A stretch of DNA of 64,000 nt. Origin: an uncultured Candidatus Melainabacteria bacterium. GTDB lineage: Bacteria; Cyanobacteriota; Vampirovibrionia; Gastranaerophilales; Gastranaerophilaceae. Positions 1-64,000 of the stretch are shown here, piece after piece. The position numbers were made by a program, and so were the translations under genes. The notes below the pieces were generated by a model. That model saw nothing but the letters and a program-made list of their open reading frames with translations, did not search any database and was not told the DNA's origin. The stretch spans positions 1,688-65,687 of the forward strand of contig CAKUUY010000009.1 in NCBI GenBank assembly GCA_934693235.1, in the 5' to 3' direction. Within the stretch, counting starts at the first letter, position 1; every line of letters starts with the position of its first letter.

Positions 1-2
1 AA

Positions 3-392
3 AAAGCTGAAAAAATTATTGCTGATGCGCAAGCCGAAGCTGATAGAAAATTGTCAGAAGCTGATTTTATAAAAGCGTTGGAACGTGAGGGAGTTAGGAT
101 TAGAACTCAAGTTCAACAAGAATGCGAAGAAATCAAGCGCAAAGCAATGGAAGAAGCAGAAAATATTCGAGCTCAAGCAACTGAAGATGCTATGAAAACA
201 AAAGAGGGTGCAGAACTTTACGCTGAACAAGTTTTGACAAATCTTGAAAAGAATTTGACTCAACAACAACAAATTGTAAAAAATGGTCAAGTATATATGG
301 AACAACTTCGTTCTGATTCATATGGACAGTACGATATTCCGACTTCTTACTCAACAGAAAGAGCTCAACAAAGCGATTTTATTATTAAATAG
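3..392 (+). CDS. Coiled-coil protein, C-terminal part; ORF open to the left window edge (DivIVA-like / ATPase-b-like charged helices, family uncertain)
   Basis: Frame of track ORF 51..392 stays open back to nt 3 (KAEKIIADAQAEADRKLSEADF...); A/E/K/Q-rich helical sequence; stop TAG 390-392. Confidence 0.55.
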   Translation, partial: KAEKIIADAQAEADRKLSEADFIKALEREGVRIRTQVQQECEEIKRKAMEEAENIRAQATEDAMKTKEGAELYAEQVLTNLEKNLTQQQQIVKNGQVYMEQLRSDSYGQYDIPTSYSTERAQQSDFIIK

Positions 393-415
393 TTGTTGTT
401 ATAATTCTAGAACTT

Positions 416-445
416 AATCAGCCGACTATAGGGTCGACTGATTTT
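416..445 (+). terminator. Intrinsic terminator-like hairpin after the coiled-coil ORF
   Basis: Stem aatcagccgac / gtcgactgatt (one mismatch) followed by TTTT, 24 nt after the stop codon. Confidence 0.5.
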
Positions 446-519
446 GCTTATAGATTGTTTACAATGTGTTTGCAATTTATTTTGTTTGGTTTATTATAAT
501 GTTGTAAGCCGATTTGATT

Positions 520-547
520 AGAATGTGAGTTCATCACATTCTTTTTT
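520..547 (+). terminator. Terminator-like hairpin in the rpmG upstream region (second terminator or leader attenuator)
   Basis: Perfect 9-bp stem agaatgtga/tcacattct, 5-nt loop, T5 run; ends 48 nt before the rpmG ATG. Confidence 0.5.
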
Positions 548-595
548 AAAGGTCACAAAACAATAAAAGAATTAATAAACAAAAGGAATAAAACT

Positions 596-763
596 ATGGG
601 TATCAAAGGAAAAAACGACAGAATGGTAGTTCTTGCATGTGAAGATTGCAAAGAAAGAAACTATACTACTACAAAAAACAAAAAAAATATTAAAGAAAGA
701 CTTGAGTTGAACAAATATTGCCCAACATGCAAAAAACATACAACTCATAAAGAAACTAAGTAA
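596..763 (+). CDS. rpmG: 50S ribosomal protein L33
   Basis: 55-codon ORF below the track cutoff: [55 protein letters not shown]; CxxC...CxxC L33 zinc-ribbon pattern; AAGGA SD upstream; conserved rpmG-secE-nusG context. Confidence 0.93.
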
Positions 764-876
764 GTGAAATGTGAAAAGTGAGAGGTGAAAAGTCAATATA
801 AAAGCTATGCACACATTGTATTATTTTAGCAAAGCGAATGAAAAGACCTTTTCACTATTTACGACTCACTTTTCAC
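764..876. repeat. Inverted arrays of tandem heptamers (GTGAAAN words) flanking a 50-nt spacer
   Basis: 764-798 = GTGAAAT GTGAAAA GTGAGAG GTGAAAA GTCAATA; 849-876 = TTTTCAC TATTTAC GACTCAC TTTTCAC (complementary words). Confidence 0.85.
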
Positions 877-883
877 TTATTGG

Positions 884-956
884 GCGTCCTTAGTTCAGTT
901 GGTAGAACGTCGGTCTCCAAAACCGGATGTCGAGGGTTCGAGTCCTTCAGGGCGCG
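884..956 (+). tRNA. trnW: tRNA-Trp (anticodon CCA)
   Basis: 73-nt cloverleaf folded by hand: acceptor GCGTCCT/AGGGCGC, U8, D-loop AGTTGGTA, anticodon loop CTCCAAA, T-arm GAGGG-TTCGAGT-CCTTC, discriminator G; no encoded CCA. Confidence 0.92.
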
Positions 957-984
957 ATTTTTATAAAACATAAGGAATCAAATT

Positions 985-1209
985 ATGATAGGTGCAGAAA
1001 ATCAAATGCCGGCATGGCTAGAAAAATCAGCTAATTCTGTTAGAACTTATTTTAGAGGTGTTAGGACAGAATGGGGTAAGATTAGTTGGCCGGAAAAACG
1101 TCAAGTGGTAGCAGAAACAGTTTTTGTTGTTGCTATTGTTTTTGTGTTTACTGTAGCTGTTTATTTGATGGATATAATTTTTAAAGCTGTACTTGGACTA
1201 ATAAAATAG
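985..1209 (+). CDS. secE: Preprotein translocase subunit SecE
   Basis: 74 aa, ...VRTEWGKISWPEKRQVVAETVFVVAIVFVF... single C-terminal TM helix; AAGGAA SD; immediately upstream of nusG. Confidence 0.9.
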   Translation: MIGAENQMPAWLEKSANSVRTYFRGVRTEWGKISWPEKRQVVAETVFVVAIVFVFTVAVYLMDIIFKAVLGLIK

Positions 1210-1235
1210 TTCGGTGAGAGAATAAAAGGTGGCTT

Positions 1236-1862
1236 ATGACTGAAAAAGAAAAATCTATGAAAGAACAATTAGATGAAGATAAAGCTCAAGAGGCTGTAGA
1301 AGCTCAAGCTGTTGAAGAGGCGAAAGAAGCTAAGAAAAAGCAAAAGCGCTGGTACATTGTTCACACTTATTCAGGTTATGAAAACAAGGTAAAAGTAAAC
1401 CTTGAAAAACGTATTGAATACATGAACATGGGAGATAAAATCTTCAGAATTGAGGTTCCTCAAAAAACTGTTACTCAAATGAAAGGTGGCAAAAAACAGG
1501 AACGTGAAGAAAAAATCTTCCCGGGATATGTTCTTGTAGAAATGATTATGGATGAAGACAGCTGGTATGTTGTAAGACACACTTCAGGTGTAACAAAGTT
1601 TGTAGGCTCTGCGAAAAAACCTATTCCAGCTCGTGATAGCGAAATTAAAAAGATTATTAACCGTTCAACTTCAACTCAACAAAAAATTGAACTTGACGTT
1701 AAAGCTGGTGACAAAGTTAGAATTACATCCGGACCTTTCGCAGACTTTGTTGCTGATATTATCGAAGTTTATCCGGATAAATCAAAACTTCGTGCAAATG
1801 TTTCAATCTTTGGACGTGAAACTCCGGTTGAACTCGAATACAAACAAATTAACAAATTATAA
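1236..1862 (+). CDS. nusG: Transcription termination/antitermination factor NusG (acidic N-terminal extension)
   Basis: WYIVHTYSGYENKV NGN signature and C-terminal KOW (GDKVRITSGPFADFVADI); secE-nusG-rplK synteny. Confidence 0.93.
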   Translation: MTEKEKSMKEQLDEDKAQEAVEAQAVEEAKEAKKKQKRWYIVHTYSGYENKVKVNLEKRIEYMNMGDKIFRIEVPQKTVTQMKGGKKQEREEKIFPGYVLVEMIMDEDSWYVVRHTSGVTKFVGSAKKPIPARDSEIKKIINRSTSTQQKIELDVKAGDKVRITSGPFADFVADIIEVYPDKSKLRANVSIFGRETPVELEYKQINKL

Positions 1863-1866
1863 TTAA

Positions 1867-1903
1867 GTGAATGGTGAATAGTGAGTAGTGAATTGTTCAT
1901 TAC
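1867..1903. repeat. Tandem heptamer array (GTGAATN words) ending in an 8-bp hairpin
   Basis: GTGAATG GTGAATA GTGAGTA GTGAATT GTTCATT (1867-1901); stem gtagtgaa/ttcattac 1885-1903. Confidence 0.8.
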
Positions 1904-1990
1904 TTCGCTGTTTGCAAATTAGTACAAAACATGTGGAAGGATTTTTGCAATAGTCGGCAAAAACCGTTAGTACCACAAAAGGAGAAAAAA

Positions 1991-2419
1991 ATGGCTAAAA
2001 AAGTAGTAGGAAAAATTAAGCTTCAAATCGAAGCTGGCAAAGCAAATCCATCACCACCGGTTGGACCAGCTCTTGGTCAACATGGTGTTAATATCATGGA
2101 CTTTTGTAAACAATTCAACGCTAAAACAGAATCTCAAGCTGGTTACATTATTCCTGTAATCATTGATGTTTACGAAGATAGAAGTTTTTCTTTCGTAATT
2201 AAATCACCTCCAGCTCCTGTTTTAATTAAGAAAGCATTAAACCTTCCAAAAGGTTCTGCTGTTCCTAATAAAGACAAAGTTGGTGAAATTACGGAAGCTC
2301 AACTTGAAGAAATTGCTAAAATAAAAATGAACGACTTGAATGCAACAACTATGGAATCTGCTGTTAAGATGATTAAAGGTTCTTGCAGAGCTATGGGTGT
2401 TACAGTAAAAGAAGGTTAG
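1991..2419 (+). CDS. rplK: 50S ribosomal protein L11
   Basis: [43 protein letters not shown]; GGAGA SD before ATG 1991 (track ORF starts upstream at 1931). Confidence 0.95.
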
Positions 2420-2429
2420 ATGGAAGGAA

Positions 2430-2515
2430 CATATCCCTCGATCCAAAGGCGAGAGGGTAGAATTTCAGACAGAGCTAAGCGATGACTAGAAATTCGGGTG
2501 AGGGGGTTGCCCCAA
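2430..2515 (+). promoter_or_regulatory. Structured GC-rich spacer upstream of rplA (candidate L1 autoregulatory leader)
   Basis: 140-nt gap inside an otherwise tight operon; hairpins ccctc/gaggg (2435-2457), gaatttc/gaaattc (2460-2495), gggg/cccc (2503-2513). Confidence 0.35.
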
Positions 2516-2560
2516 AGCTTAAATAAGTTCCGCTAATACCACGAAAGGAAAATTTAAAAA

Positions 2561-3286
2561 ATGAGTAAATTAACTAAAAAACAAAAGAAAATGCAGGAAA
2601 TGTTGGACGGATTTGTTCAACCGGCTACTGCAGTTGATACAATCAAAAAATTGAAAGAAATTTCTAAAGAAGTTTCTAAATTCAATGAAACAGTAGAATG
2701 TCACATGAGATTAGGTATTGATGTTCGTCAAGCTGATCAACAAATCAGATCAACAGTAGTATTGCCTGCTGGTTTAGGCAAAACTGTTAAGGTTTGTGTT
2801 ATCGCAAAAGGACCTAAAGCAACTGAAGCAACTGAAGCTGGAGCAGATTTTGCGGGTGCTGAAGAAATCATTGAAAAGATTTCTGGCGGTTGGTTTGATT
2901 TCGATACATTGATTGCAACTCCTGATTGTATGGGTATGTTAGGTAAATTAGGTAGAGTGTTAGGTCCAAAAGGCTTGATGCCAAACCCTAAAACTGGTAC
3001 AGTTACAATGGACGTAGCAAAAGCAGTTAAAGATGCTAAAGCTGGTAAAGTTGAATACAGAGCTGACAAACAAGGTATGATTCACTGTCCAGTTGGCAAA
3101 ATTGAATTCAGTGAAGAAGACTTGTTGAAAAACTATGCAACTCTAGCTGATGCAATTTTGAGAGCAAAACCTGCTTCTGCAAAAGGTACATTTGTAAAAT
3201 CAGTTTACCTATCAACTACAATGGGACCTGGTATTAAATTAGATCCTAAAAACTTTGCAGCTGAAGTAAAAGACTTGATGGCATAA
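2561..3286 (+). CDS. rplA: 50S ribosomal protein L1
   Basis: 241 aa, ...[23 protein letters not shown]... typical L1; follows rplK. Confidence 0.95.
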
Positions 3287-3311
3287 GCTGTTGAAACAAC
3301 AAAATTTAAAA

Positions 3312-3336
3312 AGCACTCCTTTTAGGGGTGCTTTTT
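3312..3336 (+). terminator. Intrinsic terminator after rplA
   Basis: Stem agcactcc/ggggtgct (one G-U), 5-nt loop, T5 run. Confidence 0.8.
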
Positions 3337-3367
3337 ACGTTTAATCATTTAATATTTATTAGAAAAC

Positions 3368-3396
3368 TTGTATTTCATCTATATTTTTAATATAAT
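3368..3396 (+). promoter_or_regulatory. Sigma70-type promoter of kdsA (TTGTAT-17-TATAAT)
   Basis: -35 at 3368-3373, 17-nt spacer, -10 at 3391-3396; only 6 nt (tttcgt) to ATG 3403 and no SD. Confidence 0.55.
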
Positions 3397-3402
3397 TTTC
3401 GT

Positions 3403-4224
3403 ATGGATATTAAGAAAATAAAATTGAGAGACTTTGAAATTGGCGGTGACAAGTTGACTATTATTGCCGGTCCTTGCGCTGCAGAAAGTCAAGAAATCCT
3501 TGATGAAACAGCTCAAGGTTTAAAGGAAATTACACAAAAATTAGGCATTAATTACATTTTTAAGTCATCTTTTGACAAAGCGAATCGTTCTTCCATTTAT
3601 TCTTACAGAGGCCCCGGAATGGAAAAAGGTCTTGAAATGTTGCAGGCAGTTAAAGATAAATACGACTTACCAATTGTAACAGATATTCACAACCCTGATC
3701 AGGCGGCACCTGTAGCGGAAGTTGCAGATATTTTGCAAATCCCGGCTTTTTTGTGCAGGCAGACAGATTTGCTTGTGGCAGCTGCAAAAACAGGTAAAAT
3801 TATAAATATTAAAAAAGGACAGTTTTTAGCTCCTGAACAAATGGGAACTCTTGTTAAAAAAGTTGAAGAAGCCGGAAATGACAAAATTTTACTAACCGAT
3901 AGAGGTTGTTCTTTCGGGTATAACAATTTAGTTGTTGATTATAGAGCAGTCCCGATTATGCAACAATTTGGCTATCCTGTAGTGTTTGATGCTACTCATA
4001 GTGTTCAACTTCCTGGTGCAAACGGAACTTCTTCAGGCGGTGACCGAAGATTTGTGCCTGTTTTGGCAAAGGCAGCAATGGCTGCAGGTGCTAATGCTTT
4101 GTTCTTTGAAGTTCATCCAAATCCTGAATGTGCCAAATGTGATGGTCCGAATATGTTGTTCTTAGACAAAGCAGAAGAAGTTTTTAAAGTATGTAAAGAA
4201 ATTTTCGAATTGGTGAGAAAGTAA
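3403..4224 (+). CDS. kdsA: 2-dehydro-3-deoxyphosphooctonate aldolase (KDO-8-P synthase)
   Basis: 273 aa; [13 protein letters not shown]..., [22 protein letters not shown] motifs typical of KdsA. Confidence 0.9.
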
Positions 4225-4841
4225 TGATAATAAAGCAGTTTACAGCAGGACTAATCGAAAATAATATGTATCTTGTAGTTGATGAAAAAACTCATGAGGC
4301 TGTACTTATTGATGCGCCACAAGATATTCCGGAGGTAAAAAAAACTGTTGAGGAATTAGGTGCAAAAGTTAAGTATATATTGATTACTCACGGACATTTT
4401 GATCATATAATGGGACTGACTTCTTTGAAAAAAACATTGAATGCTCCTGCCGTAATTTGCAAAGAAGATCTTGTTATTTCTGATAACGTAAATGAATTTA
4501 CAAGACTTTTTGGAGTGCCAGATATCGTTCCTCCGACTTATGAAAAATTTGTAGAAGATGGTGATATATTGGAAGTTGGTAATATGAAGATTAAAGTTAT
4601 TCATACTCCCGGTCATACAGAGGGTGGAGTTTGTTACCTTATTGATGATAACTTGTTTTCGGGCGATACTTTGTTTAAGCAAAGTGTTGGTAGAACAGAT
4701 TTGTTTGGTGGAAATTTTGAAAAAATTTGTCACAGTGTAAAAGATATTTTGTTTAGACTGGATGAAAATACAAAAGTTTTTCCAGGGCATGGTGATGTTA
4801 CAACAATAGCGTATGAAAAAAAATATAATGAAATAATTTAG
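4224..4841 (+). CDS. MBL-fold metallo-hydrolase (glyoxalase II-like)
   Basis: THGHFDH metal motif, later HTPGHT and GD...GR segments; 205 aa; ATGA overlap with kdsA stop. Confidence 0.8.
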   Translation: MIIKQFTAGLIENNMYLVVDEKTHEAVLIDAPQDIPEVKKTVEELGAKVKYILITHGHFDHIMGLTSLKKTLNAPAVICKEDLVISDNVNEFTRLFGVPDIVPPTYEKFVEDGDILEVGNMKIKVIHTPGHTEGGVCYLIDDNLFSGDTLFKQSVGRTDLFGGNFEKICHSVKDILFRLDENTKVFPGHGDVTTIAYEKKYNEII

Positions 4842-4853
4842 AAGGTAATAAAA

Positions 4854-5888
4854 ATGAAAGAACAATTAGAAAAGATATTTGCAAATGCAACTGAGGATTT
4901 GTCCAAAGCGGTTTCTATAAATGATTTGGAAGAAATCAGAGGTAAATATTTGAGTCGTAAAGGCGAATTTAATGAAATAAAGAAAAATCTTAAAAATTTG
5001 TCTAACGAAGATAAAAGGGTTGTTGGCTCTTTAGCAAATGAGATTACTAAAAAACTTGAAGAAGGCTTAAAGACTAAGCATGACGAATTTTATAGAAAAG
5101 AACTAAATGAAAAATTGAAGCAAGAAAGAATTGACATCACTCTTCCCGGAAAATATACTCAAATTGGTAGAGTTCATCCATTGACTTCTACTACAAATGA
5201 AATTACTGCGATATTCCAAAGCTTAGGATTTTCAGTTGTTCCGCAAGCAAATGCTCCGGAAGTTGAAACAGAATATTTTAACTTTGATGCATTGAATGTT
5301 CCGAAAGATCATCCTGCACGTGATGTTCAGGATACTTTTTATACAGAAATTGCGAAAAATGTTGTTTTAAGAAGTCAAACTTCAAACGCTCAAATTCACG
5401 CAATGGAGGGGAAAAATCCACCTATTAGAATTATTTCTCCGGGGCGCGTTTATAGAAACGAAAATATTAATGCTCGTAAAAATAACTTTTTCCACCAAAT
5501 TGAAGGACTTTACGTTGATAAAGACATCACTTTCGGGGATTTGAAAGGTGTTTTGAACGAATTTATCAGAACATATTTTGGTGCAAGTCGTCCAACAAGG
5601 TTTAGAAGCAGCTTTTTCCCATTTACAGAACCATCTGCGGAAGTTGATGTTCAGTGTATTATGTGTGAAGGTAAAGGTTGCAGAACTTGTTCTGGTACTG
5701 GCTGGTTAGAGGTTTTGGGTTGCGGAATGGTTGACCCGAATGTACTAAAAGGCGTAGGAATTGACCCTGATGTTTATACCGGATTTGCGTTCGGTATGGG
5801 GGTAGAAAGATTAGCAATGCTAAAATACGCAATCGATGATATCAGATTATTCTTTAACGACGATGTAAGATTTTTGAAACAATTTTAA
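4854..5888 (+). CDS. pheS: Phenylalanine--tRNA ligase alpha subunit
   Basis: 344 aa; HPARDVQDTFY, GRVYRNE, FFPFTEPSAEVDV, GMGVERLAML class-II motifs. Confidence 0.93.
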   Translation: MKEQLEKIFANATEDLSKAVSINDLEEIRGKYLSRKGEFNEIKKNLKNLSNEDKRVVGSLANEITKKLEEGLKTKHDEFYRKELNEKLKQERIDITLPGKYTQIGRVHPLTSTTNEITAIFQSLGFSVVPQANAPEVETEYFNFDALNVPKDHPARDVQDTFYTEIAKNVVLRSQTSNAQIHAMEGKNPPIRIISPGRVYRNENINARKNNFFHQIEGLYVDKDITFGDLKGVLNEFIRTYFGASRPTRFRSSFFPFTEPSAEVDVQCIMCEGKGCRTCSGTGWLEVLGCGMVDPNVLKGVGIDPDVYTGFAFGMGVERLAMLKYAIDDIRLFFNDDVRFLKQF

Positions 5889-5905
5889 TGACAAAAATAT
5901 TTATG

Positions 5906-5929
5906 AAAGAGACCTCGAAAGAGGTCTTT
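5906..5929. terminator. Bidirectional terminator hairpin between convergent pheS and PL1
   Basis: aaagagacctc-gaaa-gaggtcttt, flanked by A/T runs on both sides. Confidence 0.7.
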
Positions 5930-5933
5930 ATTA

Positions 5934-6683
5934 TTACCAAGGATAATCTTTTTCAATTTTCCAGCCATCCAACATTATTAGTGCCGCACAGCCATCTCCG
6001 GCTTCTCCAACGAGTCTTGTGTCTCTGGAGCAAGTTCTACTTTTGTTTCCAGATAGTAAATTTGTTCTTGAAAATTGAGTAAAAGGAAGAAAACAGTCAG
6101 AATATCCTCCAGGGTACAGCCCCGAGTTAAGATTTTTTACGACATTTGAACAAGCTTCATATTTAGAGGCTAGGTCAGAATTTTTCATTGTGGATTTGTT
6201 TACGAGAAAAAAATAAAATATGTCTCTTCCAGAATAGTTTGGTCCTTTAATACCATTTATATCCAAAAAGAAAACTTTTCCTGTCGCTGCATCCCAACTT
6301 ATTCCTAATATTGCTCCATCTTTTAAAATATAAAGCTTGTTATATATGATAAGCTTGGCTTTTCGGTCTATCCCAATTGGATAATCTTTATAACATTTTG
6401 TGGATCTTTCGCATTCTTCAATTGTTTCAACATATGGCAAAATGTACTTTTGCATAAAAGTTTCAGCAGGAAGAGTTGTGTCAATTTGATCAAAATCAAT
6501 ACCATTGTCTGCTTGATACATTTTAAGTGCTTGTTGTAATAAAGTATACTCTTTTTTTAATCCCTCTACTGTAACTCTTTTTTGATAATTTTGAATAATA
6601 GTTGGCAATGTCAAAGCTGCTACTATCCCAATTATTCCAAGTGTTATCAAAACTTCAGCTAAAGTGAATGCGAATTTTTTCAT
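5934..6683 (-). CDS. Prepilin-type N-terminal cleavage/methylation-domain protein (pilin/pseudopilin-like), family member PL1
   Basis: MKKFA|FTLAEVLITLGIIGIVAALTLP...; family motif LDINGIKGPNYSGRDIFYF; C-terminus ...LDGWKIEKDYPW; AGAGGGAAG SD. Confidence 0.85.
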   Translation of the reverse strand: MKKFAFTLAEVLITLGIIGIVAALTLPTIIQNYQKRVTVEGLKKEYTLLQQALKMYQADNGIDFDQIDTTLPAETFMQKYILPYVETIEECERSTKCYKDYPIGIDRKAKLIIYNKLYILKDGAILGISWDAATGKVFFLDINGIKGPNYSGRDIFYFFLVNKSTMKNSDLASKYEACSNVVKNLNSGLYPGGYSDCFLPFTQFSRTNLLSGNKSRTCSRDTRLVGEAGDGCAALIMLDGWKIEKDYPW

Positions 6684-6875
6684 CTTCCCTCTTTTGTGTG
6701 ATGTTCCACTTCTCAGTATTGCATATATTTATTTAGTTTTCAAGATGTTTATTTGTGTCACATTAAGAAATTTAGGTATATTTATTGTAACACATTATCA
6801 TTGTTAATGCAATACATCAACTTATATATGTGGTACATATTTAATAAAAAATGCAATATAATGTTTAATTATTAT

Positions 6876-7187
6876 ATGAAAAAGATGTTTGGTCAGAGAT
6901 TAAGAGAGTTGCGAGTTGCAAAAAAATTGACGCAGGAAACAGTGGCTGAATTGATAGATATTCAACCGGAGAATTACTCTCGAATTGAAAACGGTTTATC
7001 ATTTCCGAAACCAGAGAATATTGTTAAATTAAGCAAAGTGCTTGGAGTTGAAATTGCGGAATTGTTTCAATTTTCCCATCTTAATGATTATGAAAAAATA
7101 TTAGATACAATTATAGAAAAGTTGAAATCTGACAAAGATACAACAATTATTACATATAAGTTTTTGAAAAGTTTGGGAAAATTGTAA
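6876..7187 (+). CDS. XRE-family helix-turn-helix regulator, divergent from PL1
   Basis: MKKMFGQRLRELRVAKKLTQETVAELIDIQPENYSRIENG... classic Cro/C1 HTH; ATG 6876 chosen inside track ORF 6753..7187 (start uncertain). Confidence 0.8.
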   Translation: MKKMFGQRLRELRVAKKLTQETVAELIDIQPENYSRIENGLSFPKPENIVKLSKVLGVEIAELFQFSHLNDYEKILDTIIEKLKSDKDTTIITYKFLKSLGKL

Positions 7188-7193
7188 ATATTT

Positions 7194-8252
7194 TTATTGT
7201 ACAACCTTATGCAAACCGTGCGGTTTGTCGACGTTTCTGCCGAGTGCTGTCGCAATTTCTAATGCCAAAAGCTGACAAATTACCACAAGACAGAAGGATT
7301 TTACGATTTCACTTTCGCATTTTATGTCAATGTTGAATTTTGGTGTTAATTTATCGTTTGTGCACCCAATTATTGATAATGGTGGATTGTAATCCTCTGT
7401 GATTTTACTTAAATTTTTAATTGCAGTGTAGTTTAATTCGTTTACAGAAATATGTATCATTGCAGGTTTGTTGTTTAAGATTGCAACGTGTCCATGCATA
7501 AATTCGCCCAAAATATTTGAATATACATTTATATAAGACGTTTCTTTTATTTTTAATGATGCTTCTTTTGCTATTGCGTATGATATTCCGTCTGCTGTAA
7601 TCACAATATTTTTGAACTTAGCTAAAAACTTTGCCATTTCTTTGATTTCTGAATGTAGTGCGTAAGTTGTTTTAATATACTCAGGTAAAGTTTTTAATGC
7701 TTCAATATAATGAGAAATCTCAATTCCTTTGTGGGTTGCATATTTTAGTACTAGTAAAGTGCAACAAAGCATTTGCGTTGTGAGAGACTTTGTTGCTGCA
7801 ATACTTTTTTCTTCTCCGGCGCAACAATCTATTTTAAAATCTGATGCTTCCCATATTGTAGAACTTTTTTTGTTTGTTATACAAAGTGTACGCATACCAA
7901 ATTCTTTAGCTTTTCTTAAGGCTGAATTTGTGTCTGAGGTTTCACCTGATTGAGTAATAAATCCGTATAAAATATCGTTGTCGTGAGGAACAGCAGCTTT
8001 TAGAAGAAATTCACTTGAGTAAATCGCTCTTGCTTCAATTCCTGCAACATTTCCGAATAAGTCTGCAGCAAATCGTGCACAGTGATAAGAAGATCCACTT
8101 GCGACAAATATAACTTTTTGGATATCAACGGGAATATCAAACAGAATATAATTGTCATCATTAACGTGCGTTTCCAAGAGGTTTTTTAGAACATCCGCTT
8201 GTTCAAAAATTTCTGTTTCCATACTTGATGTTTTGTGTGAATTGAATAACAT
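7194..8252 (-). CDS. Double-SIS-domain sugar-phosphate isomerase/deaminase (GlmS isomerase domain without glutaminase domain)
   Basis: 352 aa; VASGSSYHCARFA and ITQSGETSDT SIS motifs; C-terminal tail resembles the GlmS tail; no N-terminal Cys-glutaminase domain. Confidence 0.7.
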   Translation of the reverse strand: MLFNSHKTSSMETEIFEQADVLKNLLETHVNDDNYILFDIPVDIQKVIFVASGSSYHCARFAADLFGNVAGIEARAIYSSEFLLKAAVPHDNDILYGFITQSGETSDTNSALRKAKEFGMRTLCITNKKSSTIWEASDFKIDCCAGEEKSIAATKSLTTQMLCCTLLVLKYATHKGIEISHYIEALKTLPEYIKTTYALHSEIKEMAKFLAKFKNIVITADGISYAIAKEASLKIKETSYINVYSNILGEFMHGHVAILNNKPAMIHISVNELNYTAIKNLSKITEDYNPPLSIIGCTNDKLTPKFNIDIKCESEIVKSFCLVVICQLLALEIATALGRNVDKPHGLHKVVQ

Positions 8253-8284
8253 ATTTAATTTATTCCTTTAGATTTTTTTTGTTG

Positions 8285-8332
8285 GTCATTCTGAGAGTTA
8301 GCGAAGAATTTCACTATGTGTCTCAGAATGAC
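8285..8332. repeat. Perfect 12-bp-stem hairpin (gtcattctgaga ... tctcagaatgac) with 24-nt loop
   Basis: Read directly; lies between gatB stop (8339) and the SIS gene start (8252). Confidence 0.85.
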
Positions 8333-8338
8333 GTAATT

Positions 8339-9781
8339 TTAACCTAAAATATCTCTCAAAATTTCGTTAACCGCTTTAGGGTTAGCTCTACCTTTAGTTT
8401 CTTTCATTACTTGACCAACGAAGAAGCCTAATAGGTTGTTTTTACCGTTTTGGTAAGCTTGAACTTCGTTTGGATGGGCATCAACGATTTTTTGAGCGAT
8501 TTCTTTGATTGCGCCAGTATCGGAAATTTGGCTTAAACCACGTTTTTCAACGATTTCAGAAGCTTTTGTGCCATCTTTCATCATGTCGATAATGATTTGT
8601 TTTCCGATATTGTTAGAAATTGTATTTTTTTCGATTAAAGAAATTAATTCAACAAGGTTCTCAGGTGTTAATTTGGTATCTGTAATTTCTTGTTTTTGTT
8701 CTTTTAAGTATGCTGTGATTTCGCCCATAATAAAGTTAACTGCGATTTTCGGAGAAGCGCCAAGTTTTAGTACTTCATCAAAGAATAGTGCCAAGCCCAT
8801 TTGTTCAACGATTACTGCTGCGTCGTATTCGCTCAAGCCTAGTGACATATAACGTTCTCGTTTCGCTTGAGGAAGCTCAGGCATTTTGTCTTTGATTTCT
8901 TGAACCCATTCTCTTGAAATTTTTAATGGCATCAAGTCAGGTTCTGGGAAGTATCTGTAATCGTGAGCATCTTCTTTGCCTCTCATAGAACGTGTTTCTC
9001 GAGAGTTGTCGTCCCAAAGTCTTGTCTCTTGAACAACTTTACCGCCTTCTTCAACGATTTCTATTTGTCTGTCGATTTCGTATTCGATTGCTCTTTGCAA
9101 AGCAGAAAAACTGTTTACGTTTTTGATTTCAGCGCGAGTTCCAAATTCATTAGAACCTTTTGGCATAATAGAAATATTTGCATCACATCTCATTGAGCCT
9201 TCTTCCAAATTGCCGTCGCAAACGCCAATGTAACGAACGATATTTCTCAATTCTTCCATATAGTTTCTTGCTTCTTCTGAAGATCTCATATCAGGCTCTG
9301 AAACGATTTCTAATAGAGGAGTTCCGGCTCTGTTCAAGTCAACTAGAGAATAAGAAGAACCTGCAAGACCGTCAGCACCTGCGTGAACAAGTTTGCCCGC
9401 ATCTTCTTCCAAGTGAGCACGTGTGATTCCAATTCTCTTTCCCTTAACGTCTAAGTAGCCGTTTACGCAGATAGGTTCATCGTATTGCGAAATTTGATAA
9501 CCTTTCGGAAGATCCGGATAAAAATATTGTTTTCTGTCGAACTTACATCTTTCCGGAATTTCACAATTTAATGCTAACCCCGTCAAGATACCCATATTGA
9601 CACATTCTTTGTTAAGAACAGGTAAAACTCCAGGCATACCTAAAGTGATAGGACTTGTTTCTGAGTTTGGCTCTTTCCCAAATTCGCAACCGTCAGGTGC
9701 GAAAATTTTTGATTTGGTTTTAAGTTGTGCGTGAACTTCTAAACCAATTACAACTTCATATTTATCTCTCAAGTCTTCCAT
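8339..9781 (-). CDS. gatB: Asp-tRNA(Asn)/Glu-tRNA(Gln) amidotransferase subunit B
   Basis: 480 aa; YEVVIGLEVHAQL..., GVLPVLN, HLEEDAGK, C-terminal YqeY-like tail. Confidence 0.93.
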   Translation of the reverse strand: MEDLRDKYEVVIGLEVHAQLKTKSKIFAPDGCEFGKEPNSETSPITLGMPGVLPVLNKECVNMGILTGLALNCEIPERCKFDRKQYFYPDLPKGYQISQYDEPICVNGYLDVKGKRIGITRAHLEEDAGKLVHAGADGLAGSSYSLVDLNRAGTPLLEIVSEPDMRSSEEARNYMEELRNIVRYIGVCDGNLEEGSMRCDANISIMPKGSNEFGTRAEIKNVNSFSALQRAIEYEIDRQIEIVEEGGKVVQETRLWDDNSRETRSMRGKEDAHDYRYFPEPDLMPLKISREWVQEIKDKMPELPQAKRERYMSLGLSEYDAAVIVEQMGLALFFDEVLKLGASPKIAVNFIMGEITAYLKEQKQEITDTKLTPENLVELISLIEKNTISNNIGKQIIIDMMKDGTKASEIVEKRGLSQISDTGAIKEIAQKIVDAHPNEVQAYQNGKNNLLGFFVGQVMKETKGRANPKAVNEILRDILG

Positions 9782-9800
9782 TATTTTCTCCTTTTTATTA

Positions 9801-9907
9801 AAGACGTTAAGTCGTCAGGTCGTTAAGACTATAAGTTCATATCGTTAAGTTTTTTAATATTGAAAAGGACTTAACGTCTTATCGTCTTAAAGTCTTAGTC
9901 ACTTAAT
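9801..9907. repeat. Inverted arrays of tandem octamers (G[AT]CGTTAA / GTCTTANN words) with a perfect 13-bp inverted repeat
   Basis: Left 9803-9850: GACGTTAA GTCGTCAG GTCGTTAA GACTATAA GTTCATAT CGTTAAGT; right 9868-9907: GACTTAAC GTCTTATC GTCTTAAA GTCTTAGT CACTTAAT; aagacgttaagtc (9801-9813) = reverse complement of 9868-9880. Confidence 0.85.
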
Positions 9908-11067
9908 TCTACCATAAACATATCCATCAAATCAATCAATTTTCTATGCATTTTTACATTGTGAACTCTTATGTAATCAATGTTTTTTTCGATTGCAAGT
10001 GCGTTAAGTGCTGCTGTGTAAATATCTTTGGTTAAATTATCTGCATCAGCCATATCTAGCAAGCTTTTTCGTGAAATTCCGAGCATAATTGGGCAGCCTA
10101 AAGATTGAAATTCTTCTACTCTGCGGATTATTTCAAAATTATTTTCTCTCGATTTCCCAAAGCCAATTCCAGGGTCAATTATTATGTTTTCAATTCCTTT
10201 TGAGTGCGCAAAATCTATTTTTTTTCTTAGGTTTAAGAAAATTTCTTCCATTAAGTCAGCGTATGCAGGTGAATTTTGCATATTTTCAGGAGTACCTTTA
10301 GAGTGTTGAATAATTATCGGTATATTGTACTTTGCGATTACATTAACCATGTTTTCATCATAATCGAAACCTGAAACGTCATTGATAATGTTTGCACCGG
10401 CTTTTAGACATTCTTCTGCAACTTCTGCACAGCGTGTATCTATACTTAATGGAATTTTACCTTTTGCAAAATCAATAATAGGTAAAAGTTTTTTGAGTTG
10501 TTCAGTTGTCGGAACAGCTTGAGAGTATGGCTTTGTAGACTCTGCACCGATATCAATAATATCTGCTCCATCTTCAATTAATTCTAATAAATGTTTTTTT
10601 GCTTTTTCAAAATCGTTGTATATCCCGCCATCGGAAAAAGAATTTGGCGTGATGTTGAGTATCCCGACGAGTCGAGTTTGTCCCCCCTCTCCAGTAAATA
10701 CGCGTCTCTCTCTTTTAACTTGGGGTAAGGTTTGGAGTATTTCTTCTCCGAGTTTTTTTAAATCAAACGGTTGATATTTCAGTTTTTCTGCAACTTTTTT
10801 TATTTGAGAAAGACTTCCTCCTAAAATGCAGTTTGAATTTTCTATTTTGCCTGTGATGACTTCTCTATGTGTTGCACAATCACATCCGACAGAAAGAGCT
10901 GTTTGTTTGATGATATTTGCCATTGCCGGAGTTAAAGAATAAATCTTTATATTTTTATACTCAAATTTTTCTTTAGCCTTATGCGTGTATAATCTGTCAA
11001 AACCAATTTTTTTTAATTCGGTTTCAATATCAGAATTTTTAATCTCTCTCAATATAAAATCGTGCAT
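9895..11067 (-). CDS. folP: Dihydropteroate synthase with ~125-aa N-terminal extra domain
   Basis: GILNITPNSFSDGG and downstream pterin-binding barrel motifs from about residue 125; 390 aa versus ~270 for minimal FolP. Confidence 0.85.
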   Translation of the reverse strand: MHDFILREIKNSDIETELKKIGFDRLYTHKAKEKFEYKNIKIYSLTPAMANIIKQTALSVGCDCATHREVITGKIENSNCILGGSLSQIKKVAEKLKYQPFDLKKLGEEILQTLPQVKRERRVFTGEGGQTRLVGILNITPNSFSDGGIYNDFEKAKKHLLELIEDGADIIDIGAESTKPYSQAVPTTEQLKKLLPIIDFAKGKIPLSIDTRCAEVAEECLKAGANIINDVSGFDYDENMVNVIAKYNIPIIIQHSKGTPENMQNSPAYADLMEEIFLNLRKKIDFAHSKGIENIIIDPGIGFGKSRENNFEIIRRVEEFQSLGCPIMLGISRKSLLDMADADNLTKDIYTAALNALAIEKNIDYIRVHNVKMHRKLIDLMDMFMVELSD

Positions 11068-11257
11068 AGCATTAGCTTAGCATGATTTTATGTATTTAAC
11101 AATTAGTAATTCTATCCAGAGCAAATTTTTGTAGCATTTTCAGCGGTAATGTATTCATTAATATTGAAATATTGCATAAAGTCGATAATCCAGTTTGGAT
11201 TTACTTCCTAATAGGCTGCTATAGCAATCTATTAGAAATCGATTCAGCACTAAAATT

Positions 11258-11533
11258 GTGAATATGCAAGAGGATTGTAAAAAGAAAGAATTAATGTCCG
11301 TTTTGGGGCAAACTGTAAAACAACTTCGGTTAGAAAAGGCTAAGTCTATTTATAGAATTTCTGCAGAAGCATCTATGTCTAAGGCAACATGGCGCGAAGT
11401 AGAATTAGGACTGTGCAAAGATGTTACGCTTTCTACGCTATATAAAATTTCAGATGGTCTAGAAATCTCTATTTCAGATTTGTTGCAGAAAGTTAATAGC
11501 ACTCTTGGAGAAGGTTTTTCGTTAACGGATTAA
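11258..11533 (+). CDS. XRE-family helix-turn-helix protein
   Basis: ...LGQTVKQLRLEKAKSIYRISAEASMSKATWREVELG...LSTLYKISDGLEISISDLL; real start probably ATG 11264 or 11294. Confidence 0.7.
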   Translation: MNMQEDCKKKELMSVLGQTVKQLRLEKAKSIYRISAEASMSKATWREVELGLCKDVTLSTLYKISDGLEISISDLLQKVNSTLGEGFSLTD

Positions 11534-12015
11534 TCTTTGTTTACTTGTTTTTCAATAGCTTCGGTTGTAACTTTGCCGATGTCTGATAGACCTGAAATTA
11601 GTGTAACAATACCAAATCCGTAACCAAGAGTTCCTGCTCCAAATTTAAACAATTTGCTATTGACCAGTGGTTTAAGCATTTTGGAGTTTTGAAGTGTTTT
11701 ACCCCAATTAAGAATTGCGTTCTTTGCCCATTTTGTGTTTTCAAGAACTTTGGTCCACAATCCTTTTGTTTGTTTGGCAACATCTGAGGCCGTTTTAGCA
11801 GAAGTTGTTACTCCTTTAGAAACTTTCGAAGCAGAGCTAAACATGTCAAATCCTGATTTTGCAGCTTTGGCTCTTGCTGCTGTTGTTGTTGCGGCAACAG
11901 CTCCACCACCGGTTACTACTTTTTTGTCTCTGTCTTTTTCTTCTTGAGTTCGAGGTCTGTTCAACCTGTTGTGTTTGCCTGTAAATGCAATATTTTCATC
12001 TAATGAAACAGTCAT
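11530..12015 (-). CDS. Hypothetical Lys/Trp-rich protein with Gly/Ala/Thr-rich segment and C-terminal glycine-zipper TM
   Basis: 161 aa; VVTGGGAVAATTTAA, GLWTKVLENTKWAKNAILNWGK, FGAGTLGYGFGIVTLISGL; start overlaps stop of the upstream ORF (ATGA-type junction at 12015). Confidence 0.6.
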   Translation of the reverse strand: MTVSLDENIAFTGKHNRLNRPRTQEEKDRDKKVVTGGGAVAATTTAARAKAAKSGFDMFSSASKVSKGVTTSAKTASDVAKQTKGLWTKVLENTKWAKNAILNWGKTLQNSKMLKPLVNSKLFKFGAGTLGYGFGIVTLISGLSDIGKVTTEAIEKQVNKD

Positions 12016-12695
12016 TATTCAGCATCCTTTTCATTTTGTTCTTTTAATGCAGTTACACCTGATGCTATACCGCCAGATGCGCCTACTGTATTGACTGTAA
12101 CTTTTTCATAAGTTTCTTTTTTTACGCTTTTAATTTTGTCAAGTACCCAGTTAGCCCCATTTTTAATTTTGTTATATACTTTGCCGACAAATTCATTAGT
12201 AGCATTGAAAGCTTTTACAATAGGCTTTCCGATTTTTGAGTTTGCGAATTTATTACCCCATTCAACCAATTTCCCTTTTGGAGTAGTATAAGCTTTAGAT
12301 TTTGTAAATTTGTCCCAAAGAGATTTAGCATATGTTTTAGCTGAATCATATGCTTTGTTAAGTTTTGCTTTCATTCCGACAACAGCTTTACTTTTGTTTA
12401 ATGCTTTAAAACCTTGGATAGACTTTTTAGCCCCCCAGCCGGTAGCCATACCGCCTAAGATACCACCAGTTACAATGGCTCCGCCTTTTATCAATTTTTG
12501 AGCTGTTTTAGGCATGTGCAGGTCTTTATTGTTTGCCAAATTTTCAAATTCGTCTCGTTGTTCTTCGAGTTCTTCTTTTGCTGTTTTATAAGAATCTTCA
12601 TCTGCAAAAGGATCAAATTCAAATTCTGTTTTATCTTGATTCATTTTGAATGCAGGTTTGTAATTTGTTGAAAAGTTTGGTTGAATTGTTAACAT
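12015..12695 (-). CDS. Hypothetical protein: N-terminal PNFSTN..AFK motif, acidic FDPFADED segment, glycine zipper, Lys-rich amphipathic tail
   Basis: 226 aa; GGAIVTGGILGGMATGWGA; many K-x-x-K/W repeats; GGAGAA SD upstream. Confidence 0.6.
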   Translation of the reverse strand: MLTIQPNFSTNYKPAFKMNQDKTEFEFDPFADEDSYKTAKEELEEQRDEFENLANNKDLHMPKTAQKLIKGGAIVTGGILGGMATGWGAKKSIQGFKALNKSKAVVGMKAKLNKAYDSAKTYAKSLWDKFTKSKAYTTPKGKLVEWGNKFANSKIGKPIVKAFNATNEFVGKVYNKIKNGANWVLDKIKSVKKETYEKVTVNTVGASGGIASGVTALKEQNEKDAE

Positions 12696-12824
12696 ATATT
12701 TTCTCCGTTAAATTCTTTCACGATTACTAATATTCGTAAAGAAATTTTCTTGCTGTTTTGTTAATAAATCGTTACATATATTTTGTTCACACACATCCAC
12801 CAGATTATTATTGCATATAAAGTC

Positions 12825-13751
12825 TTATTTGTAAATATATTTACAACCTTGAAATGAATTTCTATTAATAAATTCTCTATCTATTTTGTTTAAGCAATCA
12901 AATTTTTTGGAAAGCCAAAGAGGCGCGATTAATTCAGAACTTAAACCGTTTCCTGCAAGTCTATGAATTGTTGTTGTTTTGGGCAAATATTCCAAAAAGT
13001 CGCAAACAGTCTGAACATATTCATCTTCACTCATAAAAGATATTTCGTTGTTTTCATACATTTTTGCAAGTTTTGTTCCATTGAGAGCGCAGAGCATGTG
13101 GATTTTTACTCCGTCAACTCCGAGTTCTGCAAGTTTTTGTGCTGTTTGCATAATTTCATCATGCGTTTCCCAAAGTCCAAAAATTACGTGTACACAGACA
13201 TTTATGCCAGCTTCTTTCGTTTTTTCATAAGCATTTAAAAAACAATCAAAATCGTGCCCTCGATTAATTTTTTGTAGAGTTTTGTTGTGAATTGATTGTA
13301 AACCATATTCAATCCAAGTGTAATAGTCGTCTTTGTACGATGAAATTAGTTTAATTTTTTCTGCATCAATACAATCTGGTCGGGTGCCAATAGAAATTCC
13401 GACTACATCAGGATGATTAAGTGCCGAATTATAAATTTTTTCAAGCTTGTACACAGGCTTATATGTATTTGAATAAGCTTGAAAATAAGACATAAATTTT
13501 TGCGCTTTAAATCTGTTTTTTAATGTTTCTGCGCCAACTTTGACTTGTTCTTCAATTGGTAAAAGTTTGGAATGTGCTTGAGAAAAACTTCCTCCCTCAT
13601 CGCAAAAAATACATCCACCAGTAGAAATTGATCCATCTCGATTAGGACACGAAAAACCGGCATCAAGAGTTATTTTATAAACTTTGCAGCCGAATTTGTT
13701 TTTTAAATATGCACTGTATTGATTATAGCGTTTTTCTGTGTGGTTGAACAA
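12825..13751 (-). CDS. Radical SAM protein, TIGR01212 (YhcC-like) family
   Basis: 308 aa; FSCPNRDGSISTGGCIFCDEGGS cluster motif and overall YhcC-like layout; TTG start. Confidence 0.8.
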   Translation of the reverse strand: MFNHTEKRYNQYSAYLKNKFGCKVYKITLDAGFSCPNRDGSISTGGCIFCDEGGSFSQAHSKLLPIEEQVKVGAETLKNRFKAQKFMSYFQAYSNTYKPVYKLEKIYNSALNHPDVVGISIGTRPDCIDAEKIKLISSYKDDYYTWIEYGLQSIHNKTLQKINRGHDFDCFLNAYEKTKEAGINVCVHVIFGLWETHDEIMQTAQKLAELGVDGVKIHMLCALNGTKLAKMYENNEISFMSEDEYVQTVCDFLEYLPKTTTIHRLAGNGLSSELIAPLWLSKKFDCLNKIDREFINRNSFQGCKYIYK

Positions 13752-13784
13752 GCTTGCGCTCCTCCTCTTAAAGAGCCTAAAAAC

Positions 13785-13860
13785 GTAGGGCGGGATATCT
13801 TACCCCGCCATCGAGAATAAATTAAGTTTTCTTGTTGGTTAGGTGGGTATTCCGTCCTAC
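13785..13860. repeat. GC-rich nested palindromes (GTAGG... units)
   Basis: ggcggg (13889? see note) - read as gtagggcggga...cccgcc hairpin at 13785-13809 and tccgtcctac at 13851-13860, which is the complement of gtaggacgga-like 13785-13795. Confidence 0.5.
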
Positions 13861-13879
13861 TTGACTTATAGCTGAGGTG

Positions 13880-14047
13880 CTATTTATTTTCTTCTTCGTC
13901 ATAAATCGGATAAACGTAGTGTTCGCCACAATTTGGACATACGACTTCTTGTTGTTTCCCGTCTTCAAGTTTAGCTACTTCAAACAAAGTTTTGCAACCT
14001 GATTGTACGCATCTGATTGCCCAGCTTGGTCTTATTAATCTTGCCAT
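13880..14047 (-). CDS. Small zinc-ribbon-like protein (55 aa), missed by the ORF track
   Basis: MARLIRPSWAIRCVQSGCKTLFEVAKLEDGKQQEVVCPNCGEHYVYPIYDEEENK; Cx4C...CxxC; AGAGGA SD 8 nt upstream of the ATG. Confidence 0.65.
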   Translation of the reverse strand: MARLIRPSWAIRCVQSGCKTLFEVAKLEDGKQQEVVCPNCGEHYVYPIYDEEENK

Positions 14048-14182
14048 AATTTTTTCCTCTTTTTTTACTATTACAAAAGTATCTTATCATTTTAAACTAC
14101 TTAATGCAAGTCATTAAAATTATATTAAAGAGCAATAAAAAATTTTTTACATTGACTTAAATTATTTTTACTGAAAGGACTT

Positions 14183-14485
14183 TTGATGAAAAAATTATTA
14201 ATATTTTTATCTGTTTTTGTTATCAGTTTAATTGCCTTTTTTGATGCGAAAGAAAGGCTTGCAGAACTTGGTAGTGTTGCTGCAAATACTCCATCTCAAA
14301 TTGAAATGAAGCAAATGATAAACAAAACCGATGAACAGATGATGCGTCATGTTCCGGATTTTCAAACCTCTGAACAAAAAAAGTCTCAAACAATTCAGGA
14401 TAAAATGAACGCAGGACGTGCAGATAGTCAAAATCAGCTGAATAATGTGGATAAAAGACGAGATACAATAAATAATAGACAATAA
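14183..14485 (+). CDS. Small secreted hypothetical protein
   Basis: N-terminal signal-like MKKLLIFLSVFVISLIAFF; polar Q/N/K-rich remainder; ATG at 14186 likely. Confidence 0.55.
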   Translation: MMKKLLIFLSVFVISLIAFFDAKERLAELGSVAANTPSQIEMKQMINKTDEQMMRHVPDFQTSEQKKSQTIQDKMNAGRADSQNQLNNVDKRRDTINNRQ

Positions 14486-14521
14486 ATTAGAGCCGCAAAG
14501 AAGCTAAGTTTATTTTTTTTG

Positions 14522-15319
14522 CTATATCCCAAAAATCATGTCGCCATAAAATGGCTCTGAATTGTCTTTTGTTTTCGGCTTTTCGGGAATTGTGCGTTCA
14601 AATCGTAATGCTCCACCGTTGTTGTCGTCAACTTTAGAGTCAATCGGGCGAATTGCTTTTGGGAAAAATCTAAGCATAATATTTTGAGAGGCAGATGGTG
14701 CTACAACAGTCCTTGAATAAAGTTTTATTTTTTCAAGTTCTTCGTTTGCTTGTGCATATGTTTTTGCAGAAAAAGTGTTATCGTTTGCCCCGATTTTTGT
14801 AGAATAATTGTTACTCCACATAACAAGGTCGTTGACAGTGTCTAGCAAAACAACAGATGTCTCAAGTCTGTACGGATATGAAATATCAAAATTAGATGAA
14901 ATATTCAAGATTTCCCAAATACTGCGTTTCATAGAGTTTTTGTTTGTGACGGCAGCGCCGGAAATTATTAATACAGATTTGCAGTTGAAGCTGTTCCCAA
15001 CTTTTTTTATTGCGGCATAATCAAGTTTGTTAGTGTTTTTATACTTGTTTAATAGTGTACTTGTTGTTTGTTTTAAATCCTGATTTTTGTTTAATTTTGC
15101 CCGAACCTCGTACAAATCAGGAGATTTTATTTTTCCGTTTGATAAATTGAACTCATTGATGAGATCATTTGCAATAATCTCTGAAACCTCTTCAAATCCA
15201 TAGTAATTTTCTTTTGTATTAAACAAATCTGACGGCAAAACAAGCACATCAAAAGTGATTGCCTGTGCAAAAGAGGTTAATAATGTAAATATTAAACAAA
15301 GTTTTGCTAAGAATTTCAT
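14522..15319 (-). CDS. Secreted hypothetical protein
   Basis: MKFLAKLCLIFTLLTSFAQA signal peptide from ATG 15319 (track ORF starts at 15337). Confidence 0.6.
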   Translation of the reverse strand: MKFLAKLCLIFTLLTSFAQAITFDVLVLPSDLFNTKENYYGFEEVSEIIANDLINEFNLSNGKIKSPDLYEVRAKLNKNQDLKQTTSTLLNKYKNTNKLDYAAIKKVGNSFNCKSVLIISGAAVTNKNSMKRSIWEILNISSNFDISYPYRLETSVVLLDTVNDLVMWSNNYSTKIGANDNTFSAKTYAQANEELEKIKLYSRTVVAPSASQNIMLRFFPKAIRPIDSKVDDNNGGALRFERTIPEKPKTKDNSEPFYGDMIFGI

Positions 15320-15397
15320 AATTGTATTATAGCACAATATCCTTAAATTAAAGGATAACAGAATTGTTAAAAATTATTATCTGCAAAAGTTTTTTTG

Positions 15398-15675
15398 ATT
15401 ACGGAGTCAAATTGCCACGATAGCGGCATGAACAATAACTTGTTAGTGAAACAGACAACAAAAACAGCCATTATTTGAGCGTTTAGCGAGTTTGGCTGTA
15501 TTAGAGTTGAACTTACAAGTTATTAGAGAATGGAGCGTGTGGCTGGCTTTGTGGAACTTTTTACACAAAAAGTTCCCGCAGTCCGCGCAGGACAAATATT
15601 TTTGCAATTCAAATTTTACCAATGTTTATTCTTAACTTTAATATATGCGAAAAAGTGCCAAATTGACTCCGTAAT
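15398..15675. mobile_element. MITE-like / structured non-coding element, copy A, with 21-bp terminal inverted repeats
   Basis: attacggagtcaaattgccac (15398-15418) versus gtgccaaattgactccgtaat (15655-15675), 19/21 complementary; internal stems 15434-43/15515-24, 15464-70/15493-99 and perfect 10-bp hairpin 15553-15576; no ORF. Confidence 0.7.
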
Positions 15676-15759
15676 TTTAATTTAATTAATTATAAAAATT
15701 TTCTATATTTCGTATAATTGTAGGATAACAAATCTTGAAAAATAATCTAGAATGCGGAT

Positions 15760-16143
15760 ATGAAATACGAAGAAATGATAAAATCGGCTGCAGAAGCCTC
15801 AAAGAATGCTTATGTCCCATATTCAAAATTTCCGGTAGGTGCTTGTGTCTTAGCTGAAAGCGGAAAAGTTTATATCGGTTGCAATTTTGAAAACTCTAGT
15901 TATGGAATGACAATTTGTGCAGAACGAAATGCAATAGGTTCGGCAATTGCGGCTGGAGAAAGAAAAATCAGGGCAGTTGCGATATTTTCTCCAAAGATGA
16001 AATATTGTGTTCCATGTGGGGCTTGCAGACAAGTTATGAGTGAATTTGTTTCTTCTGACGGCCTTGATATTGTTCTTGAAACAGAAAATGGAATTGTCGT
16101 AAAAACGCTTAAAGAAATGTTGCCGGACAGTTTTGAATTATAA
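15760..16143 (+). CDS. cdd: Cytidine deaminase
   Basis: 127 aa; CAERNAI and CVPCGACRQV zinc-binding motifs. Confidence 0.9.
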   Translation: MKYEEMIKSAAEASKNAYVPYSKFPVGACVLAESGKVYIGCNFENSSYGMTICAERNAIGSAIAAGERKIRAVAIFSPKMKYCVPCGACRQVMSEFVSSDGLDIVLETENGIVVKTLKEMLPDSFEL

Positions 16144-16146
16144 ATT

Positions 16147-16374
16147 ATGTATCTTTTTGAACTAATAACCAAATATATTCAGGGTAAAAAATATAGCAAA
16201 AAACTTGATTTTGATCCGTTTGCTCAGGATGAAGAAAATTCAGAATTTAATTCCGAAAATTGTGAGCACGTTTTTCTGCCAATTGATAGCACTGAAGAAA
16301 CTCTCGCCTGCTCAAAATGCGGACTTGTTGTAAAACGCAAAGATTTGAAAGATGTGAATATATTTAAGCATTGA
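16147..16374 (+). CDS. Small hypothetical protein with acidic DFDPFAQDEE motif and C-terminal Cys pairs
   Basis: 75 aa; CEH...CSKCG; starts 3 nt after cdd. Confidence 0.5.
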   Translation: MYLFELITKYIQGKKYSKKLDFDPFAQDEENSEFNSENCEHVFLPIDSTEETLACSKCGLVVKRKDLKDVNIFKH

Positions 16375-16378
16375 TGGG

Positions 16379-16407
16379 TTGAAATATGTATAAAAATTTG
16401 TTATACT
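16379..16407 (+). promoter_or_regulatory. Sigma70-type promoter of hicBA (TTGAAA-17-TATACT)
   Basis: -35 at 16379-16384, 17-nt spacer, -10 at 16402-16407; GAGAGG SD before ATG 16426. Confidence 0.6.
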
Positions 16408-16425
16408 CAAATATGAGAGGTACTT

Positions 16426-16614
16426 ATGAAGTTTGATGTAATATTACATAAAGAGGACAACGGTTATTGGGCAGAAGTTCCTGCATTAAAAGGTTGTTAC
16501 ACTCAGGGAGATACTATTGAAGAGGTAAAGAATAACATTAAAGAAGCGATTACAGCTTGGTTGTCTGTTGATTTGTCTGATACAAAAGAGGAAATTATTT
16601 CAGTCGCTTTATGA
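16426..16614 (+). CDS. hicB: HicB-family antitoxin (short, N-terminal domain only)
   Basis: MKFDVILHKEDNGYWAEVPALKGCYTQGDTIEEVKNNIKEAITAWL, UPF0150/HicB fold signature; 4-nt overlap with hicA. Confidence 0.8.
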   Translation: MKFDVILHKEDNGYWAEVPALKGCYTQGDTIEEVKNNIKEAITAWLSVDLSDTKEEIISVAL

Positions 16615-16829
16615 AAAATATTTCAGGTAAAAAATTATGTAAAATTTTACAAGATAATGGGTGGCAATTGGTGAGAATTGCCGGTTCTCATCATGTTTTT
16701 GCAAAAGAGGGGGAAGATGCAAGAATTGTTGTGCCTGTGCATGCGAATAAAGAAATTAAAACCGGCCTTTTAAAAGCGATTTTAAAAACAGCCGGTCTCT
16801 TGTCATTATTTTTTACACTTGTTTCTTAA
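16611..16829 (+). CDS. hicA: HicA-family mRNA-interferase toxin
   Basis: KKLCKILQDNGWQLVRIAGSHHVFAKEG...VPVH...IKTGLLKAILKTAGL, typical HicA. Confidence 0.8.
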   Translation: MKNISGKKLCKILQDNGWQLVRIAGSHHVFAKEGEDARIVVPVHANKEIKTGLLKAILKTAGLLSLFFTLVS

Positions 16830-17623
16830 TAGTTCATTACCCAGCCTTCGTCAATTACTCTGCCGGAACAAGCCATTCCTTCTTCTGTTGTTGTATTATT
16901 ACACTTAGCCTCTCTTTGTGTTTTAAATTTTTCTATGACTGAAGTAATGTCTTTATTAGTATATTTTGCATAAGCTTCCGCATGAGCTATGCTCTTGACG
17001 CCGACAACTCTTCCATCATGAAGAATATCGAGGTAAAAAGTATCTCTTCCCCAAGTATTAGGCCCTTTACCACCATTTACATCAAGAGCAGTAATAAATC
17101 CGGTGTAGTAGCCATGATCAATTCCAAGGCTTATGTCTGCACGCATACCGTTTGCGAGAGTTACTGCGATATTTTTCCAGCCTCGGCATTTACTTTTGTC
17201 ATTCAGGTAGTACCATTTGTTTGTTTTGCCAACAAGTTTTCTGCAGGTTTCTGTGTCTGTTATTATATTGGTATTGTCGCCTAATGCCATCATATCTGGA
17301 ACAGATTCATATTTTATACCTTTAAAATATTTACTTAATTCCGGTTGGCATTTGTTTCTCCAATCTGAACTATTATACGGTGTGTCGTCTGGTAGGTCAC
17401 CACAATTCTTCCATAAAGTAGTATCTGTAATATCGTCAACTCCATCATCAGCCATGGCTTGTTTAAACCCTTGTTCAAATATAGAAACACCGACTTTTAA
17501 ACCCTCTACCCAAGTTTTCTTTTGGTAGTTTGCAATCAACATTGGCATTGTTATTGCTGCAACAACTCCAATAATCCCCAGTGTAATTAATACTTCTGCA
17601 AGTGTAAAACCTTTATTTTTCAT
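16826..17623 (-). CDS. Prepilin-type N-terminal domain protein, family member PL2
   Basis: MKNKG|FTLAEVLITLGIIGVVAAITMP...; LDVNGGKGPNTWGRDTFYL; C-terminus ...IDEGWVMNY; AAGGAAA SD before ATG 17623 (track ORF extends to 17683). Confidence 0.85.
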   Translation of the reverse strand: MKNKGFTLAEVLITLGIIGVVAAITMPMLIANYQKKTWVEGLKVGVSIFEQGFKQAMADDGVDDITDTTLWKNCGDLPDDTPYNSSDWRNKCQPELSKYFKGIKYESVPDMMALGDNTNIITDTETCRKLVGKTNKWYYLNDKSKCRGWKNIAVTLANGMRADISLGIDHGYYTGFITALDVNGGKGPNTWGRDTFYLDILHDGRVVGVKSIAHAEAYAKYTNKDITSVIEKFKTQREAKCNNTTTEEGMACSGRVIDEGWVMNY

Positions 17624-17695
17624 ATTTTTCCTTTCTATGTGATATGTTACTTTATTATTATAAGATTCAAAAAAATAAAACAATGTTTTTAATAT

Positions 17696-17743
17696 TATAG
17701 TTAAATTATAGTTGCTATAGTTAAAAAGTCAAGATTTTAGTTA
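17696..17743. promoter_or_regulatory. Direct repeats TATAGTT x3 plus TTAGTTA in the PL2/HTH divergent intergenic region (candidate operator)
   Basis: tatagtt at 17696-17702, 17707-17713, 17716-17722; tagtta at 17738-17743. Confidence 0.4.
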
Positions 17744-17765
17744 AAGCCTATTATATAATCAAAAA

Positions 17766-17972
17766 ATGAACACAAAACAACAAATTAAGCATTTATTGGT
17801 TATGAACGACATGACTATGACTGAACTATGCAGGAGAATGTCTGAAAAATTAGGGAAACCATACTCGATTTACAATATTTCAGGAAAACTAAATCGCGAT
17901 ACACTAAAATATAGTGAAGTTAAAATGCTTTATGATATTTTGGGTTATGAATTGGTTCTAAGAAAAAAATAA
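17766..17972 (+). CDS. Small HTH (Cro/C1-like) protein divergent from PL2
   Basis: 68 aa; ...MTMTELCRRMSEKLGKPYSIYNISGKLN...LKYSEVKMLYDILGYEL helix-turn-helix-like spacing; family assignment tentative. Confidence 0.55.
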   Translation: MNTKQQIKHLLVMNDMTMTELCRRMSEKLGKPYSIYNISGKLNRDTLKYSEVKMLYDILGYELVLRKK

Positions 17973-17978
17973 ATGTTA

Positions 17979-19232
17979 CTATTTTTTGCTCAACATCATC
18001 TGCGACAATGTATTTTTAGCAGCCTGAAGTTGAGCATCATTGTTGTTTTTTACGTCTTGAATACTTAAATTAACTTTTATGTCAGGTGTAATTCCTTTTT
18101 TGTTAATGTCTGTCCCATTTGGGGTTAAATATTTTGCGACGGTTAAATTTAAACCTGTTTCATTCGGCATTGGTATGATTTTTTGTACCATACCTTTTCC
18201 ATAAGTTTTTGTTCCTAAAAGTTTTGCTTTATTATAATCTTTTAGTGCTCCTGACAAAATTTCGCTTGCGCTTGCTGAATTGCCGTCAACAAGTACGACT
18301 GTTGGCTTTTTTACCCCAAATTCTGTATCTTGTGCATTAATATCGTACTTGTAGCCGTTTCTGCCGACAATGCTAACAATATTTCCTTTAGGAATAAATA
18401 AATTTGCAATAAATACTGCATTAGGTAAAAGTCCGCCTGTATTTCCTCTTAAATCAAGGATTAATCCTTGTGTATTTTTGGTTTTTTCTAAGGCTTCCAA
18501 AAATTCGTTTGGAGTTGTTGAGCCGATAAAACTTGTGATTTGAATATAGCCGATGTTTTTATCTAGTACAGAGCTTTTTACTGTCTTAATTTTTATTTCT
18601 TTGCGCATAACTCTTTTGGTTAATTTGTCTTTGTTACGCAAAATTGTAATGTTTACAAAACTGTTTTCTGGTCCACGAACAAGATTTGCAACCTCTGAAA
18701 GAGAAAGGCCGTTAACCTCTTTCCCATCTATTGCCAGAATAATATCTTTTGGTAAAAGGTTTGCAAACTGAGCCGGAGTTCCCTCCATTACGTTAACAAT
18801 ATGGATTTTTCCGGCAATTGAAGCAATATTTACTCCAATTCCGGTAATTTTTGAATTTATGGAGTTGTTTTGCTCTAAGTATTCTGACTTTGACATATAC
18901 CTTGAATATGGATCATCAAGGCTTGCAAGTATTGTATCAATTGCGACTTTTGCATCTTCATCCGTTTTAATTTGACCGTGGTAATGTTCTTTCCAACGGA
19001 TCCAATCCTGGTCATTCAAGTCTGCATCGTAATAGTTATCTCTGATTATTTTCCAACTGTTATCAAAAAGTTTTTGAGATGAAATCTGGTCATGGTCAAC
19101 CATATCAGGTGTTTCAGTTATCTCAAAATTGTCTAAGCTTATGAAAACTCGGTTCAGTACAATTAATGTTGTAACCAATAAAATAAATATAATTATTTGA
19201 CTTTTCTTCTTCATACCAATATTTAACACCAA
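17979..19232 (-). CDS. ctpA: Carboxy-terminal processing protease (S41 family) with PDZ domain
   Basis: LDLRGNTGGLL, SASASEILSGALKD, KTYGKG motifs; TM/signal anchor; ATG 19214 (MKKKSQ...) is a likely alternative start. Confidence 0.85.
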   Translation of the reverse strand: MVLNIGMKKKSQIIIFILLVTTLIVLNRVFISLDNFEITETPDMVDHDQISSQKLFDNSWKIIRDNYYDADLNDQDWIRWKEHYHGQIKTDEDAKVAIDTILASLDDPYSRYMSKSEYLEQNNSINSKITGIGVNIASIAGKIHIVNVMEGTPAQFANLLPKDIILAIDGKEVNGLSLSEVANLVRGPENSFVNITILRNKDKLTKRVMRKEIKIKTVKSSVLDKNIGYIQITSFIGSTTPNEFLEALEKTKNTQGLILDLRGNTGGLLPNAVFIANLFIPKGNIVSIVGRNGYKYDINAQDTEFGVKKPTVVLVDGNSASASEILSGALKDYNKAKLLGTKTYGKGMVQKIIPMPNETGLNLTVAKYLTPNGTDINKKGITPDIKVNLSIQDVKNNNDAQLQAAKNTLSQMMLSKK

Positions 19233-19319
19233 GGATTTTTTATAATCAATATACTTTTTTAGTAGCTTGAATTATTAATTATCAAAGGTGAATAATTAGT
19301 ATTCTAATGATTTTAATGT

Positions 19320-20027
19320 TTACAAATCCTCAAATCCAGGAGAAGTCGATGGTAGGTTTTTGTAGCCCTCGTTAGACATTACAGTCTTTTTAATATATCT
19401 GTTTGAATAGCCACCACGTTCAAATAGTTTTTTTAGTTGATTTTCGCGTACAACAAGCGGGTGGAGCTCATCATTGCTTTCCGGATAAAGTTTTGAAATT
19501 TCATACCAAACAGAAGCTTCCATAGTCCATGCATAAGTTTCCTCAGCTAAAGAATTATACTCATCTTGATGAAGTGCTTCGTGTGAAAGCAATGCTGCTA
19601 ACGCTCCCGGAGGTGCATCTTTGTGGCGTGGGTTGATATAAATAAATAATTGCTTGTTTTTTTTCCACCCGAGAGCATCAAAATTTGCATAATCAGGGTT
19701 AATGGTTCCCAAATCCCTAAATTCAATTTTTACAGGTCGGCCGGACAGGTTGTTGCCAAGAATTGCGTTACGCGAAAACTCTCCGTTAGTTCCTTTTAAC
19801 ATATCAAGAGCGACATACAAAACTTCGTCTTTCCCGACATCTTTGTACATTGGAGTTATTTGTTTTACATAATTGTATGTGTATTTTACAGGATATGTTT
19901 TTGGCATTTCAATCAATGCTTCATCCTGCTTTTTGGCTGAAAATACCGGCAATTGTATAAGAACAGCAATTGCTGATACAAATATAATCTTTTTCAAATT
20001 CTTATTAATCACAAATCTCTCTCCCAT
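19320..20027 (-). CDS. Secreted hypothetical protein with HExxH motif (putative metallopeptidase-like)
   Basis: Signal-like KIIFVSAIAVLIQLPVFSA; LLSHEALHQDE motif. Confidence 0.5.
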   Translation of the reverse strand: MGERFVINKNLKKIIFVSAIAVLIQLPVFSAKKQDEALIEMPKTYPVKYTYNYVKQITPMYKDVGKDEVLYVALDMLKGTNGEFSRNAILGNNLSGRPVKIEFRDLGTINPDYANFDALGWKKNKQLFIYINPRHKDAPPGALAALLSHEALHQDEYNSLAEETYAWTMEASVWYEISKLYPESNDELHPLVVRENQLKKLFERGGYSNRYIKKTVMSNEGYKNLPSTSPGFEDL

Positions 20028-20084
20028 AATATCAAACTACGCTTGTAGTAATATTATAATTGTTTTAATCCCAACGTCAAATTT

Positions 20085-21659
20085 TTATTTAGATTTTCTG
20101 CAAAGAGTTGCCAAATCCTTATACATAAGCTTGTATTCGTTGTTTTCTGAGATACTTTCTGCTTCTTTAATATATTCAAGTGCGGTTCTGAAATCTTCCT
20201 TGGCTTTGTATATTTCACTCATTTTTGCGTAGTATTCTGCGTTATTGATATCGTAAGTAATTGCCCGTTTCATGCATTCAATTGCTTCATCATAGTCTTT
20301 TTCGGCAAATCGAACCAATGCAAGATAAAAATACCCGCTTGCAAAATTCATATCAAGAGAAATTGCTTTTTGTGCAAAATCTTTTGTCGTTTCTACATCT
20401 CCTTTTGCCAAAGCTGCTTTCGCTCCGATGGAATATGCAACGATATAATTTTCATTTGTGCCTAAAACTTTTTGTATGGTTTCAAGAGCTTCATCATATT
20501 TCTTTTCTGCAATATAGATTTCCGCAAGTTGGCATTGATAATTCAAACTTTCGCTGTTTTTTTCAATAACATCTTTAATTGTTTTTTCTGCTTTTTCAAA
20601 CATCAAAAGTTCTTTGTATACATTGGCAAGTGAAATTAGTGTAAAATTATCGTTATTGCCGTTTTTTAGATTTGTTTCCAGTTCTTGTTGCGCACCCAAA
20701 AAATCTTTGCGTTCGAGTTTTAAAAGAGCGTTCAAAACATGTGCTAAACCGTATTCTGCATCGTGTTCAAAAATATAATCAATTTCTTTTTGAGCTTTAT
20801 CAAAATTCTTTTGTTCGTAATAAAGATAAGCAAGAGAATACCTGTATCCGAGGTTTTCCGGAGACATACAGATTGCTTGTGCGTATGCTTGTGTGGCTTC
20901 TTTAATCCATCCGTTATAAAAATAAGCATTCCCTAAATTATATAAATATTTTGATTCTTTTTGATTTAAATTTGAAGCTTTTGAAAAATATTTTATTGCT
21001 TCAATAAACTTCAACTCTTCTAATGCAAAAAGCCCTAAATAGTTTAATACTTCTGGGTTTGTAGTCATTTTTGAAAAAGAATTGAATATTTCTTTTGATT
21101 TCTCAAAATTGCTTTCGTCAAAGTATATTTTTCCTAATAGAACGAGAGCATTTTCATTTTCGGAATTTATATTTAAAGCCTTTTCTAATTTTTCTTTTGC
21201 AATTGAAAAATTGCCGTTTGTGTAGTAGGCATTAGCTATTTCAAACAATACTTTATCATTTATTTGTTCTGAATTTTCAAGGTTTTCAATGTTTTTGAAG
21301 TCATTTGTTTTTGTTGCAGCTTTTATTAATTCTGTCAAATTTTCGGGATTTTTTTGTAAATTAAATATTTTTTCTGCAGTTTTGTAAGCCTGTTCTTTTT
21401 CATCTGCAAAAACATAAATTTTCTGCATTATCTTTAAGGCTTCTATATGATTTTTATTTTTTTGTAAAACTTTTTCCAAATAATGTGTTGCGCGTGGTAA
21501 ATTTCGAAGTAAGAAATACAATTCGCCTAATTGAAAAAGAATTTCAATATTATCATTTTCTTGTTCAAGTGCTTTGTAGAGCATTTCAATTGCTTGCTTG
21601 TAACATTTTTGTGATTTCAAATTAAAAGCTTGTTTTATAAATTCCAACGTTTCTTGCAT
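20085..21659 (-). CDS. Tetratricopeptide-repeat protein
   Basis: 524 aa of repeated 34-residue A/Y/L-pattern units (…AYYNLG…, …AIEYFEKAL…-like). Confidence 0.8.
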   Translation of the reverse strand: MQETLEFIKQAFNLKSQKCYKQAIEMLYKALEQENDNIEILFQLGELYFLLRNLPRATHYLEKVLQKNKNHIEALKIMQKIYVFADEKEQAYKTAEKIFNLQKNPENLTELIKAATKTNDFKNIENLENSEQINDKVLFEIANAYYTNGNFSIAKEKLEKALNINSENENALVLLGKIYFDESNFEKSKEIFNSFSKMTTNPEVLNYLGLFALEELKFIEAIKYFSKASNLNQKESKYLYNLGNAYFYNGWIKEATQAYAQAICMSPENLGYRYSLAYLYYEQKNFDKAQKEIDYIFEHDAEYGLAHVLNALLKLERKDFLGAQQELETNLKNGNNDNFTLISLANVYKELLMFEKAEKTIKDVIEKNSESLNYQCQLAEIYIAEKKYDEALETIQKVLGTNENYIVAYSIGAKAALAKGDVETTKDFAQKAISLDMNFASGYFYLALVRFAEKDYDEAIECMKRAITYDINNAEYYAKMSEIYKAKEDFRTALEYIKEAESISENNEYKLMYKDLATLCRKSK

Positions 21660-21669
21660 TTATGCTCCA

Positions 21670-22059
21670 TTATTTCTTTTTATTTTGTTTTTTGAGTTTA
21701 TGTTTTTTTTCTTTTGTGTTTTGAGGTTGATTATTGTTGATTAAAACTAAAACCTCGTCTTCTCCTGCCATTTTTAAGTTGTTTCTGGCAATTCCCTCTA
21801 AGCTTTGAGTAGAAGAAAATGATTTGATATCTTGTTTAAGTTCTTGATTTTGTGTTTCGGCAGAGTCTCTAATTTTTGTTAAAGTGGAGATTTTAGCTCT
21901 ATACGAAATAGTTTTTGAAATATTTAAAATAGCTCCAAAACCAATTTGTATCAGACAAAACAACAAAACCAAAGTTAGGAACGAATAATAAAAACCCGTT
22001 CTATTTTTCTTTTTTGTTTGAACTTCTTGTGTTGTGTTGTTAGTATTCTCTTCTGTCAT
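21670..22059 (-). CDS. FtsB/DivIC-like septum formation initiator
   Basis: Single TM (FYYSFLTLVLLFCLIQIGFGAIL), coiled coil, then ...LEGIARNNLKMAGEDEVLVLI typical of FtsB/DivIC. Confidence 0.65.
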   Translation of the reverse strand: MTEENTNNTTQEVQTKKKNRTGFYYSFLTLVLLFCLIQIGFGAILNISKTISYRAKISTLTKIRDSAETQNQELKQDIKSFSSTQSLEGIARNNLKMAGEDEVLVLINNNQPQNTKEKKHKLKKQNKKK

Positions 22060-22120
22060 AAAACCTCACAACAAAATTATAAACAAAATAAATTCTTAAG
22101 ACAACATTGTTGTTATAAAT

Positions 22121-23053
22121 TTACAATTTGAAAGTTGCCTGAAAGTTCAATTGAGTTTTTGTCGCTCCGCTATCAACGTAGTAAGTTTGTTTTGCGCCGG
22201 CTTCCAATAACAGTTTGTCTCTATCCTTTTTGCCGAACGGATTAAGAGAAAAAACGAGTTCTGTAGAACGTCTGTTTCTTGTTACATCTGCTTTTAAGGT
22301 GTTTTTTAATGAGATATAATTATTTAATTTAAGTTCAGGTGTGACGGAAATTGTGTTGTAGTCTTGTGCGTAAGTCGTATTGAGAGATTTTTTAACAGAA
22401 GAACTTACCGCAAAATGACTGCTTTCATATTTTGTGAATAATCCGGTTTCTGTTTCAAGCATTGCGATATTATCAACTTCGTTGCCATATATTGCTCCTA
22501 ATGTAAAGTTTCCGATTTTATCTGTAGCTTTTACTGATTTTGGAGCAATATGATATTCATCATCAGCATACCGCAAAAGAGTCTTTGTATTTGTTTTGTC
22601 TGCTAAATTTAAGCCTTTTGAAGCGGATATTTTCTGGGGATTTTTTAGGTTTAAAACAAAATTGTCATTGTCATCTTTTAAATATATTGAATTAGAATCT
22701 TCGACATATTGTGCATAACCCTTTAAAACAGTTGCTCCAAGTGCTATATCGTTATCAGAATTGTCAGTGTCTTCAACAGTATTATCTTGTTTCATGTTCA
22801 AAAGAAGTTCTTCTTCGCTTGTTTCTGTTGTAGTTTGAGAATCATTTATATAAGTTTCATCTGCGTCTGAATTGTCGTCATCCTGTGGCGGAGTTTTGAT
22901 GTCATCTGGAATTGAATAGATAAAAATGTTCGGCAAAGCATCCGGGGCACTGGAAGAACCTGCTGCCGGAATCATTTTTTTGTTTGCACAACTTGACGGC
23001 AATTGAAAAATAAGCATTAATAAAAGAATTAATATGGCTCTCTTCATAAACAA
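22121..23053 (-). CDS. Secreted / outer-membrane beta-rich hypothetical protein
   Basis: Signal peptide MKRAILILLLMLIFQLPSSCA; acidic linker; alternating beta-strand-like C-terminal half. Confidence 0.5.
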   Translation of the reverse strand: MFMKRAILILLLMLIFQLPSSCANKKMIPAAGSSSAPDALPNIFIYSIPDDIKTPPQDDDNSDADETYINDSQTTTETSEEELLLNMKQDNTVEDTDNSDNDIALGATVLKGYAQYVEDSNSIYLKDDNDNFVLNLKNPQKISASKGLNLADKTNTKTLLRYADDEYHIAPKSVKATDKIGNFTLGAIYGNEVDNIAMLETETGLFTKYESSHFAVSSSVKKSLNTTYAQDYNTISVTPELKLNNYISLKNTLKADVTRNRRSTELVFSLNPFGKKDRDKLLLEAGAKQTYYVDSGATKTQLNFQATFKL

Positions 23054-23182
23054 TATTTTAGAGGTTAATTAGAGATTAGTCAAATTGTTTTTGTTATTGT
23101 TTTATTCTTCGTAACTTGAAAATAAATTTTGCGCGTGGTAACTTTGTAGTTACGAAATTATAAATAGAATCGAGGAAAATTT

Positions 23183-24643
23183 ATGACAGAAGTTAGAGTA
23201 AGAATAGCTCCGTCACCAAGCGGAAACTTACACATTGGTACTGCAAGAACTGCATTGTTTAACTACTTGTTTGCGAAGAAAAATAATGGCAAATTTGTTT
23301 TAAGAATTGAAGATACTGATGCAGAGCGTACTAAACAAGAATACATTGACAATATTTTTGACAGTTTGAAAGCTTTGGGGTTGAACTGGGATGAAGGTCC
23401 TGATGTTGGTGGTCCTTACGGCCCTTATACACAATCTCAAAGATTTGATATTTACCCGAAATATGTTCAGGAATTATTAGACAAAGGTTTTGCTTACGAA
23501 TGTTTCTGTACTCCGGAAGAACTTGAACAAGAAAAAGAAGAGGCTTCAAGAAATAAAAAACCTTATGTTTATACAAAAAAATGTTTGAATTTGACAGAAG
23601 AAGAAAAAGAAAAGCTTAGAGCAGAGGGGAGAAAACCTGCAATCAGATTTAATATTGCTAAGGCTCAGAAAGCTTTCCATGATACTTCTATGTTGACTTT
23701 TGATGATATGGTTAAAGGCGAACTTCATGTTGATACAAACTTGCTAGGTGACTTTGTTATTATGAAGTCAAATGGAACTCCTACATACAACTTTGCTGTT
23801 GTAATTGATGATATGTTGATGAAGATTTCTCACGTAATCAGAGGGGAAGATCATATTTCAAATACTTTTAAACAAATTTTGATTTTTGAAGCATTAGGTG
23901 CAGAAGTTCCAAAATTTGGACACTTAGGTATGATTTTGGCTCCTGATAGAAGTAAACTTTCAAAACGTCATGGCGCAACTGCTGTTTCAGAATTTGTTGA
24001 AAAAGGTTATTTGACAGATGCATTGATAAACTTTGTAGCTTTACTTGGTTGGTCTCCGTCAGACGGACAAGAAATTAAGACTGTTGATGAAATTGCGCAA
24101 GATTTTAGAATTCACGAAATTTCTTCATCTAACTCAATTTTTGAATACGACAAATTGAACTGGATGAACAGCCACTATATCAAGATGCTTTCAATTCCTG
24201 AATTAAAAGAAAGATTGAAACCATTCTTGACAAAATATAATTTGAGTGAATTAACAGATGCTCAATATACTCGTATGATAGAGGTTACATACGAACCTTT
24301 GACATTATTGTCAGATATTACGGATGCTGTTCCATATTTCTTTGGTGAAGATGTTGTTATGGAAGACAAGGCAAAAGAAACTCTTGATACAGAAGTTTCG
24401 CAGGATGTTTTGAAAACATTTATGGAACAAGCTAAAGATTGGGAATGGACAGAAGAAAACTTGCACGAAAAATTGGAAGCTTTCAGAGCTTATTACAAGG
24501 AAAAAGGTGTTAAACCAAAAGTTACAATGTGGGCAATCAGAGCTGCAGTCACAGGTAGAACTTGTGGAGCTGATATGACTGCAATCCTTGCAATTATCGG
24601 TAAAGAAAAAACATTCCACAGAATAAAAGCAGCAATGAAATAA
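23183..24643 (+). CDS. gltX: Glutamate--tRNA ligase
   Basis: RIAPSPSGNLHIGTARTALFNY (HIGH) and KLSKRHG (KMSKS) motifs; 486 aa. Confidence 0.93.
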   Translation: MTEVRVRIAPSPSGNLHIGTARTALFNYLFAKKNNGKFVLRIEDTDAERTKQEYIDNIFDSLKALGLNWDEGPDVGGPYGPYTQSQRFDIYPKYVQELLDKGFAYECFCTPEELEQEKEEASRNKKPYVYTKKCLNLTEEEKEKLRAEGRKPAIRFNIAKAQKAFHDTSMLTFDDMVKGELHVDTNLLGDFVIMKSNGTPTYNFAVVIDDMLMKISHVIRGEDHISNTFKQILIFEALGAEVPKFGHLGMILAPDRSKLSKRHGATAVSEFVEKGYLTDALINFVALLGWSPSDGQEIKTVDEIAQDFRIHEISSSNSIFEYDKLNWMNSHYIKMLSIPELKERLKPFLTKYNLSELTDAQYTRMIEVTYEPLTLLSDITDAVPYFFGEDVVMEDKAKETLDTEVSQDVLKTFMEQAKDWEWTEENLHEKLEAFRAYYKEKGVKPKVTMWAIRAAVTGRTCGADMTAILAIIGKEKTFHRIKAAMK

Positions 24644-24676
24644 ACTGTTTGGTTTGAAATGCCAATAAAGAAGCTA

Positions 24677-24706
24677 AAAAGACGAACTTTTGAGTTCGTC
24701 TTTTTT
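24677..24706 (+). terminator. Intrinsic terminator after gltX
   Basis: Stem gacgaac/gttcgtc extended by A/T pairs, T6 run 24701-24706. Confidence 0.8.
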
Positions 24707-24940
24707 ATAGTATAATACTTTCGGGTAATCTTCTCTATAAGAGCCTCCACTGGCACAACAGTATAGTTAGGTAGAATGATTATTAAAAAAGCTCTACTGG
24801 TAATAGAGCTTTTGATTAAATTAATCATTGTGTTAATTTAGGGAAGTTAAGAAAGACTTTAAGAGTTCAGACCTCTTAAGGTCTTTTCCCTATACTCTCA
24901 TTATAACATGTTTTTTATGTTTTTCAAGTGGGTTAAAATT

Positions 24941-24953
24941 TTCATGCTACAAT
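24941..24953 (+). promoter_or_regulatory. Extended -10 promoter of rsmH (TGcTACAAT)
   Basis: ttcatgctacaat; -10 ends 6 nt before ATG 24960; no SD (tttttt). Confidence 0.5.
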
Positions 24954-24959
24954 TTTTTT

Positions 24960-25895
24960 ATGGAAGAATTTACGCATTATACGGTTATGAAAAATGAGGC
25001 TGTTGACGCATTGGAGTGTCAAGACGGTAAAATTTACGTTGATTGTACGCTTGGCGGAGGCGGACATAGCGGTTTGATTTTAAGTAGAATTCAGCCAAAT
25101 GGGCGCTTGATTGCGTTTGATGTTGATGAAGATGCTATTAAAGCTTCATCAGAAAGACTAAAAGATTACAAAAACTTAACAATTGTAAAAAATTCGTATA
25201 CAAATATTAAGGAAGTTTTACATTCTTTAGGAATAGAAAAAATCACAGGTGGTGTGCTTTTTGATCTTGGTGCGTCTTATCATCAGTTTCACAAGGGGGA
25301 AAGAGGGTTTTCTTTTTCCAAAGAAGCTCCGCTTGATATGAGGTTTAATCAAGATGCTGATTTTTCGGCGTATGATGTTGTAAATACTTATTCAGAGGAT
25401 GATTTGGTTCGAATTTTTTCTGAATATGGAGAGGAAAGATTCTCAAAAAGAATTGCAAAAAAAATTGTAGAACAAAGAAAGCTTAAAAAGCTTGAAACAA
25501 CAACAGAATTAGCTGACTTAATCGTAAATTGTATTCCACATGTAAAGTCGTCAATTCACCCTGCCACACGCGTTTTTCAGGCAATTCGTATCGAAGTTAA
25601 TCAAGAGTTAACAAATGTAAAAAATACTCTGAATGATGTGTTGGATTTATTAGATTTTGGTGCTATAATAAGTGTAATAAGTTTTCACTCTTTGGAAGAC
25701 AGATTAGTGAAACGCTTATTCAAATATCATTCGCAAAAATGCCACTGTGATAAGTCTCAAATGATTTGTCACTGCCCGCCTCCGATTTTGGAGCTGGTAA
25801 ATAAAAAACCAATAATGGCGAGTGAGCAGGAGATACGGGAAAATCCACCATCAAGAAGTGCCAAACTCAGAATAGCTAGATGTATAAGGCACTAG
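24960..25895 (+). CDS. rsmH: 16S rRNA (cytosine1402-N4)-methyltransferase
   Basis: HYTVMKNEAVDAL, DCTLGGGGHS, FDLGASYHQF, SFHSLEDRLVK motifs. Confidence 0.93.
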   Translation: MEEFTHYTVMKNEAVDALECQDGKIYVDCTLGGGGHSGLILSRIQPNGRLIAFDVDEDAIKASSERLKDYKNLTIVKNSYTNIKEVLHSLGIEKITGGVLFDLGASYHQFHKGERGFSFSKEAPLDMRFNQDADFSAYDVVNTYSEDDLVRIFSEYGEERFSKRIAKKIVEQRKLKKLETTTELADLIVNCIPHVKSSIHPATRVFQAIRIEVNQELTNVKNTLNDVLDLLDFGAIISVISFHSLEDRLVKRLFKYHSQKCHCDKSQMICHCPPPILELVNKKPIMASEQEIRENPPSRSAKLRIARCIRH

Positions 25896-25939
25896 AACGA
25901 TGAAAAGGTTAGAGAAGATAGTAGTATTGGGGTATACAG

Positions 25940-26404
25940 TTGAATACAGCTAGAGTAAGAACAGAAGAATTTGAACAAGTTAGTTATTCACAAAAAGGAT
26001 ATGCAAGTAATCCGGTAAGGGAAGAAAATCAGGTTATCGAGGGGTATTTCCAAAAGGAGGTATCACAAAAGGCCATGGCAATTAGAAAAGTAAATAAAAC
26101 TTTATGTGGATTATTAGGAATAGCAGTGCTTGTAGCATTTGTAAGCTATTATTTTGCAATGTCAAATGAATTAACTTTGAACAAATTGAGCCGTCAAATT
26201 ACTACTCTTAATGATGAGAATGCAGAATTACAAAATCATTTAGATCGCTTAAAATCTTTCAATAACGTTGATAGCAAAATGATGCAATATAATATGTTGC
26301 AAAAAGCTGCAAAAGTTATTGAAGTTCAGGCTGTTCAATCTGCAACTACTGTTGTTGCAAAACCTGAAAAAACAGCATCTTTCAACTGGGCTATCGGTTA
26401 TTAA
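25940..26404 (+). CDS. ftsL: FtsL-like cell-division protein
   Basis: Follows rsmH; single TM (LCGLLGIAVLVAFVSYYFAM) then coiled coil (LNDENAELQNHLDRLKS); TTG start, true start uncertain. Confidence 0.6.
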   Translation: MNTARVRTEEFEQVSYSQKGYASNPVREENQVIEGYFQKEVSQKAMAIRKVNKTLCGLLGIAVLVAFVSYYFAMSNELTLNKLSRQITTLNDENAELQNHLDRLKSFNNVDSKMMQYNMLQKAAKVIEVQAVQSATTVVAKPEKTASFNWAIGY

Positions 26405-26407
26405 TAA

Positions 26408-26788
26408 ATGATTGACGTATTTCTGTATTGTATTATATTTTTGTGGTTCATTATTTTTGCAACGATTGCCCTGTTGTCAACAAAACCTAGTGGGAAGTTA
26501 ATAAAACAGTATGGTAAGCCATTAGCTTATTTCGCAACTCAAAAGTGTTGGAATACTGTTCCTGTTCGGGGGACTTCTGTCAGAATGTATTTTTATCCAG
26601 ATTTTATAATTGTTTCTGACAATGGAAAAGATTATTTTTTAGATAAATCATTTAAAGATTTTAAGTTGTATGGAAGTATTCTAATAAAAATATTTGAAGT
26701 AAAAGTTAGCGAAATAAAGACGCTTCAAATCAATGTATCATTAAAACAAGATAGAATGTTGAGAGAATTTTTTGGGGTTAAAGATTAG
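26408..26788 (+). CDS. Hypothetical membrane-anchored protein
   Basis: N-terminal TM (VFLYCIIFLWFIIFATIALL); 126 aa; no recognisable motif. Confidence 0.5.
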   Translation: MIDVFLYCIIFLWFIIFATIALLSTKPSGKLIKQYGKPLAYFATQKCWNTVPVRGTSVRMYFYPDFIIVSDNGKDYFLDKSFKDFKLYGSILIKIFEVKVSEIKTLQINVSLKQDRMLREFFGVKD

Positions 26789-26796
26789 AATATTTA

Positions 26797-26831
26797 ACTA
26801 AAGTATGAAATTTCCCATACTAAAGTATGAA
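26797..26831 (+). promoter_or_regulatory. Two perfect 13-bp direct repeats ACTAAAGTATGAA spaced 22 bp, upstream of the GAF/HD-GYP gene
   Basis: 26797-26809 and 26819-26831. Confidence 0.4.
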
Positions 26832-26908
26832 CTTTTGTAAAATTTATTAAAGTTTTTTCTCATGTGTGCCGTAAGTATATGTGAAGGCATGTATGTAAGG
26901 AAAATTTC

Positions 26909-28159
26909 ATGAAAAAAGAAGAGAATAATAATGGTGTTTCACTGTTTTCGCAGTCTGATTACTTGGTAGGTCAAGACCCGATTGAAGAAATTTTTGCACT
27001 TAACTTAGGAGATTTTATCGCTGAAAATCTGATTTCAGAGGATTTGGCAAGAAAAATCGGTAATAATGTAAAAGATAAAAAAGCAGGTCTTGTAAACCAG
27101 TTGAAAGAATTGATTTCAATTTATTCTTTGCAGAATACTCTTTGCGTGTTGAGTTTTAACAAGTCTGAAGAACAGGCAATTTATACGTCTATTGCTCAGT
27201 CTGTATCTCAAATGTTGGAACTTAAGGCATGCCATATTTATCTTGATAAAAATAATGAATTGGAGCTTGTTGGTAGTACTTCTAGAACCATTCTAAAATA
27301 TGTGGAAGACGAAACAACTCCGATTGGAAAAGCTTTTGTAACTGGAGAGACTGTGACAGATGGTGTTACGGTTGTTCCTATGCATTGTAATATTAGGTCA
27401 ACAGGTGTAATCGTTTTGGAAAACGACACTCCGATTAACTACGAATATGTCGAACTTGTTGAAAGTATTGCAGTTCTTTTTGCAACATCAATGACTTTGC
27501 AATCCCAAATTGACGATGCAAATAGGATTATTGAAGATGAACATTCTACTGTTTCTGATTTACAGCATATTAGAGCTGAATTGACAGCTTTAATTGGCGA
27601 TTTGTGCGATTACCAGCAAAGTTTTGTTGAACATTTGGCTTATGCTGTTGATACGAAAGGCCAATATAAAGTTGCACATTCTAAAAATACTGCTAAATTG
27701 GCTCGTCAGATTTGTAAACAGTTAGGATTGAACGAAAAAACTACGGATTTGATATATTATGCAGGTTTGTTGCAAAATATCGGAAAAATTGCGGTTCCGG
27801 AAAAATTGTTTGCTGCAAACGGAAAACTTTCTGTAGAAGAATTGAAATCAATTCAAGAGCATGCTGATTTTGGAGTTCACTTATTGATGAATATTAACTT
27901 CTTGTCAGAAGTTGTTCCATATATTACTTACCAAAAAGAAAGATATGACGGCTCAGGCGAACCTGAGGGGTTGAAAGGTCAGTCAATTCCGTTTGGTTCA
28001 AGAATTATTGCAGTAGCAGATGCTTATTGTGCTATGACATCTGACAGACCATACAGAAAAGCTATGCCTGTAGAAAAAGCACTTGAAATTATGAAATCAG
28101 AATCAGGTCAAAAATGGGATCCTGTTGTCATTCAAGCTTTAGAAGAATGCGCACAATAG
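26909..28159 (+). CDS. GAF domain + HD-GYP-type phosphohydrolase (probable c-di-GMP phosphodiesterase; GYP degenerate as GEP)
   Basis: HSKNTAKLA...LLQNIGKIAVP...HADFG...ERYDGSGEPEGLKG...AVADAYCAMTSDRPYRKA. Confidence 0.8.
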   Translation: MKKEENNNGVSLFSQSDYLVGQDPIEEIFALNLGDFIAENLISEDLARKIGNNVKDKKAGLVNQLKELISIYSLQNTLCVLSFNKSEEQAIYTSIAQSVSQMLELKACHIYLDKNNELELVGSTSRTILKYVEDETTPIGKAFVTGETVTDGVTVVPMHCNIRSTGVIVLENDTPINYEYVELVESIAVLFATSMTLQSQIDDANRIIEDEHSTVSDLQHIRAELTALIGDLCDYQQSFVEHLAYAVDTKGQYKVAHSKNTAKLARQICKQLGLNEKTTDLIYYAGLLQNIGKIAVPEKLFAANGKLSVEELKSIQEHADFGVHLLMNINFLSEVVPYITYQKERYDGSGEPEGLKGQSIPFGSRIIAVADAYCAMTSDRPYRKAMPVEKALEIMKSESGQKWDPVVIQALEECAQ

Positions 28160-28215
28160 CAAACATAGTATTTATCGCTTATTAATAAGTTTGTGCAAAT
28201 ATTTTGCAATTTAAC

Positions 28216-28509
28216 CTACTGCACAATACTAAATGCTGTAATTTTTTCTATTGCGATATTTAACCAATCATATCTAAAACACATGTAATCGTTGCATTTG
28301 CAATCATCTTCTTTGCAAGTGCAATAGTCGTTAAGCCTGCAAGTAAGTGCGTTTTCTATTGTAATAAAATCATCGTGACATTCTTCACACCGTCCCTCTG
28401 GAATAAAGATTTCGCCGTCGATTTTAAGATGGTTTGTAAAAATCGTAATTTTATGAGTTCCACTTTCTTCAACAATTTTGCTGATTGATTTAATTAAATT
28501 TTTTGACAT
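28216..28509 (-). CDS. Cys-rich small hypothetical protein
   Basis: 97 aa; GRCEECHDDF...CRLNDYCTCKEDDCKCNDYMC. Confidence 0.5.
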   Translation of the reverse strand: MSKNLIKSISKIVEESGTHKITIFTNHLKIDGEIFIPEGRCEECHDDFITIENALTCRLNDYCTCKEDDCKCNDYMCFRYDWLNIAIEKITAFSIVQ

Positions 28510-28613
28510 AAAAATATCTCCTTTTTGAAGATAGTTTAAGTTTAAATAATCAAAAAGTTAATTACCTTGTCGGGTATGTTTACTTTTTTTCATAAATTGG
28601 GAAAAAAAATATG

Positions 28614-28626
28614 TTTGTGCTACAAT
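28614..28626 (+). promoter_or_regulatory. Extended -10 promoter of gyrB (TTTGTGCTACAAT)
   Basis: Motif shared with leuS (50474) and the 33866 gene (33832); 37-nt leader with GGGGAG SD. Confidence 0.5.
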
Positions 28627-28663
28627 TAGTATAAGGGATAGACTAAATTAAGGGGAGAAATAA

Positions 28664-31207
<2,544 letters not shown>

Positions 31208-31235
31208 TGAGTGTTGTCAAGGTAAGGTCAAATTT

Positions 31236-31276
31236 AAACAAGTGCTATTTGTTTTTAAATAGCACTTGTTTTTTTT
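31236..31276 (+). terminator. Intrinsic terminator after gyrB
   Basis: 15-bp stem aaacaagtgctattt/aaatagcacttgttt, T run to 31276. Confidence 0.85.
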
Positions 31277-31552
31277 GCGTCTTGGCCTGCAGCAGTTACT
31301 GCAAGTGGTTATTCTGTTAAATTCCGATTTCACTTTAATAACTGCGCCGAATATAGTACTTGTGGTTGGGTGCAAATAGATGTAAATGGATTGAAAAAGC
31401 CAAATGTCGTAGGAAAAGATATTTATTTTGTGAACATTTATAAAAATAAACTGGTTCCATTTACTACTGCTCACAGAAATAATGCCACTTTAAAAGAGGA
31501 CTGTGAACATGGAGAGGGTGTTGGATGTTCGACAATTTATTTGCAAGAATAA
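31277..31552 (+). pseudogene. C-terminal remnant of a pilin-like family member (no leader or hydrophobic N-terminal helix)
   Basis: Frame open from 31259; ...GWVQIDVNGLKKPNVVGKDIYFVNIY...GVGCSTIYLQE carries the family motif D-x-NG-x-K-x-PN-x2-G-x-D-x-[FYW]; no ATG or SD; begins inside the gyrB terminator. Confidence 0.7.
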
Positions 31553-31629
31553 AACTTTTCTTGAACTCAAATCTTTCTTGATGTATGATTAAGCCATAGA
31601 TTAATTAAAAATGAAAGAGAGATTTTAAA

Positions 31630-32289
31630 ATGACAAAAAAAGAATTGATTTTTTTAGGACCACCGGCTTGTGGTAAAGGTACACAAACTAATAAACTTGC
31701 GGAGTATTTGAACTTCCCTCATGTTGATACAGGATCTTTATTGAGAGCTGAAATTAAGGGTGAAACAGAAGCTGGTAAAGAAGCAAAATCATACATTGAC
31801 AAAGGTCAATTGGTTCCTGTTGAATTGGTTACAAGAATTATCAAAAACAGACTTTCTCAGGATGATTGCAAAAACGGCTATATTTTAGACGGTTTCCCTA
31901 GAAGTGTTGAACAAGCAGGTGAACTAGAAAAAATGAATGCTGAAATCGACAACGGAGAGGATACTAGATTTATAGCTGTATACTTTGATATCGATACAAG
32001 TATTTTGGTAGAAAGAATTGTAAATCGTCGTTCTTGCCCTGTTTGTGGTGAAATTTATAACTTAGAATTTAAACCGCCTAAAAATGCTGGACATTGCGAC
32101 AAAGATGGTGCAGAGCTTACTCAACGTAAAGATGATACCAGAGAAGTTGCTCAATCAAGGTTTGATACTTATAATAAAGAAACAGCTCCATTAGTTGAGT
32201 ATTATACTAAGAAAGGTGTTTTGAAATCAATCGACGCAAACGGAACAATCGATGAAGTTTGGGAAAGATTGTTGGAAGTAATTAAATAG
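31630..32289 (+). CDS. adk: Adenylate kinase (zinc-lid type)
   Basis: GPPACGKGTQ P-loop; CPVCG...CDKDG lid; 219 aa. Confidence 0.93.
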   Translation: MTKKELIFLGPPACGKGTQTNKLAEYLNFPHVDTGSLLRAEIKGETEAGKEAKSYIDKGQLVPVELVTRIIKNRLSQDDCKNGYILDGFPRSVEQAGELEKMNAEIDNGEDTRFIAVYFDIDTSILVERIVNRRSCPVCGEIYNLEFKPPKNAGHCDKDGAELTQRKDDTREVAQSRFDTYNKETAPLVEYYTKKGVLKSIDANGTIDEVWERLLEVIK

Positions 32290-32416
32290 TAAGTGAATAA
32301 GGCAATAGGTGAATAAGAGATAAGTTCATTTCGCTCGCTTTTGCTCTAAAACATATTTTGTGCGTTAGTACACGATAAGAACTTATTTACTTATTTACTT
32401 ATTTACTTATTCACCT
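32290..32416. repeat. Inverted arrays of tandem octamers (TAAGNNNN / ACTTATTT words) forming a long imperfect hairpin
   Basis: Left 32290-32329: TAAGTGAA TAAGGCAA TAGGTGAA TAAGAGAT AAGTTCAT; right 32381-32412: (ACTTATTT)x3 ACTTATTC; aggtgaataag... pairs with ...cttattcacct. Confidence 0.85.
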
Positions 32417-32437
32417 CTAAAATAAAGAGGTCTTATC

Positions 32438-33190
32438 ATGATACATAAAAAATCACGTGATGAAATTAAGAGAATTCGACATGCGGGACACATAGTAGCT
32501 CTTGTTCACAAAAAAATGAAAGAGGTTATTGAACCAGGAATTAGCACAAAAGAATTGGATAGTATCGCACACGATATTATCAGAAAAGAACGCGCTATTC
32601 CGACATTCTTGGGGTATCAAGGTTTCCCGGCATCAATTTGTGCGTCTATTAATGAAAAAGTCGTTCATGGAATTCCTCATGAAGATGAAATAGTTAAAGA
32701 GGGCGATATAATAAGTATTGATGTTGGCGCAACTTATGCCGGAATGGTAGGTGATGGTGCTTGGACTTATCCTGTTGGAAAAGTTAGCGATGAGTGTCAA
32801 AGATTGTTGAAAGCGACAGAAGAAGCTCTTTTTGCTGGTATTGCACAAATGAAAGCAGGCAATGTTTTGGATGATGTCTCAGGTGCTGTAGAAGCTGTTG
32901 CTGTTCGTGAAAAATTAGGAATTGTCCGTCAATATGGTGGTCATGGTGTTGGTCACGAAATGCATGAAGAACCATTTTTATTCAATTATAAAGTAGGTGA
33001 TAGAACTTTGTTAAAATCAGGCTATGCAATCGCAATTGAACCAATGTTAAATCTTGGTTGCGACGAAGTTGAAGTTGCCGACGATGAATGGACTGTCAGC
33101 ACAGTTGACAAAAAGCCGTCTGCACACTTTGAACATTCTGTTTTGGTAACAGATGATGAACCAATAATTATTACACAATTGATGGAATAG
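32438..33190 (+). CDS. map: Methionine aminopeptidase, type I
   Basis: 250 aa; VVHGIP, DVGA..GM.GD, HGVGHEMHE, IEPM metal-ligand motifs. Confidence 0.93.
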   Translation: MIHKKSRDEIKRIRHAGHIVALVHKKMKEVIEPGISTKELDSIAHDIIRKERAIPTFLGYQGFPASICASINEKVVHGIPHEDEIVKEGDIISIDVGATYAGMVGDGAWTYPVGKVSDECQRLLKATEEALFAGIAQMKAGNVLDDVSGAVEAVAVREKLGIVRQYGGHGVGHEMHEEPFLFNYKVGDRTLLKSGYAIAIEPMLNLGCDEVEVADDEWTVSTVDKKPSAHFEHSVLVTDDEPIIITQLME

Positions 33191-33194
33191 AATT

Positions 33195-33827
33195 ATGAAT
33201 TACTACATAGGCTTGTCTATGGCTGCTTCATCTGGTATGGATAGCGGTGTCGCTGTTTTAGATGAGGAAAATAATCTTATACTTGTTGATAAACTTTACA
33301 CGATGAATGATGTAATGTTCTTTTTTGATAATTATCCGTCATTGAAGTATTCAAAGATTTGTTCCTCATTAGTTTGGGATAGAACTATGCTTAACGGCAA
33401 ATGGCGAATACTCGGCAAACCTTATCAACAAGTATCCACAAATAAATTAATTCCAAATCGTGATGGTTGGACACACAGGTATTCAACAAGAGGATGCGAG
33501 TATTTTAAATCTTTGACGGAAAAAGGTATTGAAATTAATCGTTTTGAACTTTATTTAACTCGTCAAAGTTTACATTTGGACTCTTGCTATAAAGAGCGTT
33601 CTCCGGCGGATTGTAAGTTTTTGCAACAAACATTGCGCCTAGAATGGGGTTTGGATTTGCCTGCAAATATGATGCCAATGGCTCAATTGGAGGCGATTAT
33701 CGGTGCAATTTTGGCAAAAGAAAATACAAAACATCCCGAAAATATAAAAGTAATTTCCAATTTTAAAGATATGAACGTAATTGATGTTGTTAAAAATCCG
33801 AAAACAATAGAGAGAATTGCGGTATAG
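33195..33827 (+). CDS. Hypothetical protein (possible RNase H-like fold)
   Basis: 210 aa; N-terminus YYIGLSMAASSGMDSGVAVLDEEN resembles the first strand/Asp of RNase H-like nucleases; weak. Confidence 0.4.
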   Translation: MNYYIGLSMAASSGMDSGVAVLDEENNLILVDKLYTMNDVMFFFDNYPSLKYSKICSSLVWDRTMLNGKWRILGKPYQQVSTNKLIPNRDGWTHRYSTRGCEYFKSLTEKGIEINRFELYLTRQSLHLDSCYKERSPADCKFLQQTLRLEWGLDLPANMMPMAQLEAIIGAILAKENTKHPENIKVISNFKDMNVIDVVKNPKTIERIAV

Positions 33828-33831
33828 TTTT

Positions 33832-33844
33832 TTTGTGCTATGAT
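33832..33844 (+). promoter_or_regulatory. Extended -10 promoter (TTTGTGCTATGAT)
   Basis: Same TTTGTGCTA core as the gyrB and leuS promoters; 21 nt upstream of ATG 33866 with GGGAAA SD-like. Confidence 0.45.
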
Positions 33845-33865
33845 AGTGCAGAAAGGGAAATGTGA

Positions 33866-34384
33866 ATGATTGGAAATACGATTAAATCAGCTATAGTTGC
33901 ATCAAGCGTTTTATTAAGCGGATGTTCTCCCTATAGTTCTCCTGAAAATGCGAAAAAATATATGCAAAACAGGCCTCAACAAGAATTGGATGAGGTTCTT
34001 AGTAGTGTTAATAAGCCCGTTAATGTTATAACTTTGTATGATTATGCAGGTGTTCAATCTAAACTTGATTCTGTAGCTTATAAAGATATTTTTATGACAA
34101 CAAATGCCGTTAAAGATTCCGCTAAAATTGCTGAGTTTAACAAAATAGCCGGAATTGGTAAAACGGTACGGGGTAATTTGACTCAAAAACTTAGAGAAAC
34201 AGGAGTAACAGTAAATGAATTTGACCAAATAATTGACAAAGCCCCTTGGACAGAAAAACGTTACGAGTACTTTCAATTTGTCACTGACAGTTTGAATTAT
34301 CGTAAGTTTTTCAAAAAACATAATCTTCTAAATAAAAAAACAATGAAAATGATTAAAGATATTTCTAAAAGAATAAAACCTTAG
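33866..34384 (+). CDS. Lipoprotein, hypothetical
   Basis: Lipobox LLSG|C at residues 16-20; 172 aa. Confidence 0.6.
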   Translation: MIGNTIKSAIVASSVLLSGCSPYSSPENAKKYMQNRPQQELDEVLSSVNKPVNVITLYDYAGVQSKLDSVAYKDIFMTTNAVKDSAKIAEFNKIAGIGKTVRGNLTQKLRETGVTVNEFDQIIDKAPWTEKRYEYFQFVTDSLNYRKFFKKHNLLNKKTMKMIKDISKRIKP

Positions 34385-34486
34385 AAGAGGTGAGATTTTG
34401 TACGTAAAACAATAGGATGTTAAAATAAGAGTATGAACTTGAAAGAGGAGCTGAAAAACGTTGAATTTGCCATGAAAATAGCCGTC

Positions 34487-34496
34487 GGGGGGGGGG
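34487..34496. repeat. Homopolymeric G10 tract
   Basis: gtc-GGGGGGGGGG-cagt counted directly; same C-G10-CA context as the tract at 45274. Confidence 0.95.
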
Positions 34497-34701
34497 CAGT
34501 GCGTCGACACATGGACGCGAAGATAGATTATTTTGGGCTGCTGAGCAGCTGGGAAGCGAAGCAGCTAAGCGAAACTGTCATTGCGAAGCGAAAAGTTGTA
34601 AGGGGATTGTTAAAATTTTTGAGAATTCGCTGTCGCAATCCCATTCAATTAAAAGAGAGTTTGTAAAATTATTAAGTTTAACTAAACTGAAACTTTTTAT
34701 T

Positions 34702-34889
34702 TTCTCGCCCCTTGGGGAGAGAAGAAATTTCTTAGCGAATGTTGTTGAGCTTAGAAATTTCAGAGAGGGGGAAAATCAAACTAATTCAAAACAAATGTCT
34801 AAGGTATGGATGAATTGCGTACCCTCTCCCAAATTTCTAAGTTCGCCTTAGCTCACTAAGAAATTTTGCCCTCTCACAAGGAGAGAGGG
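34702..34889. repeat. Composite GC-rich repeat block: two ~55-bp imperfect inverted units built from CTCTC/GAGAG hairpins and AAATTTCT/AGAAATTT stems
   Basis: Unit 34716-34771 versus reverse complement of 34822-34875 (shared aaatttcttag...cttagaaattt); hairpins 34702-34723 and ccctctc/gagaggg 34869-34889. Confidence 0.75.
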
Positions 34890-34958
34890 TGTGACAGCGT
34901 AATTGGCAAAACTGTAAAAAAATACAAGTAAATACAATATAAGAAAGGAATATAAAAC

Positions 34959-35831
34959 ATGAATGCAAAATATCTAATCCGAAAAGACCTTAGTGCCCTA
35001 GTGCCTCAGTATCCTAGTAACTTTTATCATAAAAAATCCGCTTTCACTCTCGCAGAAGGTGCTACGCACGTAGCCCACTGGAAAGACTCACGTAAAGTAG
35101 CCTTTACATTGGCAGAGGTTTTAATCACCCTCGGCATTATTGGCATTGTTGCTGCTTTGACTTTACCTACTCTTATTCAAAACCACCAAAAAAGAGTCGC
35201 TGTAGAGGGATTGAAAAAGGAATACTCCATTTTGCAGCAGGCTTTGAAAATGTATCAGGCAGACAATAATGTTGATTTTGACGAAATAGAAACAAATCTT
35301 ACTGGAGAAAAATTTATGCAAACATATATTTTACCATACGTTCAAATAATAGGAGAGTGCAAAGGTACTGCTAAATGCTACAGAAAACCTCCTCTTGCTA
35401 TAGATAGAAAAACGAAATTAGTAATAGGTAATAAATTTTATATTTTGAAAGACGGAGCTTTTTTAGGTATAAATCTAAATAGTACATCCGGAAAAGTTTT
35501 TTATATAGATATTAATGGAGCAAAAGAACCCAATTACGCAGGCAGGGATATATTTTTCTTTTACTATGTTAATAAAAAAACTATTTTAGACGATAAAGTG
35601 CATCCGGAATGTGACAGTGGGGTGAGTTCGTTAAAATCAGGATTATATCCTGGAGCTTATTCTGCTTGTTATCTCCCTTTTACAAGATTTTCAAGAGCGC
35701 AATTGCTTGGGAGTAGTATTGACAGAAGCTGTTCGCGAAATGCGTTGAAATTAGCCGTAGTGGGAGGCGATGCATGTGCAGCATTGATTATGCTGGATGG
35801 CTGGAAGATAGAAAAGGATTACCCTTGGTAA
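34959..35831 (+). CDS. Prepilin-type N-terminal domain protein, family member PL3, with 48-residue leader containing a duplicated prepilin motif
   Basis: ...HKKSA|FTLAEGATHVAHWKDSRKVA|FTLAEVLITLGIIGIVAALTLP...; IDINGAKEPNYAGRDIFFF; C-terminus LDGWKIEKDYPW; AAAGGA SD. Confidence 0.85.
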   Translation: MNAKYLIRKDLSALVPQYPSNFYHKKSAFTLAEGATHVAHWKDSRKVAFTLAEVLITLGIIGIVAALTLPTLIQNHQKRVAVEGLKKEYSILQQALKMYQADNNVDFDEIETNLTGEKFMQTYILPYVQIIGECKGTAKCYRKPPLAIDRKTKLVIGNKFYILKDGAFLGINLNSTSGKVFYIDINGAKEPNYAGRDIFFFYYVNKKTILDDKVHPECDSGVSSLKSGLYPGAYSACYLPFTRFSRAQLLGSSIDRSCSRNALKLAVVGGDACAALIMLDGWKIEKDYPW

Positions 35832-35880
35832 AACTTTTGGACTGTAAACTTTTCAATATTTGAGCCGAGAACAAATATGA

Positions 35881-36480
35881 TTACATATAACCAATTACTT
35901 CTTTATGAATTTCTTCAATCGATTTTGTTGCATCAATTACTTTAATTCTTTTAGGTTCTTGTTTAGCTAATTCTAAGTATCCTTGGCGAACTCTGTTGTG
36001 AAATTCTATTCCGGCACTTTCCATACGATCTTTTTCTTTGCCGACACGTTGCATAGATGTTTCAACGTCAATATCAAATACAAATGTTAAATCCGGCTTT
36101 TTACCATTTGTTGCAAGGTTGTTCAACATGTTAATTCTTTCAATATCAAGTCTGCGCCCATAGCCTTGATAAGCAACGGTAGAATCAATATGCCTATCAC
36201 AAAGAACTATTTTTCCTTGTTTTACAGCAGGATTAACGATTATATCTATGTTTTGGGCTCTATCAGCTAGGAACAAAAATGATTCACATCTGTCAGAAAC
36301 TTCTCCATTATAATTAAGCAAGATTTCTCGAACTTTTTCGCCTAAGCCTCTTCCACCGGGTTCGCGAGTAAGAACAACTTCTTTCCCATTTTTTTCTAAA
36401 TATTCTGCTAATAATTTTATTTGGGTTGTTTTTCCGCAACCGTCAGGTCCTTCAAAAGTAATAAATAATCCTTGTGTCAT
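35881..36480 (-). CDS. tmk: dTMP (thymidylate) kinase
   Basis: FITFEGPDGCGKTTQ P-loop, TREPGG, DRH/ DS motifs; 199 aa. Confidence 0.92.
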   Translation of the reverse strand: MTQGLFITFEGPDGCGKTTQIKLLAEYLEKNGKEVVLTREPGGRGLGEKVREILLNYNGEVSDRCESFLFLADRAQNIDIIVNPAVKQGKIVLCDRHIDSTVAYQGYGRRLDIERINMLNNLATNGKKPDLTFVFDIDVETSMQRVGKEKDRMESAGIEFHNRVRQGYLELAKQEPKRIKVIDATKSIEEIHKEVIGYM

Positions 36481-36576
36481 TTTATTTCTCCGTTTGTTTT
36501 ATTTTAGCACGAAATTCTACAATTTGTATTTTCGCATAAATCGTGGTAAAATAAACGCAATTATAGGAGAGAATTT

Positions 36577-37791
36577 ATGACCACAAAAATTACTAAGCTT
36601 AAAAATAATATTGAATTTGCATATAAAAGAAATCCTGATACTCCAAGAGTTGCATTTTATTTGAATTTTTCATTGAATAATCCGTCATCAAAGGCAGGAG
36701 TTTATTCTTTGATGGTTAGGTTGTTTATGCAAGGAACAAAAAATCGTACGGCTCAACAGTTGTCAGAAGAATTAGATAAGTATGCAATTGAGTTTTCTGC
36801 GGAATTGAAATTAGATTACGTAAAATTCAAGTTTGTATGTTTGAATGAAGATTTTGAGCGAGCAATGGATATTTTTGAAGACATTGTGAAAAATACGACT
36901 TTTGAAGAATTTGAAAAAGAACGTACAAAATTAGAGGGAGAAATTATTGCAGAATTGGATTCCCCGAGAGCTAAAATTATTGACAGTTATTATAAAAATA
37001 TCTATGATGGGCATAATTACGGATTTACAAATACTGTAATTTTGGAAAATCTTAAAAATATCACAAAAGATGATGTTAAAAATGCTTATAAAGAAATTGT
37101 TGGTAATAGTAAAAAAGTTGCTACTTTTGTTGGTGATTTAGATTTTGCAAGGGTTAATAAAATTTTATCTGAAAAGTTTGGAGATTTGGCTCCGTCAGTT
37201 GGAGAATTACCACAATTAAGAAAACCGGAATTGGTTAAATTTAAAGAAGTTGATATAATTCAAGCAGATTTGAATCAGGCACATATTTTAAAAGGTTGGC
37301 TTGTCGGAACTGCTGATAGCAATGATTATCCTGCAATATCTTTGTTGAATATTATTTTAGGGGCAAGCGGTTTGTCTTCAAGATTGTTTTTAGAACTTAG
37401 AGACAAAAAGGGTTTGGCGTACGTTGTGAGAAGTGCATATGATGTTGCAAGATTATCTGCAAACTTTTCGATTTATATTGCAACAGAACCAAAAAATATT
37501 GAAACTTCTTTGAAAGGCTTTGAAGAAGAAATAGAAAAAATTAAGACTAATCTTGTTTCCGAAGAAGAACTTGAAAATGCGAAAAATAATATCTTCGGCA
37601 AATGGGCATTTATTAGCGAAACAAATTCTCAACAAGCCAATTGGCTTGCTCACTATGGGATTATGGGGTTTGGTTTTGATTTCCACAAAAATGCTGTTGA
37701 GAAAATTAAGGCAGTCACTCCTCAAGATATAAAGAATTGTGCTAATAAGTATTTTAATAACAGCTTTGTGTTAACAGTTTTAAAGCCTTAG
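36577..37791 (+). CDS. M16 (pitrilysin/insulinase)-family protein, probably non-catalytic
   Basis: 404 aa with M16 two-lobe layout; the HxxEH position reads GVYSLMVRLFMQGTKNRT (no His/Glu). Confidence 0.65.
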   Translation: MTTKITKLKNNIEFAYKRNPDTPRVAFYLNFSLNNPSSKAGVYSLMVRLFMQGTKNRTAQQLSEELDKYAIEFSAELKLDYVKFKFVCLNEDFERAMDIFEDIVKNTTFEEFEKERTKLEGEIIAELDSPRAKIIDSYYKNIYDGHNYGFTNTVILENLKNITKDDVKNAYKEIVGNSKKVATFVGDLDFARVNKILSEKFGDLAPSVGELPQLRKPELVKFKEVDIIQADLNQAHILKGWLVGTADSNDYPAISLLNIILGASGLSSRLFLELRDKKGLAYVVRSAYDVARLSANFSIYIATEPKNIETSLKGFEEEIEKIKTNLVSEEELENAKNNIFGKWAFISETNSQQANWLAHYGIMGFGFDFHKNAVEKIKAVTPQDIKNCANKYFNNSFVLTVLKP

Positions 37792-37858
37792 ATTTTTTAT
37801 ATTAAGAACGTAAATATTATTTGGTTCAATTCTCTATTTATGCTAATATAAAGTATAT

Positions 37859-38461
37859 ATGGACTTGTTGGAAAAAATAAAAAATTTAAGTAGGAAACAG
37901 AAAGCGTATATTGGAGCTTTTGCTGCAATAGTGGGACTTTTAGCATGGGCTTTTATTTCTGCCGGTGTAATAACCAGTAATTTTAATAGAAGTCAACTTC
38001 AAACAGACCAAGACAGGCAAGAAGCTACAATTGACGGTATTATTCTTACTGAAACAAAGGATGAAAAAAAATATTGGGAAATTTATGGTGAAACCGGAAA
38101 TTATGACAGTAAAAACGGAGTTGCCATGTTAGATAATGTTATAGGAAATTTTTACGATGACGAAAATCAGGTTTCTATGAGTTTTGAATCGTCAAAAGGT
38201 ACTTATAATGAGAAAAAAGAACAAATTATTCTTTATGAAGATACATTTATTGTTCTTAAGGATTTGACGACATTAAGAGCTGACAAACTTATTTGGTCAG
38301 GAAAAGATGTTCCGACTATTGCAGAGGGTAATGTGCGAATTACCAGAAAAAGTGATTTGCTTGCTACTGCTAAAAAGGTTGAAATTAGCCCAAATTATGA
38401 AAAATTTAAAATTATTGGAAATACTGTATCAAAAGTATATAGCGATAAGGAGATTAAGTGA
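37859..38461 (+). CDS. lptC: LptC-like LPS export protein (membrane-anchored beta-jellyroll)
   Basis: N-terminal TM anchor then OstA-like strands (…ILTETKDEKKYWEIYGETGNYDSKNGVAMLDNV…); overlaps the downstream lptA-like gene. Confidence 0.6.
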   Translation: MDLLEKIKNLSRKQKAYIGAFAAIVGLLAWAFISAGVITSNFNRSQLQTDQDRQEATIDGIILTETKDEKKYWEIYGETGNYDSKNGVAMLDNVIGNFYDDENQVSMSFESSKGTYNEKKEQIILYEDTFIVLKDLTTLRADKLIWSGKDVPTIAEGNVRITRKSDLLATAKKVEISPNYEKFKIIGNTVSKVYSDKEIK

Positions 38462-39441
38462 AAAAGTTATTTTTAACACTGATAATAGCATTGTTTGCGC
38501 TTGGAGTTGTAGTTCAGGCTTCTGATTTGGTTATTGAGTCAAAAACTCAAAGTTACAATGAACAAGAAAATAAATTGAAATTTGACGGAGATGTAAAAGT
38601 TTCTGTTGACGATATGAGAATTGTCGGTAGTCGAGCAGATGTTTCCATGAATGGGGAACAAAAACTTGATACTGCAACTTTTTATGACAAACCGTATGCT
38701 TATGAAGTTAAAAAGAATAAGAAAAGGGAAGTTAAAGCAAATATTTTGCAAATGTCATTGATAACAAAGGTTGTGAAAGCTCAAGGTGATACACAATCAA
38801 TTGTTTTTGATGGAAAAACTCCAGTTGTCGTAATAAATGCAAATGAGCAAGAATATGATACAAAAACCGGTTTGATGACCGCAACAGGAGCTGTTACAAT
38901 CAAGTATAAAGATTTGGATACTTTTTCAAATAAAGCAAAAGTTAGAACCGACAAAAACGGTGATTTAAAAGATATTGAATTAATTGGAAATGCTAGAATT
39001 AAACAAGAAAGTAATGATTCTTACGCAGATAGATTTTATTACAGTGCTGGAACAAAAATATTGACTGCTACGGGGAATACAACATCTAAAACTGTTACGG
39101 ATAATGGTGCAACTCTTGTTTTGAGATCAAATCGTCAAGAATACGTACAAGATAAAAATATTTTCAATGCATCAGGAAATGTTCGTGTTTGGTATCAAGA
39201 TTACTACGCTGTAGGCCCAAAACTTACTATTTACCCAAATAAAGTGGGCAAACCGAATGAAGCATTCTTTACCGGACGTTCAAGCATTACACAAGGGGTA
39301 AGAACAATTTATGCAGATAAGATTAAAATGACAATGAACCCGAAAGATTTCCATGCTGACGGGAATACTAGAACCGTAATTAAAAATATAGGTTCCGGGG
39401 ACAATGGAAATAGTGATGGTGGAATAGGATTGGGATTATAA
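38458..39441 (+). CDS. lptA: LptA/OstA-family periplasmic protein (long, duplicated OstA-like module)
   Basis: Signal peptide; repeated K-F-x-G-x-V / A-x-G-N-V strand patterns (FDGDVKV, ATGAVTI, ASGNVRV); follows lptC. Confidence 0.55.
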   Translation: MKKLFLTLIIALFALGVVVQASDLVIESKTQSYNEQENKLKFDGDVKVSVDDMRIVGSRADVSMNGEQKLDTATFYDKPYAYEVKKNKKREVKANILQMSLITKVVKAQGDTQSIVFDGKTPVVVINANEQEYDTKTGLMTATGAVTIKYKDLDTFSNKAKVRTDKNGDLKDIELIGNARIKQESNDSYADRFYYSAGTKILTATGNTTSKTVTDNGATLVLRSNRQEYVQDKNIFNASGNVRVWYQDYYAVGPKLTIYPNKVGKPNEAFFTGRSSITQGVRTIYADKIKMTMNPKDFHADGNTRTVIKNIGSGDNGNSDGGIGLGL

Positions 39442-39442
39442 T

Positions 39443-40222
39443 ATGAGCGAAAAAGAAAAAGTTGATAAGGCCGTAGAATTATATAATCAAGGAAAATACA
39501 AGGAAGCTATTGATGCTTTTAGTTCGGTGTTGGAAACTTGTCAGGACAATGCCGAATTATACAATAATATTGCTCTTTGTTATGCAAATTTGGGAGAGTA
39601 TGAAAAGGCTGAAAAACATTATCTGAGAGCACAGGAGTTAAATCCAAGATTGCCACAGGTTTATATTAATCTTGCGGATATTTATTATAGAAGAAAAGAT
39701 ATGGCGAGTGGAATAGGACTTGTATCAACAGGGTTGAATGAAATTCCTGATAATTTGGTTTTACGTCACTATTTAGCAAGATTTTACATGGAAGATGCAA
39801 AACTTGATCTCGCAATAGATGAACTTGAAAATATTTTAGAAAAACAACCTGATAATTATGACGTTTATTATGATTTAGGGCGAGTGCATTTTGAGCTGGG
39901 AAATTATGCAAGTGCAATTGAAAATTTTGAAAATGTTTTAGAATACAAGAGTGAAAACCCTTGGATTTATTACTATTTGGGAGAAGCTTACGAAGCTAAT
40001 GATGAAATCGATAAGGCTCTTTCAAATTTTTTGAAAGCTATTGCAAGAAACGATTCTTTTGCGCCTGCTTATAAAAAAGCCGGAATTCTATTCTTTGCAA
40101 GAGGTGACTATGAAGATGCTATAGAGTATTTTGAAGACTATATGGAACTTGATATTCCGGAAGAAGAAAAAATCAAAATTAAAGATTTAATAGAAAGAAT
40201 AAGAAAAAAACAAAATGCGTAA
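39443..40222 (+). CDS. Tetratricopeptide-repeat protein
   Basis: 259 aa; repeated A-x-x-x-Y-x-x-A-[LI]-x-x-x-P TPR units. Confidence 0.8.
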   Translation: MSEKEKVDKAVELYNQGKYKEAIDAFSSVLETCQDNAELYNNIALCYANLGEYEKAEKHYLRAQELNPRLPQVYINLADIYYRRKDMASGIGLVSTGLNEIPDNLVLRHYLARFYMEDAKLDLAIDELENILEKQPDNYDVYYDLGRVHFELGNYASAIENFENVLEYKSENPWIYYYLGEAYEANDEIDKALSNFLKAIARNDSFAPAYKKAGILFFARGDYEDAIEYFEDYMELDIPEEEKIKIKDLIERIRKKQNA

Positions 40223-41294
40223 ATATTGGGTTGCTTTATCGTCAATAGAAGAAATTGGCAGTTCTTTTGTCCAAAGACTGTACAATTATTTTGGTGATAT
40301 TGAGAGTGCTTTTAATGCTACGGACTTGTCTTGTATAGATGGGTTGAGTGTAAAAAAAGCTGAGCATTTTTTACGTTTGCGTGATAAAGTTGATGTTGAC
40401 AAAGTTTATAATGCTGTAGTTGAAAGAGGTATTAATTTTTATACGTTTGAAGATGAAAATTATCCTCAAATGCTACGCAATATTGATGATCCTCCATCAG
40501 TTCTTTATTATAAAGGAGATTTATCTTATTGCAATCTTGAAAAAACTCTTGCGGTTGTCGGTTCCAGACGAGCTACGAGTTATGCCAGAGAGGCGCTTTC
40601 TAAAATTGTCTCAGAATTTAGCGGAACGGATATTTGTATAGTATCAGGATTGGCATCTGGTATTGATACAACAGCTCATGTGGCTGCTATTGATAATAAT
40701 TTAAAAACAATTGGTGTAATAGCAAGTGGTTTTGATTTTACATATCCTGCTGCAAATAAAGATTTGTACAAAAGGATTGAAAACGGTTGTGGAGCTGTGT
40801 TATCAGAATATTATCCGACATTTCAGCCTATAAAATTTAGATTCCCTCAAAGAAACAGAATTGTCTCGGGGCTATCTTACGGAACCCTTGTAGCAGAAGC
40901 TTCTTTAAAAAGTGGTGCATTAATTACTGCGAATCTTACATTGGAACAAGGACGAGAATTGATGTGTATTCCTGGGTTGATTACTAATCCTAATACGCAA
41001 GGAATTTATAAATTGCTTAAAAATGGTGCAACGTTAGTAACTTGTGCTGACGACATTTTGGAAGCATTGGGATGGGAAATAAAGGTCGAACAACAGAGTT
41101 TGTTTGATACTCCTGACTTGAGTGATGATGAAAAAATTATTTATGAAACATTAGAAATAGAAGAGAAAAGTGTTGATGAACTTCAGGCTTTTACAAAAAT
41201 AAGTATCGACAATTTGCTTATGTACTTGACAACAATGGAGCTTAAGGGGATAATTAAACAAGTCGACGGGGATAGATATAAGAGAGTGGTATAA
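40215..41294 (+). CDS. dprA: DNA-processing protein DprA (Smf)
   Basis: LAVVGSRRATSYA...IVSGLASGIDTTAH Rossmann-like core and C-terminal winged-helix-like tail; conserved dprA-topA adjacency. Confidence 0.88.
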   Translation: MRKYWVALSSIEEIGSSFVQRLYNYFGDIESAFNATDLSCIDGLSVKKAEHFLRLRDKVDVDKVYNAVVERGINFYTFEDENYPQMLRNIDDPPSVLYYKGDLSYCNLEKTLAVVGSRRATSYAREALSKIVSEFSGTDICIVSGLASGIDTTAHVAAIDNNLKTIGVIASGFDFTYPAANKDLYKRIENGCGAVLSEYYPTFQPIKFRFPQRNRIVSGLSYGTLVAEASLKSGALITANLTLEQGRELMCIPGLITNPNTQGIYKLLKNGATLVTCADDILEALGWEIKVEQQSLFDTPDLSDDEKIIYETLEIEEKSVDELQAFTKISIDNLLMYLTTMELKGIIKQVDGDRYKRVV

Positions 41295-41300
41295 GATAAT

Positions 41301-43607
41301 ATGGCAAAGACGGCTGAAAAAAAAGAAAAAGCATTGGTTATAGTTGAGTCTCCTGCAAAATCAAAGACTATTCGTAAGATTTTGGGTGACGGATATCAAA
41401 TAGAAGCAAGTTACGGGCATGTTCGAAATTTGCCGACCAAAGATCCTGCGACTCAAAACTTAGGTTTTGAAATAGAAAACCATTTTACGCCAAAATTTGA
41501 GGTTATCCCGGGAAAGCAAAATGTTGTAAAAAAATTGAACGATATGGCCAAAAAAGTTGATCGTGTTTACCTTGCATCCGACCCCGACCGCGAGGGAGAA
41601 GCTATTGCATGGCATGTTAGACAAATTTTGAAAATACCTGATGAAAAGATTTCAAGGATTGTGTTTAACGAAATTACACCAAAAGCCGTAAAACATTCCG
41701 TTGAGAACCCACGCGGAATTGATATGGATATGGTTAAAGCGCAACAAACACGTCAGATTTTGGACAAATTAGTAGGTTACAAACTTAGTCCTGTATTGTG
41801 GAAACAAATTGGTAATAGAAATTTATCGGCCGGTCGTGTTCAATCGGTTGCTTTGCGAATGATTTGCGAGAGGGAAGACGAGATTGAAGCATTTGTACCT
41901 CAAGAATACTGGTCAATTCATACTTTGCTTGATAAGGACGGAAAAACATTTGATGCAGAGCTTTCTAAAATCAAAGGTAAAGCAATTGAAAAAACGGTCA
42001 AAAATAAGGATGAAGCTCAAAAGATAGTAGATTTTTTAACGAATTATCCAGATGATTTTATGGTAAGTAAGGTTACTAAAAAATCTACAAAACGTAAGCC
42101 GACAGCTCCGTTTATAACATCAACCATGCAGCGTGCAGCAAGTTCTAAGCTGGGTTTTGGCGTTCAAAAAACGATGCAAGTAGCGCAAAAGTTGTACGAA
42201 GGTATGGAAATTGACGGTACTCCAGTTGGTTTGATTACATATATGAGAACAGATAGTGTTAGGGTTTCTGATGATGCGCAAGCTATGGCTAAGGATTATA
42301 TTTTAGGAAATTACGGTGAAAAATATTATCCGGAAAAACCTAACGTATATGTAAAAGGTAAACAAAATGTACAAGATGCGCACGAAGCTATCAGACCGTC
42401 ATATCCTGAAAGAACTCCTGACAGTATAAAAAAATATCTTGATAATGATCAATATAAACTTTATAAACTTATTTGGGAAAAGTTTATGTCATCTCAAATG
42501 ACAGCTGCAGAAGTTGCAAACAAAACAATTGAAATTACGGCCGGAGATTATACATTGAAAGCAGGGACAAGCAAAGTTACATTCGATGGCTTTTTGAAAG
42601 TTTATAATGATGCTGATGAAGAAGACCAAAAAGATGAAGCTAAAATTCCTGATTTAGAAAAGGATGACAAAGTTAAATGTCGTAAAGTTGAGCCTAAACA
42701 GCACTTTACACAACCGCCTCCAAGATATAATGAAGCATCTTTGGTAAAAGCATTGGAAGAACACGGTATTGGGCGTCCATCTACTTATGCAACAATTATT
42801 ACGGTAATTCAGACTCGTAAATACGTTGAAAAGAAAGATAAAGCGCTTCATCCGACACTTTTGGGTAGAACTGTTTCTAAACAATTATGTTCGCAGTTTG
42901 CAGATATTATGGATTATAAGTTTACTGCAGGCATGGAGACAAAACTCGACGAAATTGCTGAGAAAAAAGCTGTTTGGGATAATGTTTTGCAGGAATTTTA
43001 TACTCCGTTTATTGAAGAAGTTAATAAGGCTTTGAAAACAGGAGAAAGAGTTCGTATTGAAAGTAAAATTAAGTGCCCGAATTGTGGAAAACCGATGGTT
43101 TTAAGAACAAGTAAGTTTGGCACACAATTCTTGGGGTGTTCCGGTTATCCGGATTGTAAAACAATGATGTCTTTGAACGCTTTGTCTGAAGAAAGTTCTG
43201 AAGACGGTCAAAACAAGGAACCTGAGATTTGTGAAGAAAAATGCGAAAAGTGCGGCTCTGATATGATTTTCAAAATGGGACCTTATGGCAAATATATGGA
43301 ATGTACAAACGCTGAATGCAAACATAGAAAGCCATACCGCAAGTCAACAGGTGTAAAATGCCCGAAATGCGGAGAAGGTACTATTGTGGAACGAAAATCA
43401 AAACGTGGAACAGTTTTTTATGGCTGTGATAAGTATCCGAACTGTGATTTTACATTGTGGAATGAACCGACAGGAGAAAAATGCCCTGAATGTGGTTCGT
43501 TACTGGTAAAAAAGGTTTTGAGAAAAGGAACTGTGATTTCTTGTTCTAGTATGAAATGTAATTACAAAAGAGATGCAGAAGAAGTTGCAGAAAACACAGA
43601 ACAATAG
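41301..43607 (+). CDS. topA: DNA topoisomerase I with four C-terminal C4 zinc ribbons
   Basis: LVIVESPAKSKTI, DPDREGEAIAWH (Toprim), ITYMRTDS active-site Tyr; CPNCG...C..YPDC repeats. Confidence 0.95.
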   Translation: MAKTAEKKEKALVIVESPAKSKTIRKILGDGYQIEASYGHVRNLPTKDPATQNLGFEIENHFTPKFEVIPGKQNVVKKLNDMAKKVDRVYLASDPDREGEAIAWHVRQILKIPDEKISRIVFNEITPKAVKHSVENPRGIDMDMVKAQQTRQILDKLVGYKLSPVLWKQIGNRNLSAGRVQSVALRMICEREDEIEAFVPQEYWSIHTLLDKDGKTFDAELSKIKGKAIEKTVKNKDEAQKIVDFLTNYPDDFMVSKVTKKSTKRKPTAPFITSTMQRAASSKLGFGVQKTMQVAQKLYEGMEIDGTPVGLITYMRTDSVRVSDDAQAMAKDYILGNYGEKYYPEKPNVYVKGKQNVQDAHEAIRPSYPERTPDSIKKYLDNDQYKLYKLIWEKFMSSQMTAAEVANKTIEITAGDYTLKAGTSKVTFDGFLKVYNDADEEDQKDEAKIPDLEKDDKVKCRKVEPKQHFTQPPPRYNEASLVKALEEHGIGRPSTYATIITVIQTRKYVEKKDKALHPTLLGRTVSKQLCSQFADIMDYKFTAGMETKLDEIAEKKAVWDNVLQEFYTPFIEEVNKALKTGERVRIESKIKCPNCGKPMVLRTSKFGTQFLGCSGYPDCKTMMSLNALSEESSEDGQNKEPEICEEKCEKCGSDMIFKMGPYGKYMECTNAECKHRKPYRKSTGVKCPKCGEGTIVERKSKRGTVFYGCDKYPNCDFTLWNEPTGEKCPECGSLLVKKVLRKGTVISCSSMKCNYKRDAEEVAENTEQ

Positions 43608-43616
43608 TCTTTGTGC

Positions 43617-43685
43617 TCCTCTCTACGAAGAAGAGAGTTAGAGAGAGGGATGAAAACAGTAGGTTGGGCATCCTCGTCCAACATC
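43617..43685. repeat. CT-rich/GA-rich hairpin plus GTAGG..GTTGG/CCAAC palindrome
   Basis: tcctctct...agagagg (43617-43648) and gttgg-N10-ccaac (43663-43682). Confidence 0.6.
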
Positions 43686-43713
43686 ATAAAAATTACTAAA
43701 GGAATTTATAAAA

Positions 43714-45153
43714 ATGAATCCGGAATTGTATGAACGTTATTTGGCAAAGAAAGCTAAAAAATTAGGAATATCAGTAGAGGAATTAAAGGCTCAAGGAACG
43801 TCTTCGCCAGTAAAAGAAGCTGAAACAACTTCAAATCTTTCTGTTTCAGCGATGCAAACTTCTGCAAATCAGACGTTACTAGCGTCCCCTCAGCCCGTTC
43901 AAAGTTCTTTTCAAACTGCGCAACAATATTCACAACCTGGTCAATTCCAACAGCAAGTTGTTCAACCTCAGCCTGTCCAGCAGACTTTTAGTCAGGTACA
44001 ACAGCCACAGTATGTTCAACAGACAATTCAAGGGCAGTTAGAGCAACAGAATACGCAAACTTCGCCACAAACATTTCAGCCACAAACACAACAAACTGTT
44101 TCTCAACAGTTTGAACAACCTCAAACGTATAACCAATCTCCGTCTGAGCCGCCGAAGTATCAGCCTTATTCAGGTATGCAACAAGAGACTGTTAAGACAG
44201 AGGTGCCATCATATATTTTTGGACCGTCAAAAATGACGGAGCCACCAAAATATTCAAGTAGTCCGATTAGTCAACCGCTCAAACCTGAAGAACCGATTAT
44301 TAAAGACAACAGAGAAAATAAATTTGGGTTAATCGGTTATCCTTTAGGACATTCTTTGTCAAAAGTTATCCATGAAGCGGGTTTTAAGAGTTTGGGGATA
44401 AATGCAACTTATGATATCTTGGAAACACCGCCGGATACGCTTGTTAACAGAGTAAAGTTTTTGAAAGGTAACGGCTACAAAGGTTTTAATGTTACTATAC
44501 CGTTAAAATTACCGATTTCATTGTTTGTAAATGAGGTCGATAAATATGCTGATTTAGCACGTGCCGTAAATACGATTTATATTGAACCGGATAAGTCTTT
44601 AAAGGCATATAATACGGATGTTTTGGGATTTAAAAGAGCAATTCCTAAAGATATTAATTTGGCCGGTAAAAGTGTTGCTATTTTGGGAACAGGTGGTGCT
44701 GCTCACGCGGCTTGCGTAGCGTTGACAGAATGTCGAGTTAAAGAAATTGCATTTTTTACGAGAAATATTCCAAATTCGATTGATTTGATGAATTATGTGA
44801 GAAGAAAATTTCCGTCAATTGATTTTAATGTTTATCAAATTGAAAATATTCGTAATTTGGGTGATTTTGCAATGCTTGTAAACACTACTCCTATAGGGAT
44901 GCTAGGGAAAGCCGGAGATATGATGCCAGTCGAGACAAAAGCATTAGAAAGCTTAAGTCACAATGCTGTTGTATACGATGTTATTTACAATCCTAAAAAA
45001 ACAGTTCTCATAAAAGAGGCTGAAAAGTTGAGATTGAGAACGATTACAGGTTTGGATATGTTAATTTATCAGGCTGTAGCAGCTCAAGAGATTTGGTTTG
45101 GGCAAACTCCTGATTTTAAAGATATGAAGATTGCAGCGTTAGAAGCTCTGTAG
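43714..45153 (+). CDS. aroE: Shikimate dehydrogenase fused to a ~200-residue N-terminal Q/P-rich low-complexity extension
   Basis: AroE core from about 44320 (KFGLIGYPLGHSLSKVIH..., NVTIPLK, LGTGGAAHA); upstream 202 codons are an open frame rich in Q/P/T/S with AAAGGA SD at ATG 43714. Confidence 0.8.
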   Translation: MNPELYERYLAKKAKKLGISVEELKAQGTSSPVKEAETTSNLSVSAMQTSANQTLLASPQPVQSSFQTAQQYSQPGQFQQQVVQPQPVQQTFSQVQQPQYVQQTIQGQLEQQNTQTSPQTFQPQTQQTVSQQFEQPQTYNQSPSEPPKYQPYSGMQQETVKTEVPSYIFGPSKMTEPPKYSSSPISQPLKPEEPIIKDNRENKFGLIGYPLGHSLSKVIHEAGFKSLGINATYDILETPPDTLVNRVKFLKGNGYKGFNVTIPLKLPISLFVNEVDKYADLARAVNTIYIEPDKSLKAYNTDVLGFKRAIPKDINLAGKSVAILGTGGAAHAACVALTECRVKEIAFFTRNIPNSIDLMNYVRRKFPSIDFNVYQIENIRNLGDFAMLVNTTPIGMLGKAGDMMPVETKALESLSHNAVVYDVIYNPKKTVLIKEAEKLRLRTITGLDMLIYQAVAAQEIWFGQTPDFKDMKIAALEAL

Positions 45154-45182
45154 ACAAAATATGTCAATGTTAAGTTGTAGTC

Positions 45183-45211
45183 TTGAAAAGTAATATTAAA
45201 TATGTTAAAAT
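45183..45211 (+). promoter_or_regulatory. Sigma70-type promoter of PL4 (TTGAAA-17-TAAAAT)
   Basis: -35 at 45183-45188, 17-nt spacer, -10 at 45206-45211; GAGAGG SD at 45232-45237; ATG 45243. Confidence 0.6.
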
Positions 45212-45242
45212 AGTATTGTTACATAGAATTAGAGAGGTAAAA

Positions 45243-46006
45243 ATGAGAAAGATTTGTTCTGAGAAAGCTTTACGGGGGGGGGGCAATCGCTAAAATCCTC
45301 TGATATCAAGCGTTTTGGGTTTACATTGGCAGAGGTTTTGATTACTTTGGGGATTATTGGAGTTGTTTCTGCTTTGACAGTTCCATCGTTGATGCAAAAT
45401 TGGCAAAAAGATGCTTACACAACTCAATTGCATAAAGTTTATACTGAGTTATCTCAAGCGGCTATAAAAGCTGCAAATGACAATAATGCGATATCTCTGG
45501 ATGAAACTGATTATGCTTGCACAAATGAACATGGTGCAGAAGAGTTTTTTAGAAAATATTTTAAAGTTGTAAAATCTTGCGGAACAGATTTGACCCCTTG
45601 TTTTGCATCAAGTTACAAAAATATAGATGGTACTGATTTCGAATTGGGAACTCCTGAATATGTTGCAACTATTGCAAGTGGTGCATCTATATCAGTATTG
45701 TATAATGATCTTGGATATGAAGAAAGTGGTTGTGGTTTGGGGGATTTAGGTCCAGCTAAATGGCATGGCTATATGCATCTTCAAGTTGATACAAACGGAG
45801 CTCAGGGACCAAACAGAGTGGGTAGAGATTTATTCTATATGGAATTATATAGTGATGGTAAAGTGGCAGATAGCTATACTGACGATGAATTGTGGCGTGC
45901 AAAATACTGTACAGAAGAAGATGAAGATGGTTATAGTTTAGGTTTTGGTTATGGTGGAGGTTGTCTATCTCGTATAATCAAAGACGGATGGCGAATGACA
46001 TATTAA
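45243..46006 (+). CDS. Prepilin-type N-terminal domain protein, family member PL4; out of frame at a G10 tract in this sequence (G11 or G8 restores the frame)
   Basis: ATG 45243 frame stops at TAA 45291 after G10; pilin frame open from 45263 (…KRFG|FTLAEVLITLGIIGVVSALTVP…); VDTNGAQGPNRVGRDLFYM; C-terminus IKDGWRMTY. The track finds only 45326..46006 from an internal TTG. Confidence 0.7.
45274..45283. repeat. Homopolymeric G10 tract inside the PL4 leader-coding region
   Basis: tac-GGGGGGGGGG-caat counted directly. Confidence 0.95.
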
Positions 46007-46060
46007 ATAAATGAAAAGGTAAAAACACGAGGAAATGAATATTTTCATTTCCTCGTTGGT

Positions 46061-46420
46061 TTAAACAGCTAACTCCAGTAACAAATCTTTGATTGTTCCG
46101 GCTAACTTATAGATTTTTTTAGCCTTGTGAGTTTTTACTTTAAATATTATCAGTAATGAATAAATTGCAACAGCAAAAATTACTTTAGATATCAATTGTT
46201 CTCGTTTTTTCTTTACAAAGGTAATCGCATTTTCAAATGAGTTTTTGAAAGTAGAAACTAAACATCTCCCATATTGCATGCATGTTTGCAATAATGGATT
46301 AAATGTTTCTACACAAGCGTTATAATAACGTACTTGTCTATCCCATTTTATCAAGTGACTGATTATAAAATGGGCAATTATTAATTCTGCTATGAAAATT
46401 ATTGCGATAAATATGTACAT
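46061..46420 (-). CDS. Hypothetical membrane protein
   Basis: 119 aa; two hydrophobic helices (YIFIAIIFIAELIIAHFII; VIFAVAIYSLLIIF). Confidence 0.5.
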   Translation of the reverse strand: MYIFIAIIFIAELIIAHFIISHLIKWDRQVRYYNACVETFNPLLQTCMQYGRCLVSTFKNSFENAITFVKKKREQLISKVIFAVAIYSLLIIFKVKTHKAKKIYKLAGTIKDLLLELAV

Positions 46421-46487
46421 TTTTCCTATCTTTTGTATTATATTAATATAGGATGGAGAGAAATAGAATACGTCTAAAGGACTATTT

Positions 46488-47822
46488 ATGATTAGGATAT
46501 TAGAATTTTATTTATCGTTAATAATTGCAAGGTTGGCTTATGTGGCAATCAGGTTGCTTAATCGCTCGTCAGGAACATCTTTTGTCGGAATGATGACTCT
46601 TAAGATTTGTCCTGATTTTTTGGCTCACTGTAGAAAATATATAAGAAAAGATGTTATTACAATTACGGGTACTAACGGAAAATCCACGACATCAGGGATT
46701 ATTGCTCATATTTTAGAGGTTGCTAATCAAAATGTAATTCATAATTTGAAAGGTGCAAATATGCTTACCGGTGTGGCAAATGTGTTTGCATTGTCCGTAA
46801 AACCATTCAATCGCTTTGATTATGCGGTAATTGAATCGGATGAAGCTTATTTGACAAAACTTTATGACTATATGAAGTCTGATTATTTAGTTGTAACCAA
46901 TCTTTTTAGAGATCAATTAGACAGGTATGGTGAACTTAATACGACAGCAGGCTTTATAAAAAACGCGATTGATAAAAATCCTGATTTGAAATTGATTTTG
47001 AATGCCGATGATCCGCTTGTTTCAACTTTTGACAGGACTAAATACGCAGTATACTACGGGTTTGAAAACGTTGAATACGATTGTAATTACGAACATAAGT
47101 CAAATGCTCCGGCAGAAGCTTTTAACTGCCCTTGTGGAGAACCTTTGGAGTATTCAAAACAGTTTATGGCTCAGGAAGGACATTATTATTGCCCAAAATG
47201 TGGATACAAACGTCATGAGTGTGATTATTCTGCAAATGTAAAAGTTTTCAATGAGTATTCAATTTTGAAAGTTAAAAATAAAGGAATTGAATATGAATTT
47301 ACGGTAAATCTTGCTGGGCTTTATAATGCATATAACGCGCTTGCTGCAATTGCTTTTGCGTTTGAACAAGGCTTAAATCAAACAGAAATACAAAAAGCAC
47401 TTAATACCTACCATGCAATTTTTGGCAGAACAGAAAAAAGGGTAATAAACGGAAATCAAACGGTTATTCAGCTTATCAAAAATCCAACCGGTGCAAGCGA
47501 AGTGTTGAAAACGGTTGACTTAAATTCAAACATTGTAATAGCAATTAATGACAATTACGCTGACGGGAGAGACATTTCTTGGCTTTGGGATAGCGATTTT
47601 GAACAACTAAAAGACGCTCACCAATTAGTAATTACTTCCGGAATTCGAGCAAATGATATGGCAACGCGTTTGAAATATGCAGGAATTCCTCAAGAAAAAA
47701 TTATTATAGAGCCGAATATAAAAAAAGCAATTGATTTAGCAACAAAAGACGGTAAAACAACGATTTTACCATCATATACGGCGTTACTAAAAATTAACAA
47801 CGAAATAAAAGAAAGCAGGTAA
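46488..47822 (+). CDS. murT: Mur-ligase-family lipid II isoglutaminyl synthase subunit MurT
   Basis: ITGTNGKSTT P-loop, LFRDQLDRYGE, Cys4 ribbon (CPCG...CPKCG), and NDNYADGRDISWLWDSDFE (DUF1727-type C-terminal domain). Confidence 0.85.
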   Translation: MIRILEFYLSLIIARLAYVAIRLLNRSSGTSFVGMMTLKICPDFLAHCRKYIRKDVITITGTNGKSTTSGIIAHILEVANQNVIHNLKGANMLTGVANVFALSVKPFNRFDYAVIESDEAYLTKLYDYMKSDYLVVTNLFRDQLDRYGELNTTAGFIKNAIDKNPDLKLILNADDPLVSTFDRTKYAVYYGFENVEYDCNYEHKSNAPAEAFNCPCGEPLEYSKQFMAQEGHYYCPKCGYKRHECDYSANVKVFNEYSILKVKNKGIEYEFTVNLAGLYNAYNALAAIAFAFEQGLNQTEIQKALNTYHAIFGRTEKRVINGNQTVIQLIKNPTGASEVLKTVDLNSNIVIAINDNYADGRDISWLWDSDFEQLKDAHQLVITSGIRANDMATRLKYAGIPQEKIIIEPNIKKAIDLATKDGKTTILPSYTALLKINNEIKESR

Positions 47823-47824
47823 AA

Positions 47825-48535
47825 ATGTTATTAGGAGTAAATATAGATCATGTCGCAACATTAAGAAACGCTAGAGGCGGAGTGGAACCGAGTGTCGAAA
47901 AAGCTGCAGAAATTGCAGAACAAAATGGTGCAACTTCAATCACAACACACCTAAGAGAAGATAGACGTCATATCAAAGACGAGGATGTTTATGCATTAAT
48001 GCAATCTTTAAAAACTCGTCTAAACCTTGAAATGGCTATGGCAGAAGATATTCAAGCAATTGCGCTTGATGTAAAACCGTATTCAATCTGTCTTGTTCCG
48101 GAAAAAAGACAAGAAATTACTACAGAGGGCGGACTTGATGTAGCCGGTCAATTAGACAAAGTTACTGAATTTATCAGGCCTTTGCTTGATGCCGGAATTA
48201 TTGTTAGCTTGTTTATCGACCCTGATGAAGAGCAAGTAAAAGCTTCTGCTAAAACAGGAGCTCAATTTATAGAGATGCATACCGGAGCTTATGCAGAAAG
48301 CTTTGGCTATAAAGAAGAGGAAGAAGAATTCCAAAAACTTAAAAAATCTGCCGAACTTGCTCAAACTTTAGGATTGAAAGTTAATGCCGGACATGGATTG
48401 AATTATGAAAATGTTCACAGAATGCACGAAATAAAAGATTTGCACGAGTTGAACATTGGTCACAGTATAATTTCTAGAGCTGTTTTCACCGGACTTGGTG
48501 AAGCTGTTGGGAAAATGAAAAGTTTAATTAAATAG
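47825..48535 (+). CDS. pdxJ: Pyridoxine 5'-phosphate synthase
   Basis: LLGVNIDHVATLRNARGG, THLREDRRHI, LEMA, NAGHGLNY motifs. Confidence 0.93.
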   Translation: MLLGVNIDHVATLRNARGGVEPSVEKAAEIAEQNGATSITTHLREDRRHIKDEDVYALMQSLKTRLNLEMAMAEDIQAIALDVKPYSICLVPEKRQEITTEGGLDVAGQLDKVTEFIRPLLDAGIIVSLFIDPDEEQVKASAKTGAQFIEMHTGAYAESFGYKEEEEEFQKLKKSAELAQTLGLKVNAGHGLNYENVHRMHEIKDLHELNIGHSIISRAVFTGLGEAVGKMKSLIK

Positions 48536-48545
48536 AAGTAAATAG

Positions 48546-48881
48546 GTGAATTTGAATATGACACAAGAAAAAACTGAACATGAAATAGTAGAAGAAATGG
48601 CGCAAGTTGTTGAACAAATGCGTATAGACGATTTGGAAGATAATCCGGATTGTGCAAATGATTTTTTTGACTGTGATTGTTGTGGGGAAAATAAATGCCT
48701 TGCTGGTTCTATTGAATACGAAGGTTACAGACTTTGCAATGACTGTGTTTTGCTCGCAGAAACCGGATTTGCACTAGGTAAAATTAAATCTGTAACAGAG
48801 TTAATTAATTCTATAGAAGACAAACATCTTGAAGAACTCGCAAACTTTGTAAAAGAAGAAGAAAAACGTTCAAATAACTAA
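48546..48881 (+). CDS. Cys-rich small hypothetical protein
   Basis: CANDFFDCDCCGENKC...CNDC; likely start ATG 48558. Confidence 0.5.
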   Translation: MNLNMTQEKTEHEIVEEMAQVVEQMRIDDLEDNPDCANDFFDCDCCGENKCLAGSIEYEGYRLCNDCVLLAETGFALGKIKSVTELINSIEDKHLEELANFVKEEEKRSNN

Positions 48882-49030
48882 TTCCAATTAATAAGAATGC
48901 TCAAAAACTAATTCTAAAGAATTAGTAATATTTTGTTACATATAGTTAAAAAGAATTAGTTGTGTGGAATATATATAATATAAGAGAGAGCCTTGAAGAA
49001 AAACGACAATACATATATAATTCATAAGCG

Positions 49031-49063
49031 TGACGGGTTTGAATCGCAACCCCGTCATTTTTC
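49031..49063 (+). terminator. Intrinsic terminator-like hairpin
   Basis: tgacggg-N13-cccgtca followed by TTTTTC; 150 nt downstream of the preceding ORF. Confidence 0.55.
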
Positions 49064-49077
49064 TTTTGAAAGGGTAT

Positions 49078-49548
49078 TCATTTTCTTTTAATCAAAATCA
49101 AGATTATCAGGGCAATTACACTAATGTTGATGAATATGTCGGAGATATTAAATATTGGGAAATGAACAAAATTCAGTTGAAAATAATCTCTTACAAAGCC
49201 GTAGACTATTCTTTCGTGTAAATTCCCTGCAATTCCGGCAGATAATAATGCAATGAAAAAACAAGTTTTTAAGGAAATTGATTTCAAGTGATTGAATACA
49301 TGCAATGCCAAAAGAACAAGTGCTATCATTGACAAAATAATCAGTAATTCTCTGGAATTTTGCAAAATACTAAATGCAGCACCGGTATTTTTTACGTAAT
49401 TTAGGGAAAAAATTGCATTTGACATTCTATATCCATGAACCAATTTATCGACCAAAATGCTTGACGTATAAAGGTTTGCGAATATAAAAAATATGTAACA
49501 AATTACAAAATATACTAACTTTCCTGTCTTTTCGATTTCTTTACTCAT
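49078..49548 (-). CDS. lspA: Lipoprotein signal peptidase (signal peptidase II)
   Basis: 156 aa, four TM segments; NTGAAFSIL and FPIFNISD motifs. Confidence 0.88.
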   Translation of the reverse strand: MSKEIEKTGKLVYFVICYIFFIFANLYTSSILVDKLVHGYRMSNAIFSLNYVKNTGAAFSILQNSRELLIILSMIALVLLALHVFNHLKSISLKTCFFIALLSAGIAGNLHERIVYGFVRDYFQLNFVHFPIFNISDIFINISVIALIILILIKRK

Positions 49549-50447
49549 TCTTTTTTGCTTTCATCTTCTAATTTAATAAACTTGTTTTCCGGAATTACGT
49601 TAACTCTTGTCATTACAAAAGCAAGTCCGCCCATATAAACCTGAATTTCATTATTTGGCGTATTTTCAGTTCTTGTAATTCCAATTGAGGCAACTGTGTA
49701 TTCATTTACGTTTTGTGTATTTGAATGAAAAACTCTTTCCAAAGTGTTGTCATCTGCCAGTTTTCTGAATGCATCTTCAGCTTTTGTTTGCGGATAGACT
49801 ATGTTTTCTTTCGCAATAGATGCTATTACAACCGAATTTTTTGGAGCTGTTACTTTTAATGTTGCGGTGTAGTCGTTGTTTGCTCCGATTTGTTTTGGGG
49901 CAGAAAGTTCTATTTTTGAATATCTTGCATCACCGTATTTTAGAGTTGAAGTTTCATCAATAATCTTTTCAGAATTAATTAACCATTTAGCCCCTTGTTT
50001 TTCTAAGAAATAAACGCATCTTGATGTTGAATAAAGCTCTCCTATTATAGAAAGTTCTCCAACTGTTTCTTTTGAGGTTGCAATTGCTGTTTCGTCAACA
50101 GAGACAGTTGCATAGTTGTCACTGAATTCAATGTTATTTATATGCGTTTTGTAAATGATGTCAGGGTAAGTTTCCCAAGTTTCTTTAATTAATTTAAAAT
50201 ACACCTCTTTATCAAAACCATCAGAGTTTACAAAGTTTTTTGAATAAAGAGTTGATAAACCGTCCAAGTCATATTTGTTTGTGTAAACTGTTTGTTGGTC
50301 TATTACTGCTTTTACGTCGTTATATGTTGATTTGTAAATTCTATTTTGTTCAATTTTTGCTTTTTGGCTTGCAATAACTCCTGCTTGTGCCGGACAAATA
50401 TTTGCTAATAATAAAGCTGAAACAATTAAAACGGATATCTTTTTCAT
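49545..50447 (-). CDS. Secreted hypothetical protein
   Basis: Signal peptide MKKISVLIVSALLLANICPAQA; 4-nt overlap with lspA start suggests an operon. Confidence 0.55.
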   Translation of the reverse strand: MKKISVLIVSALLLANICPAQAGVIASQKAKIEQNRIYKSTYNDVKAVIDQQTVYTNKYDLDGLSTLYSKNFVNSDGFDKEVYFKLIKETWETYPDIIYKTHINNIEFSDNYATVSVDETAIATSKETVGELSIIGELYSTSRCVYFLEKQGAKWLINSEKIIDETSTLKYGDARYSKIELSAPKQIGANNDYTATLKVTAPKNSVVIASIAKENIVYPQTKAEDAFRKLADDNTLERVFHSNTQNVNEYTVASIGITRTENTPNNEIQVYMGGLAFVMTRVNVIPENKFIKLEDESKKE

Positions 50448-50473
50448 AATTTAATTATACATAAAAAAATATT

Positions 50474-50486
50474 TTTGTGCTACTAT
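50474..50486 (+). promoter_or_regulatory. Extended -10 promoter of leuS (TTTGTGCTACTAT)
   Basis: Same core as the gyrB promoter; 31-nt leader with AGGAGAG SD. Confidence 0.5.
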
Positions 50487-50517
50487 TTACTCAAGTAGGT
50501 TAGGAGAGAAGAAAAAG

Positions 50518-53007
50518 ATGAAAGACGCATATTTTCCTCAGGAAATAGAAAAAAAATGGCAAAAAAAATGGGAAGAAGATAAAGCATTCAAAACTTCCGA
50601 TGACAGCGATAAACCTAAATACTTTGCGTTGTCAATGTTTCCGTACCCATCTGGGAAACTTCACATGGGACATGTTAGAAACTATACAATTACGGATGTT
50701 ATTGCTCGTTTCAAACGTATGAACGGTTTTAATGTACTTCATCCGATGGGTTGGGATAGTTTTGGATTGCCGGCAGAAAACGCTGCGATGAAGCATGGTG
50801 TCGACCCTGAAAAATGGACAGTTGAAAATATTGCGTATATGACAAAACAATTGAAAATGCTAGGACTTTCTTATGATTGGGATAGAGAAGTTACAACTTG
50901 CAAACCTGATTATTACAAATGGACTCAATGGCTTTTCTTGCAACTTTATAAAAAAGGCTTGGCTTATAAGAAAGAAGCAGCTGTTAATTGGTGTGACGAA
51001 TGTGGAACAGTTCTTGCAAATGAACAGGTTATAGACGGTAAATGCTGGAGATGTGACCACATTGTTGAGAAAAAATACTTGTCACAATGGTTCTTAAAAA
51101 TCACTGATTATGCTGAAGTTTTACTTGAAGATCTGGATAAATTAACAGGTTGGGGTGACAACGTAAAAACGATGCAGGCTAACTGGATTGGAAAATCTCA
51201 AGGTGCAATTTTTAGATTTAAAGTTGTTGAAAAAGATATGGAAATTCCTGTTTATACAACAAGACCTGATACGGTTCATGGTATTACATATCTTGTAGTA
51301 GCGCCGGAATATAAAGATATTGAAGCTTTAACAACTCCTGAAAATAAAGCGGTTGTTGAAGAATACAGAGCAAATGCTCGTAAAATGACTGAAATAGAAA
51401 GGCTTTCAACAGATAGAGAAAAAACAGGTGTTCCTCTTGGAACTCACTGTATAAACCCGTTTACAGGCGAAAAATTCCCACTTTGGACTGCAGATTATGC
51501 GCTTGCAGAATATGGAACAGGTGCTGTAATGGCTGTTCCTACGCACGATACAAGAGATTTTGCATTCGCTAAAAAATATAGTTTGCCGTTGAAAGTTGTA
51601 ATTTCCCCGAAAGATAAAACTCTTGTTGCAGATGAGCTTACAGAAGCTTATACAGAAGAAGGTATTCTCGTTAATTCAAACGAATTTGACGGAATGAATA
51701 ATGTTGATGCCAAAAAAGCAATTACTCAAAAAGCAGTAGATGAAGGTTTTGGAGAATTCAAAACTCAATACAGACTTCGTGATTGGTTGGTTTCTCGCCA
51801 AAGATATTGGGGAGCACCAATTCCGGTTGTTTATTGTGAAAAGTGTGGAATTCAACCGGTTCCCGAAGAGCAACTTCCTGTTATGTTGCCAAAAGATGTT
51901 GATTTTAGTGTAGTTGGTAAATCTCCGATTACAACATCCAAAACATTCGTAGATACAACTTGTCCATGTTGTGGTGGACCTGCAAAACGCGAAACAGACA
52001 CAATGGATACATTTGTTTGTTCAAGCTGGTACTATTTGAGATATTCAGATGCAAAAAATGACAAAATGCCGTTTGCTAAAGACAAAGTAAACAAATGGTT
52101 ACCTGTTGACCAGTACGTTGGTGGTATTGAACACGCAATTTTACACTTGTTGTATTCAAGATTTTTCACAAAAGCATTAAGAGACTTAGGGCTTTTGGAT
52201 TTTGATGAACCATTCAAAAACTTATTAACTCAAGGTATGGTATTGAAAGATGGCTCTAAAATGTCTAAGTCTAAGGGCAACACAGTTGATCCTGATGAAA
52301 TATTTGAAAACTATGGAGCAGACACTGCAAGATTATTTATCTTGTCAGATTCACCTCCAGCAAGAGATTTTGACTGGTCAGATGCCGGTGTTGAGGGTTG
52401 TTACAAATTCTTGAACAGAGTTTGGAGATTGATTTCAAGTAATGCAGAAGATATTAATCTTAATTTGCCTGAACTTGGTAAGGGCTCGTTGAAAAAGAAG
52501 GAAAACGATGATTTACTAAGACTTGTTCACATGGCAATTAAAGGAATTACTAATGATATTTCAAACGACTTCCAGTTTAACACAGTGATTTCTAAGTATA
52601 GGGAACTTGTAAACGCAATCTATGATTGGCGTGGCAAAAAGTCTAATCTTGAAGAAGAGGACAAGTCAATTTTGAGTTTTGCAATTGTAACTCTTATCAA
52701 ATTGATGTCTCCTGTTGCGGTTCATTTATGTGAAGAAGCTTGGAATGATTTGGGAGGGGAAGGCTCAATTCATTCGCAAGAATGGCCAAAATGGAATGAT
52801 GATTTAGCTAAGGCAAGTTCAATTACCTTAATAGTCCAAGTTAATGGAAAAGTTAAGGATAAGATTGAAGCTGATGAATCATTGTCACAAGATGAATTAA
52901 AAGAATTGGCTTTGTCCAGTGTCAAAATAAAAGAATTGACCGATGGCAAAACAATTGTAAAAACAATTGTAGTTCCGAAAAAATTGGTTAATATTGTTGT
53001 AAAATAA
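50518..53007 (+). CDS. leuS: Leucine--tRNA ligase
   Basis: 829 aa; PYPSGKLHMGHV (HIGH), KMSKSKGN (KMSKS), CP1 editing domain. Confidence 0.95.
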   Translation: MKDAYFPQEIEKKWQKKWEEDKAFKTSDDSDKPKYFALSMFPYPSGKLHMGHVRNYTITDVIARFKRMNGFNVLHPMGWDSFGLPAENAAMKHGVDPEKWTVENIAYMTKQLKMLGLSYDWDREVTTCKPDYYKWTQWLFLQLYKKGLAYKKEAAVNWCDECGTVLANEQVIDGKCWRCDHIVEKKYLSQWFLKITDYAEVLLEDLDKLTGWGDNVKTMQANWIGKSQGAIFRFKVVEKDMEIPVYTTRPDTVHGITYLVVAPEYKDIEALTTPENKAVVEEYRANARKMTEIERLSTDREKTGVPLGTHCINPFTGEKFPLWTADYALAEYGTGAVMAVPTHDTRDFAFAKKYSLPLKVVISPKDKTLVADELTEAYTEEGILVNSNEFDGMNNVDAKKAITQKAVDEGFGEFKTQYRLRDWLVSRQRYWGAPIPVVYCEKCGIQPVPEEQLPVMLPKDVDFSVVGKSPITTSKTFVDTTCPCCGGPAKRETDTMDTFVCSSWYYLRYSDAKNDKMPFAKDKVNKWLPVDQYVGGIEHAILHLLYSRFFTKALRDLGLLDFDEPFKNLLTQGMVLKDGSKMSKSKGNTVDPDEIFENYGADTARLFILSDSPPARDFDWSDAGVEGCYKFLNRVWRLISSNAEDINLNLPELGKGSLKKKENDDLLRLVHMAIKGITNDISNDFQFNTVISKYRELVNAIYDWRGKKSNLEEEDKSILSFAIVTLIKLMSPVAVHLCEEAWNDLGGEGSIHSQEWPKWNDDLAKASSITLIVQVNGKVKDKIEADESLSQDELKELALSSVKIKELTDGKTIVKTIVVPKKLVNIVVK

Positions 53008-53027
53008 TTATAAATATATAAATTTAG

Positions 53028-53059
53028 TCCACCTCTTGAAAATAGAGGTGGATTATTTT
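53028..53059 (+). terminator. Intrinsic terminator after leuS
   Basis: 9-bp stem tccacctct/agaggtgga, 7-nt loop, ttatttt tail. Confidence 0.75.
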
Positions 53060-53144
53060 CTGAACAAAATCTGTACTATTCACTTGATTTTCAGACTTTT
53101 CAGAAAGTTACTATTCAGAATTTATTAATGTTGATTTTTTATAT

Positions 53145-53378
53145 GTCCTGCGCGGACGGCGGAAACTTTTTGTGTAAAAAGTTTCACAAAACCAGCCACA
53201 CGCTCCATTCACTAATAACTTGTAAGCTCAACCTGAAAACAGCCAAACTCGCGCTATAGAACTAAATCGGGAACTGTTATCAAAAAACTCAGGCGCTCAG
53301 ACAAAGGCTGTTTTTTGTTATTTGTTTCGCTAACGAGTTATTGTTCATTCTGCTATCGTGGCAATTTGACTTCGTAAT
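53145..53378. mobile_element. MITE-like / structured element, copy B (inverted relative to copy A; one TIR present, AT-rich arm absent, ~39-bp internal insertion)
   Basis: gtggcaatttgacttcgtaat (53358-53378) matches copy A left TIR 20/21; long shared blocks such as gagcgtgtggctgg and ctttttacacaaaaagtt in reverse complement; hairpin 53162-53185. Confidence 0.7.
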
Positions 53379-53563
53379 CTGTGGTTTTGGTAGAGTAGCT
53401 GTTATTGTATCAAAAAAAATGTGTTGTAAATTATTAAATCGGGAAATTTGAACCGCGCAATCTGTAAAATATAAAAATTAAAATTTAACAATTGTACACA
53501 TATTAGCAATTATTTTTGTTGAGCAGTGTTAGGACATGCAGGTTAACAACAATGAAAGGGAAA

Positions 53564-54658
53564 ATGATGCTTACTCAGGGAATTACTCCAAATTTTGCGA
53601 CAAATAATGTTCAATTAAAAAATAATAATGTAAAAAATAGTGTTAGTTTTAAAGGTGCAATCGGCGACAAATTTGTTCGAGAAATGGTTTCAGGAAACGA
53701 TGTCGAAGTCTCAAAAATGATGGAGACTGTTAAAGGGACATTTGGTCTTAAATCAGAAAAAGTTTCTGATGTTTTTGAATCTTTAACTCAAAAAATAACA
53801 TCATTACTTTCTGAAAATAGAGAGCAAAAAGCTATTATTAATGCTCAAGCAGATAAAATTGCTGAATTTCCTAAAAAAGAACAAAATTCTGTTTTTGAGG
53901 CAGTTGATTCTGTAAGAAAATCCATGAGTGAAACTTTGAGTAAAACAAAAGCAGAATTAGCGGAGAAAAAAGTAGAAATTGAACAATTGCAAAAATATAA
54001 AGGAATGGCAAGTGTTAAGTCTGTGGAAGAAGTTGACAGTTTAATGCCGGATCAAATTATTAAATTGTTAGCAGAAATGCGTTGCAAAAAAGAAGCTTCA
54101 TTAGATAGTATGCATAATTTCTTGCTAAATGGTAAGGGGCAAGAAGAGGCTCTTGCTCAAATAGAAAGAAATAATCAGCTTTTAAATGCAGCTAGAGATG
54201 GAATGTTTAATATTCCGGAATTAAAAAAAACACAAGAAGAAAATCAAAAACTTGGTTTGTGGATACAAAATCCTGTTAGCTTTGCAGAAGGGTTGATTTC
54301 AAAGGCTTTAGAGGGAAGTAAAGAAGGGCAATATTTAGAAAGTACTGCTATGTCTTTTCAAATTAAAAAGAATGCAAAAGCTATTTTGAGTCCATTGGTT
54401 GATGGTAAATATGAAACTTATTCTGACAAAGATCTTGATGTTTTGCTAGACAAATTGTTTGATGGTATAAAAAATTTCCATAGAAACTTTGCAAAAGGTC
54501 AAGAACATTTGACCAAAGAAGGCTACGTTTCAGAAGCAATTCACACTGTAAAATATGATAATGTACACTCTACAATTACGTACAAAGACAAAGGCGGTGA
54601 AAAAAGAGTATTTTCTTTTTACCAAATATCAAATATTGGAGAAGCTCGCAATCGTTAA
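53564..54658 (+). CDS. Hypothetical coiled-coil protein with N-terminal PNFATN...SFKG motif
   Basis: AAGGGA SD before ATG 53564 (track ORF starts at TTG 53516); MMLTQGITPNFATNNVQLKNNNVKNSVSFKG...; helical remainder. Confidence 0.55.
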   Translation: MMLTQGITPNFATNNVQLKNNNVKNSVSFKGAIGDKFVREMVSGNDVEVSKMMETVKGTFGLKSEKVSDVFESLTQKITSLLSENREQKAIINAQADKIAEFPKKEQNSVFEAVDSVRKSMSETLSKTKAELAEKKVEIEQLQKYKGMASVKSVEEVDSLMPDQIIKLLAEMRCKKEASLDSMHNFLLNGKGQEEALAQIERNNQLLNAARDGMFNIPELKKTQEENQKLGLWIQNPVSFAEGLISKALEGSKEGQYLESTAMSFQIKKNAKAILSPLVDGKYETYSDKDLDVLLDKLFDGIKNFHRNFAKGQEHLTKEGYVSEAIHTVKYDNVHSTITYKDKGGEKRVFSFYQISNIGEARNR

Positions 54659-54733
54659 TAAGATAAATTGCTAAGAATAATACTTTGAAAAAATTAAATA
54701 ATTCTCTTTACAAATAGTAAAATTCAACCCTTG

Positions 54734-54771
54734 TGTAGATTTATGTATTATAATAGTAGTTGTAGATTTAT
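54734..54771 (+). promoter_or_regulatory. Two 11-bp direct repeats TGTAGATTTAT flanking a TATAAT box upstream of murC
   Basis: 54734-54744 and 54761-54771; tataat at 54749-54754. Confidence 0.4.
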
Positions 54772-54788
54772 AAATAAGGGATAGAACT

Positions 54789-56168
54789 TTGAATAATAAA
54801 AAATACTATTTTATCGCAATTGGCGGTGTTGGAATGAGTGGGCTTGCAAAGTATTTATTAGAAAACGGATGCGATGTTTCAGGCTCAGATATTGTAGATA
54901 GCAAATATATTGATAAATTAAGAAAATTAGGCGCAAAAATTTTTATCGGACAAAAAAAAGAAAATGTTCCGTCCGATGCGGTTGTTGTTGCAAGTACTGC
55001 GATTAGAGAAACTAATCCGGAAATGGTTAGAGCACGTGAACTTGGTTTGAAAGTTTACCACCGCTCTGATATTTTAGCTGAAATTTCCAAATGGGGAAAA
55101 TTCTTCCTAGGATATTCCGGAACACATGGAAAAACAACTACTAGCGGGCTTTCTTCTTATGTCCTTGAAAAAGCAGGGTTAAAACCGTCTTATGTTGTTG
55201 GTGGTATTATTCCTGAAATCGGGAATAATGCACATTCTCAAGACGGCAAATTCTTCTGTGCTGAACTTGATGAAAGCGATGGCACAATTGTTAAATATAC
55301 CCCAAATATTTGTGTAGTAAATAATTTAGAACCAGATCATCTCGATTTTTACAAAGATGGTTTGAAATCGATTCTTGCCACTTTTGAAAAATTCATCTCT
55401 AATATGGACGAAAAATCAATTGTTTTAGTAAATAAGGATTGTGAAGCAACAATGTCTTTGCATAGTCACAAAACTATGACTTTTGGCCTTTCAGACGCTA
55501 ATTATGTGGCTAAAAATATTGAATTCAATGCGGATTGTACAACTTTTGATATTTATTACAAGGGTGAATTTTTAACTGATTTGAAAATTATTTTACGTGG
55601 TAAGCACAATGTTTACAATGCCTTGTCCGTTCTTGCAAGTTTGCATCAAGCAGGTGTTGATATTAATCTTGTAAAACCGCATTTTGCAACATTTTCGGGT
55701 ATGGGAAGGCGCTTCCAAAAAGTGGGAGAATTTGACGGCGTAACTATATTTGATGATTATGCTCATCACCCAACAGAAGTTAAGGCTACCCTTTCTTCTG
55801 CAGAAGGAATGCGTGGAAAGCACATTATTGCTGTATTCCAGCCACACAGGTATACTAGATTGAAAAATCTTTGGAATGAATTTTTGGATGCGTTTTCAGG
55901 TGTTGATAAAGTTGTTATAACAGACGTATATGCTGCGTCAGAAGACCCGATTGACGGTGTAAATTCCGGAAAATTTGCACAGGATTTGAGCAACCACATA
56001 TCAATTCCTTGTGAGTATATGAGTGGTTCAATAGCAGATGTTGCAAAAAAGCTTTATCCAGAACTTAAAAAAGATGACGTTGTAATCGGTTTGGGTGCCG
56101 GAACAATTACTAACTTGTCAAAAGAATTGATGAATGCAAGAAGTGAGGCTGTCGGTGTTGCAAACTGA
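54789..56168 (+). CDS. murC: UDP-N-acetylmuramate--L-alanine ligase
   Basis: YFIAIGGVGMSGLA, GTHGKTTTS, DDYAHHP motifs; TTG start. Confidence 0.92.
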   Translation: MNNKKYYFIAIGGVGMSGLAKYLLENGCDVSGSDIVDSKYIDKLRKLGAKIFIGQKKENVPSDAVVVASTAIRETNPEMVRARELGLKVYHRSDILAEISKWGKFFLGYSGTHGKTTTSGLSSYVLEKAGLKPSYVVGGIIPEIGNNAHSQDGKFFCAELDESDGTIVKYTPNICVVNNLEPDHLDFYKDGLKSILATFEKFISNMDEKSIVLVNKDCEATMSLHSHKTMTFGLSDANYVAKNIEFNADCTTFDIYYKGEFLTDLKIILRGKHNVYNALSVLASLHQAGVDINLVKPHFATFSGMGRRFQKVGEFDGVTIFDDYAHHPTEVKATLSSAEGMRGKHIIAVFQPHRYTRLKNLWNEFLDAFSGVDKVVITDVYAASEDPIDGVNSGKFAQDLSNHISIPCEYMSGSIADVAKKLYPELKKDDVVIGLGAGTITNLSKELMNARSEAVGVAN

Positions 56169-57048
56169 TTTTGATATAAAAAAGTCAACAACAATGAAAA
56201 TTGGTGGTAAAATTGCAAGATTCTATTCCCCTGAAACAATAGATGAATTTGTGCAGATTATGCAAAAAGAGCCAAATGCTTTTGTTGCGGGTAATTTATC
56301 AAATGTTATAGTTTCGTCTTTTGGTTACGGCGGAGCGATAATTTCTACAAAAAAACTTTCTAGTATTGGTATTGATGGAAATAAAATTATTGCAGGTGCC
56401 GGAGTTCGCGGAACAAAGTTGTCAAAAATCGCACTGGAAAACGGATTGAGCGGCATGGAATTTATGATCGCTTTCCCCGGCTCAATTGGTGGTGAAGTGT
56501 TTATGAATGCTGGAGCGCATGGACAGGATGTTTCTTCAATTTTGAAATCTGCAAAAATTTATTCGCCGGAAAAAGGTTTGATTGAACTGTCAAATGAGGA
56601 ATTTGAATTTGGTTACAGAACGTCAATTTGTCAACGCCAAAATTATTCTGTTTTAGAAGCTGAGTTTGAATTGATTCCAAAATCTAAAGACGAGATTCAA
56701 GTTAAAATGGATGAAAATTTGTCATTTCGAAAAGCTAAACAGCCCGATTTAACTTTGCCTAATTGTGGAAGTACTTTCCGTAATCCTCAAGGGGATTCAG
56801 CAGGTAGATTGTTAGAAGCTGTTGGGGCAAAAGGATTAAAATTCGGAGGAATGAAAGTTTGGGAAAATCACGCAAACTTTATTGTAAATACAGGCGATGC
56901 AACATCTCTTGATGCTTTGCAGCTGATGTTTGAAATGTATAAAAGGGTAAAAGAAAAATTTAATATTGAATTAAAGCCTGAAGTAATATTTTTAGGCGAA
57001 AATAATAAAGAAGAGGTTGAAATATGCAAAATATTGTATCAAAAGTAG
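56134..57048 (+). CDS. murB: UDP-N-acetylenolpyruvoylglucosamine reductase
   Basis: TTMKIGG, GAGVRG, FPGSIGGEVFMNAGAHG, GSTFRNP motifs; true start probably GTG/TTG 56155-56158. Confidence 0.9.
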   Translation: MQEVRLSVLQTDFDIKKSTTMKIGGKIARFYSPETIDEFVQIMQKEPNAFVAGNLSNVIVSSFGYGGAIISTKKLSSIGIDGNKIIAGAGVRGTKLSKIALENGLSGMEFMIAFPGSIGGEVFMNAGAHGQDVSSILKSAKIYSPEKGLIELSNEEFEFGYRTSICQRQNYSVLEAEFELIPKSKDEIQVKMDENLSFRKAKQPDLTLPNCGSTFRNPQGDSAGRLLEAVGAKGLKFGGMKVWENHANFIVNTGDATSLDALQLMFEMYKRVKEKFNIELKPEVIFLGENNKEEVEICKILYQK

Positions 57049-57974
57049 ATAAAAATGCGAAAATTGCTGTACTTTGCGGAGGTATGTCGTCTGAAGCAGA
57101 AGTTTCAATGAGATCAGGAAAAGGTTGCTATGATGCGTTACAAAGGCTTGGTTATAAAAATTCTGAACTTGTAGTTGTGGATAAAGATATTGCCAGTAAA
57201 CTAAAAGCCGGAAATTATGATTATGCATTCAATGCTCTTCATGGAAAATATGGCGAAGATGGTTGTATTCAGGGTGTTTTGGAAATTTTACAAATCCCTT
57301 ATACCGGTTGTGGCGTTATGTCTAGTTCAGTTTGTATGAACAAAGAATATACAAAAAGAATTCTTTCAACTTGTAAAGATATTCCGTTGATTAAATCTGT
57401 TTTTGTTCAAAAAGGAGATGATGTTGTTGAAAAAACAAAAGATTTACAGTATCCATTGATTACAAAACCTGTTTGTGAGGGCTCAAGTTTTGGTATGACA
57501 AAGGTCAACACTCCAGATGAACTTGAAAGTGCATATAAAGATGCTATTAAATATAATGATGATGTTTTGATTGAAGAATATCTTGTCGGAAAAGCAGCAA
57601 CAGTTGGTGTTTTAGGTGACGGTAAAGATAGAACGGTTACAGAAATTCTAGAAATGAGACCAAAACACGAATGGTATGATTATGAATGCAAGTACACAAA
57701 AGGTATGACGGAATTTGTTCTTCCAGCTGAGATTTCAGAAGATATGACAAAAAGAGTTAAAGAAATTGCACTGAAAGCTTTTGAAGTTGCAGGTTGTTCC
57801 GGGGTTTCCAGAGTTGATTTTCATATTGTAGATGATATTCCTTATGTTTTGGAGATTAATACAAGCCCCGGTATGACAGAAACAAGCGATTTGCCGGCTC
57901 AGGCTGCGGTTATGGGAATTGATTACGATACTCTTGTACAAATAATTTTAAACAGCGTAGGTTTAAACAAATAG
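57024..57974 (+). CDS. ddl: D-alanine--D-alanine ligase
   Basis: IAVLCGGMSSEAEVS, HGKYGEDG, ATP-grasp EEYL.G, EINTSPGMT motifs. Confidence 0.93.
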   Translation: MQNIVSKVDKNAKIAVLCGGMSSEAEVSMRSGKGCYDALQRLGYKNSELVVVDKDIASKLKAGNYDYAFNALHGKYGEDGCIQGVLEILQIPYTGCGVMSSSVCMNKEYTKRILSTCKDIPLIKSVFVQKGDDVVEKTKDLQYPLITKPVCEGSSFGMTKVNTPDELESAYKDAIKYNDDVLIEEYLVGKAATVGVLGDGKDRTVTEILEMRPKHEWYDYECKYTKGMTEFVLPAEISEDMTKRVKEIALKAFEVAGCSGVSRVDFHIVDDIPYVLEINTSPGMTETSDLPAQAAVMGIDYDTLVQIILNSVGLNK

Positions 57975-58901
57975 ATGGATGAACTTAATCAAAACGAAAA
58001 TATAAATAATGGCTTTCAAGAAATTCGTGTTGAATCGGTTAATTATTCGGAAATTATTGATGAAGAGCCGATTACAGACGGGAAACATCTTGTAAAGAAA
58101 AAGCGTCGTGAACGTCTCGTACGTAAAGGGAGAATGAAACAAGAACGTTTTAGAGCCTTTGTAAGGTTTTTCTTATCAATATTTTTTATTGTCGGGTTAG
58201 GCTACGCCCTGAAAGCTCCTGGTTGGTATATGGATAAAAATGCGTTTAACTACGTCGGTGGGAATTCCGTAGAGATTATAAACAATAATATTGTTCCATC
58301 TCACAGAATTTTGGCATTATTAAAAACAAGTAACGTGCCGAATGTCCCGATTTATATGGCTAGAACCGGAGCAATAAAGAAAAATCTTATGAAACTTGCA
58401 CCTGTTGAAGATGTTTATATCAGACGATATGCTTTTCCTGCAAGAATTCAAATAATTTTGAAAGAGAGAATTCCTGCAATGTTGATTGCTCCGGATGAAA
58501 AGTCGCAACCGATTGCTTTTTTTACAACGGATGGAAAACTTATCGGTAGAGAATTTTTACCTTTAAAAAAACAATATAATACTATAAAAGTATTGTCTTA
58601 TGGGAATAAAGGTGATGATTATCATAAGTGGAACCTAGATAAAATTCATGAACTTGAAAAAATAAAAAATTATGTTGAAACGTATTCAAAAGAGCCTGTA
58701 GAGTACATTGATTTGAGAAATCCAAATGACGTTTTTGTAAAAATCAAGACAGTAAATATTCGATTAGGAAAGATTGATGAAACGGTTTACAAGCGAATTG
58801 AACGTATTCCGTCTATATTACCTCAGGTTAAAATGGTTGATTCTAAGGTTAAGTACTTGGATTTGAGTTGGGAAAAAGTTAATTATTTAAAATTAAAATA
58901 A
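57975..58901 (+). CDS. ftsQ: Cell-division protein FtsQ/DivIB (POTRA)
   Basis: Follows ddl; basic cytoplasmic tail, single TM (FFLSIFFIVGLGYAL), POTRA-like region. Confidence 0.7.
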   Translation: MDELNQNENINNGFQEIRVESVNYSEIIDEEPITDGKHLVKKKRRERLVRKGRMKQERFRAFVRFFLSIFFIVGLGYALKAPGWYMDKNAFNYVGGNSVEIINNNIVPSHRILALLKTSNVPNVPIYMARTGAIKKNLMKLAPVEDVYIRRYAFPARIQIILKERIPAMLIAPDEKSQPIAFFTTDGKLIGREFLPLKKQYNTIKVLSYGNKGDDYHKWNLDKIHELEKIKNYVETYSKEPVEYIDLRNPNDVFVKIKTVNIRLGKIDETVYKRIERIPSILPQVKMVDSKVKYLDLSWEKVNYLKLK

Positions 58902-58911
58902 GGTGGAAATT

Positions 58912-60315
58912 ATGAAAGTAGCAGTTGCACAGGTAAGATTAAAAACAGCAGATTTTAAATTTAATTTGGAAAATATTCTAAATAATATCAAATCGGATTG
59001 TGATTTGGTTGTTTTCCCGCAAGTTGACATTGAAGATTTGGGTGGGAAAGATTTGGTTTTTGATGACGGTTGTATGTCTAAACAAGCTGAATTGTACAGA
59101 GAAATTGCAAACAGAAACTTTAAACAAAATATTATCCTTGGCGATATTTTGATAAGAAATGGGGAGGTAGAAGTTTCTGATTATGGAATTTTTGATATTT
59201 GTGGTAAAAAAGTTTTTGTTTCTGATACTTTTATGGAAGATGTTGATTGCGATTTGTATATTTTGGCAAAAAACAGATATTATGCAATGAATACTTACAA
59301 AGAATTTGTTGATGAAATTCACACTCATAGCGATTTTATCTATGTAAATGCGTTAGGTATTGCGGATGAAAATGTTTTTGCAGGTGGAAGTTTTGCTAAA
59401 AATGCAAATAATGAGCTTGTTATGCAAATGCCATTGTGTAGGGAGGATGTTGATACTGTTGATTTTGCGAGAACGATTAATTTTAATGATGAAGAAGTTG
59501 AGTCTCAGGTTTATGATGTTACTACTTTTGCATTGAGTGAGTATTGCGAAAACACAGGGTTTAAAAAAGTTGTATTAGGCTTGTCTGGCGGAATTGACAG
59601 TGCATTGACCGCAGTTTTGGCAGTTGAAGCTGTCGGAAAAGATAATGTTCTAGGGGTTTTGATGCCAAGTATGTTTTCTTCTGAGGGAAGCGTTGTTGAT
59701 AGTTTAAAATTGGCTGAAAATTTAGGAATTAAAACAGTAAAAGAGCCGATTACGCCTTTATTTGATGTTTTTATGTCAGGAAGAGATAGGTTGCATGACT
59801 TGGCGGAAGAGAATTTACAAGCCAGATTAAGAGCTTTGATTTTGATGTTCTACTCTAATCGTGAAAACAGATTGTTGTTGTCTACGGGCAACAAATCTGA
59901 AAGCGCAATGGGATTTGGTACATTATATGGTGACTTGGCTGGTGGTTTTAATATGATATGTGATTTGACAAAAACAAATGTTTATAAATTGTCAAACTAT
60001 ATCAATAGAAATGGTGAAATTATTCCGCAAGAAATTATTGATAAAGCTCCGTCAGCAGAGCTTCACCCCGGACAAAAAGATCAAGATAGATTACCTGAGT
60101 ATGCGGTTTTAGACGATATTATTGAAATGTACCTTGAACAGAATCTTCCGGTTGAAGAAATTTGTAAAAAGTACGATAAATCTCTTGTTGATGAAGTTGT
60201 TAAGAAGATTTACAGAATGCAATTTAAACGTCACCAAGGGTGTTTAGGTGTAAGATTAACAGAGCGTTCTTTCTGCAACGGTGTAAATTTACCGGTTGTT
60301 CAGAGATTTTATTAA
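58912..60315 (+). CDS. nadE: NAD+ synthetase with short, probably degenerate N-terminal CN-hydrolase-like domain
   Basis: AAGGTGG SD before ATG 58912; VLGLSGGIDSALTA PP-loop; N-terminal ~200 aa reads FPQVDIED where CN-hydrolases have the catalytic Glu. Confidence 0.8.
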   Translation: MKVAVAQVRLKTADFKFNLENILNNIKSDCDLVVFPQVDIEDLGGKDLVFDDGCMSKQAELYREIANRNFKQNIILGDILIRNGEVEVSDYGIFDICGKKVFVSDTFMEDVDCDLYILAKNRYYAMNTYKEFVDEIHTHSDFIYVNALGIADENVFAGGSFAKNANNELVMQMPLCREDVDTVDFARTINFNDEEVESQVYDVTTFALSEYCENTGFKKVVLGLSGGIDSALTAVLAVEAVGKDNVLGVLMPSMFSSEGSVVDSLKLAENLGIKTVKEPITPLFDVFMSGRDRLHDLAEENLQARLRALILMFYSNRENRLLLSTGNKSESAMGFGTLYGDLAGGFNMICDLTKTNVYKLSNYINRNGEIIPQEIIDKAPSAELHPGQKDQDRLPEYAVLDDIIEMYLEQNLPVEEICKKYDKSLVDEVVKKIYRMQFKRHQGCLGVRLTERSFCNGVNLPVVQRFY

Positions 60316-60327
60316 TAGATTGATAAA

Positions 60328-60351
60328 ATGGCGGGATAGGTATCCCGCCAT
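60328..60351. terminator. Bidirectional GC-rich hairpin between convergent nadE and PL5
   Basis: atggcgggata-gg-tatcccgccat, A/T runs on both sides. Confidence 0.7.
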
Positions 60352-60362
60352 AATTATTTTAA

Positions 60363-61100
60363 TTAATAATCAAACTTAAATCCGTTTTCCAAAAAGTGCC
60401 CAAAACATCCGTCGTAAGCTCCATTATGTTCATATTTGCACATATCAAAACGGCTATCTCTTATTTCTTTTGGAGAATTCCCTAAATAGATATAACAATA
60501 TTTATTATCTTTTTTGCATTCAGGAGTAACACCTCCCTCGTCTATAGAACCATCATAAAAAATATGCATTGACCATAAATCATAGCCGATTTTGTTTGGT
60601 CCTTTTCGTCCATTAATATCAACATATAATGTTATTGGAGAACAATTAAGACTTTCAATATCTATTACGCTACCATCTGCTAATACAAATTTCCCTGTGT
60701 AATCACTTTTAGCACCAATAGCATAAGAAATTTCTCCATTTTGCATTGCATAATTATCTGCAAAACATCCATCTTCGCATACTTTTACAACTTTTAGATA
60801 TTTTTGTACAAAATTTTCACATGCTTCTTGAGCTTTTGCCTCATTTGCATCATTTTCTTCGTAACTTAAATTACTATTCCAATCATACTCCAACGGAGTA
60901 TTTCTCAAATCATCCACACCTTCATCAGCCATATATTTTTTTACAGCTTGTGACATATTGGAATAGAATTTTTGTGTAGCGACTTCAAGAGACCTTTTTT
61001 GTTGATTTTGTATCAATGTTGGTAGTGTCATCGCTGCTACGACACCGATTATCGCAAGTGTTATTAAAACTTCTGCTAAAGTAAATGCTCTATTTTTCAT
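60363..61100 (-). CDS. Prepilin-type N-terminal domain protein, family member PL5
   Basis: MKNRA|FTLAEVLITLAIIGVVAAMTLP...; VDINGRKGPNKIGYDLWSM; C-terminus LENGFKFDY; AGAGGAG SD before ATG 61100 (track ORF extends to 61130). Confidence 0.85.
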   Translation of the reverse strand: MKNRAFTLAEVLITLAIIGVVAAMTLPTLIQNQQKRSLEVATQKFYSNMSQAVKKYMADEGVDDLRNTPLEYDWNSNLSYEENDANEAKAQEACENFVQKYLKVVKVCEDGCFADNYAMQNGEISYAIGAKSDYTGKFVLADGSVIDIESLNCSPITLYVDINGRKGPNKIGYDLWSMHIFYDGSIDEGGVTPECKKDNKYCYIYLGNSPKEIRDSRFDMCKYEHNGAYDGCFGHFLENGFKFDY

Positions 61101-61147
61101 AAAATCTCCTCTTTGTGTTAATTTTGCCATATTTCATTTTGTTGGTC

Positions 61148-61201
61148 TACGTATCAATAGTACGTATATTTGCCTTTCGCTTACGTATAAACTGTACGTA
61201 T
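61148..61201. promoter_or_regulatory. Four TACGTAT boxes (two pairs) in the PL5/HTH divergent region; candidate operator array
   Basis: TACGTAT at 61148, 61161, 61182, 61195 (spacing 13-21-13); the last overlaps ATG 61200 of the HTH gene. Confidence 0.55.
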
Positions 61202-61406
61202 GAATTTCTACAAGATGTTAGGTAAAAATATTAAGACAAGGCGCAAAGAGCTTGGACTCACTCAACAGGAGCTTGCCGATAAGCTCAATATGAGCCTGAA
61301 TTTTGTAGGAAAAATCGAAGTTGCTTTTTCAAAACCGTCACTTGACACATTAATTGAAATTGCGGATGTGCTTGAAACTACTGTTTCGGACTTAACAAAA
61401 TTTTAA
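61200..61406 (+). CDS. XRE-family helix-turn-helix regulator divergent from PL5
   Basis: 68 aa; LGKNIKTRRKELGLTQQELADKLNMSLNFVGKIE...LDTLIEIADVLETTVSDL. Confidence 0.8.
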   Translation: MNFYKMLGKNIKTRRKELGLTQQELADKLNMSLNFVGKIEVAFSKPSLDTLIEIADVLETTVSDLTKF

Positions 61407-61412
61407 ATCTGC

Positions 61413-61441
61413 TTGCAAATAAAGATTTTACATATTATAAT
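61413..61441 (+). promoter_or_regulatory. Consensus-like promoter of rpmI-rplT (TTGCAA-17-TATAAT)
   Basis: -35 at 61413-61418, 17-nt spacer, -10 at 61436-61441; ~80-nt leader. Confidence 0.6.
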
Positions 61442-61526
61442 CAACTTAACAGAGATTTTATGGCTTTGGTATGCCTAAAATTTCGTAGTAATCGATAAAT
61501 CGTGCAATGCACAGAAAGAGGTTAAA

Positions 61527-61736
61527 ATGCCAAAAATGAAAACACACAAATCTGCTGCTAAACGTTACAAAGTTACTGCAACAGGTAAAATTGTTAGAAG
61601 ACAAGCTGGTATCGGCCACTTACTTCAACACAAGTCTGCTTCTAGAAAACGCAGAATTTTCAAAATGATTTCAATTTCTGATTCACATTTCAAATTGATT
61701 TCAAAAGAGTTACCTTACAGAAAGTATGCAAGATAG
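61527..61736 (+). CDS. rpmI: 50S ribosomal protein L35
   Basis: MPKMKTHKSAAKRYKVTATGKIVRRQAG..H. Confidence 0.92.
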   Translation: MPKMKTHKSAAKRYKVTATGKIVRRQAGIGHLLQHKSASRKRRIFKMISISDSHFKLISKELPYRKYAR

Positions 61737-61747
61737 GAGGCAGGTAA

Positions 61748-62101
61748 ATGAGAGTAAAACGTGGTAATGTATTACGCAAAAGACATAAGAAAATATTAAA
61801 ACTAGCTAAAGGCTTTATCGGCGCAAGAAGCAGAATTTTTAAAGTTGCTAACTGTGCTGTAATGAAAGCTTTGAAATATGCTTACAGAGACAGACGTGCT
61901 ACAAAACGTAACATGCGTAGCTTGTGGATTGTTAGAATCAACGCTGCTGTTAGAGAACGTGGCATGAGCTATTCAAGATTTGTTAACGCTTGCAAAAAAG
62001 CTAACATTACTGTAAACAGAAAAATGTTGGCTGACTTGGCAGTTAGAGATCCGGAAGCTTTCTCAGTAGTTTTTGAAGCTGCTCAAAAAGCTGCAAAATA
62101 G
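61748..62101 (+). CDS. rplT: 50S ribosomal protein L20
   Basis: [27 protein letters not shown]...YAYRDRR..KR..RSLWI.RINAA. Confidence 0.95.
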
Positions 62102-62126
62102 TAAAATATTTTGATAGATGTGTTTG

Positions 62127-62159
62127 AAACAGAGGTTACAGATGTAGCCTCTGTTTTTT
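62127..62159 (+). terminator. Intrinsic terminator after rplT
   Basis: aaacagagg-N12-cctctgttt followed by a T run. Confidence 0.8.
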
Positions 62160-62271
62160 AATATAAACTTTAAAATTCTAAGTTTTAATATTTCTTAATA
62201 AAAAAGTAAATTTTTTTGCCTACAAATACTTTATATATATGTAAGGTTGGTAATAAATTTGGAGAAATCGT

Positions 62272-62700
62272 ATGATAGGCGGTGACTTTGACATCCCTGT
62301 AATGTATCAGGATTTGGCGAATAGTACAATGGGCCCTATGAATTTGCCTTTTGGTACTATGTCAGGCATGTACGGAGCCGGAATGTACGGCGGTATAGGG
62401 AATACAAATTATCTTGGCGGTGTAAAAATGCGACAACAGCCAGATAGAGATAAAGTTCAAATTATGAACAAAAAGGAAAACCAAGATAAAATTAATGCAA
62501 AAAAAGTTTTGATTGGGTTAGGAGCATTGATTGCTCTCGGTAGTATTCCTGTATTGAGGAAAAGTATCAAAAAAGCCGGTGGCTTGAAGAAATATGCTCA
62601 AAACGGCTGGAATTCATTGAAAAATTTTGTAACCGGTAAAAATCAAAAATCAGGGAACTGGTTTACGCGGTTGTTTCATCGTAAAAAAACGTCTTCTTAA
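62272..62700 (+). CDS. Hypothetical Gly/Met-rich, then TM, then Lys/Trp-rich protein
   Basis: 142 aa; GMYGAGMYGGIGN; LIGLGALIALGSIPVL; KKYAQNGWNSLKNFVTGKNQKSGNWFTRLF; GGAGAA SD. Confidence 0.55.
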   Translation: MIGGDFDIPVMYQDLANSTMGPMNLPFGTMSGMYGAGMYGGIGNTNYLGGVKMRQQPDRDKVQIMNKKENQDKINAKKVLIGLGALIALGSIPVLRKSIKKAGGLKKYAQNGWNSLKNFVTGKNQKSGNWFTRLFHRKKTSS

Positions 62701-62801
62701 TTTTAAATAATTTGTAAATATGCAACCCCAAAAATATTAGTGCAAGATGTTTTATCTTGCACTTTTCTGTGTTAAAATCAGAAAAAAGAAAGGGGTTAAT
62801 T

Positions 62802-63302
62802 ATGGCAAAAGATTGTAGTTTTGATGTCGTTTCAGAATTTGATAAGCAAGAACTTGTAAACGCGGTAGATCAGGTAAAAAGAGACGTAGCTTCTCGTTTT
62901 GATTTAAAAGATTCCGGTTCATCTGTTGACTTGGAGGCTGATAAAGCTATCACAATCACGACCTGTGATGATATGAAGTTGAGAAATATTTATGATATTT
63001 TGCAAACAAAGCTTGTTAAGAGAAATTTAAGCACAAGAATTCTTGACCCACAACCGGTGGAAAATGCTCTTGGTGGAAAAGTTCGTCAAGTTATTAATTT
63101 GCGAAAAGGTTTAAATCAAGAGCTTGCGAAAAAGATTGTTGCGGATATAAAGGATTCTAAAAAGAAAGTTCAAGCATCTATACAAGGGGATCAGGTAAGA
63201 GTATCCGGAAAAGATAAGGATGATTTGCAAGAAATAATCAGACTTTTGCGTTCAAATGAAGAAAAATATGATTATCCGTTGCAGTTTACAAATTACAGGT
63301 AG
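62802..63302 (+). CDS. yajQ: YajQ-family (UPF0234) nucleotide-binding protein
   Basis: MAKDCSFDVVSEFDKQELVNAVDQVKRDVASRFDLK...; AAAGGGG SD before ATG 62802 (track ORF starts at 62757). Confidence 0.85.
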   Translation: MAKDCSFDVVSEFDKQELVNAVDQVKRDVASRFDLKDSGSSVDLEADKAITITTCDDMKLRNIYDILQTKLVKRNLSTRILDPQPVENALGGKVRQVINLRKGLNQELAKKIVADIKDSKKKVQASIQGDQVRVSGKDKDDLQEIIRLLRSNEEKYDYPLQFTNYR

Positions 63303-63386
63303 ATTTATTAAAATCATTTTCTCTGTATGCGTTAAGTAATTTGTTTACATAATAAAAGTTATTCGAAAATTTTTTTGAAACTTTTC

Positions 63387-63520
63387 CTCTCGCCAAGGGA
63401 GAGAGCGCAGTTGTTAGTGAGCTTTTGCGAACATAATAAATGTGAGAGCTGGGATAGCAAATAAGATTTATTATTCCATAACTCACGTTGTTCGACGGTT
63501 ACCTCCTCTCCTATAGAGAG
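63387..63520. repeat. CTCTC-N-GAGAG hairpin repeats related to the block at 34702-34889
   Basis: ctctc-gccaagg-gagag (63387-63403), gcgcagttgttagtgagc (resembles gcgaatgttgttgagc at 34735), ctctc-ctata-gagag (63506-63520). Confidence 0.6.
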
Positions 63521-63562
63521 ATGAATAGACAAGTATAGAATTTGAATGCGGTGTTTAATTTA

Positions 63563-64000
63563 TTATTTTCTTGCTTCTAATTTTTCGATACGTCTCTCTA
63601 GTGCATCAATACGTTTTTCCTGAGCTTGGTATTTCATATCAAGCTCTTTTATCGCATTAATTACTGCGTAGAACATGTCTTCCATACGAATTGTTAAAAA
63701 TCCGTCTGCTCCTTTTTTAACAGCATTTGGAAATACCTTTTGCAAGTCTTGTGCGATTACACCGACGTGTGGAGTTTTAGTTGTATCTTTTTTGTAAACG
63801 TAATTAAATACTTTTAATTGACGAATTTTGTCTAAACCGGAGGTATTTTCTTTGCCTACGTATTTCAAGCGACGGTCAGAAGTTCTTGTTGACAAATGGG
63901 CATCTTCGTTTGTTGTGGTATAAACATAGCCTTCTTGAACGCCACCTGAATATTTAGACGACATTTTTAACCACAAACCTCCCTTATTATCAGACATATC
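63563..64000 (-). CDS. C-terminal part of a larger protein ending in a peptidase-S74-type intramolecular chaperone (tail-fibre/endosialidase-like) domain; ORF open to the right window edge
   Basis: SDRRLK...LDKIRQLKVFNYVYKKD...HVGVIAQDLQKVFPNAV...MEDMFYAVINAIKELD then coiled coil; frame continues past nt 64000. Confidence 0.7.
   Translation of the reverse strand, partial: DMSDNKGGLWLKMSSKYSGGVQEGYVYTTTNEDAHLSTRTSDRRLKYVGKENTSGLDKIRQLKVFNYVYKKDTTKTPHVGVIAQDLQKVFPNAVKKGADGFLTIRMEDMFYAVINAIKELDMKYQAQEKRIDALERRIEKLEARK

What the first reader, a model, noticed from the sequence alone, without database searches (positions are those of the whole stretch)
5934..61406. Dispersed family of monocistronic prepilin-like genes, each with its own private control device
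Five full genes (5934-6683, 16826-17623, 34959-35831, 45243-46006, 60363-61100) and one remnant (31277-31552) share three features. These are the FTLAEVLITLGIIG prepilin N-terminus, an internal motif D-[IVT]-NG-x-[KQ]-x-PN-x2-G-[RKY]-D-x-[FWY], and (except the remnant) an aromatic C-terminus of the type G[WF]-x-[IMF]-x(0,3)-[DNT]Y, extended by PW in PL1/PL3. None sits next to pilus or T2SS assembly genes (no PilB/C/D/Q-like ORF in 64 kb). All are single genes wedged between housekeeping operons. Three face a small HTH gene across a repeat-bearing intergenic region, one carries a G10 frameshift tract, and one lies behind a G10 tract plus a repeat block. This looks like a multi-locus, independently switchable surface or secreted protein repertoire, not a structural pilus operon.
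Basis: partly seen in the sequence, partly recalled or inferred. Interest (0 to 1): 0.8.

Follow-up and report, generated by a model that had tools for sequence, protein, structure and literature searches.

The report
Individually switchable pilin-like gene family
An uncultured human-gut relative of cyanobacteria (order Gastranaerophilales) scatters many pilin-like surface-protein genes through its chromosome. Each has its own on/off device: either a slippery run of about ten G or C bases at the start of the gene, or a small neighbouring DNA-binding regulator.

Summary
The window comes from a human-gut Gastranaerophilales (Melainabacteria) genome. It holds five intact prepilin-like genes and one 5'-truncated remnant of the uncharacterised Pfam family DUF6613. 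All are single genes between housekeeping operons, with no pilus assembly genes in 64 kb.

PL1, PL2 and PL5 each face a small Cro/CI-type HTH gene across repeat-bearing spacers. PL4 starts with SD-ATG-10 codons-G10. As sequenced it is out of frame, and G11 would give a normal prepilin. PL3 sits behind an orphaned ATG-G10 leader and a repeat block.

In 79 loci from GTDB species genomes plus the window, 51 of 107 family genes have a G/C tract of 8 or more upstream, 23 have a divergent HTH, and none has both. Of 56 such tracts in 651 kb, 51 lie upstream of a family gene. Eighty metagenome loci gave the same pattern.

Most modules are one base from being in frame. At two other family loci, different samples carry G9, G10 or G11 with matching ON/OFF states. 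I conclude the tracts drive classical slipped-strand phase variation, applied to a large dispersed pilin-like repertoire in a lineage where I found no such report.

The parts
5934..6683 (-). PL1, prepilin-like DUF6613 gene (249 aa, leader MKKFA|FTLAEV)
6684..6875 (.). PL1/HTH divergent spacer with 13-nt repeats TTGT(G/A)(T/A)CACATTA at 6753 and 6785
6876..7187 (+). XRE/Cro-type HTH gene divergent from PL1. The ORF lister starts it at TTG 6753; a 103-aa product is called on L003.
16826..17623 (-). PL2, prepilin-like gene (265 aa, leader MKNKG|FTLAEV)
17624..17765 (.). PL2/partner spacer with TATAGTTAAA repeats at 17696 and 17716
17766..17972 (+). 68-aa divergent partner of PL2. It has no Pfam hit, but the predicted fold is a four-helix Cro/CI-like HTH. 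Of the 8 relatives found in the loci, 7 lie divergent next to family genes.
31292..31459 (+).
34433..34666 (+). Orphan leader module: ATG, 17 codons, then G10 (34487-34496). It reads into a 77-aa ORF that ends 290 nt before PL3.
34680..34900 (.). Hairpin/repeat block between the orphan leader and PL3
34959..35831 (+). PL3 (290 aa) with a 'double leader': first A|FTLAE at 35040-35057, palindrome GCTACGCACGTAGC at 35061-35074, true A|FTLAEV from 35100
45183..45211 (+). Promoter-like site of PL4 (TTGAAA-17-TAAAAT, with TG directly before the second hexamer; 10 of 12 matches)
45243..46006 (+). PL4. ATG at 45243, G10 at 45274-45283, stop in the ATG frame at 45291-45293. The pilin frame is open from the tract to 46006, and G11 gives MRKICSEKALRGGGQSLKSSDIKRFG|FTLAEV...
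46027..46056 (.). Terminator-like hairpin just after PL4. The scan scored it on the minus strand, facing the convergent gene 46061-46420.
60363..61100 (-). PL5 (245 aa, leader MKNRA|FTLAEV). The AF2 model is pilin-like.
61148..61201 (.). Two 20-nt operator-like repeats TACGTATnnnnnGTACGTAT. The second overlaps the HTH start codon.
61200..61406 (+). 68-aa XRE/Cro-type HTH gene divergent from PL5

Best explanation
The five genes encode type IV pilin-like prepilins of the uncharacterised family DUF6613. Each has a class III signal ([GA]|FTLAEV), a long hydrophobic N-terminal helix, a beta-sheet globular domain and a C-terminal Cys pair. They are presumably cleaved by a prepilin peptidase and handled by a type IV pilus/T2SS-type machinery encoded elsewhere (inferred).

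The family is a large, dispersed repertoire in Gastranaerophilales, and each copy is a stand-alone transcription unit. Most copies carry one of two mutually exclusive 5' control modules.

(1) A translational phase-variation switch. The layout is a Shine-Dalgarno site, ATG, usually 6-10 codons, a run of about 10 G (or C), then a short leader and the cleavage site. Slipped-strand mispairing changes the run by one base and moves the ATG in or out of frame with the pilin body. PL4 is such a switch, caught OFF: with G10 the ATG frame stops at 45291, and G11 is ON. The commonest length, G10, is OFF in most copies and ON is one step away, so the default state is silent with rare stochastic activation.

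(2) A divergent small Cro/CI-type HTH gene with its own operator-like repeats (PL1, PL2, PL5). This presumably acts as a local repressor or activator (inferred).

PL3 shows a third state: its poly-G leader has been uncoupled by inserted repeats and replaced by a new start.

The net effect would be cell-to-cell variation in which pilin-like proteins are made.
For: Family and fold:
- N_methyl/TIGR02532 hits and precomputed PF20318 hits.
- AF2 model of PL5: pLDDT 83, helix 8-59, then 5 strands.
- A PDB profile search matches only the N-terminal helix of pilins, GspG and Geobacter PilA.
- More than 6900 homologues. The globular domain alone finds 518 representative clusters (50% identity) at E<=1e-3.
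- All named hits are Gastranaerophilales/Melainabacteria MAGs.

Switch:
- Only two G runs of 8 or more in the window, both 5' of PL genes.
- 51 of 56 tracts in 651 kb lie in the 650 nt upstream of a family gene, a 98-fold enrichment with p about 1e-46.
- The module layout is stereotyped.
- Of 36 proximal modules, 4 are in frame, 26 need +1 and 6 need -1. The pilin frame is open from tract to FTLAE in 35 of 36.
- The pattern was replicated in 80 metagenome loci.
- Same-locus length polymorphism with otherwise matching leader and gene sequence: G9/G10/G11 (L087-L099) and G10 versus G11 (L100-L106).
- In one 90%-identity cluster, full-length ON proteins occur on 11 contigs and N-truncated OFF calls on 80.
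- A locked-ON allele has an interrupted tract, GGGGGAGGGGG.
- Both G and C tracts are used.

HTH:
- Pfam HTH_3 for two partners and an HTH-like fold for the third.
- 24 of 30 HTH ORFs in about 650 kb sit next to a family gene, and none co-occurs with a tract.
- The operator-like repeats differ between pairs.

Machinery: T2SSE ATPase genes lie next to family genes in L059 and L070, and pilB/C/D/T were reported in a relative (PMC5877343).
Against: - No ON allele of PL4 itself was found. Three samples all have G10, the G8/G11/G14 products are absent from the protein collection, and the OFF call occurs on 8 contigs.
- All data are assembly consensus. No read-level or clonal evidence of reversible switching is available.
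- The very sharp peak at length 10 (41 of 56), with +1 needed in most copies, would also fit a programmed recoding site.
- Some tract-bearing genes also have a tract-independent ATG closer to FTLAE, so OFF may not mean silent.
- Foldseek found no significant PDB match for the whole model.
- The surface location, the fibre assembly and the targets of the HTH proteins are all untested.
- The GTDB and metagenome sets may share assemblies.
Confidence: 0.8

Rival explanations
1. Programmed recoding. G10 (or C10) is a fixed slippery site where RNA polymerase adds one base, or the ribosome shifts -1. Each copy is then expressed constitutively at a low set level, and the DNA tract is not a switch.
For: 26 of 32 out-of-frame modules need exactly +1 nt (p 5e-4). 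Length 10 dominates, at 41 of 56 tracts and again 37 of 51. PL4 is G10 in every contig seen.
Against: - Tract length differs between samples at the same locus, and full-length in-frame alleles exist.
- G and C tracts are interchangeable, which fits a DNA property better than Gly versus Pro decoding.
- Lengths range from 8 to 14.
- No conserved stimulatory RNA structure was found after the tract.
- Slippage could still add leaky expression on top of DNA switching.
Confidence: 0.1
2. Decay. The frameshifted copies, including PL4, are pseudogenes in a family being lost, and G runs are just mutational hot spots.
For: Most copies are out of frame. The window holds a remnant and an orphaned leader.
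Against: - The pilin frame stays open from tract to stop in 35 of 36 cases.
- SD, ATG, leader and cleavage site are all conserved.
- The frameshift is always at the tract.
- ON alleles occur at the same loci.
- Enrichment is 98-fold.
Confidence: 0.05
3. Artefact. Homopolymer lengths are mis-called by Illumina assembly, so the genes are really in frame.
For: All data are short-read assemblies, and the peak at 10 is suspiciously sharp.
Against: The same locus assembles as G9, G10 and G11 in different samples, with contigs from different assembly sources (k119/k141-, NODE- and Logan-named contigs). Lengths of 8-14 are recovered. The tracts are locus-specific and seen in many independent studies.
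Confidence: 0.02
4. This is an ordinary set of minor pilins or pseudopilins co-regulated with an assembly operon elsewhere. The neighbouring HTH genes and G runs are incidental.
For: The family has pilin N-termini. One source names a member 'general secretion pathway protein G'. T2SSE genes are sometimes adjacent.
Against: The GspG, ComG and PilA equivalog models score far below their cut-offs and match only the N-terminal helix. The associations with tracts and with HTH genes are strong, mutually exclusive and replicated.
Confidence: 0.03

Closest known systems
Neisseria pilC phase variation (poly-G tract in the signal-peptide-coding region; recalled from memory, Jonsson et al. 1991)
   Same: A homopolymeric G run lies just after the start codon, inside the leader-coding region of a pilus-related gene. 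One-base slippage toggles translation.
   Different: PilC is a tip or assembly protein, not a pilin, and is present in one or two copies. Here dozens of pilin-like paralogues each carry their own tract, in a different phylum.
Poly-G/C contingency loci ('phasome') of Campylobacter and Helicobacter (PMC6321876, PMC2823697)
   Same: AT-rich genomes in which G/C runs of about 8-13 are the hypermutable repeats, with many loci per genome and intragenic frame switching.
   Different: Those phasomes are functionally mixed. Here essentially all tracts in the DNA sampled around family genes (102 of 107 across both data sets) belong to one protein family. The modal length is a sharp 10, and most copies are OFF by one base.
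Mycoplasma variable surface protein families (for example M. hyorhinis vlp, with a poly-A tract per gene; recalled from memory)
   Same: A multigene family of surface proteins in which each gene has a private homopolymer switch, giving combinatorial ON/OFF mosaics.
   Different: In vlp the tract is in the promoter and the products are lipoproteins. Here the tract is in the coding leader, and a second subset uses HTH regulators instead.
Expanded prepilin-like families in Planctomycetes (DUF1559), Verrucomicrobia/Lentisphaerae and Elusimicrobium minutum (recalled from memory)
   Same: Tens of dispersed genes with a type IV prepilin N-terminus and a lineage-specific globular domain, away from the assembly operons.
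   Different: The globular domain differs (DUF6613). I know of no report of per-gene SSR or HTH control in those families.
Type IVa pilins and T2SS pseudopilin GspG
   Same: G/A|F-x-x-x-E cleavage motif, hydrophobic alpha1 helix, and a predicted helix-plus-sheet architecture with a C-terminal Cys pair.
   Different: Scores are far below the equivalog cut-offs (GspG 22-30 bits against 88.85). The proteins are larger (about 220-260 aa), and the globular domain has no detectable solved homologue.

Membership tests
Type IV pilin-like (prepilin) superfamily | Short leader ending in G/A, then F at +1 and E at +5, followed by about 20 hydrophobic residues | tested here: met
   All five genes show the sequence. 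TIGR02532 scores are above the 16.3 cut-off for PL1 (19.4), PL2 (27.4) and PL5 (26.1). PL3 is just below at 15.8. PL4 was scanned without its first residues.
Type IV pilin-like (prepilin) superfamily | Long N-terminal alpha helix packed on an antiparallel beta sheet | tested here: met
   The AF2 model of PL5 (pLDDT 83, pTM 0.79) has a helix at 8-59, a helix at 80-101 and five strands at 104-180. This is a prediction only, and Foldseek gave no significant PDB match.
Type IV pilin-like (prepilin) superfamily | Processing by a prepilin peptidase and assembly or secretion by a PilB/GspE-type machinery | not testable with these tools
   None is in the window. T2SSE ATPase genes occur next to family genes in L059 and L070. 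pilB/C/D/T were reported for Ca. Gastranaerophilus termiticola (PMC5877343).
Pfam DUF6613 (PF20318) | Match to the family HMM above the gathering score | tested here: inconclusive
   Precomputed PF20318.4 hits are listed without a weak mark for PL1, PL3 and PL5 and for most homologues. My own hmmscan with PF20318.3 gave only E 0.021 and 15.2 bits for PL1, against a cut-off of 24.3, and nothing for the others.
SSR-mediated phase-variable (contingency) locus | Hypermutable repeat placed so that a length change shifts the reading frame or promoter | tested here: met
   PL4: G10 at 45274-45283 lies between the ATG at 45243 and the FTLAE at 45320. With G10 there is a stop at 45291; with G11 the gene is in frame. 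The same layout is seen in 36 comparator modules.
SSR-mediated phase-variable (contingency) locus | Tract-length polymorphism at the same locus among strains, with both ON and OFF alleles | tested here: inconclusive
   Met for two other family loci: G9/G10/G11 in L087-L099 and G10 versus G11 in L100-L106. One cluster has 11 ON and 80 OFF contigs. Not met for PL4 itself, which is G10 in 3 samples with ON products absent.
SSR-mediated phase-variable (contingency) locus | High-frequency reversible switching within a clonal population | not testable with these tools
   This needs reads or cultures. Only assembly consensus sequences were available.
T2SS major pseudopilin GspG (TIGR01710) / ComG pilins | Equivalog HMM score above the cut-off over the whole protein | tested here: not met
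   GspG scores 15.6-30.6 bits against 88.85, and ComGE 18-39 bits against 49. The matches are confined to the N-terminal region, within roughly the first 75 residues of the mature protein.
XRE/Cro-CI HTH regulators (partners of PL1, PL2, PL5) | HTH_3-type domain | tested here: met
   Pfam HTH_3 gives E 8.5e-15 for 6753-7187 and 2.6e-14 for 61200-61406. 17766-17972 has no Pfam or PDB sequence hit. Its AF2 model matches HipB, TP901-1 CI, ComR DBD and HigA2 at TM 0.57-0.65 but with weak E-values of 0.4-3.

The most novel reading that the evidence does not exclude
Gastranaerophilales run a 'default-OFF, one-step-to-ON' repertoire of dozens of pilin-like paralogues. The control module of each copy may itself be exchangeable. 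The near-identical FTLAE-coding 5' end, often followed by the palindrome GGTGCTACGCACGTAGCC, could act as a joint at which poly-G leaders, HTH-controlled promoters and tract-independent starts are swapped or excised.

This would explain four observations: the 'double leader' scars (PL3), the 63-nt presence/absence polymorphism between 19-nt perfect repeats (L100 versus L106), the orphan leaders, and the different module types on close paralogues (PL1 versus PL3, 61% identity). If true, it would be a two-layer variation system, combining SSR switching with re-wiring of the 5' module, for a pilus or surface repertoire in a human-gut commensal.
Probability: 0.25. Interest if true: 0.85.

Novelty: new variant of a known kind. 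Interest (0 to 1): 0.72.

Why it matters
Gastranaerophilales are widespread but uncultured members of human and animal gut microbiota, and their surface biology is essentially unknown. The two founding genome papers I checked do not mention pili. Full-text searches found nothing on DUF6613, nor on phase variation or homopolymeric tracts in Melainabacteria.

This finding assigns a likely role to an uncharacterised Pfam family. It predicts stochastic, clonally variable expression of a large pilin-like repertoire, which could serve phage-receptor, IgA or adhesin escape. It also explains why MAG annotations of these genes are N-terminally truncated or extended through repeats, and probably why some contigs end at their 5' ends.

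The idea is directly testable with existing metagenomic reads. Tract-length spectra per locus would show which pilin-like genes are ON in a given host.

Tried and rejected
- **Rfam scan of the window.** Only one tRNA was found, so there is no known RNA element near the genes.
- **Conserved RNA structure in the leader module.** I tested whether the SD pairs with the conserved GCTCC after the tract. RNAalifold on 11 modules gave -2 kcal/mol and no covariation, so this was rejected.
- **Structural homologue of the globular domain.** Foldseek against the PDB gave nothing below E=1. A PDB profile search matched only the N-terminal helix.
- **ON alleles of PL4.** Exact look-up of the G8, G11 and G14 products found none. 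Three samples all carry G10.
- **The PL3 upstream repeat block as a dispersed element.** blastn against all fetched loci found only the identical contig and three short partial matches.
- **The palindrome GCTACGCACGTAGC.** It occurs once in the window and five times in the loci, always near family genes. Its role is not resolved.
- **GspG or ComG membership.** Rejected on score.
- **Literature.** No paper in the searchable library links Melainabacteria or Gastranaerophilales with phase variation, homopolymeric tracts or DUF6613.

Full report
**What is in the window.** All five share the N-terminus [GA]|FTLAEVLITLGIIG. They also share the internal motif D-x-NG-x-[KQ]-x-PN-x2-G-x-D, with seven invariant positions, and an aromatic C-terminus. 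tblastn of the five proteins against the window finds exactly these five genes plus a 5'-truncated remnant at 31292-31459. The N-termini match Pfam N_methyl and TIGR02532. All equivalog models (GspG, ComG, PilA) score far below their cut-offs and only over the N-terminal helix.

**Source and gene neighbourhood.** Exact-protein look-ups place the sequence on human-gut metagenome contigs, including Hadza samples. They also give precomputed hits to PF20318 (DUF6613) for PL1, PL3 and PL5. The neighbouring genes are housekeeping: nusG, rplK, rplA, pheS, gatB, gltX, gyrB, adk, map, tmk, lptC, dprA, topA, aroE, murT, pdxJ, lspA, leuS, murC, murB, ddl, ftsQ, nadE, rpmI and rplT. No pilus or T2SS assembly gene is present. 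Each PL gene is alone on its strand segment. PL4 has its own promoter-like site, and a terminator-like hairpin lies just after its stop.

**The control devices in the window.**
- PL1 and PL5 face genes with clear HTH_3 domains.
- PL2 faces a 68-aa protein with no Pfam or PDB sequence match. Its AF2 model (pLDDT 84) is a four-helix domain. Its best Foldseek matches are mostly Cro/CI-type HTH domains, such as HipB, TP901-1 CI, ComR and HigA2, with TM 0.57-0.65 but weak E-values.
- The three spacers carry different repeats. The clearest is two 20-nt copies of TACGTATnnnnnGTACGTAT at 61148 and 61182.
- The window has only two G/C runs of 8 or more, and both are G10. One is inside PL4: ATG at 45243, ten codons, G10 at 45274-45283, then a stop at 45291 in that frame. 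The pilin frame is open from the tract to 46006. G11 would give MRKICSEKALRGGGQSLKSSDIKRFG|FTLAEV.
- The other G10 (34487-34496) belongs to an ATG-17 codons-G10 leader. That leader now reads into a 77-aa ORF and is separated from PL3 by a hairpin-rich block.
- PL3 itself starts at 34959 and has a duplicated cleavage motif...KKSA|FTLAE-GATHVAHWKDSRKVA|FTLAEV.

**The family elsewhere.** PL5 has more than 6900 homologues at E<1e-5, nearly all carrying PF20318. The globular domain alone finds 518 representative clusters (50% identity) at E<=1e-3. A scan of GTDB species genomes found at least 521 relatives. Nearly all named records among the best 80 are Gastranaerophilales or Melainabacteria MAGs, including the complete MEL.A1 genome, and several genomes contribute 3-7 loci.

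An AF2 model of PL5 (pLDDT 83) has the pilin layout: a long N-terminal helix, a second helix, five strands and C-terminal helices. No solved structure matches the globular part. T2SSE-type ATPase genes lie next to family genes in two loci. pilB/C/D/T have been reported in a termite Gastranaerophilus (PMC5877343).

**The poly-G/C association is general.**
- In the 79 GTDB loci plus the window (651 kb) there are 56 G/C runs of 8 or more, where about 1 is expected from composition.
- Of these, 51 lie within 650 nt upstream of a family gene. That zone is 9.4% of the sequence, so the enrichment is 98-fold with p about 1e-46.
- Of 107 family genes, 51 have such a tract.
- The layout is stereotyped: AGGAG-type SD, ATG, usually 6-10 codons (17 in the orphan leader upstream of PL3), G10 or C10 on the coding strand, and often a TAA/TAG followed by GCTCC. 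After 5-150 nt comes [GA]|FTLAEV.
- Of 36 modules with the tract within 200 nt, 4 are in frame, 26 need +1 nt and 6 need -1 nt. The pilin frame is open between tract and FTLAE in 35 of 36. These are therefore poised switches, not decayed genes.
- Run lengths are 8:3, 9:4, 10:41, 11:4, 12:3 and 14:1.
- An independent set of 80 metagenome loci repeats every feature. It has 51 tracts, all upstream of family genes, with lengths peaking at 10. Two modules are ON, 25 need +1 and 8 need -1.

**Evidence that the DNA tract actually varies.**
- A search with the predicted ON form of PL4 returned homologues whose leaders read M-x7-9-GGG(G)-..-[GA]|FTLAEV.
- One of them, L087, has G11 and is in frame. Another, L088/L089, has an interrupted 11-nt tract, GGGGGAGGGGG, which is a locked-ON allele.
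- Within the 90%-identity cluster of that gene, full-length forms occur on 11 contigs and N-truncated (OFF) gene calls on 80.
- DNA from the same locus (between an isochorismatase-family gene and ribF in all but one contig) shows length variation with near-identical flanks. One allele is G11 (ON) or G10 (OFF). A second allele, lacking the C after the tract, is G9 (ON), G10 or G11 (both OFF).
- At a second locus (secA-ychF), five contexts carry G10 (OFF) and one contig carries G11 (ON).
- For PL4 itself I found only G10, in three samples and eight OFF contigs, and no ON product.

**The HTH association is also general, and exclusive of the tracts.** Iterated phmmer searches seeded with the three window partners found 30 small ORFs in about 650 kb. 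Of these, 24 sit next to a family gene, 23 of them divergently within 300 nt. None of those genes has a tract (Fisher p 3e-10). The metagenome set gives 14 HTH, 51 tract and 0 both. Module type is only loosely tied to protein phylogeny. PL1 (HTH) and PL3 (relic tract) share 61% identity in the globular part, and several other close pairs differ in class.

**Mechanism.**
- Shown: the anatomy, the frame logic, the family-wide association, and between-sample length polymorphism with matching ON/OFF frames.
- Inferred: that switching is frequent and reversible within clones; that the products are exported by a type IV machinery and are surface-exposed; and that the HTH proteins control their neighbours.

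I favour classical slipped-strand phase variation. G and C runs are interchangeable, lengths range from 8 to 14, and ON alleles exist. The commonest length is OFF in most copies, with ON one step away. ON states are rarer than the one-third expected by chance (4 of 36, p 0.004). This suggests a default-silent repertoire with rare activation. A contribution from transcriptional or ribosomal slippage on G10 cannot be excluded. No conserved RNA structure supports it.

**Unexplained.** Many genes carry a 'double leader': [leader]-G|FTLAE-GATHVA..-[GA]|FTLAEV. The GATHVA part is the palindrome GGTGCTACGCACGTAGCC. At the secA-ychF locus the extra 63 nt lie between perfect 19-nt direct repeats and contain an ATG (MLNSQRRFG|FTLAEV). 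Gene callers use this ATG when the tract is OFF, and the G11 allele lacks the unit. Three readings remain open: a second, tract-independent start; a recombination scar of 5'-module exchange; or a small mobile element.

**Comparison and novelty.** The switch works like Neisseria pilC and like Campylobacter/Helicobacter poly-G contingency genes (PMC6321876, PMC2823697). The repertoire logic resembles Mycoplasma vlp. The family expansion resembles the prepilin-like families of Planctomycetes or Elusimicrobium; these last three comparisons (Neisseria pilC, Mycoplasma vlp and the expanded families) are from memory. What appears new is the combination. A single uncharacterised pilin-like family monopolises nearly all of the G/C tracts in the DNA sampled around its members. 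An alternative HTH module is used by other copies. The lineage is uncultured and gut-associated, and neither pili nor phase variation appear in the founding papers or in any paper the searches returned. I rate it a new variant of a known kind.

Noticed in passing
window 16426-16829: A HicB/HicA toxin-antitoxin pair lies on the + strand. The hicA stop overlaps the PL2 stop by 4 nt, in convergent orientation.
   Followed up: partly
window 43714-44340: The shikimate dehydrogenase gene (aroE) upstream of PL4 has an N-terminal extension of about 200 aa that is rich in Q and P and low in complexity.
   Followed up: no
window 35040-35102; L100-L104 about 440-520; L106: The 'double leader' FTLAE-GATHVA(palindrome GGTGCTACGCACGTAGCC)-x9-FTLAEV recurs in many paralogues. 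At the secA-ychF locus it is a 63-nt presence/absence polymorphism between perfect 19-nt direct repeats, and the unit carries its own ATG.
   Followed up: partly
L088 601-660, L089 144-200: The tract is interrupted by an A (GGGGGAGGGGG). The length stays at 11 nt and in frame, which looks like a locked-ON allele.
   Followed up: partly
L008, L010, L017, L020, L026, L028, L033, L040, L052, L064, L067, L075, L081, L082: In about 14 of 79 GTDB loci the family gene starts within 500 nt of a contig end. One contig (L075) begins with G14. MAG assemblies seem to break at the conserved 5' end or the tract.
   Followed up: no
L007(-) about 124-230, L034 about 3960-4010, L050 about 3960-4013; window 45299-45320: In modules with about 100 nt between tract and FTLAE there is a second ATG about 30 nt before FTLAE. 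It lies 6 nt after an extended -10-like TGnTATA(A/C)T and inside a GTGAT...ATCAC inverted repeat, so it may be a leaderless start. In PL4 and L018 this ATG has decayed to ATC/ATA.
   Followed up: no
L059 4884-5960(-), L070 7201-8109(-): T2SSE (PilT/PilB-type) ATPase genes lie immediately downstream of family genes.
   Followed up: partly
L028 2212-2221, L065 1301-1310, L066 7759-7768, L068 183-192: Four G10/C10 tracts are not upstream of a recognisable family gene. Their targets were not identified.
   Followed up: no
window plus L006-L084: The G/C run-length distribution is bimodal with a very sharp peak at exactly 10 (6:11, 7:3, 8:3, 9:4, 10:41, 11:4, 12:3, 14:1). A/T runs decline smoothly with length (8:136, 9:15, 10:3, 11:1).
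   Followed up: partly
and 66 protein sets (for example P0012, P0055, P0111, P0374): Many database entries for this family have N-terminal extensions of 50-170 aa. Gene callers produce these by reading through upstream repeat elements (HAELVSAS-, SLRANAKQSRE-type translations). They are likely annotation artefacts.
   Followed up: no

What the first reader, a model, noticed from the sequence alone, without database searches (positions are those of the whole stretch)
45243..45330. G10 tract in the leader of pilin-like gene PL4 breaks the frame: candidate slipped-strand phase switch
A TTGAAA-17-TAAAAT promoter (45183-45211), a GAGAGG SD and ATG 45243 open a frame that enters a run of exactly 10 G (45274-45283). 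That frame stops at TAA 45291. The pilin frame is open from 45263 but has no ATG or SD of its own. The track finds it only from an internal TTG at 45326, which would delete the conserved F-T-L of the prepilin motif. One extra G (G11), or two fewer (G8), fuses the frames into MRKICSEKALRGGGQSLKSSDIKRFG|FTLAEVLITLG..., a normal basic leader with a G|F cleavage site. A G10 run is highly non-random in a genome this AT-rich. Homopolymer tracts in 5' coding regions are the classic phase-variation device for surface genes in Neisseria, Haemophilus, Campylobacter and Helicobacter.
Basis: partly seen in the sequence, partly recalled or inferred. Interest (0 to 1): 0.85.

Follow-up and report, generated by a model that had tools for sequence, protein, structure and literature searches.

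The report
Poly-G on/off switch in pilin gene
A run of ten G's in the leader of a pilus-subunit-like gene of an uncultured gut bacterium (Gastranaerophilales) keeps the gene out of frame. The same device sits in front of dozens of related genes, where public gut metagenomes show it flipping between G9, G10 and G11, so this is a classic slippage on/off switch in a bacterial group where none had been described.

Summary
G10 lies at 45274-45283. A promoter, an SD and ATG 45243 open a 16-codon frame that stops at TAA 45291. The prepilin frame (G|FTLAEV...) is one base out of register, and G11 or G8 fuses the two.

The window has only two G/C runs of 6 or more. Both are G10, and both lie 5' of pilin-like genes.

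In about 500 kb of Gastranaerophilales DNA, all 60 G/C runs of 8 or more lie upstream of pilin-like genes. The modal length is 10. All 27 OFF loci with a 10-nt tract need one more base, as this locus does.

At two homologous loci in another species, assemblies from different gut samples carry G9, G10 or G11 with 0 differences in about 1.9 kb of flank. This occurs on two haplotypes and independently per locus, which demonstrates DNA-level hypermutability.

PL4 itself was G10/OFF in every assembly found (4 samples besides the window, 3 lineages). Yet dN/dS is 0.19-0.25, so it is not a pseudogene.

Best reading: a slipped-strand G10(OFF)/G11(ON) switch. RNA-level slippage is not excluded. It is a new member of a known kind.

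The parts
45183..45211 (+). Promoter-like site TTGAAA-17 nt-TAAAAT, with TG upstream of the -10
   Evidence: It is the best promoter-like match in the region (10/12, TG present). Both hexamers and the spacing are conserved in orthologous loci L003 and L005.
45232..45237 (+). Shine-Dalgarno GAGAGG, 5 nt upstream of ATG 45243
   Evidence: Read directly from the sequence. It is identical in L001, L003 and L005.
45243..45293 (+). Mini-ORF or leader start. It reads MRKICSEKALRGGGNR* at G10, which is the OFF product.
   Evidence: Analogous ATG mini-ORFs of 6-12 codons (MKRFSNV, MKKFSHV and similar) enter the tract in all 27 OFF loci with a 10-nt tract.
45274..45283 (+). Homopolymeric G10 tract, the switch
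   Evidence: 0.00 expected by chance. Homologous tracts vary between G9, G10 and G11 across samples.
45284..45300 (+). Conserved downstream flank CAATCGCTAAAATCCTC. Family consensus is C|G10|CAAyCGyTTAAGCTCC.
   Evidence: Flank profile from 52 G-type tracts. The same flank occurs in L061, L074, L077 and L086.
45263..45319 (+). Leader segment in the prepilin frame (ESFTGGGQSLKSSDIKRFG). It is open but has no start codon of its own.
   Evidence: It is homologous to in-frame leaders such as MHRGGGNSLKSS... (P0104, P0118) and ...GGGGNLSKSS... (P0012).
45305..45307 (+). ATC codon at the position where short-leader paralogues have ATG (IKRFG versus MKxxG). It is probably a disabled ancestral start.
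   Evidence: Compared with the window's other pilin-like leaders MKNKG, MKNRA and MKKFA. ATC is conserved in L003 and L005. This is an inference.
45317..45334 (+). Prepilin peptidase motif G(-1)|F(+1)-T-L-A-E(+5)
   Evidence: TIGR02532 scores 21.6 bits (cutoff 16.3) and PF07963 scores 21.3 bits (cutoff 21.2).
45320..46006 (+). Mature pilin-like coding sequence (228 codons plus TAA)
   Evidence: It is intact in all three lineages, with dN/dS 0.19-0.25 at dS 0.41-0.53. The AlphaFold2 model has an N-terminal helix at 29-80 followed by beta strands, with mean pLDDT 76.
46027..46056 (.). 13-bp hairpin between PL4 and the convergent gene 46061-46420(-)
   Evidence: Terminator-like site called on the minus strand.
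34487..34496 (+). Second G10 tract of the window. It lies 463 nt upstream of ATG 34959 of pilin-like gene PL3 and is entered by mini-ORF MNLKEELKNVEFAMKIAV.
   Evidence: The same distant-tract layout occurs in L038, L059, L060, L061, L077, L079 and L082. No tract length fuses it to PL3.

Best explanation
PL4 is a type IV pilin-like (prepilin-motif) gene of a Gastranaerophilales bacterium. Its translation depends on a hypermutable G tract inside its leader.

Transcription starts from the conserved TTGAAA-17-TAAAAT promoter. Ribosomes start at ATG 45243 behind GAGAGG and read 10 codons into the tract.

- At G10, the state in this assembly, they stay in a frame that ends at TAA 45291. The product is a 16-residue peptide and no pilin (OFF).
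- Slipped-strand mispairing during replication adds one G (G11), or removes two (G8). The same start then reads MRKICSEKALRGGGQSLKSSDIKRFG|FTLAEV..., a prepilin with a G|F cleavage site and E+5 (ON).

The gene's own ancestral short-leader start appears to have been disabled (ATC 45305), so expression would be tied to the tract.

G10 is the modal and comparatively stable length in this clade, so most populations read OFF and a minority subpopulation is ON.

The following are shown:
- the anatomy and the frame arithmetic;
- conservation of the expression signals;
- purifying selection on the pilin frame;
- family-wide and exclusive association of G/C10 tracts with pilin-like genes;
- DNA-level G9/G10/G11 polymorphism at two homologous cassettes.

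The following are inferred:
- that the PL4 tract itself varies;
- that the fused protein is made, cleaved and displayed;
- the biological benefit, such as evading immunity or phage, or changing adhesion.
For: **Anatomy**
- The frames and fusion lengths are as described.
- The promoter, SD and ATG are conserved in lineages at about 89% nucleotide identity.

**Not a pseudogene**
- dN/dS is 0.19-0.25 at dS 0.41-0.53. There are no stops or frameshifts in 221-228 codons in any of the three lineages.

**Non-random and specific to this gene class**
- The window holds 2 G10 runs against 0.00 expected.
- All 60 G/C runs of 8 or more in about 500 kb lie upstream of pilin-like genes, 52 of them within 250 nt.

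**Common design**
- All 27 OFF loci with a 10-nt tract have an ATG mini-ORF entering the tract in the frame that needs 11 or 8.
- In-frame homologues encode leaders such as MKKHETLLNSFGGGGNRSLG|FTLAEV.

**Direct polymorphism**
- Locus 1 (P0021 cluster), allele A: G10 is OFF (L086-L095) and G11 is ON (L106-L109).
- Locus 1, allele B: G9 is ON (L110-L116), while G10 (L096, L097, L099-L105) and G11 (L098) are OFF. There are 0 differences in 1950 flanking nt between G10 and G11 carriers.
- Locus 2 (P0196/P0195): G10 and G11 are both present on each of two haplotypes that differ by 9 SNPs.
- Loci switch independently within one sample. In SRR27010004 locus 1 is G11 and locus 2 is G10. In ERZ28436875 the reverse holds.

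**Precedents**
- C. jejuni polyG/C tracts have a modal length set by length-dependent insertion/deletion bias (PMC3401435).
- B. breve pilus loci are split by G10/G11 tracts (PMC9187656).
Against: - At PL4 itself no length other than G10 was seen. This covers the window, L001, L002, L003 (identical to L004 and L118, probably one sample) and L005.
- No in-frame (254-aa) form exists among its protein-cluster members, which are all OFF-type calls on about 13 contigs.
- The invariance holds across lineages diverged to dS of about 0.45. This would also fit an RNA-level mechanism acting on a fixed G10.
- No read-level data, expression data or protein data could be examined.
- The globular domain of the model has no significant match among solved structures.
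Confidence: 0.74

Rival explanations
1. This is RNA-level recoding on a genetically fixed G10. Either RNA polymerase slips on the 10-nt run, which is about the length of the RNA:DNA hybrid, and adds a G to a fraction of transcripts, or ribosomes shift -1 on G GGG GGG. The result would be a constant low level of full-length prepilin rather than heritable ON/OFF states. This could act alongside DNA slippage.
For: - G10 is invariant and out of frame in all PL4 orthologues across three lineages, while the gene stays under purifying selection.
- The family-wide mode is exactly 10, and all 27 OFF loci with a 10-nt tract are one base short of the ON length.
- The pilin frame is -1 relative to the ATG frame, and the run is a perfect slippery sequence.
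- From my own knowledge, precedents are out-of-frame poly(A) tracts rescued by transcriptional slippage in insect endosymbionts, Shigella mxiE and Thermus dnaX.
Against: - DNA-level G9/G10/G11 variation, with ON forms as the assembly consensus, is demonstrated at homologous cassettes. An RNA mechanism is therefore not needed.
- There is no significant RNA structure around or downstream of the tract (z = 0.25).
- The tract occurs as C10 on the coding strand as well.
- Known transcriptional slippage sites are mostly A/T runs (own knowledge).
Confidence: 0.13
2. PL4 is a silenced or decaying gene. The frame break is a fixed inactivating mutation and the tract has no switching role at this locus.
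For: Only the OFF configuration is seen in every assembly and cluster member. The genome carries many paralogues, 5 of them in this window, so loss of one would be tolerable.
Against: - dN/dS is 0.19-0.25 over dS of about 0.45, with no further lesions in three lineages.
- The promoter, SD, ATG and tract are all conserved.
- Homologous cassettes are seen ON in other samples.
Confidence: 0.05
3. The tract acts at the level of transcription or an alternative start. G(n) would set the spacer of a second promoter (TTTACG-16-TAAAAT, 45269-45296), or the protein would start at TTG 45326 or ATC 45305.
For: The scan finds TTTACG-16-TAAAAT spanning the tract at 9/12, and G11 would give the optimal 17-nt spacer. 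In 15 family loci the tract lies upstream of a gene that has its own ATG, several with a TGTTATAAT box in between.
Against: - The match is weak and is not conserved in other cassettes.
- No ATG or SD lies downstream of it. TTG 45326 would remove F-T-L of the cleavage motif.
- The in-frame leaders found in homologues show that translation runs through the tract.
Confidence: 0.04
4. The G10 is a sequencing or assembly artefact, such as poly-G from two-colour chemistry, a homopolymer miscall or a chimeric join.
For: Illumina chemistry has known problems at G tracts (PMC9187656, 'G's end').
Against: - The identical tract and flanks were recovered by different assemblers from different samples.
- The sequence on both sides is collinear with orthologues and with synteny topA-aroE-PL4-murT-pdxJ.
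- The tract class is specific to one gene family.
Confidence: 0.01

Closest known systems
Campylobacter jejuni polyG/polyC contingency loci (PMC3401435)
   Same: Both occur in an AT-rich genome in which G/C runs of about 8-11 are otherwise absent. In both, intragenic tracts toggle the reading frame and a sharp modal tract length exists. In C. jejuni the mode is G9 and is attributed to length-dependent insertion/deletion bias. Many loci switch independently.
   Different: Here the mode is 10. In the DNA sampled, the tracts are confined to one gene family of pilin-like proteins. They sit in a conserved leader cassette (mini-ORF, C-G10-C, then a roughly 16-nt flank), whereas in C. jejuni they are scattered through glycosyltransferase, capsule and flagellar-modification genes. 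The organism is a non-photosynthetic cyanobacterial relative. Switching rates have not been measured.
Neisseria opa (CTCTT repeats in the leader-peptide coding region; PMC3960869) and pilC (poly-G in the signal-peptide region; own knowledge, Jonsson et al. 1991)
   Same: The repeat lies in the part of the gene that encodes the leader peptide, so length changes decide whether the mature surface protein is made. pilC links poly-G slippage to type IV pili.
   Different: opa uses a pentamer repeat. PilC is a tip adhesin or assembly factor with a Sec signal, not a prepilin-type subunit. In Neisseria the major pilin varies by gene conversion, not by a leader homopolymer.
Bifidobacterium breve UCC2003 sortase-dependent pilus loci bbr_0113 (G11) and bbr_1889 (G10) (PMC9187656)
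   Same: Both are gut commensals. The first ORF runs into a G10/G11 tract and is out of frame with the downstream pilus ORF in the reference genome. There is no independent initiation of the second ORF. G10 is more stable than G11. The in-frame length is enriched in vivo.
   Different: The B. breve genes encode Gram-positive sortase pili in a high-GC genome, with one or two loci per genome. Here the genes encode class III (prepilin) signal peptides, with many scattered single genes per genome.
Transcriptional-slippage rescue of conserved out-of-frame homopolymers (endosymbiont poly(A) tracts, Shigella mxiE, Thermus dnaX; own knowledge)
   Same: An out-of-frame run of about 10 nt is conserved between relatives while the gene remains under purifying selection.
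   Different: Those runs are A/T and act at the RNA level. Here the tract is G:C, occurs in either orientation, and shows demonstrated DNA-level length polymorphism at homologous loci.

Membership tests
SSR contingency locus (translational ON/OFF by homopolymeric tract) | A homopolymeric tract of at least 7-8 nt lies inside the 5' coding region, between the start codon and the functional part of the protein | tested here: met
   G10 at 45274-45283 lies between ATG 45243 and G|FTLAE at 45317-45334.
SSR contingency locus (translational ON/OFF by homopolymeric tract) | A one-unit length change toggles between full-length and truncated product | tested here: met
   In silico, G11 and G8 give products of 254 and 253 aa, while G7, G9, G10, G12 and G13 stop after 15-20 codons.
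SSR contingency locus (translational ON/OFF by homopolymeric tract) | The tract is over-represented relative to base composition | tested here: met
   Two G10 runs are observed against 0.00 expected. There are no G6-G9 runs. All 60 runs of 8 or more lie upstream of pilin-like genes.
SSR contingency locus (translational ON/OFF by homopolymeric tract) | Tract-length polymorphism between otherwise near-identical genomes at this locus | tested here: not met
   Only G10 was found in the window, L001, L002, L003 (identical to L004 and L118) and L005. All cluster members are OFF-type calls. The sample is small, about 4 samples besides the window.
SSR contingency locus (translational ON/OFF by homopolymeric tract) | Tract-length polymorphism at homologous cassettes in the family | tested here: met
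   G9, G10 and G11 occur at locus 1 and G10 and G11 at locus 2, with 0 flank differences, on two haplotypes and independently per locus.
SSR contingency locus (translational ON/OFF by homopolymeric tract) | Reversible high-frequency switching within a clonal population, with the phenotype following tract length | not testable with these tools
   This needs reads, cultures or reporters.
Type IV pilin-like (prepilin, class III signal peptide) proteins | G(-1), F(+1), E(+5) and a hydrophobic N-terminal segment, with a match to the N-terminal methylation models | tested here: met
   TIGR02532 scores 21.6 (cutoff 16.3) and PF07963 scores 21.3 (cutoff 21.2).
Type IV pilin-like (prepilin, class III signal peptide) proteins | Pilin fold: a long N-terminal alpha-helix packed on a beta-sheet | tested here: inconclusive
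   The AF2 model has a helix at 29-80 followed by 5 strands, with pLDDT 76. No PDB match reaches E <= 0.001.
Type IV pilin-like (prepilin, class III signal peptide) proteins | A prepilin peptidase and assembly machinery are encoded in the genome | not tested
   None appeared among the window ORFs scanned, which are housekeeping genes. The rest of the genome was not available.
Programmed transcriptional slippage / -1 ribosomal frameshift site | A slippery run with a conserved out-of-frame configuration in relatives | tested here: met
   G10 is OFF in all orthologues. All 27 OFF loci with a 10-nt tract are one base short of the ON length.
Programmed transcriptional slippage / -1 ribosomal frameshift site | A stimulatory RNA structure next to the slippery site | tested here: not met
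   Folding 45225-45345 gives an MFE of -22.1 kcal/mol against a shuffle mean of -22.9, z = 0.25.
Programmed transcriptional slippage / -1 ribosomal frameshift site | RNA or protein heterogeneity exceeding DNA heterogeneity | not testable with these tools
   This needs paired DNA and RNA data.
Promoter-spacer homopolymer switch (opc / fim type) | The tract lies between the -35 and -10 of the promoter that drives the gene, with a usable start codon downstream | tested here: not met
   Only a 9/12 match (TTTACG-16-TAAAAT) spans the tract. There is no ATG or SD downstream before F+1. The match is not conserved in other cassettes.

The most novel reading that the evidence does not exclude
The C-G10-C core with its roughly 16-nt flank may be a dedicated, portable phase-variation cassette. 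It would have spread, in either orientation, to dozens of pilin-like genes across Gastranaerophilales. Its length would be held at exactly 10, about the RNA:DNA hybrid length, and one base short of ON by selection for a programmed mechanism. That mechanism could be transcriptional slippage or a factor that recognises the core, layered on top of DNA slippage. The result would be a combinatorial, tunable pilin repertoire in a non-photosynthetic cyanobacterial gut symbiont.
Probability: 0.12. Interest if true: 0.8.

Novelty: new member of a known kind. Interest (0 to 1): 0.6.

Why it matters
Gastranaerophilales (Melainabacteria) are widespread, uncultured gut relatives of cyanobacteria whose host interactions are essentially unknown. 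This analysis shows that they carry a Campylobacter-like set of poly-G/C contingency loci. In the DNA sampled, these loci are devoted to a large family of scattered pilin-like genes, and they switch in natural gut populations.

- It identifies the cell-surface or pilus repertoire as a target of fluctuating selection, possibly from immunity, phage or adhesion niches.
- It explains why gene callers systematically truncate these genes. Many database entries start at internal Met or Leu codons.
- It gives a ready-made marker, G-tract phasotypes, for tracking strain dynamics in metagenomes.

I found no report of homopolymer phase variation in this group in the searchable literature.

Tried and rejected
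- **Genome-contig scan with the single PL4 protein.** It found no relatives. The alignment-based scan worked.
- **JGI metagenome scan** for AAAGCTTTAC-N6-16-CAATCGCTAAAA. It gave one hit (L117), a chance match without a G run.
- **Look-up of P0136.** This is the 219-aa OFF-type call identical to the window's PL4, found on 8 contigs. It is not on record in the contig index, so those contigs' tract lengths could not be read.
- **L118.** It proved 100% identical to L003 over 6.6 kb, so it is not an independent sample.
- **Rfam.** There was nothing but one tRNA at gathering threshold in the window, and only sub-threshold hits near the second tract.
- **RNA fold around the tract.** No structure exceeded the shuffles, so there is no support for a frameshift stimulator.
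- **Foldseek of the AF2 model against PDB.** There were no significant matches.
- **Alternative promoter spanning the tract.** Rejected as the main mechanism. It is weak, not conserved and has no downstream start.
- **Gene-caller 'MPPP...' forms in the P0115 cluster.** I did not count these as ON. By analogy with the L016 C-tract flank, such a call probably starts at a TTG abutting a C9 tract rather than at the ATG mini-ORF (reasoned, not verified on that cluster's own DNA).

Full report
**1. Observation**

- G10 occupies 45274-45283.
- TTGAAA-17-TAAAAT (45183-45211, with TG before the -10) is the best promoter-like match in the region.
- GAGAGG (45232-45237) lies 5 nt before ATG 45243.
- The ATG frame reads MRKICSEKALRGGGNR and stops at TAA 45291-45293.
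- The prepilin frame is open from 45263 but has no ATG. Its first start codon is TTG 45326, downstream of F-T-L.
- Rebuilding the tract in silico shows that only G8 and G11 fuse the frames. They give MRKICSEKALRGG(G)QSLKSSDIKRFG|FTLAEVLITLG... through to stop 46006.

The window is 34% GC. GGGGGGGGGG occurs twice against 0.00 expected in shuffles, and there are no G runs of 6-9.

**2. What the gene is**

The fused protein passes the curated thresholds of TIGR02532 (prepilin-type N-terminal cleavage/methylation domain) and PF07963. An AlphaFold2 model built on 30 homologues has these features:
- a disordered leader at residues 1-26;
- a 52-residue N-terminal helix;
- a beta-sheet domain;
- mean pLDDT of 76.

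The globular part has no significant match among solved structures.

The window holds five such genes, all with FTLAEVLITLGIIG. They lie scattered singly among housekeeping genes. Three of them have short leaders: MKNKG, MKNRA and MKKFA. Database homologues and genome titles place the organism in Gastranaerophilales (Melainabacteria) of animal and human guts.

**3. The second tract**

The only other G/C run of 7 or more in the window is also G10 (34487-34496). It also lies 5' of a pilin-like gene, PL3 (ATG 34959). It is separated from PL3 by 463 nt of GC-richer, hairpin-containing sequence, and no tract length fuses it to PL3.

**4. Orthologues of PL4**

Independent assemblies carry the same locus.
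- L001 and L002 come from two Logan runs and are 100% identical locally.
- L003, L004 and L118 come from one sample. They show about 89% nucleotide identity over 6 kb, with synteny topA-aroE-PL4-x-murT-pdxJ.
- L005 has 80% protein identity.

All have G10, the same frame offset, and a conserved promoter, SD, ATG, TAA and ATC 45305.

The pilin frame is intact in all three lineages. dN/dS is 0.19-0.25 at dS of 0.41-0.53. The gene is therefore maintained by selection although every consensus reads OFF. No in-frame form of this orthologue exists in the protein collection. Its cluster members are internal-start calls on about 13 contigs.

**5. Family-wide pattern**

An alignment-based scan of species-representative genomes returned 80 pilin-like loci from Gastranaerophilales MAGs.

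Location and length of the tracts:
- In these loci plus the window (about 500 kb), all 60 G/C runs of 8 or more lie upstream of a pilin-like FTLAEVL motif.
- 52 lie within 250 nt and 8 lie at 337-672 nt.
- Among the 52, the lengths are G10 x36, C10 x7, G9 x3, G11 x2, G12 x2 and C11 x2.

Classification of the 97 pilin-like motif hits in these loci (a few are chance matches to the motif):
- 38 have no tract.
- 31 are OFF, with an ATG mini-ORF of 6-12 codons entering the tract out of frame.
- 13 are ON.
- 15 have their own ATG downstream of the tract.

All 27 OFF loci with a 10-nt tract have an ATG mini-ORF in the frame that needs 11 or 8, exactly as in the window.

The flanks are conserved (C|G10|CAAyCGyTTAAGCTCC). 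The C-type tracts are the reverse complement of the same core.

Many database homologues carry the predicted in-frame leaders, for example MKKHETLLNSFGGGGNRSLG|FTLAEV and MHRGGGNSLKSS....

**6. Direct evidence of switching**

Inside single 90%-identity protein clusters, full-length and N-terminally truncated calls coexist. Reading the DNA gives the following.

Locus 1, between an isochorismatase gene and ribF:
- Allele A (...AGCTTC-G(n)-CAATCGTAGC...) has G10/OFF in ten assemblies shown and G11/ON in four.
- Allele B lacks the C after the tract. It has G9/ON in seven assemblies, G10/OFF in nine and G11/OFF in one.
- G10 and G11 carriers differ at 0 of 1950 flanking positions.
- By contig counts, ON forms make up about 11 of 91.

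Locus 2, next to a TPR gene:
- G10/OFF and G11/ON are both found on each of two haplotypes that differ by 9 SNPs in 1859 nt. The changes are therefore recurrent.
- There are about 34 ON contigs and 42 OFF contigs.

The loci switch independently. Sample SRR27010004 has locus 1 ON and locus 2 OFF, and ERZ28436875 has the reverse.

Together these results show that the tract mutates much faster than the surrounding DNA and that both states reach consensus frequency in natural populations.

**7. Mechanism**

The best-supported reading is a slipped-strand (replication slippage) switch.
- At G10, ribosomes starting at ATG 45243 terminate at TAA 45291.
- At G11 (or G8) they read through into a 26-residue leader that ends in the G|F prepilin peptidase site.
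- The codon at the position of the usual short-leader start is ATC in all three lineages. This suggests that the gene's own start was lost, making expression depend on the tract (inference).

The dominance of length 10 regardless of which length is ON (G11 at most loci, G9 in allele B) resembles the modal length in C. jejuni. There the mode is attributed to insertion bias at short tracts and deletion bias at long ones (PMC3401435). It also fits the greater stability of G10 over G11 in B. breve (PMC9187656).

**8. Rivals**

- **RNA-level recoding.** Transcriptional slippage or a -1 frameshift on G GGG GGG would explain the invariant G10 at PL4, and I cannot exclude it. It is not required, however, and no stimulatory RNA structure is present (z = 0.25).
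- **Pseudogene.** This is contradicted by dN/dS.
- **Artefact.** This is excluded by independent assemblies and conserved synteny.
- **Second promoter.** A candidate with the tract in its spacer (TTTACG-16-TAAAAT) is weak, not conserved and lacks a downstream start.

**9. Comparison and novelty**

The kind of mechanism is well known.
- **Closest in genome style:** the C. jejuni polyG/C contingency loci.
- **Closest in position:** the repeats in the leader-coding regions of Neisseria opa (PMC3960869) and pilC (own knowledge).
- **Closest in ecology:** the G10/G11-split pilus loci of B. breve (PMC9187656).

Three things are new:
- the host clade;
- the restriction of the tracts, in the DNA sampled, to one large pilin-like gene family;
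- the conserved leader cassette, used in either orientation.

Literature searches combining Melainabacteria or Gastranaerophilales with phase variation, homopolymers or pili found no prior description.

**Verdict**

It rests on strong family-level evidence but not yet on variation at this locus. It is a new member of a known kind, of moderate to high interest.

Noticed in passing
window 34487-34958: A second G10 tract lies 463 nt upstream of the ATG of pilin-like gene PL3. A mini-ORF (MNLKEELKNVEFAMKIAV) enters it. A GC-richer spacer follows, with two near-perfect hairpins (34724-34761 and 34831-34866) and a sub-threshold Rfam whalefall-1 hit (34702-34772, 23 bits against a cutoff of 37). No tract length fuses it to PL3. 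The same distant-tract layout recurs in L038, L059, L060, L061, L077, L079 and L082. What the tract does there is unexplained.
   Followed up: partly
window 34959-35102 (PL3 leader): The PL3 leader has a doubled prepilin motif: ...KKSA|FTLAE-GATHVAHWKDSRKVA|FTLAEV. The same 'FTLAEGATHV...(R/K)xA|FTLAEV' insertion recurs in many homologues (P0018, P0026, P0107, P0116; L012, L015, L049, L054, L058, L059, L077). It contains a small palindrome (GCTAC-GCAC-GTAGC). It looks like a conserved 45-60 nt module inserted after E+5.
   Followed up: partly
L010, L016, L037, L039, L062, L065, L067, L068, L073 (C10/C11 tracts): Tracts that read as poly-C on the pilin strand ('PPP' leaders) are the reverse complement of the G-type core, including its flanks. 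Profile scores are +0.8 to +7.8 when reverse-complemented and -4.7 to -16.7 as read. In several loci (e.g. L062, L067, L073) AGCT-containing palindromes bracket the core, which suggests micro-inversions.
   Followed up: partly
L007, L008, L019, L022, L036, L041, L073 (leaders reading ...KICYNSD...): In the loci where the gene has its own ATG after the tract, a perfect extended -10 box (TGTTATAAT) lies between the G10 tract and a short MKKxG start. There the tract is upstream of a promoter and cannot act through the reading frame.
   Followed up: no
window 45305-45307: ATC sits where short-leader paralogues have their ATG (IKRFG versus MKxxG). It is conserved as ATC in L003 and L005. It is probably a disabled ancestral start that ties expression to the tract.
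   Followed up: partly
window 15397-15678 and 53140-53379: A roughly 200-280 nt non-coding repeat is present twice in inverted orientation, with arms 90% complementary. The first copy is bounded by 16-nt terminal inverted repeats (TTACGGAGTCAAATTG ... CAATTTGACTCCGTAA). It has no Rfam match. It may be a MITE-like element or an unknown structured RNA.
   Followed up: partly
window 43714-45153: The shikimate dehydrogenase gene upstream of PL4 carries an N-terminal extension of about 200 residues that is Q/P-rich and of low complexity. This is unusual for AroE. The orthologue in L003 is of similar length (485 aa).
   Followed up: no
protein collection (P0001, P0003, P0121-P0123, P0130, P0136, P0195): Gene callers systematically truncate tract-bearing pilin-like genes to internal Met, Leu or Val starts. 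As a result, many database entries for this family lack the prepilin motif and carry no Pfam annotation.
   Followed up: yes
L119-L128, minus-strand ORF about 45 nt downstream of the pilin-like gene: The small convergent ORF is called as 61 aa in some assemblies and 65 aa in others. I did not examine whether this is haplotype-linked or another variable repeat.
   Followed up: no
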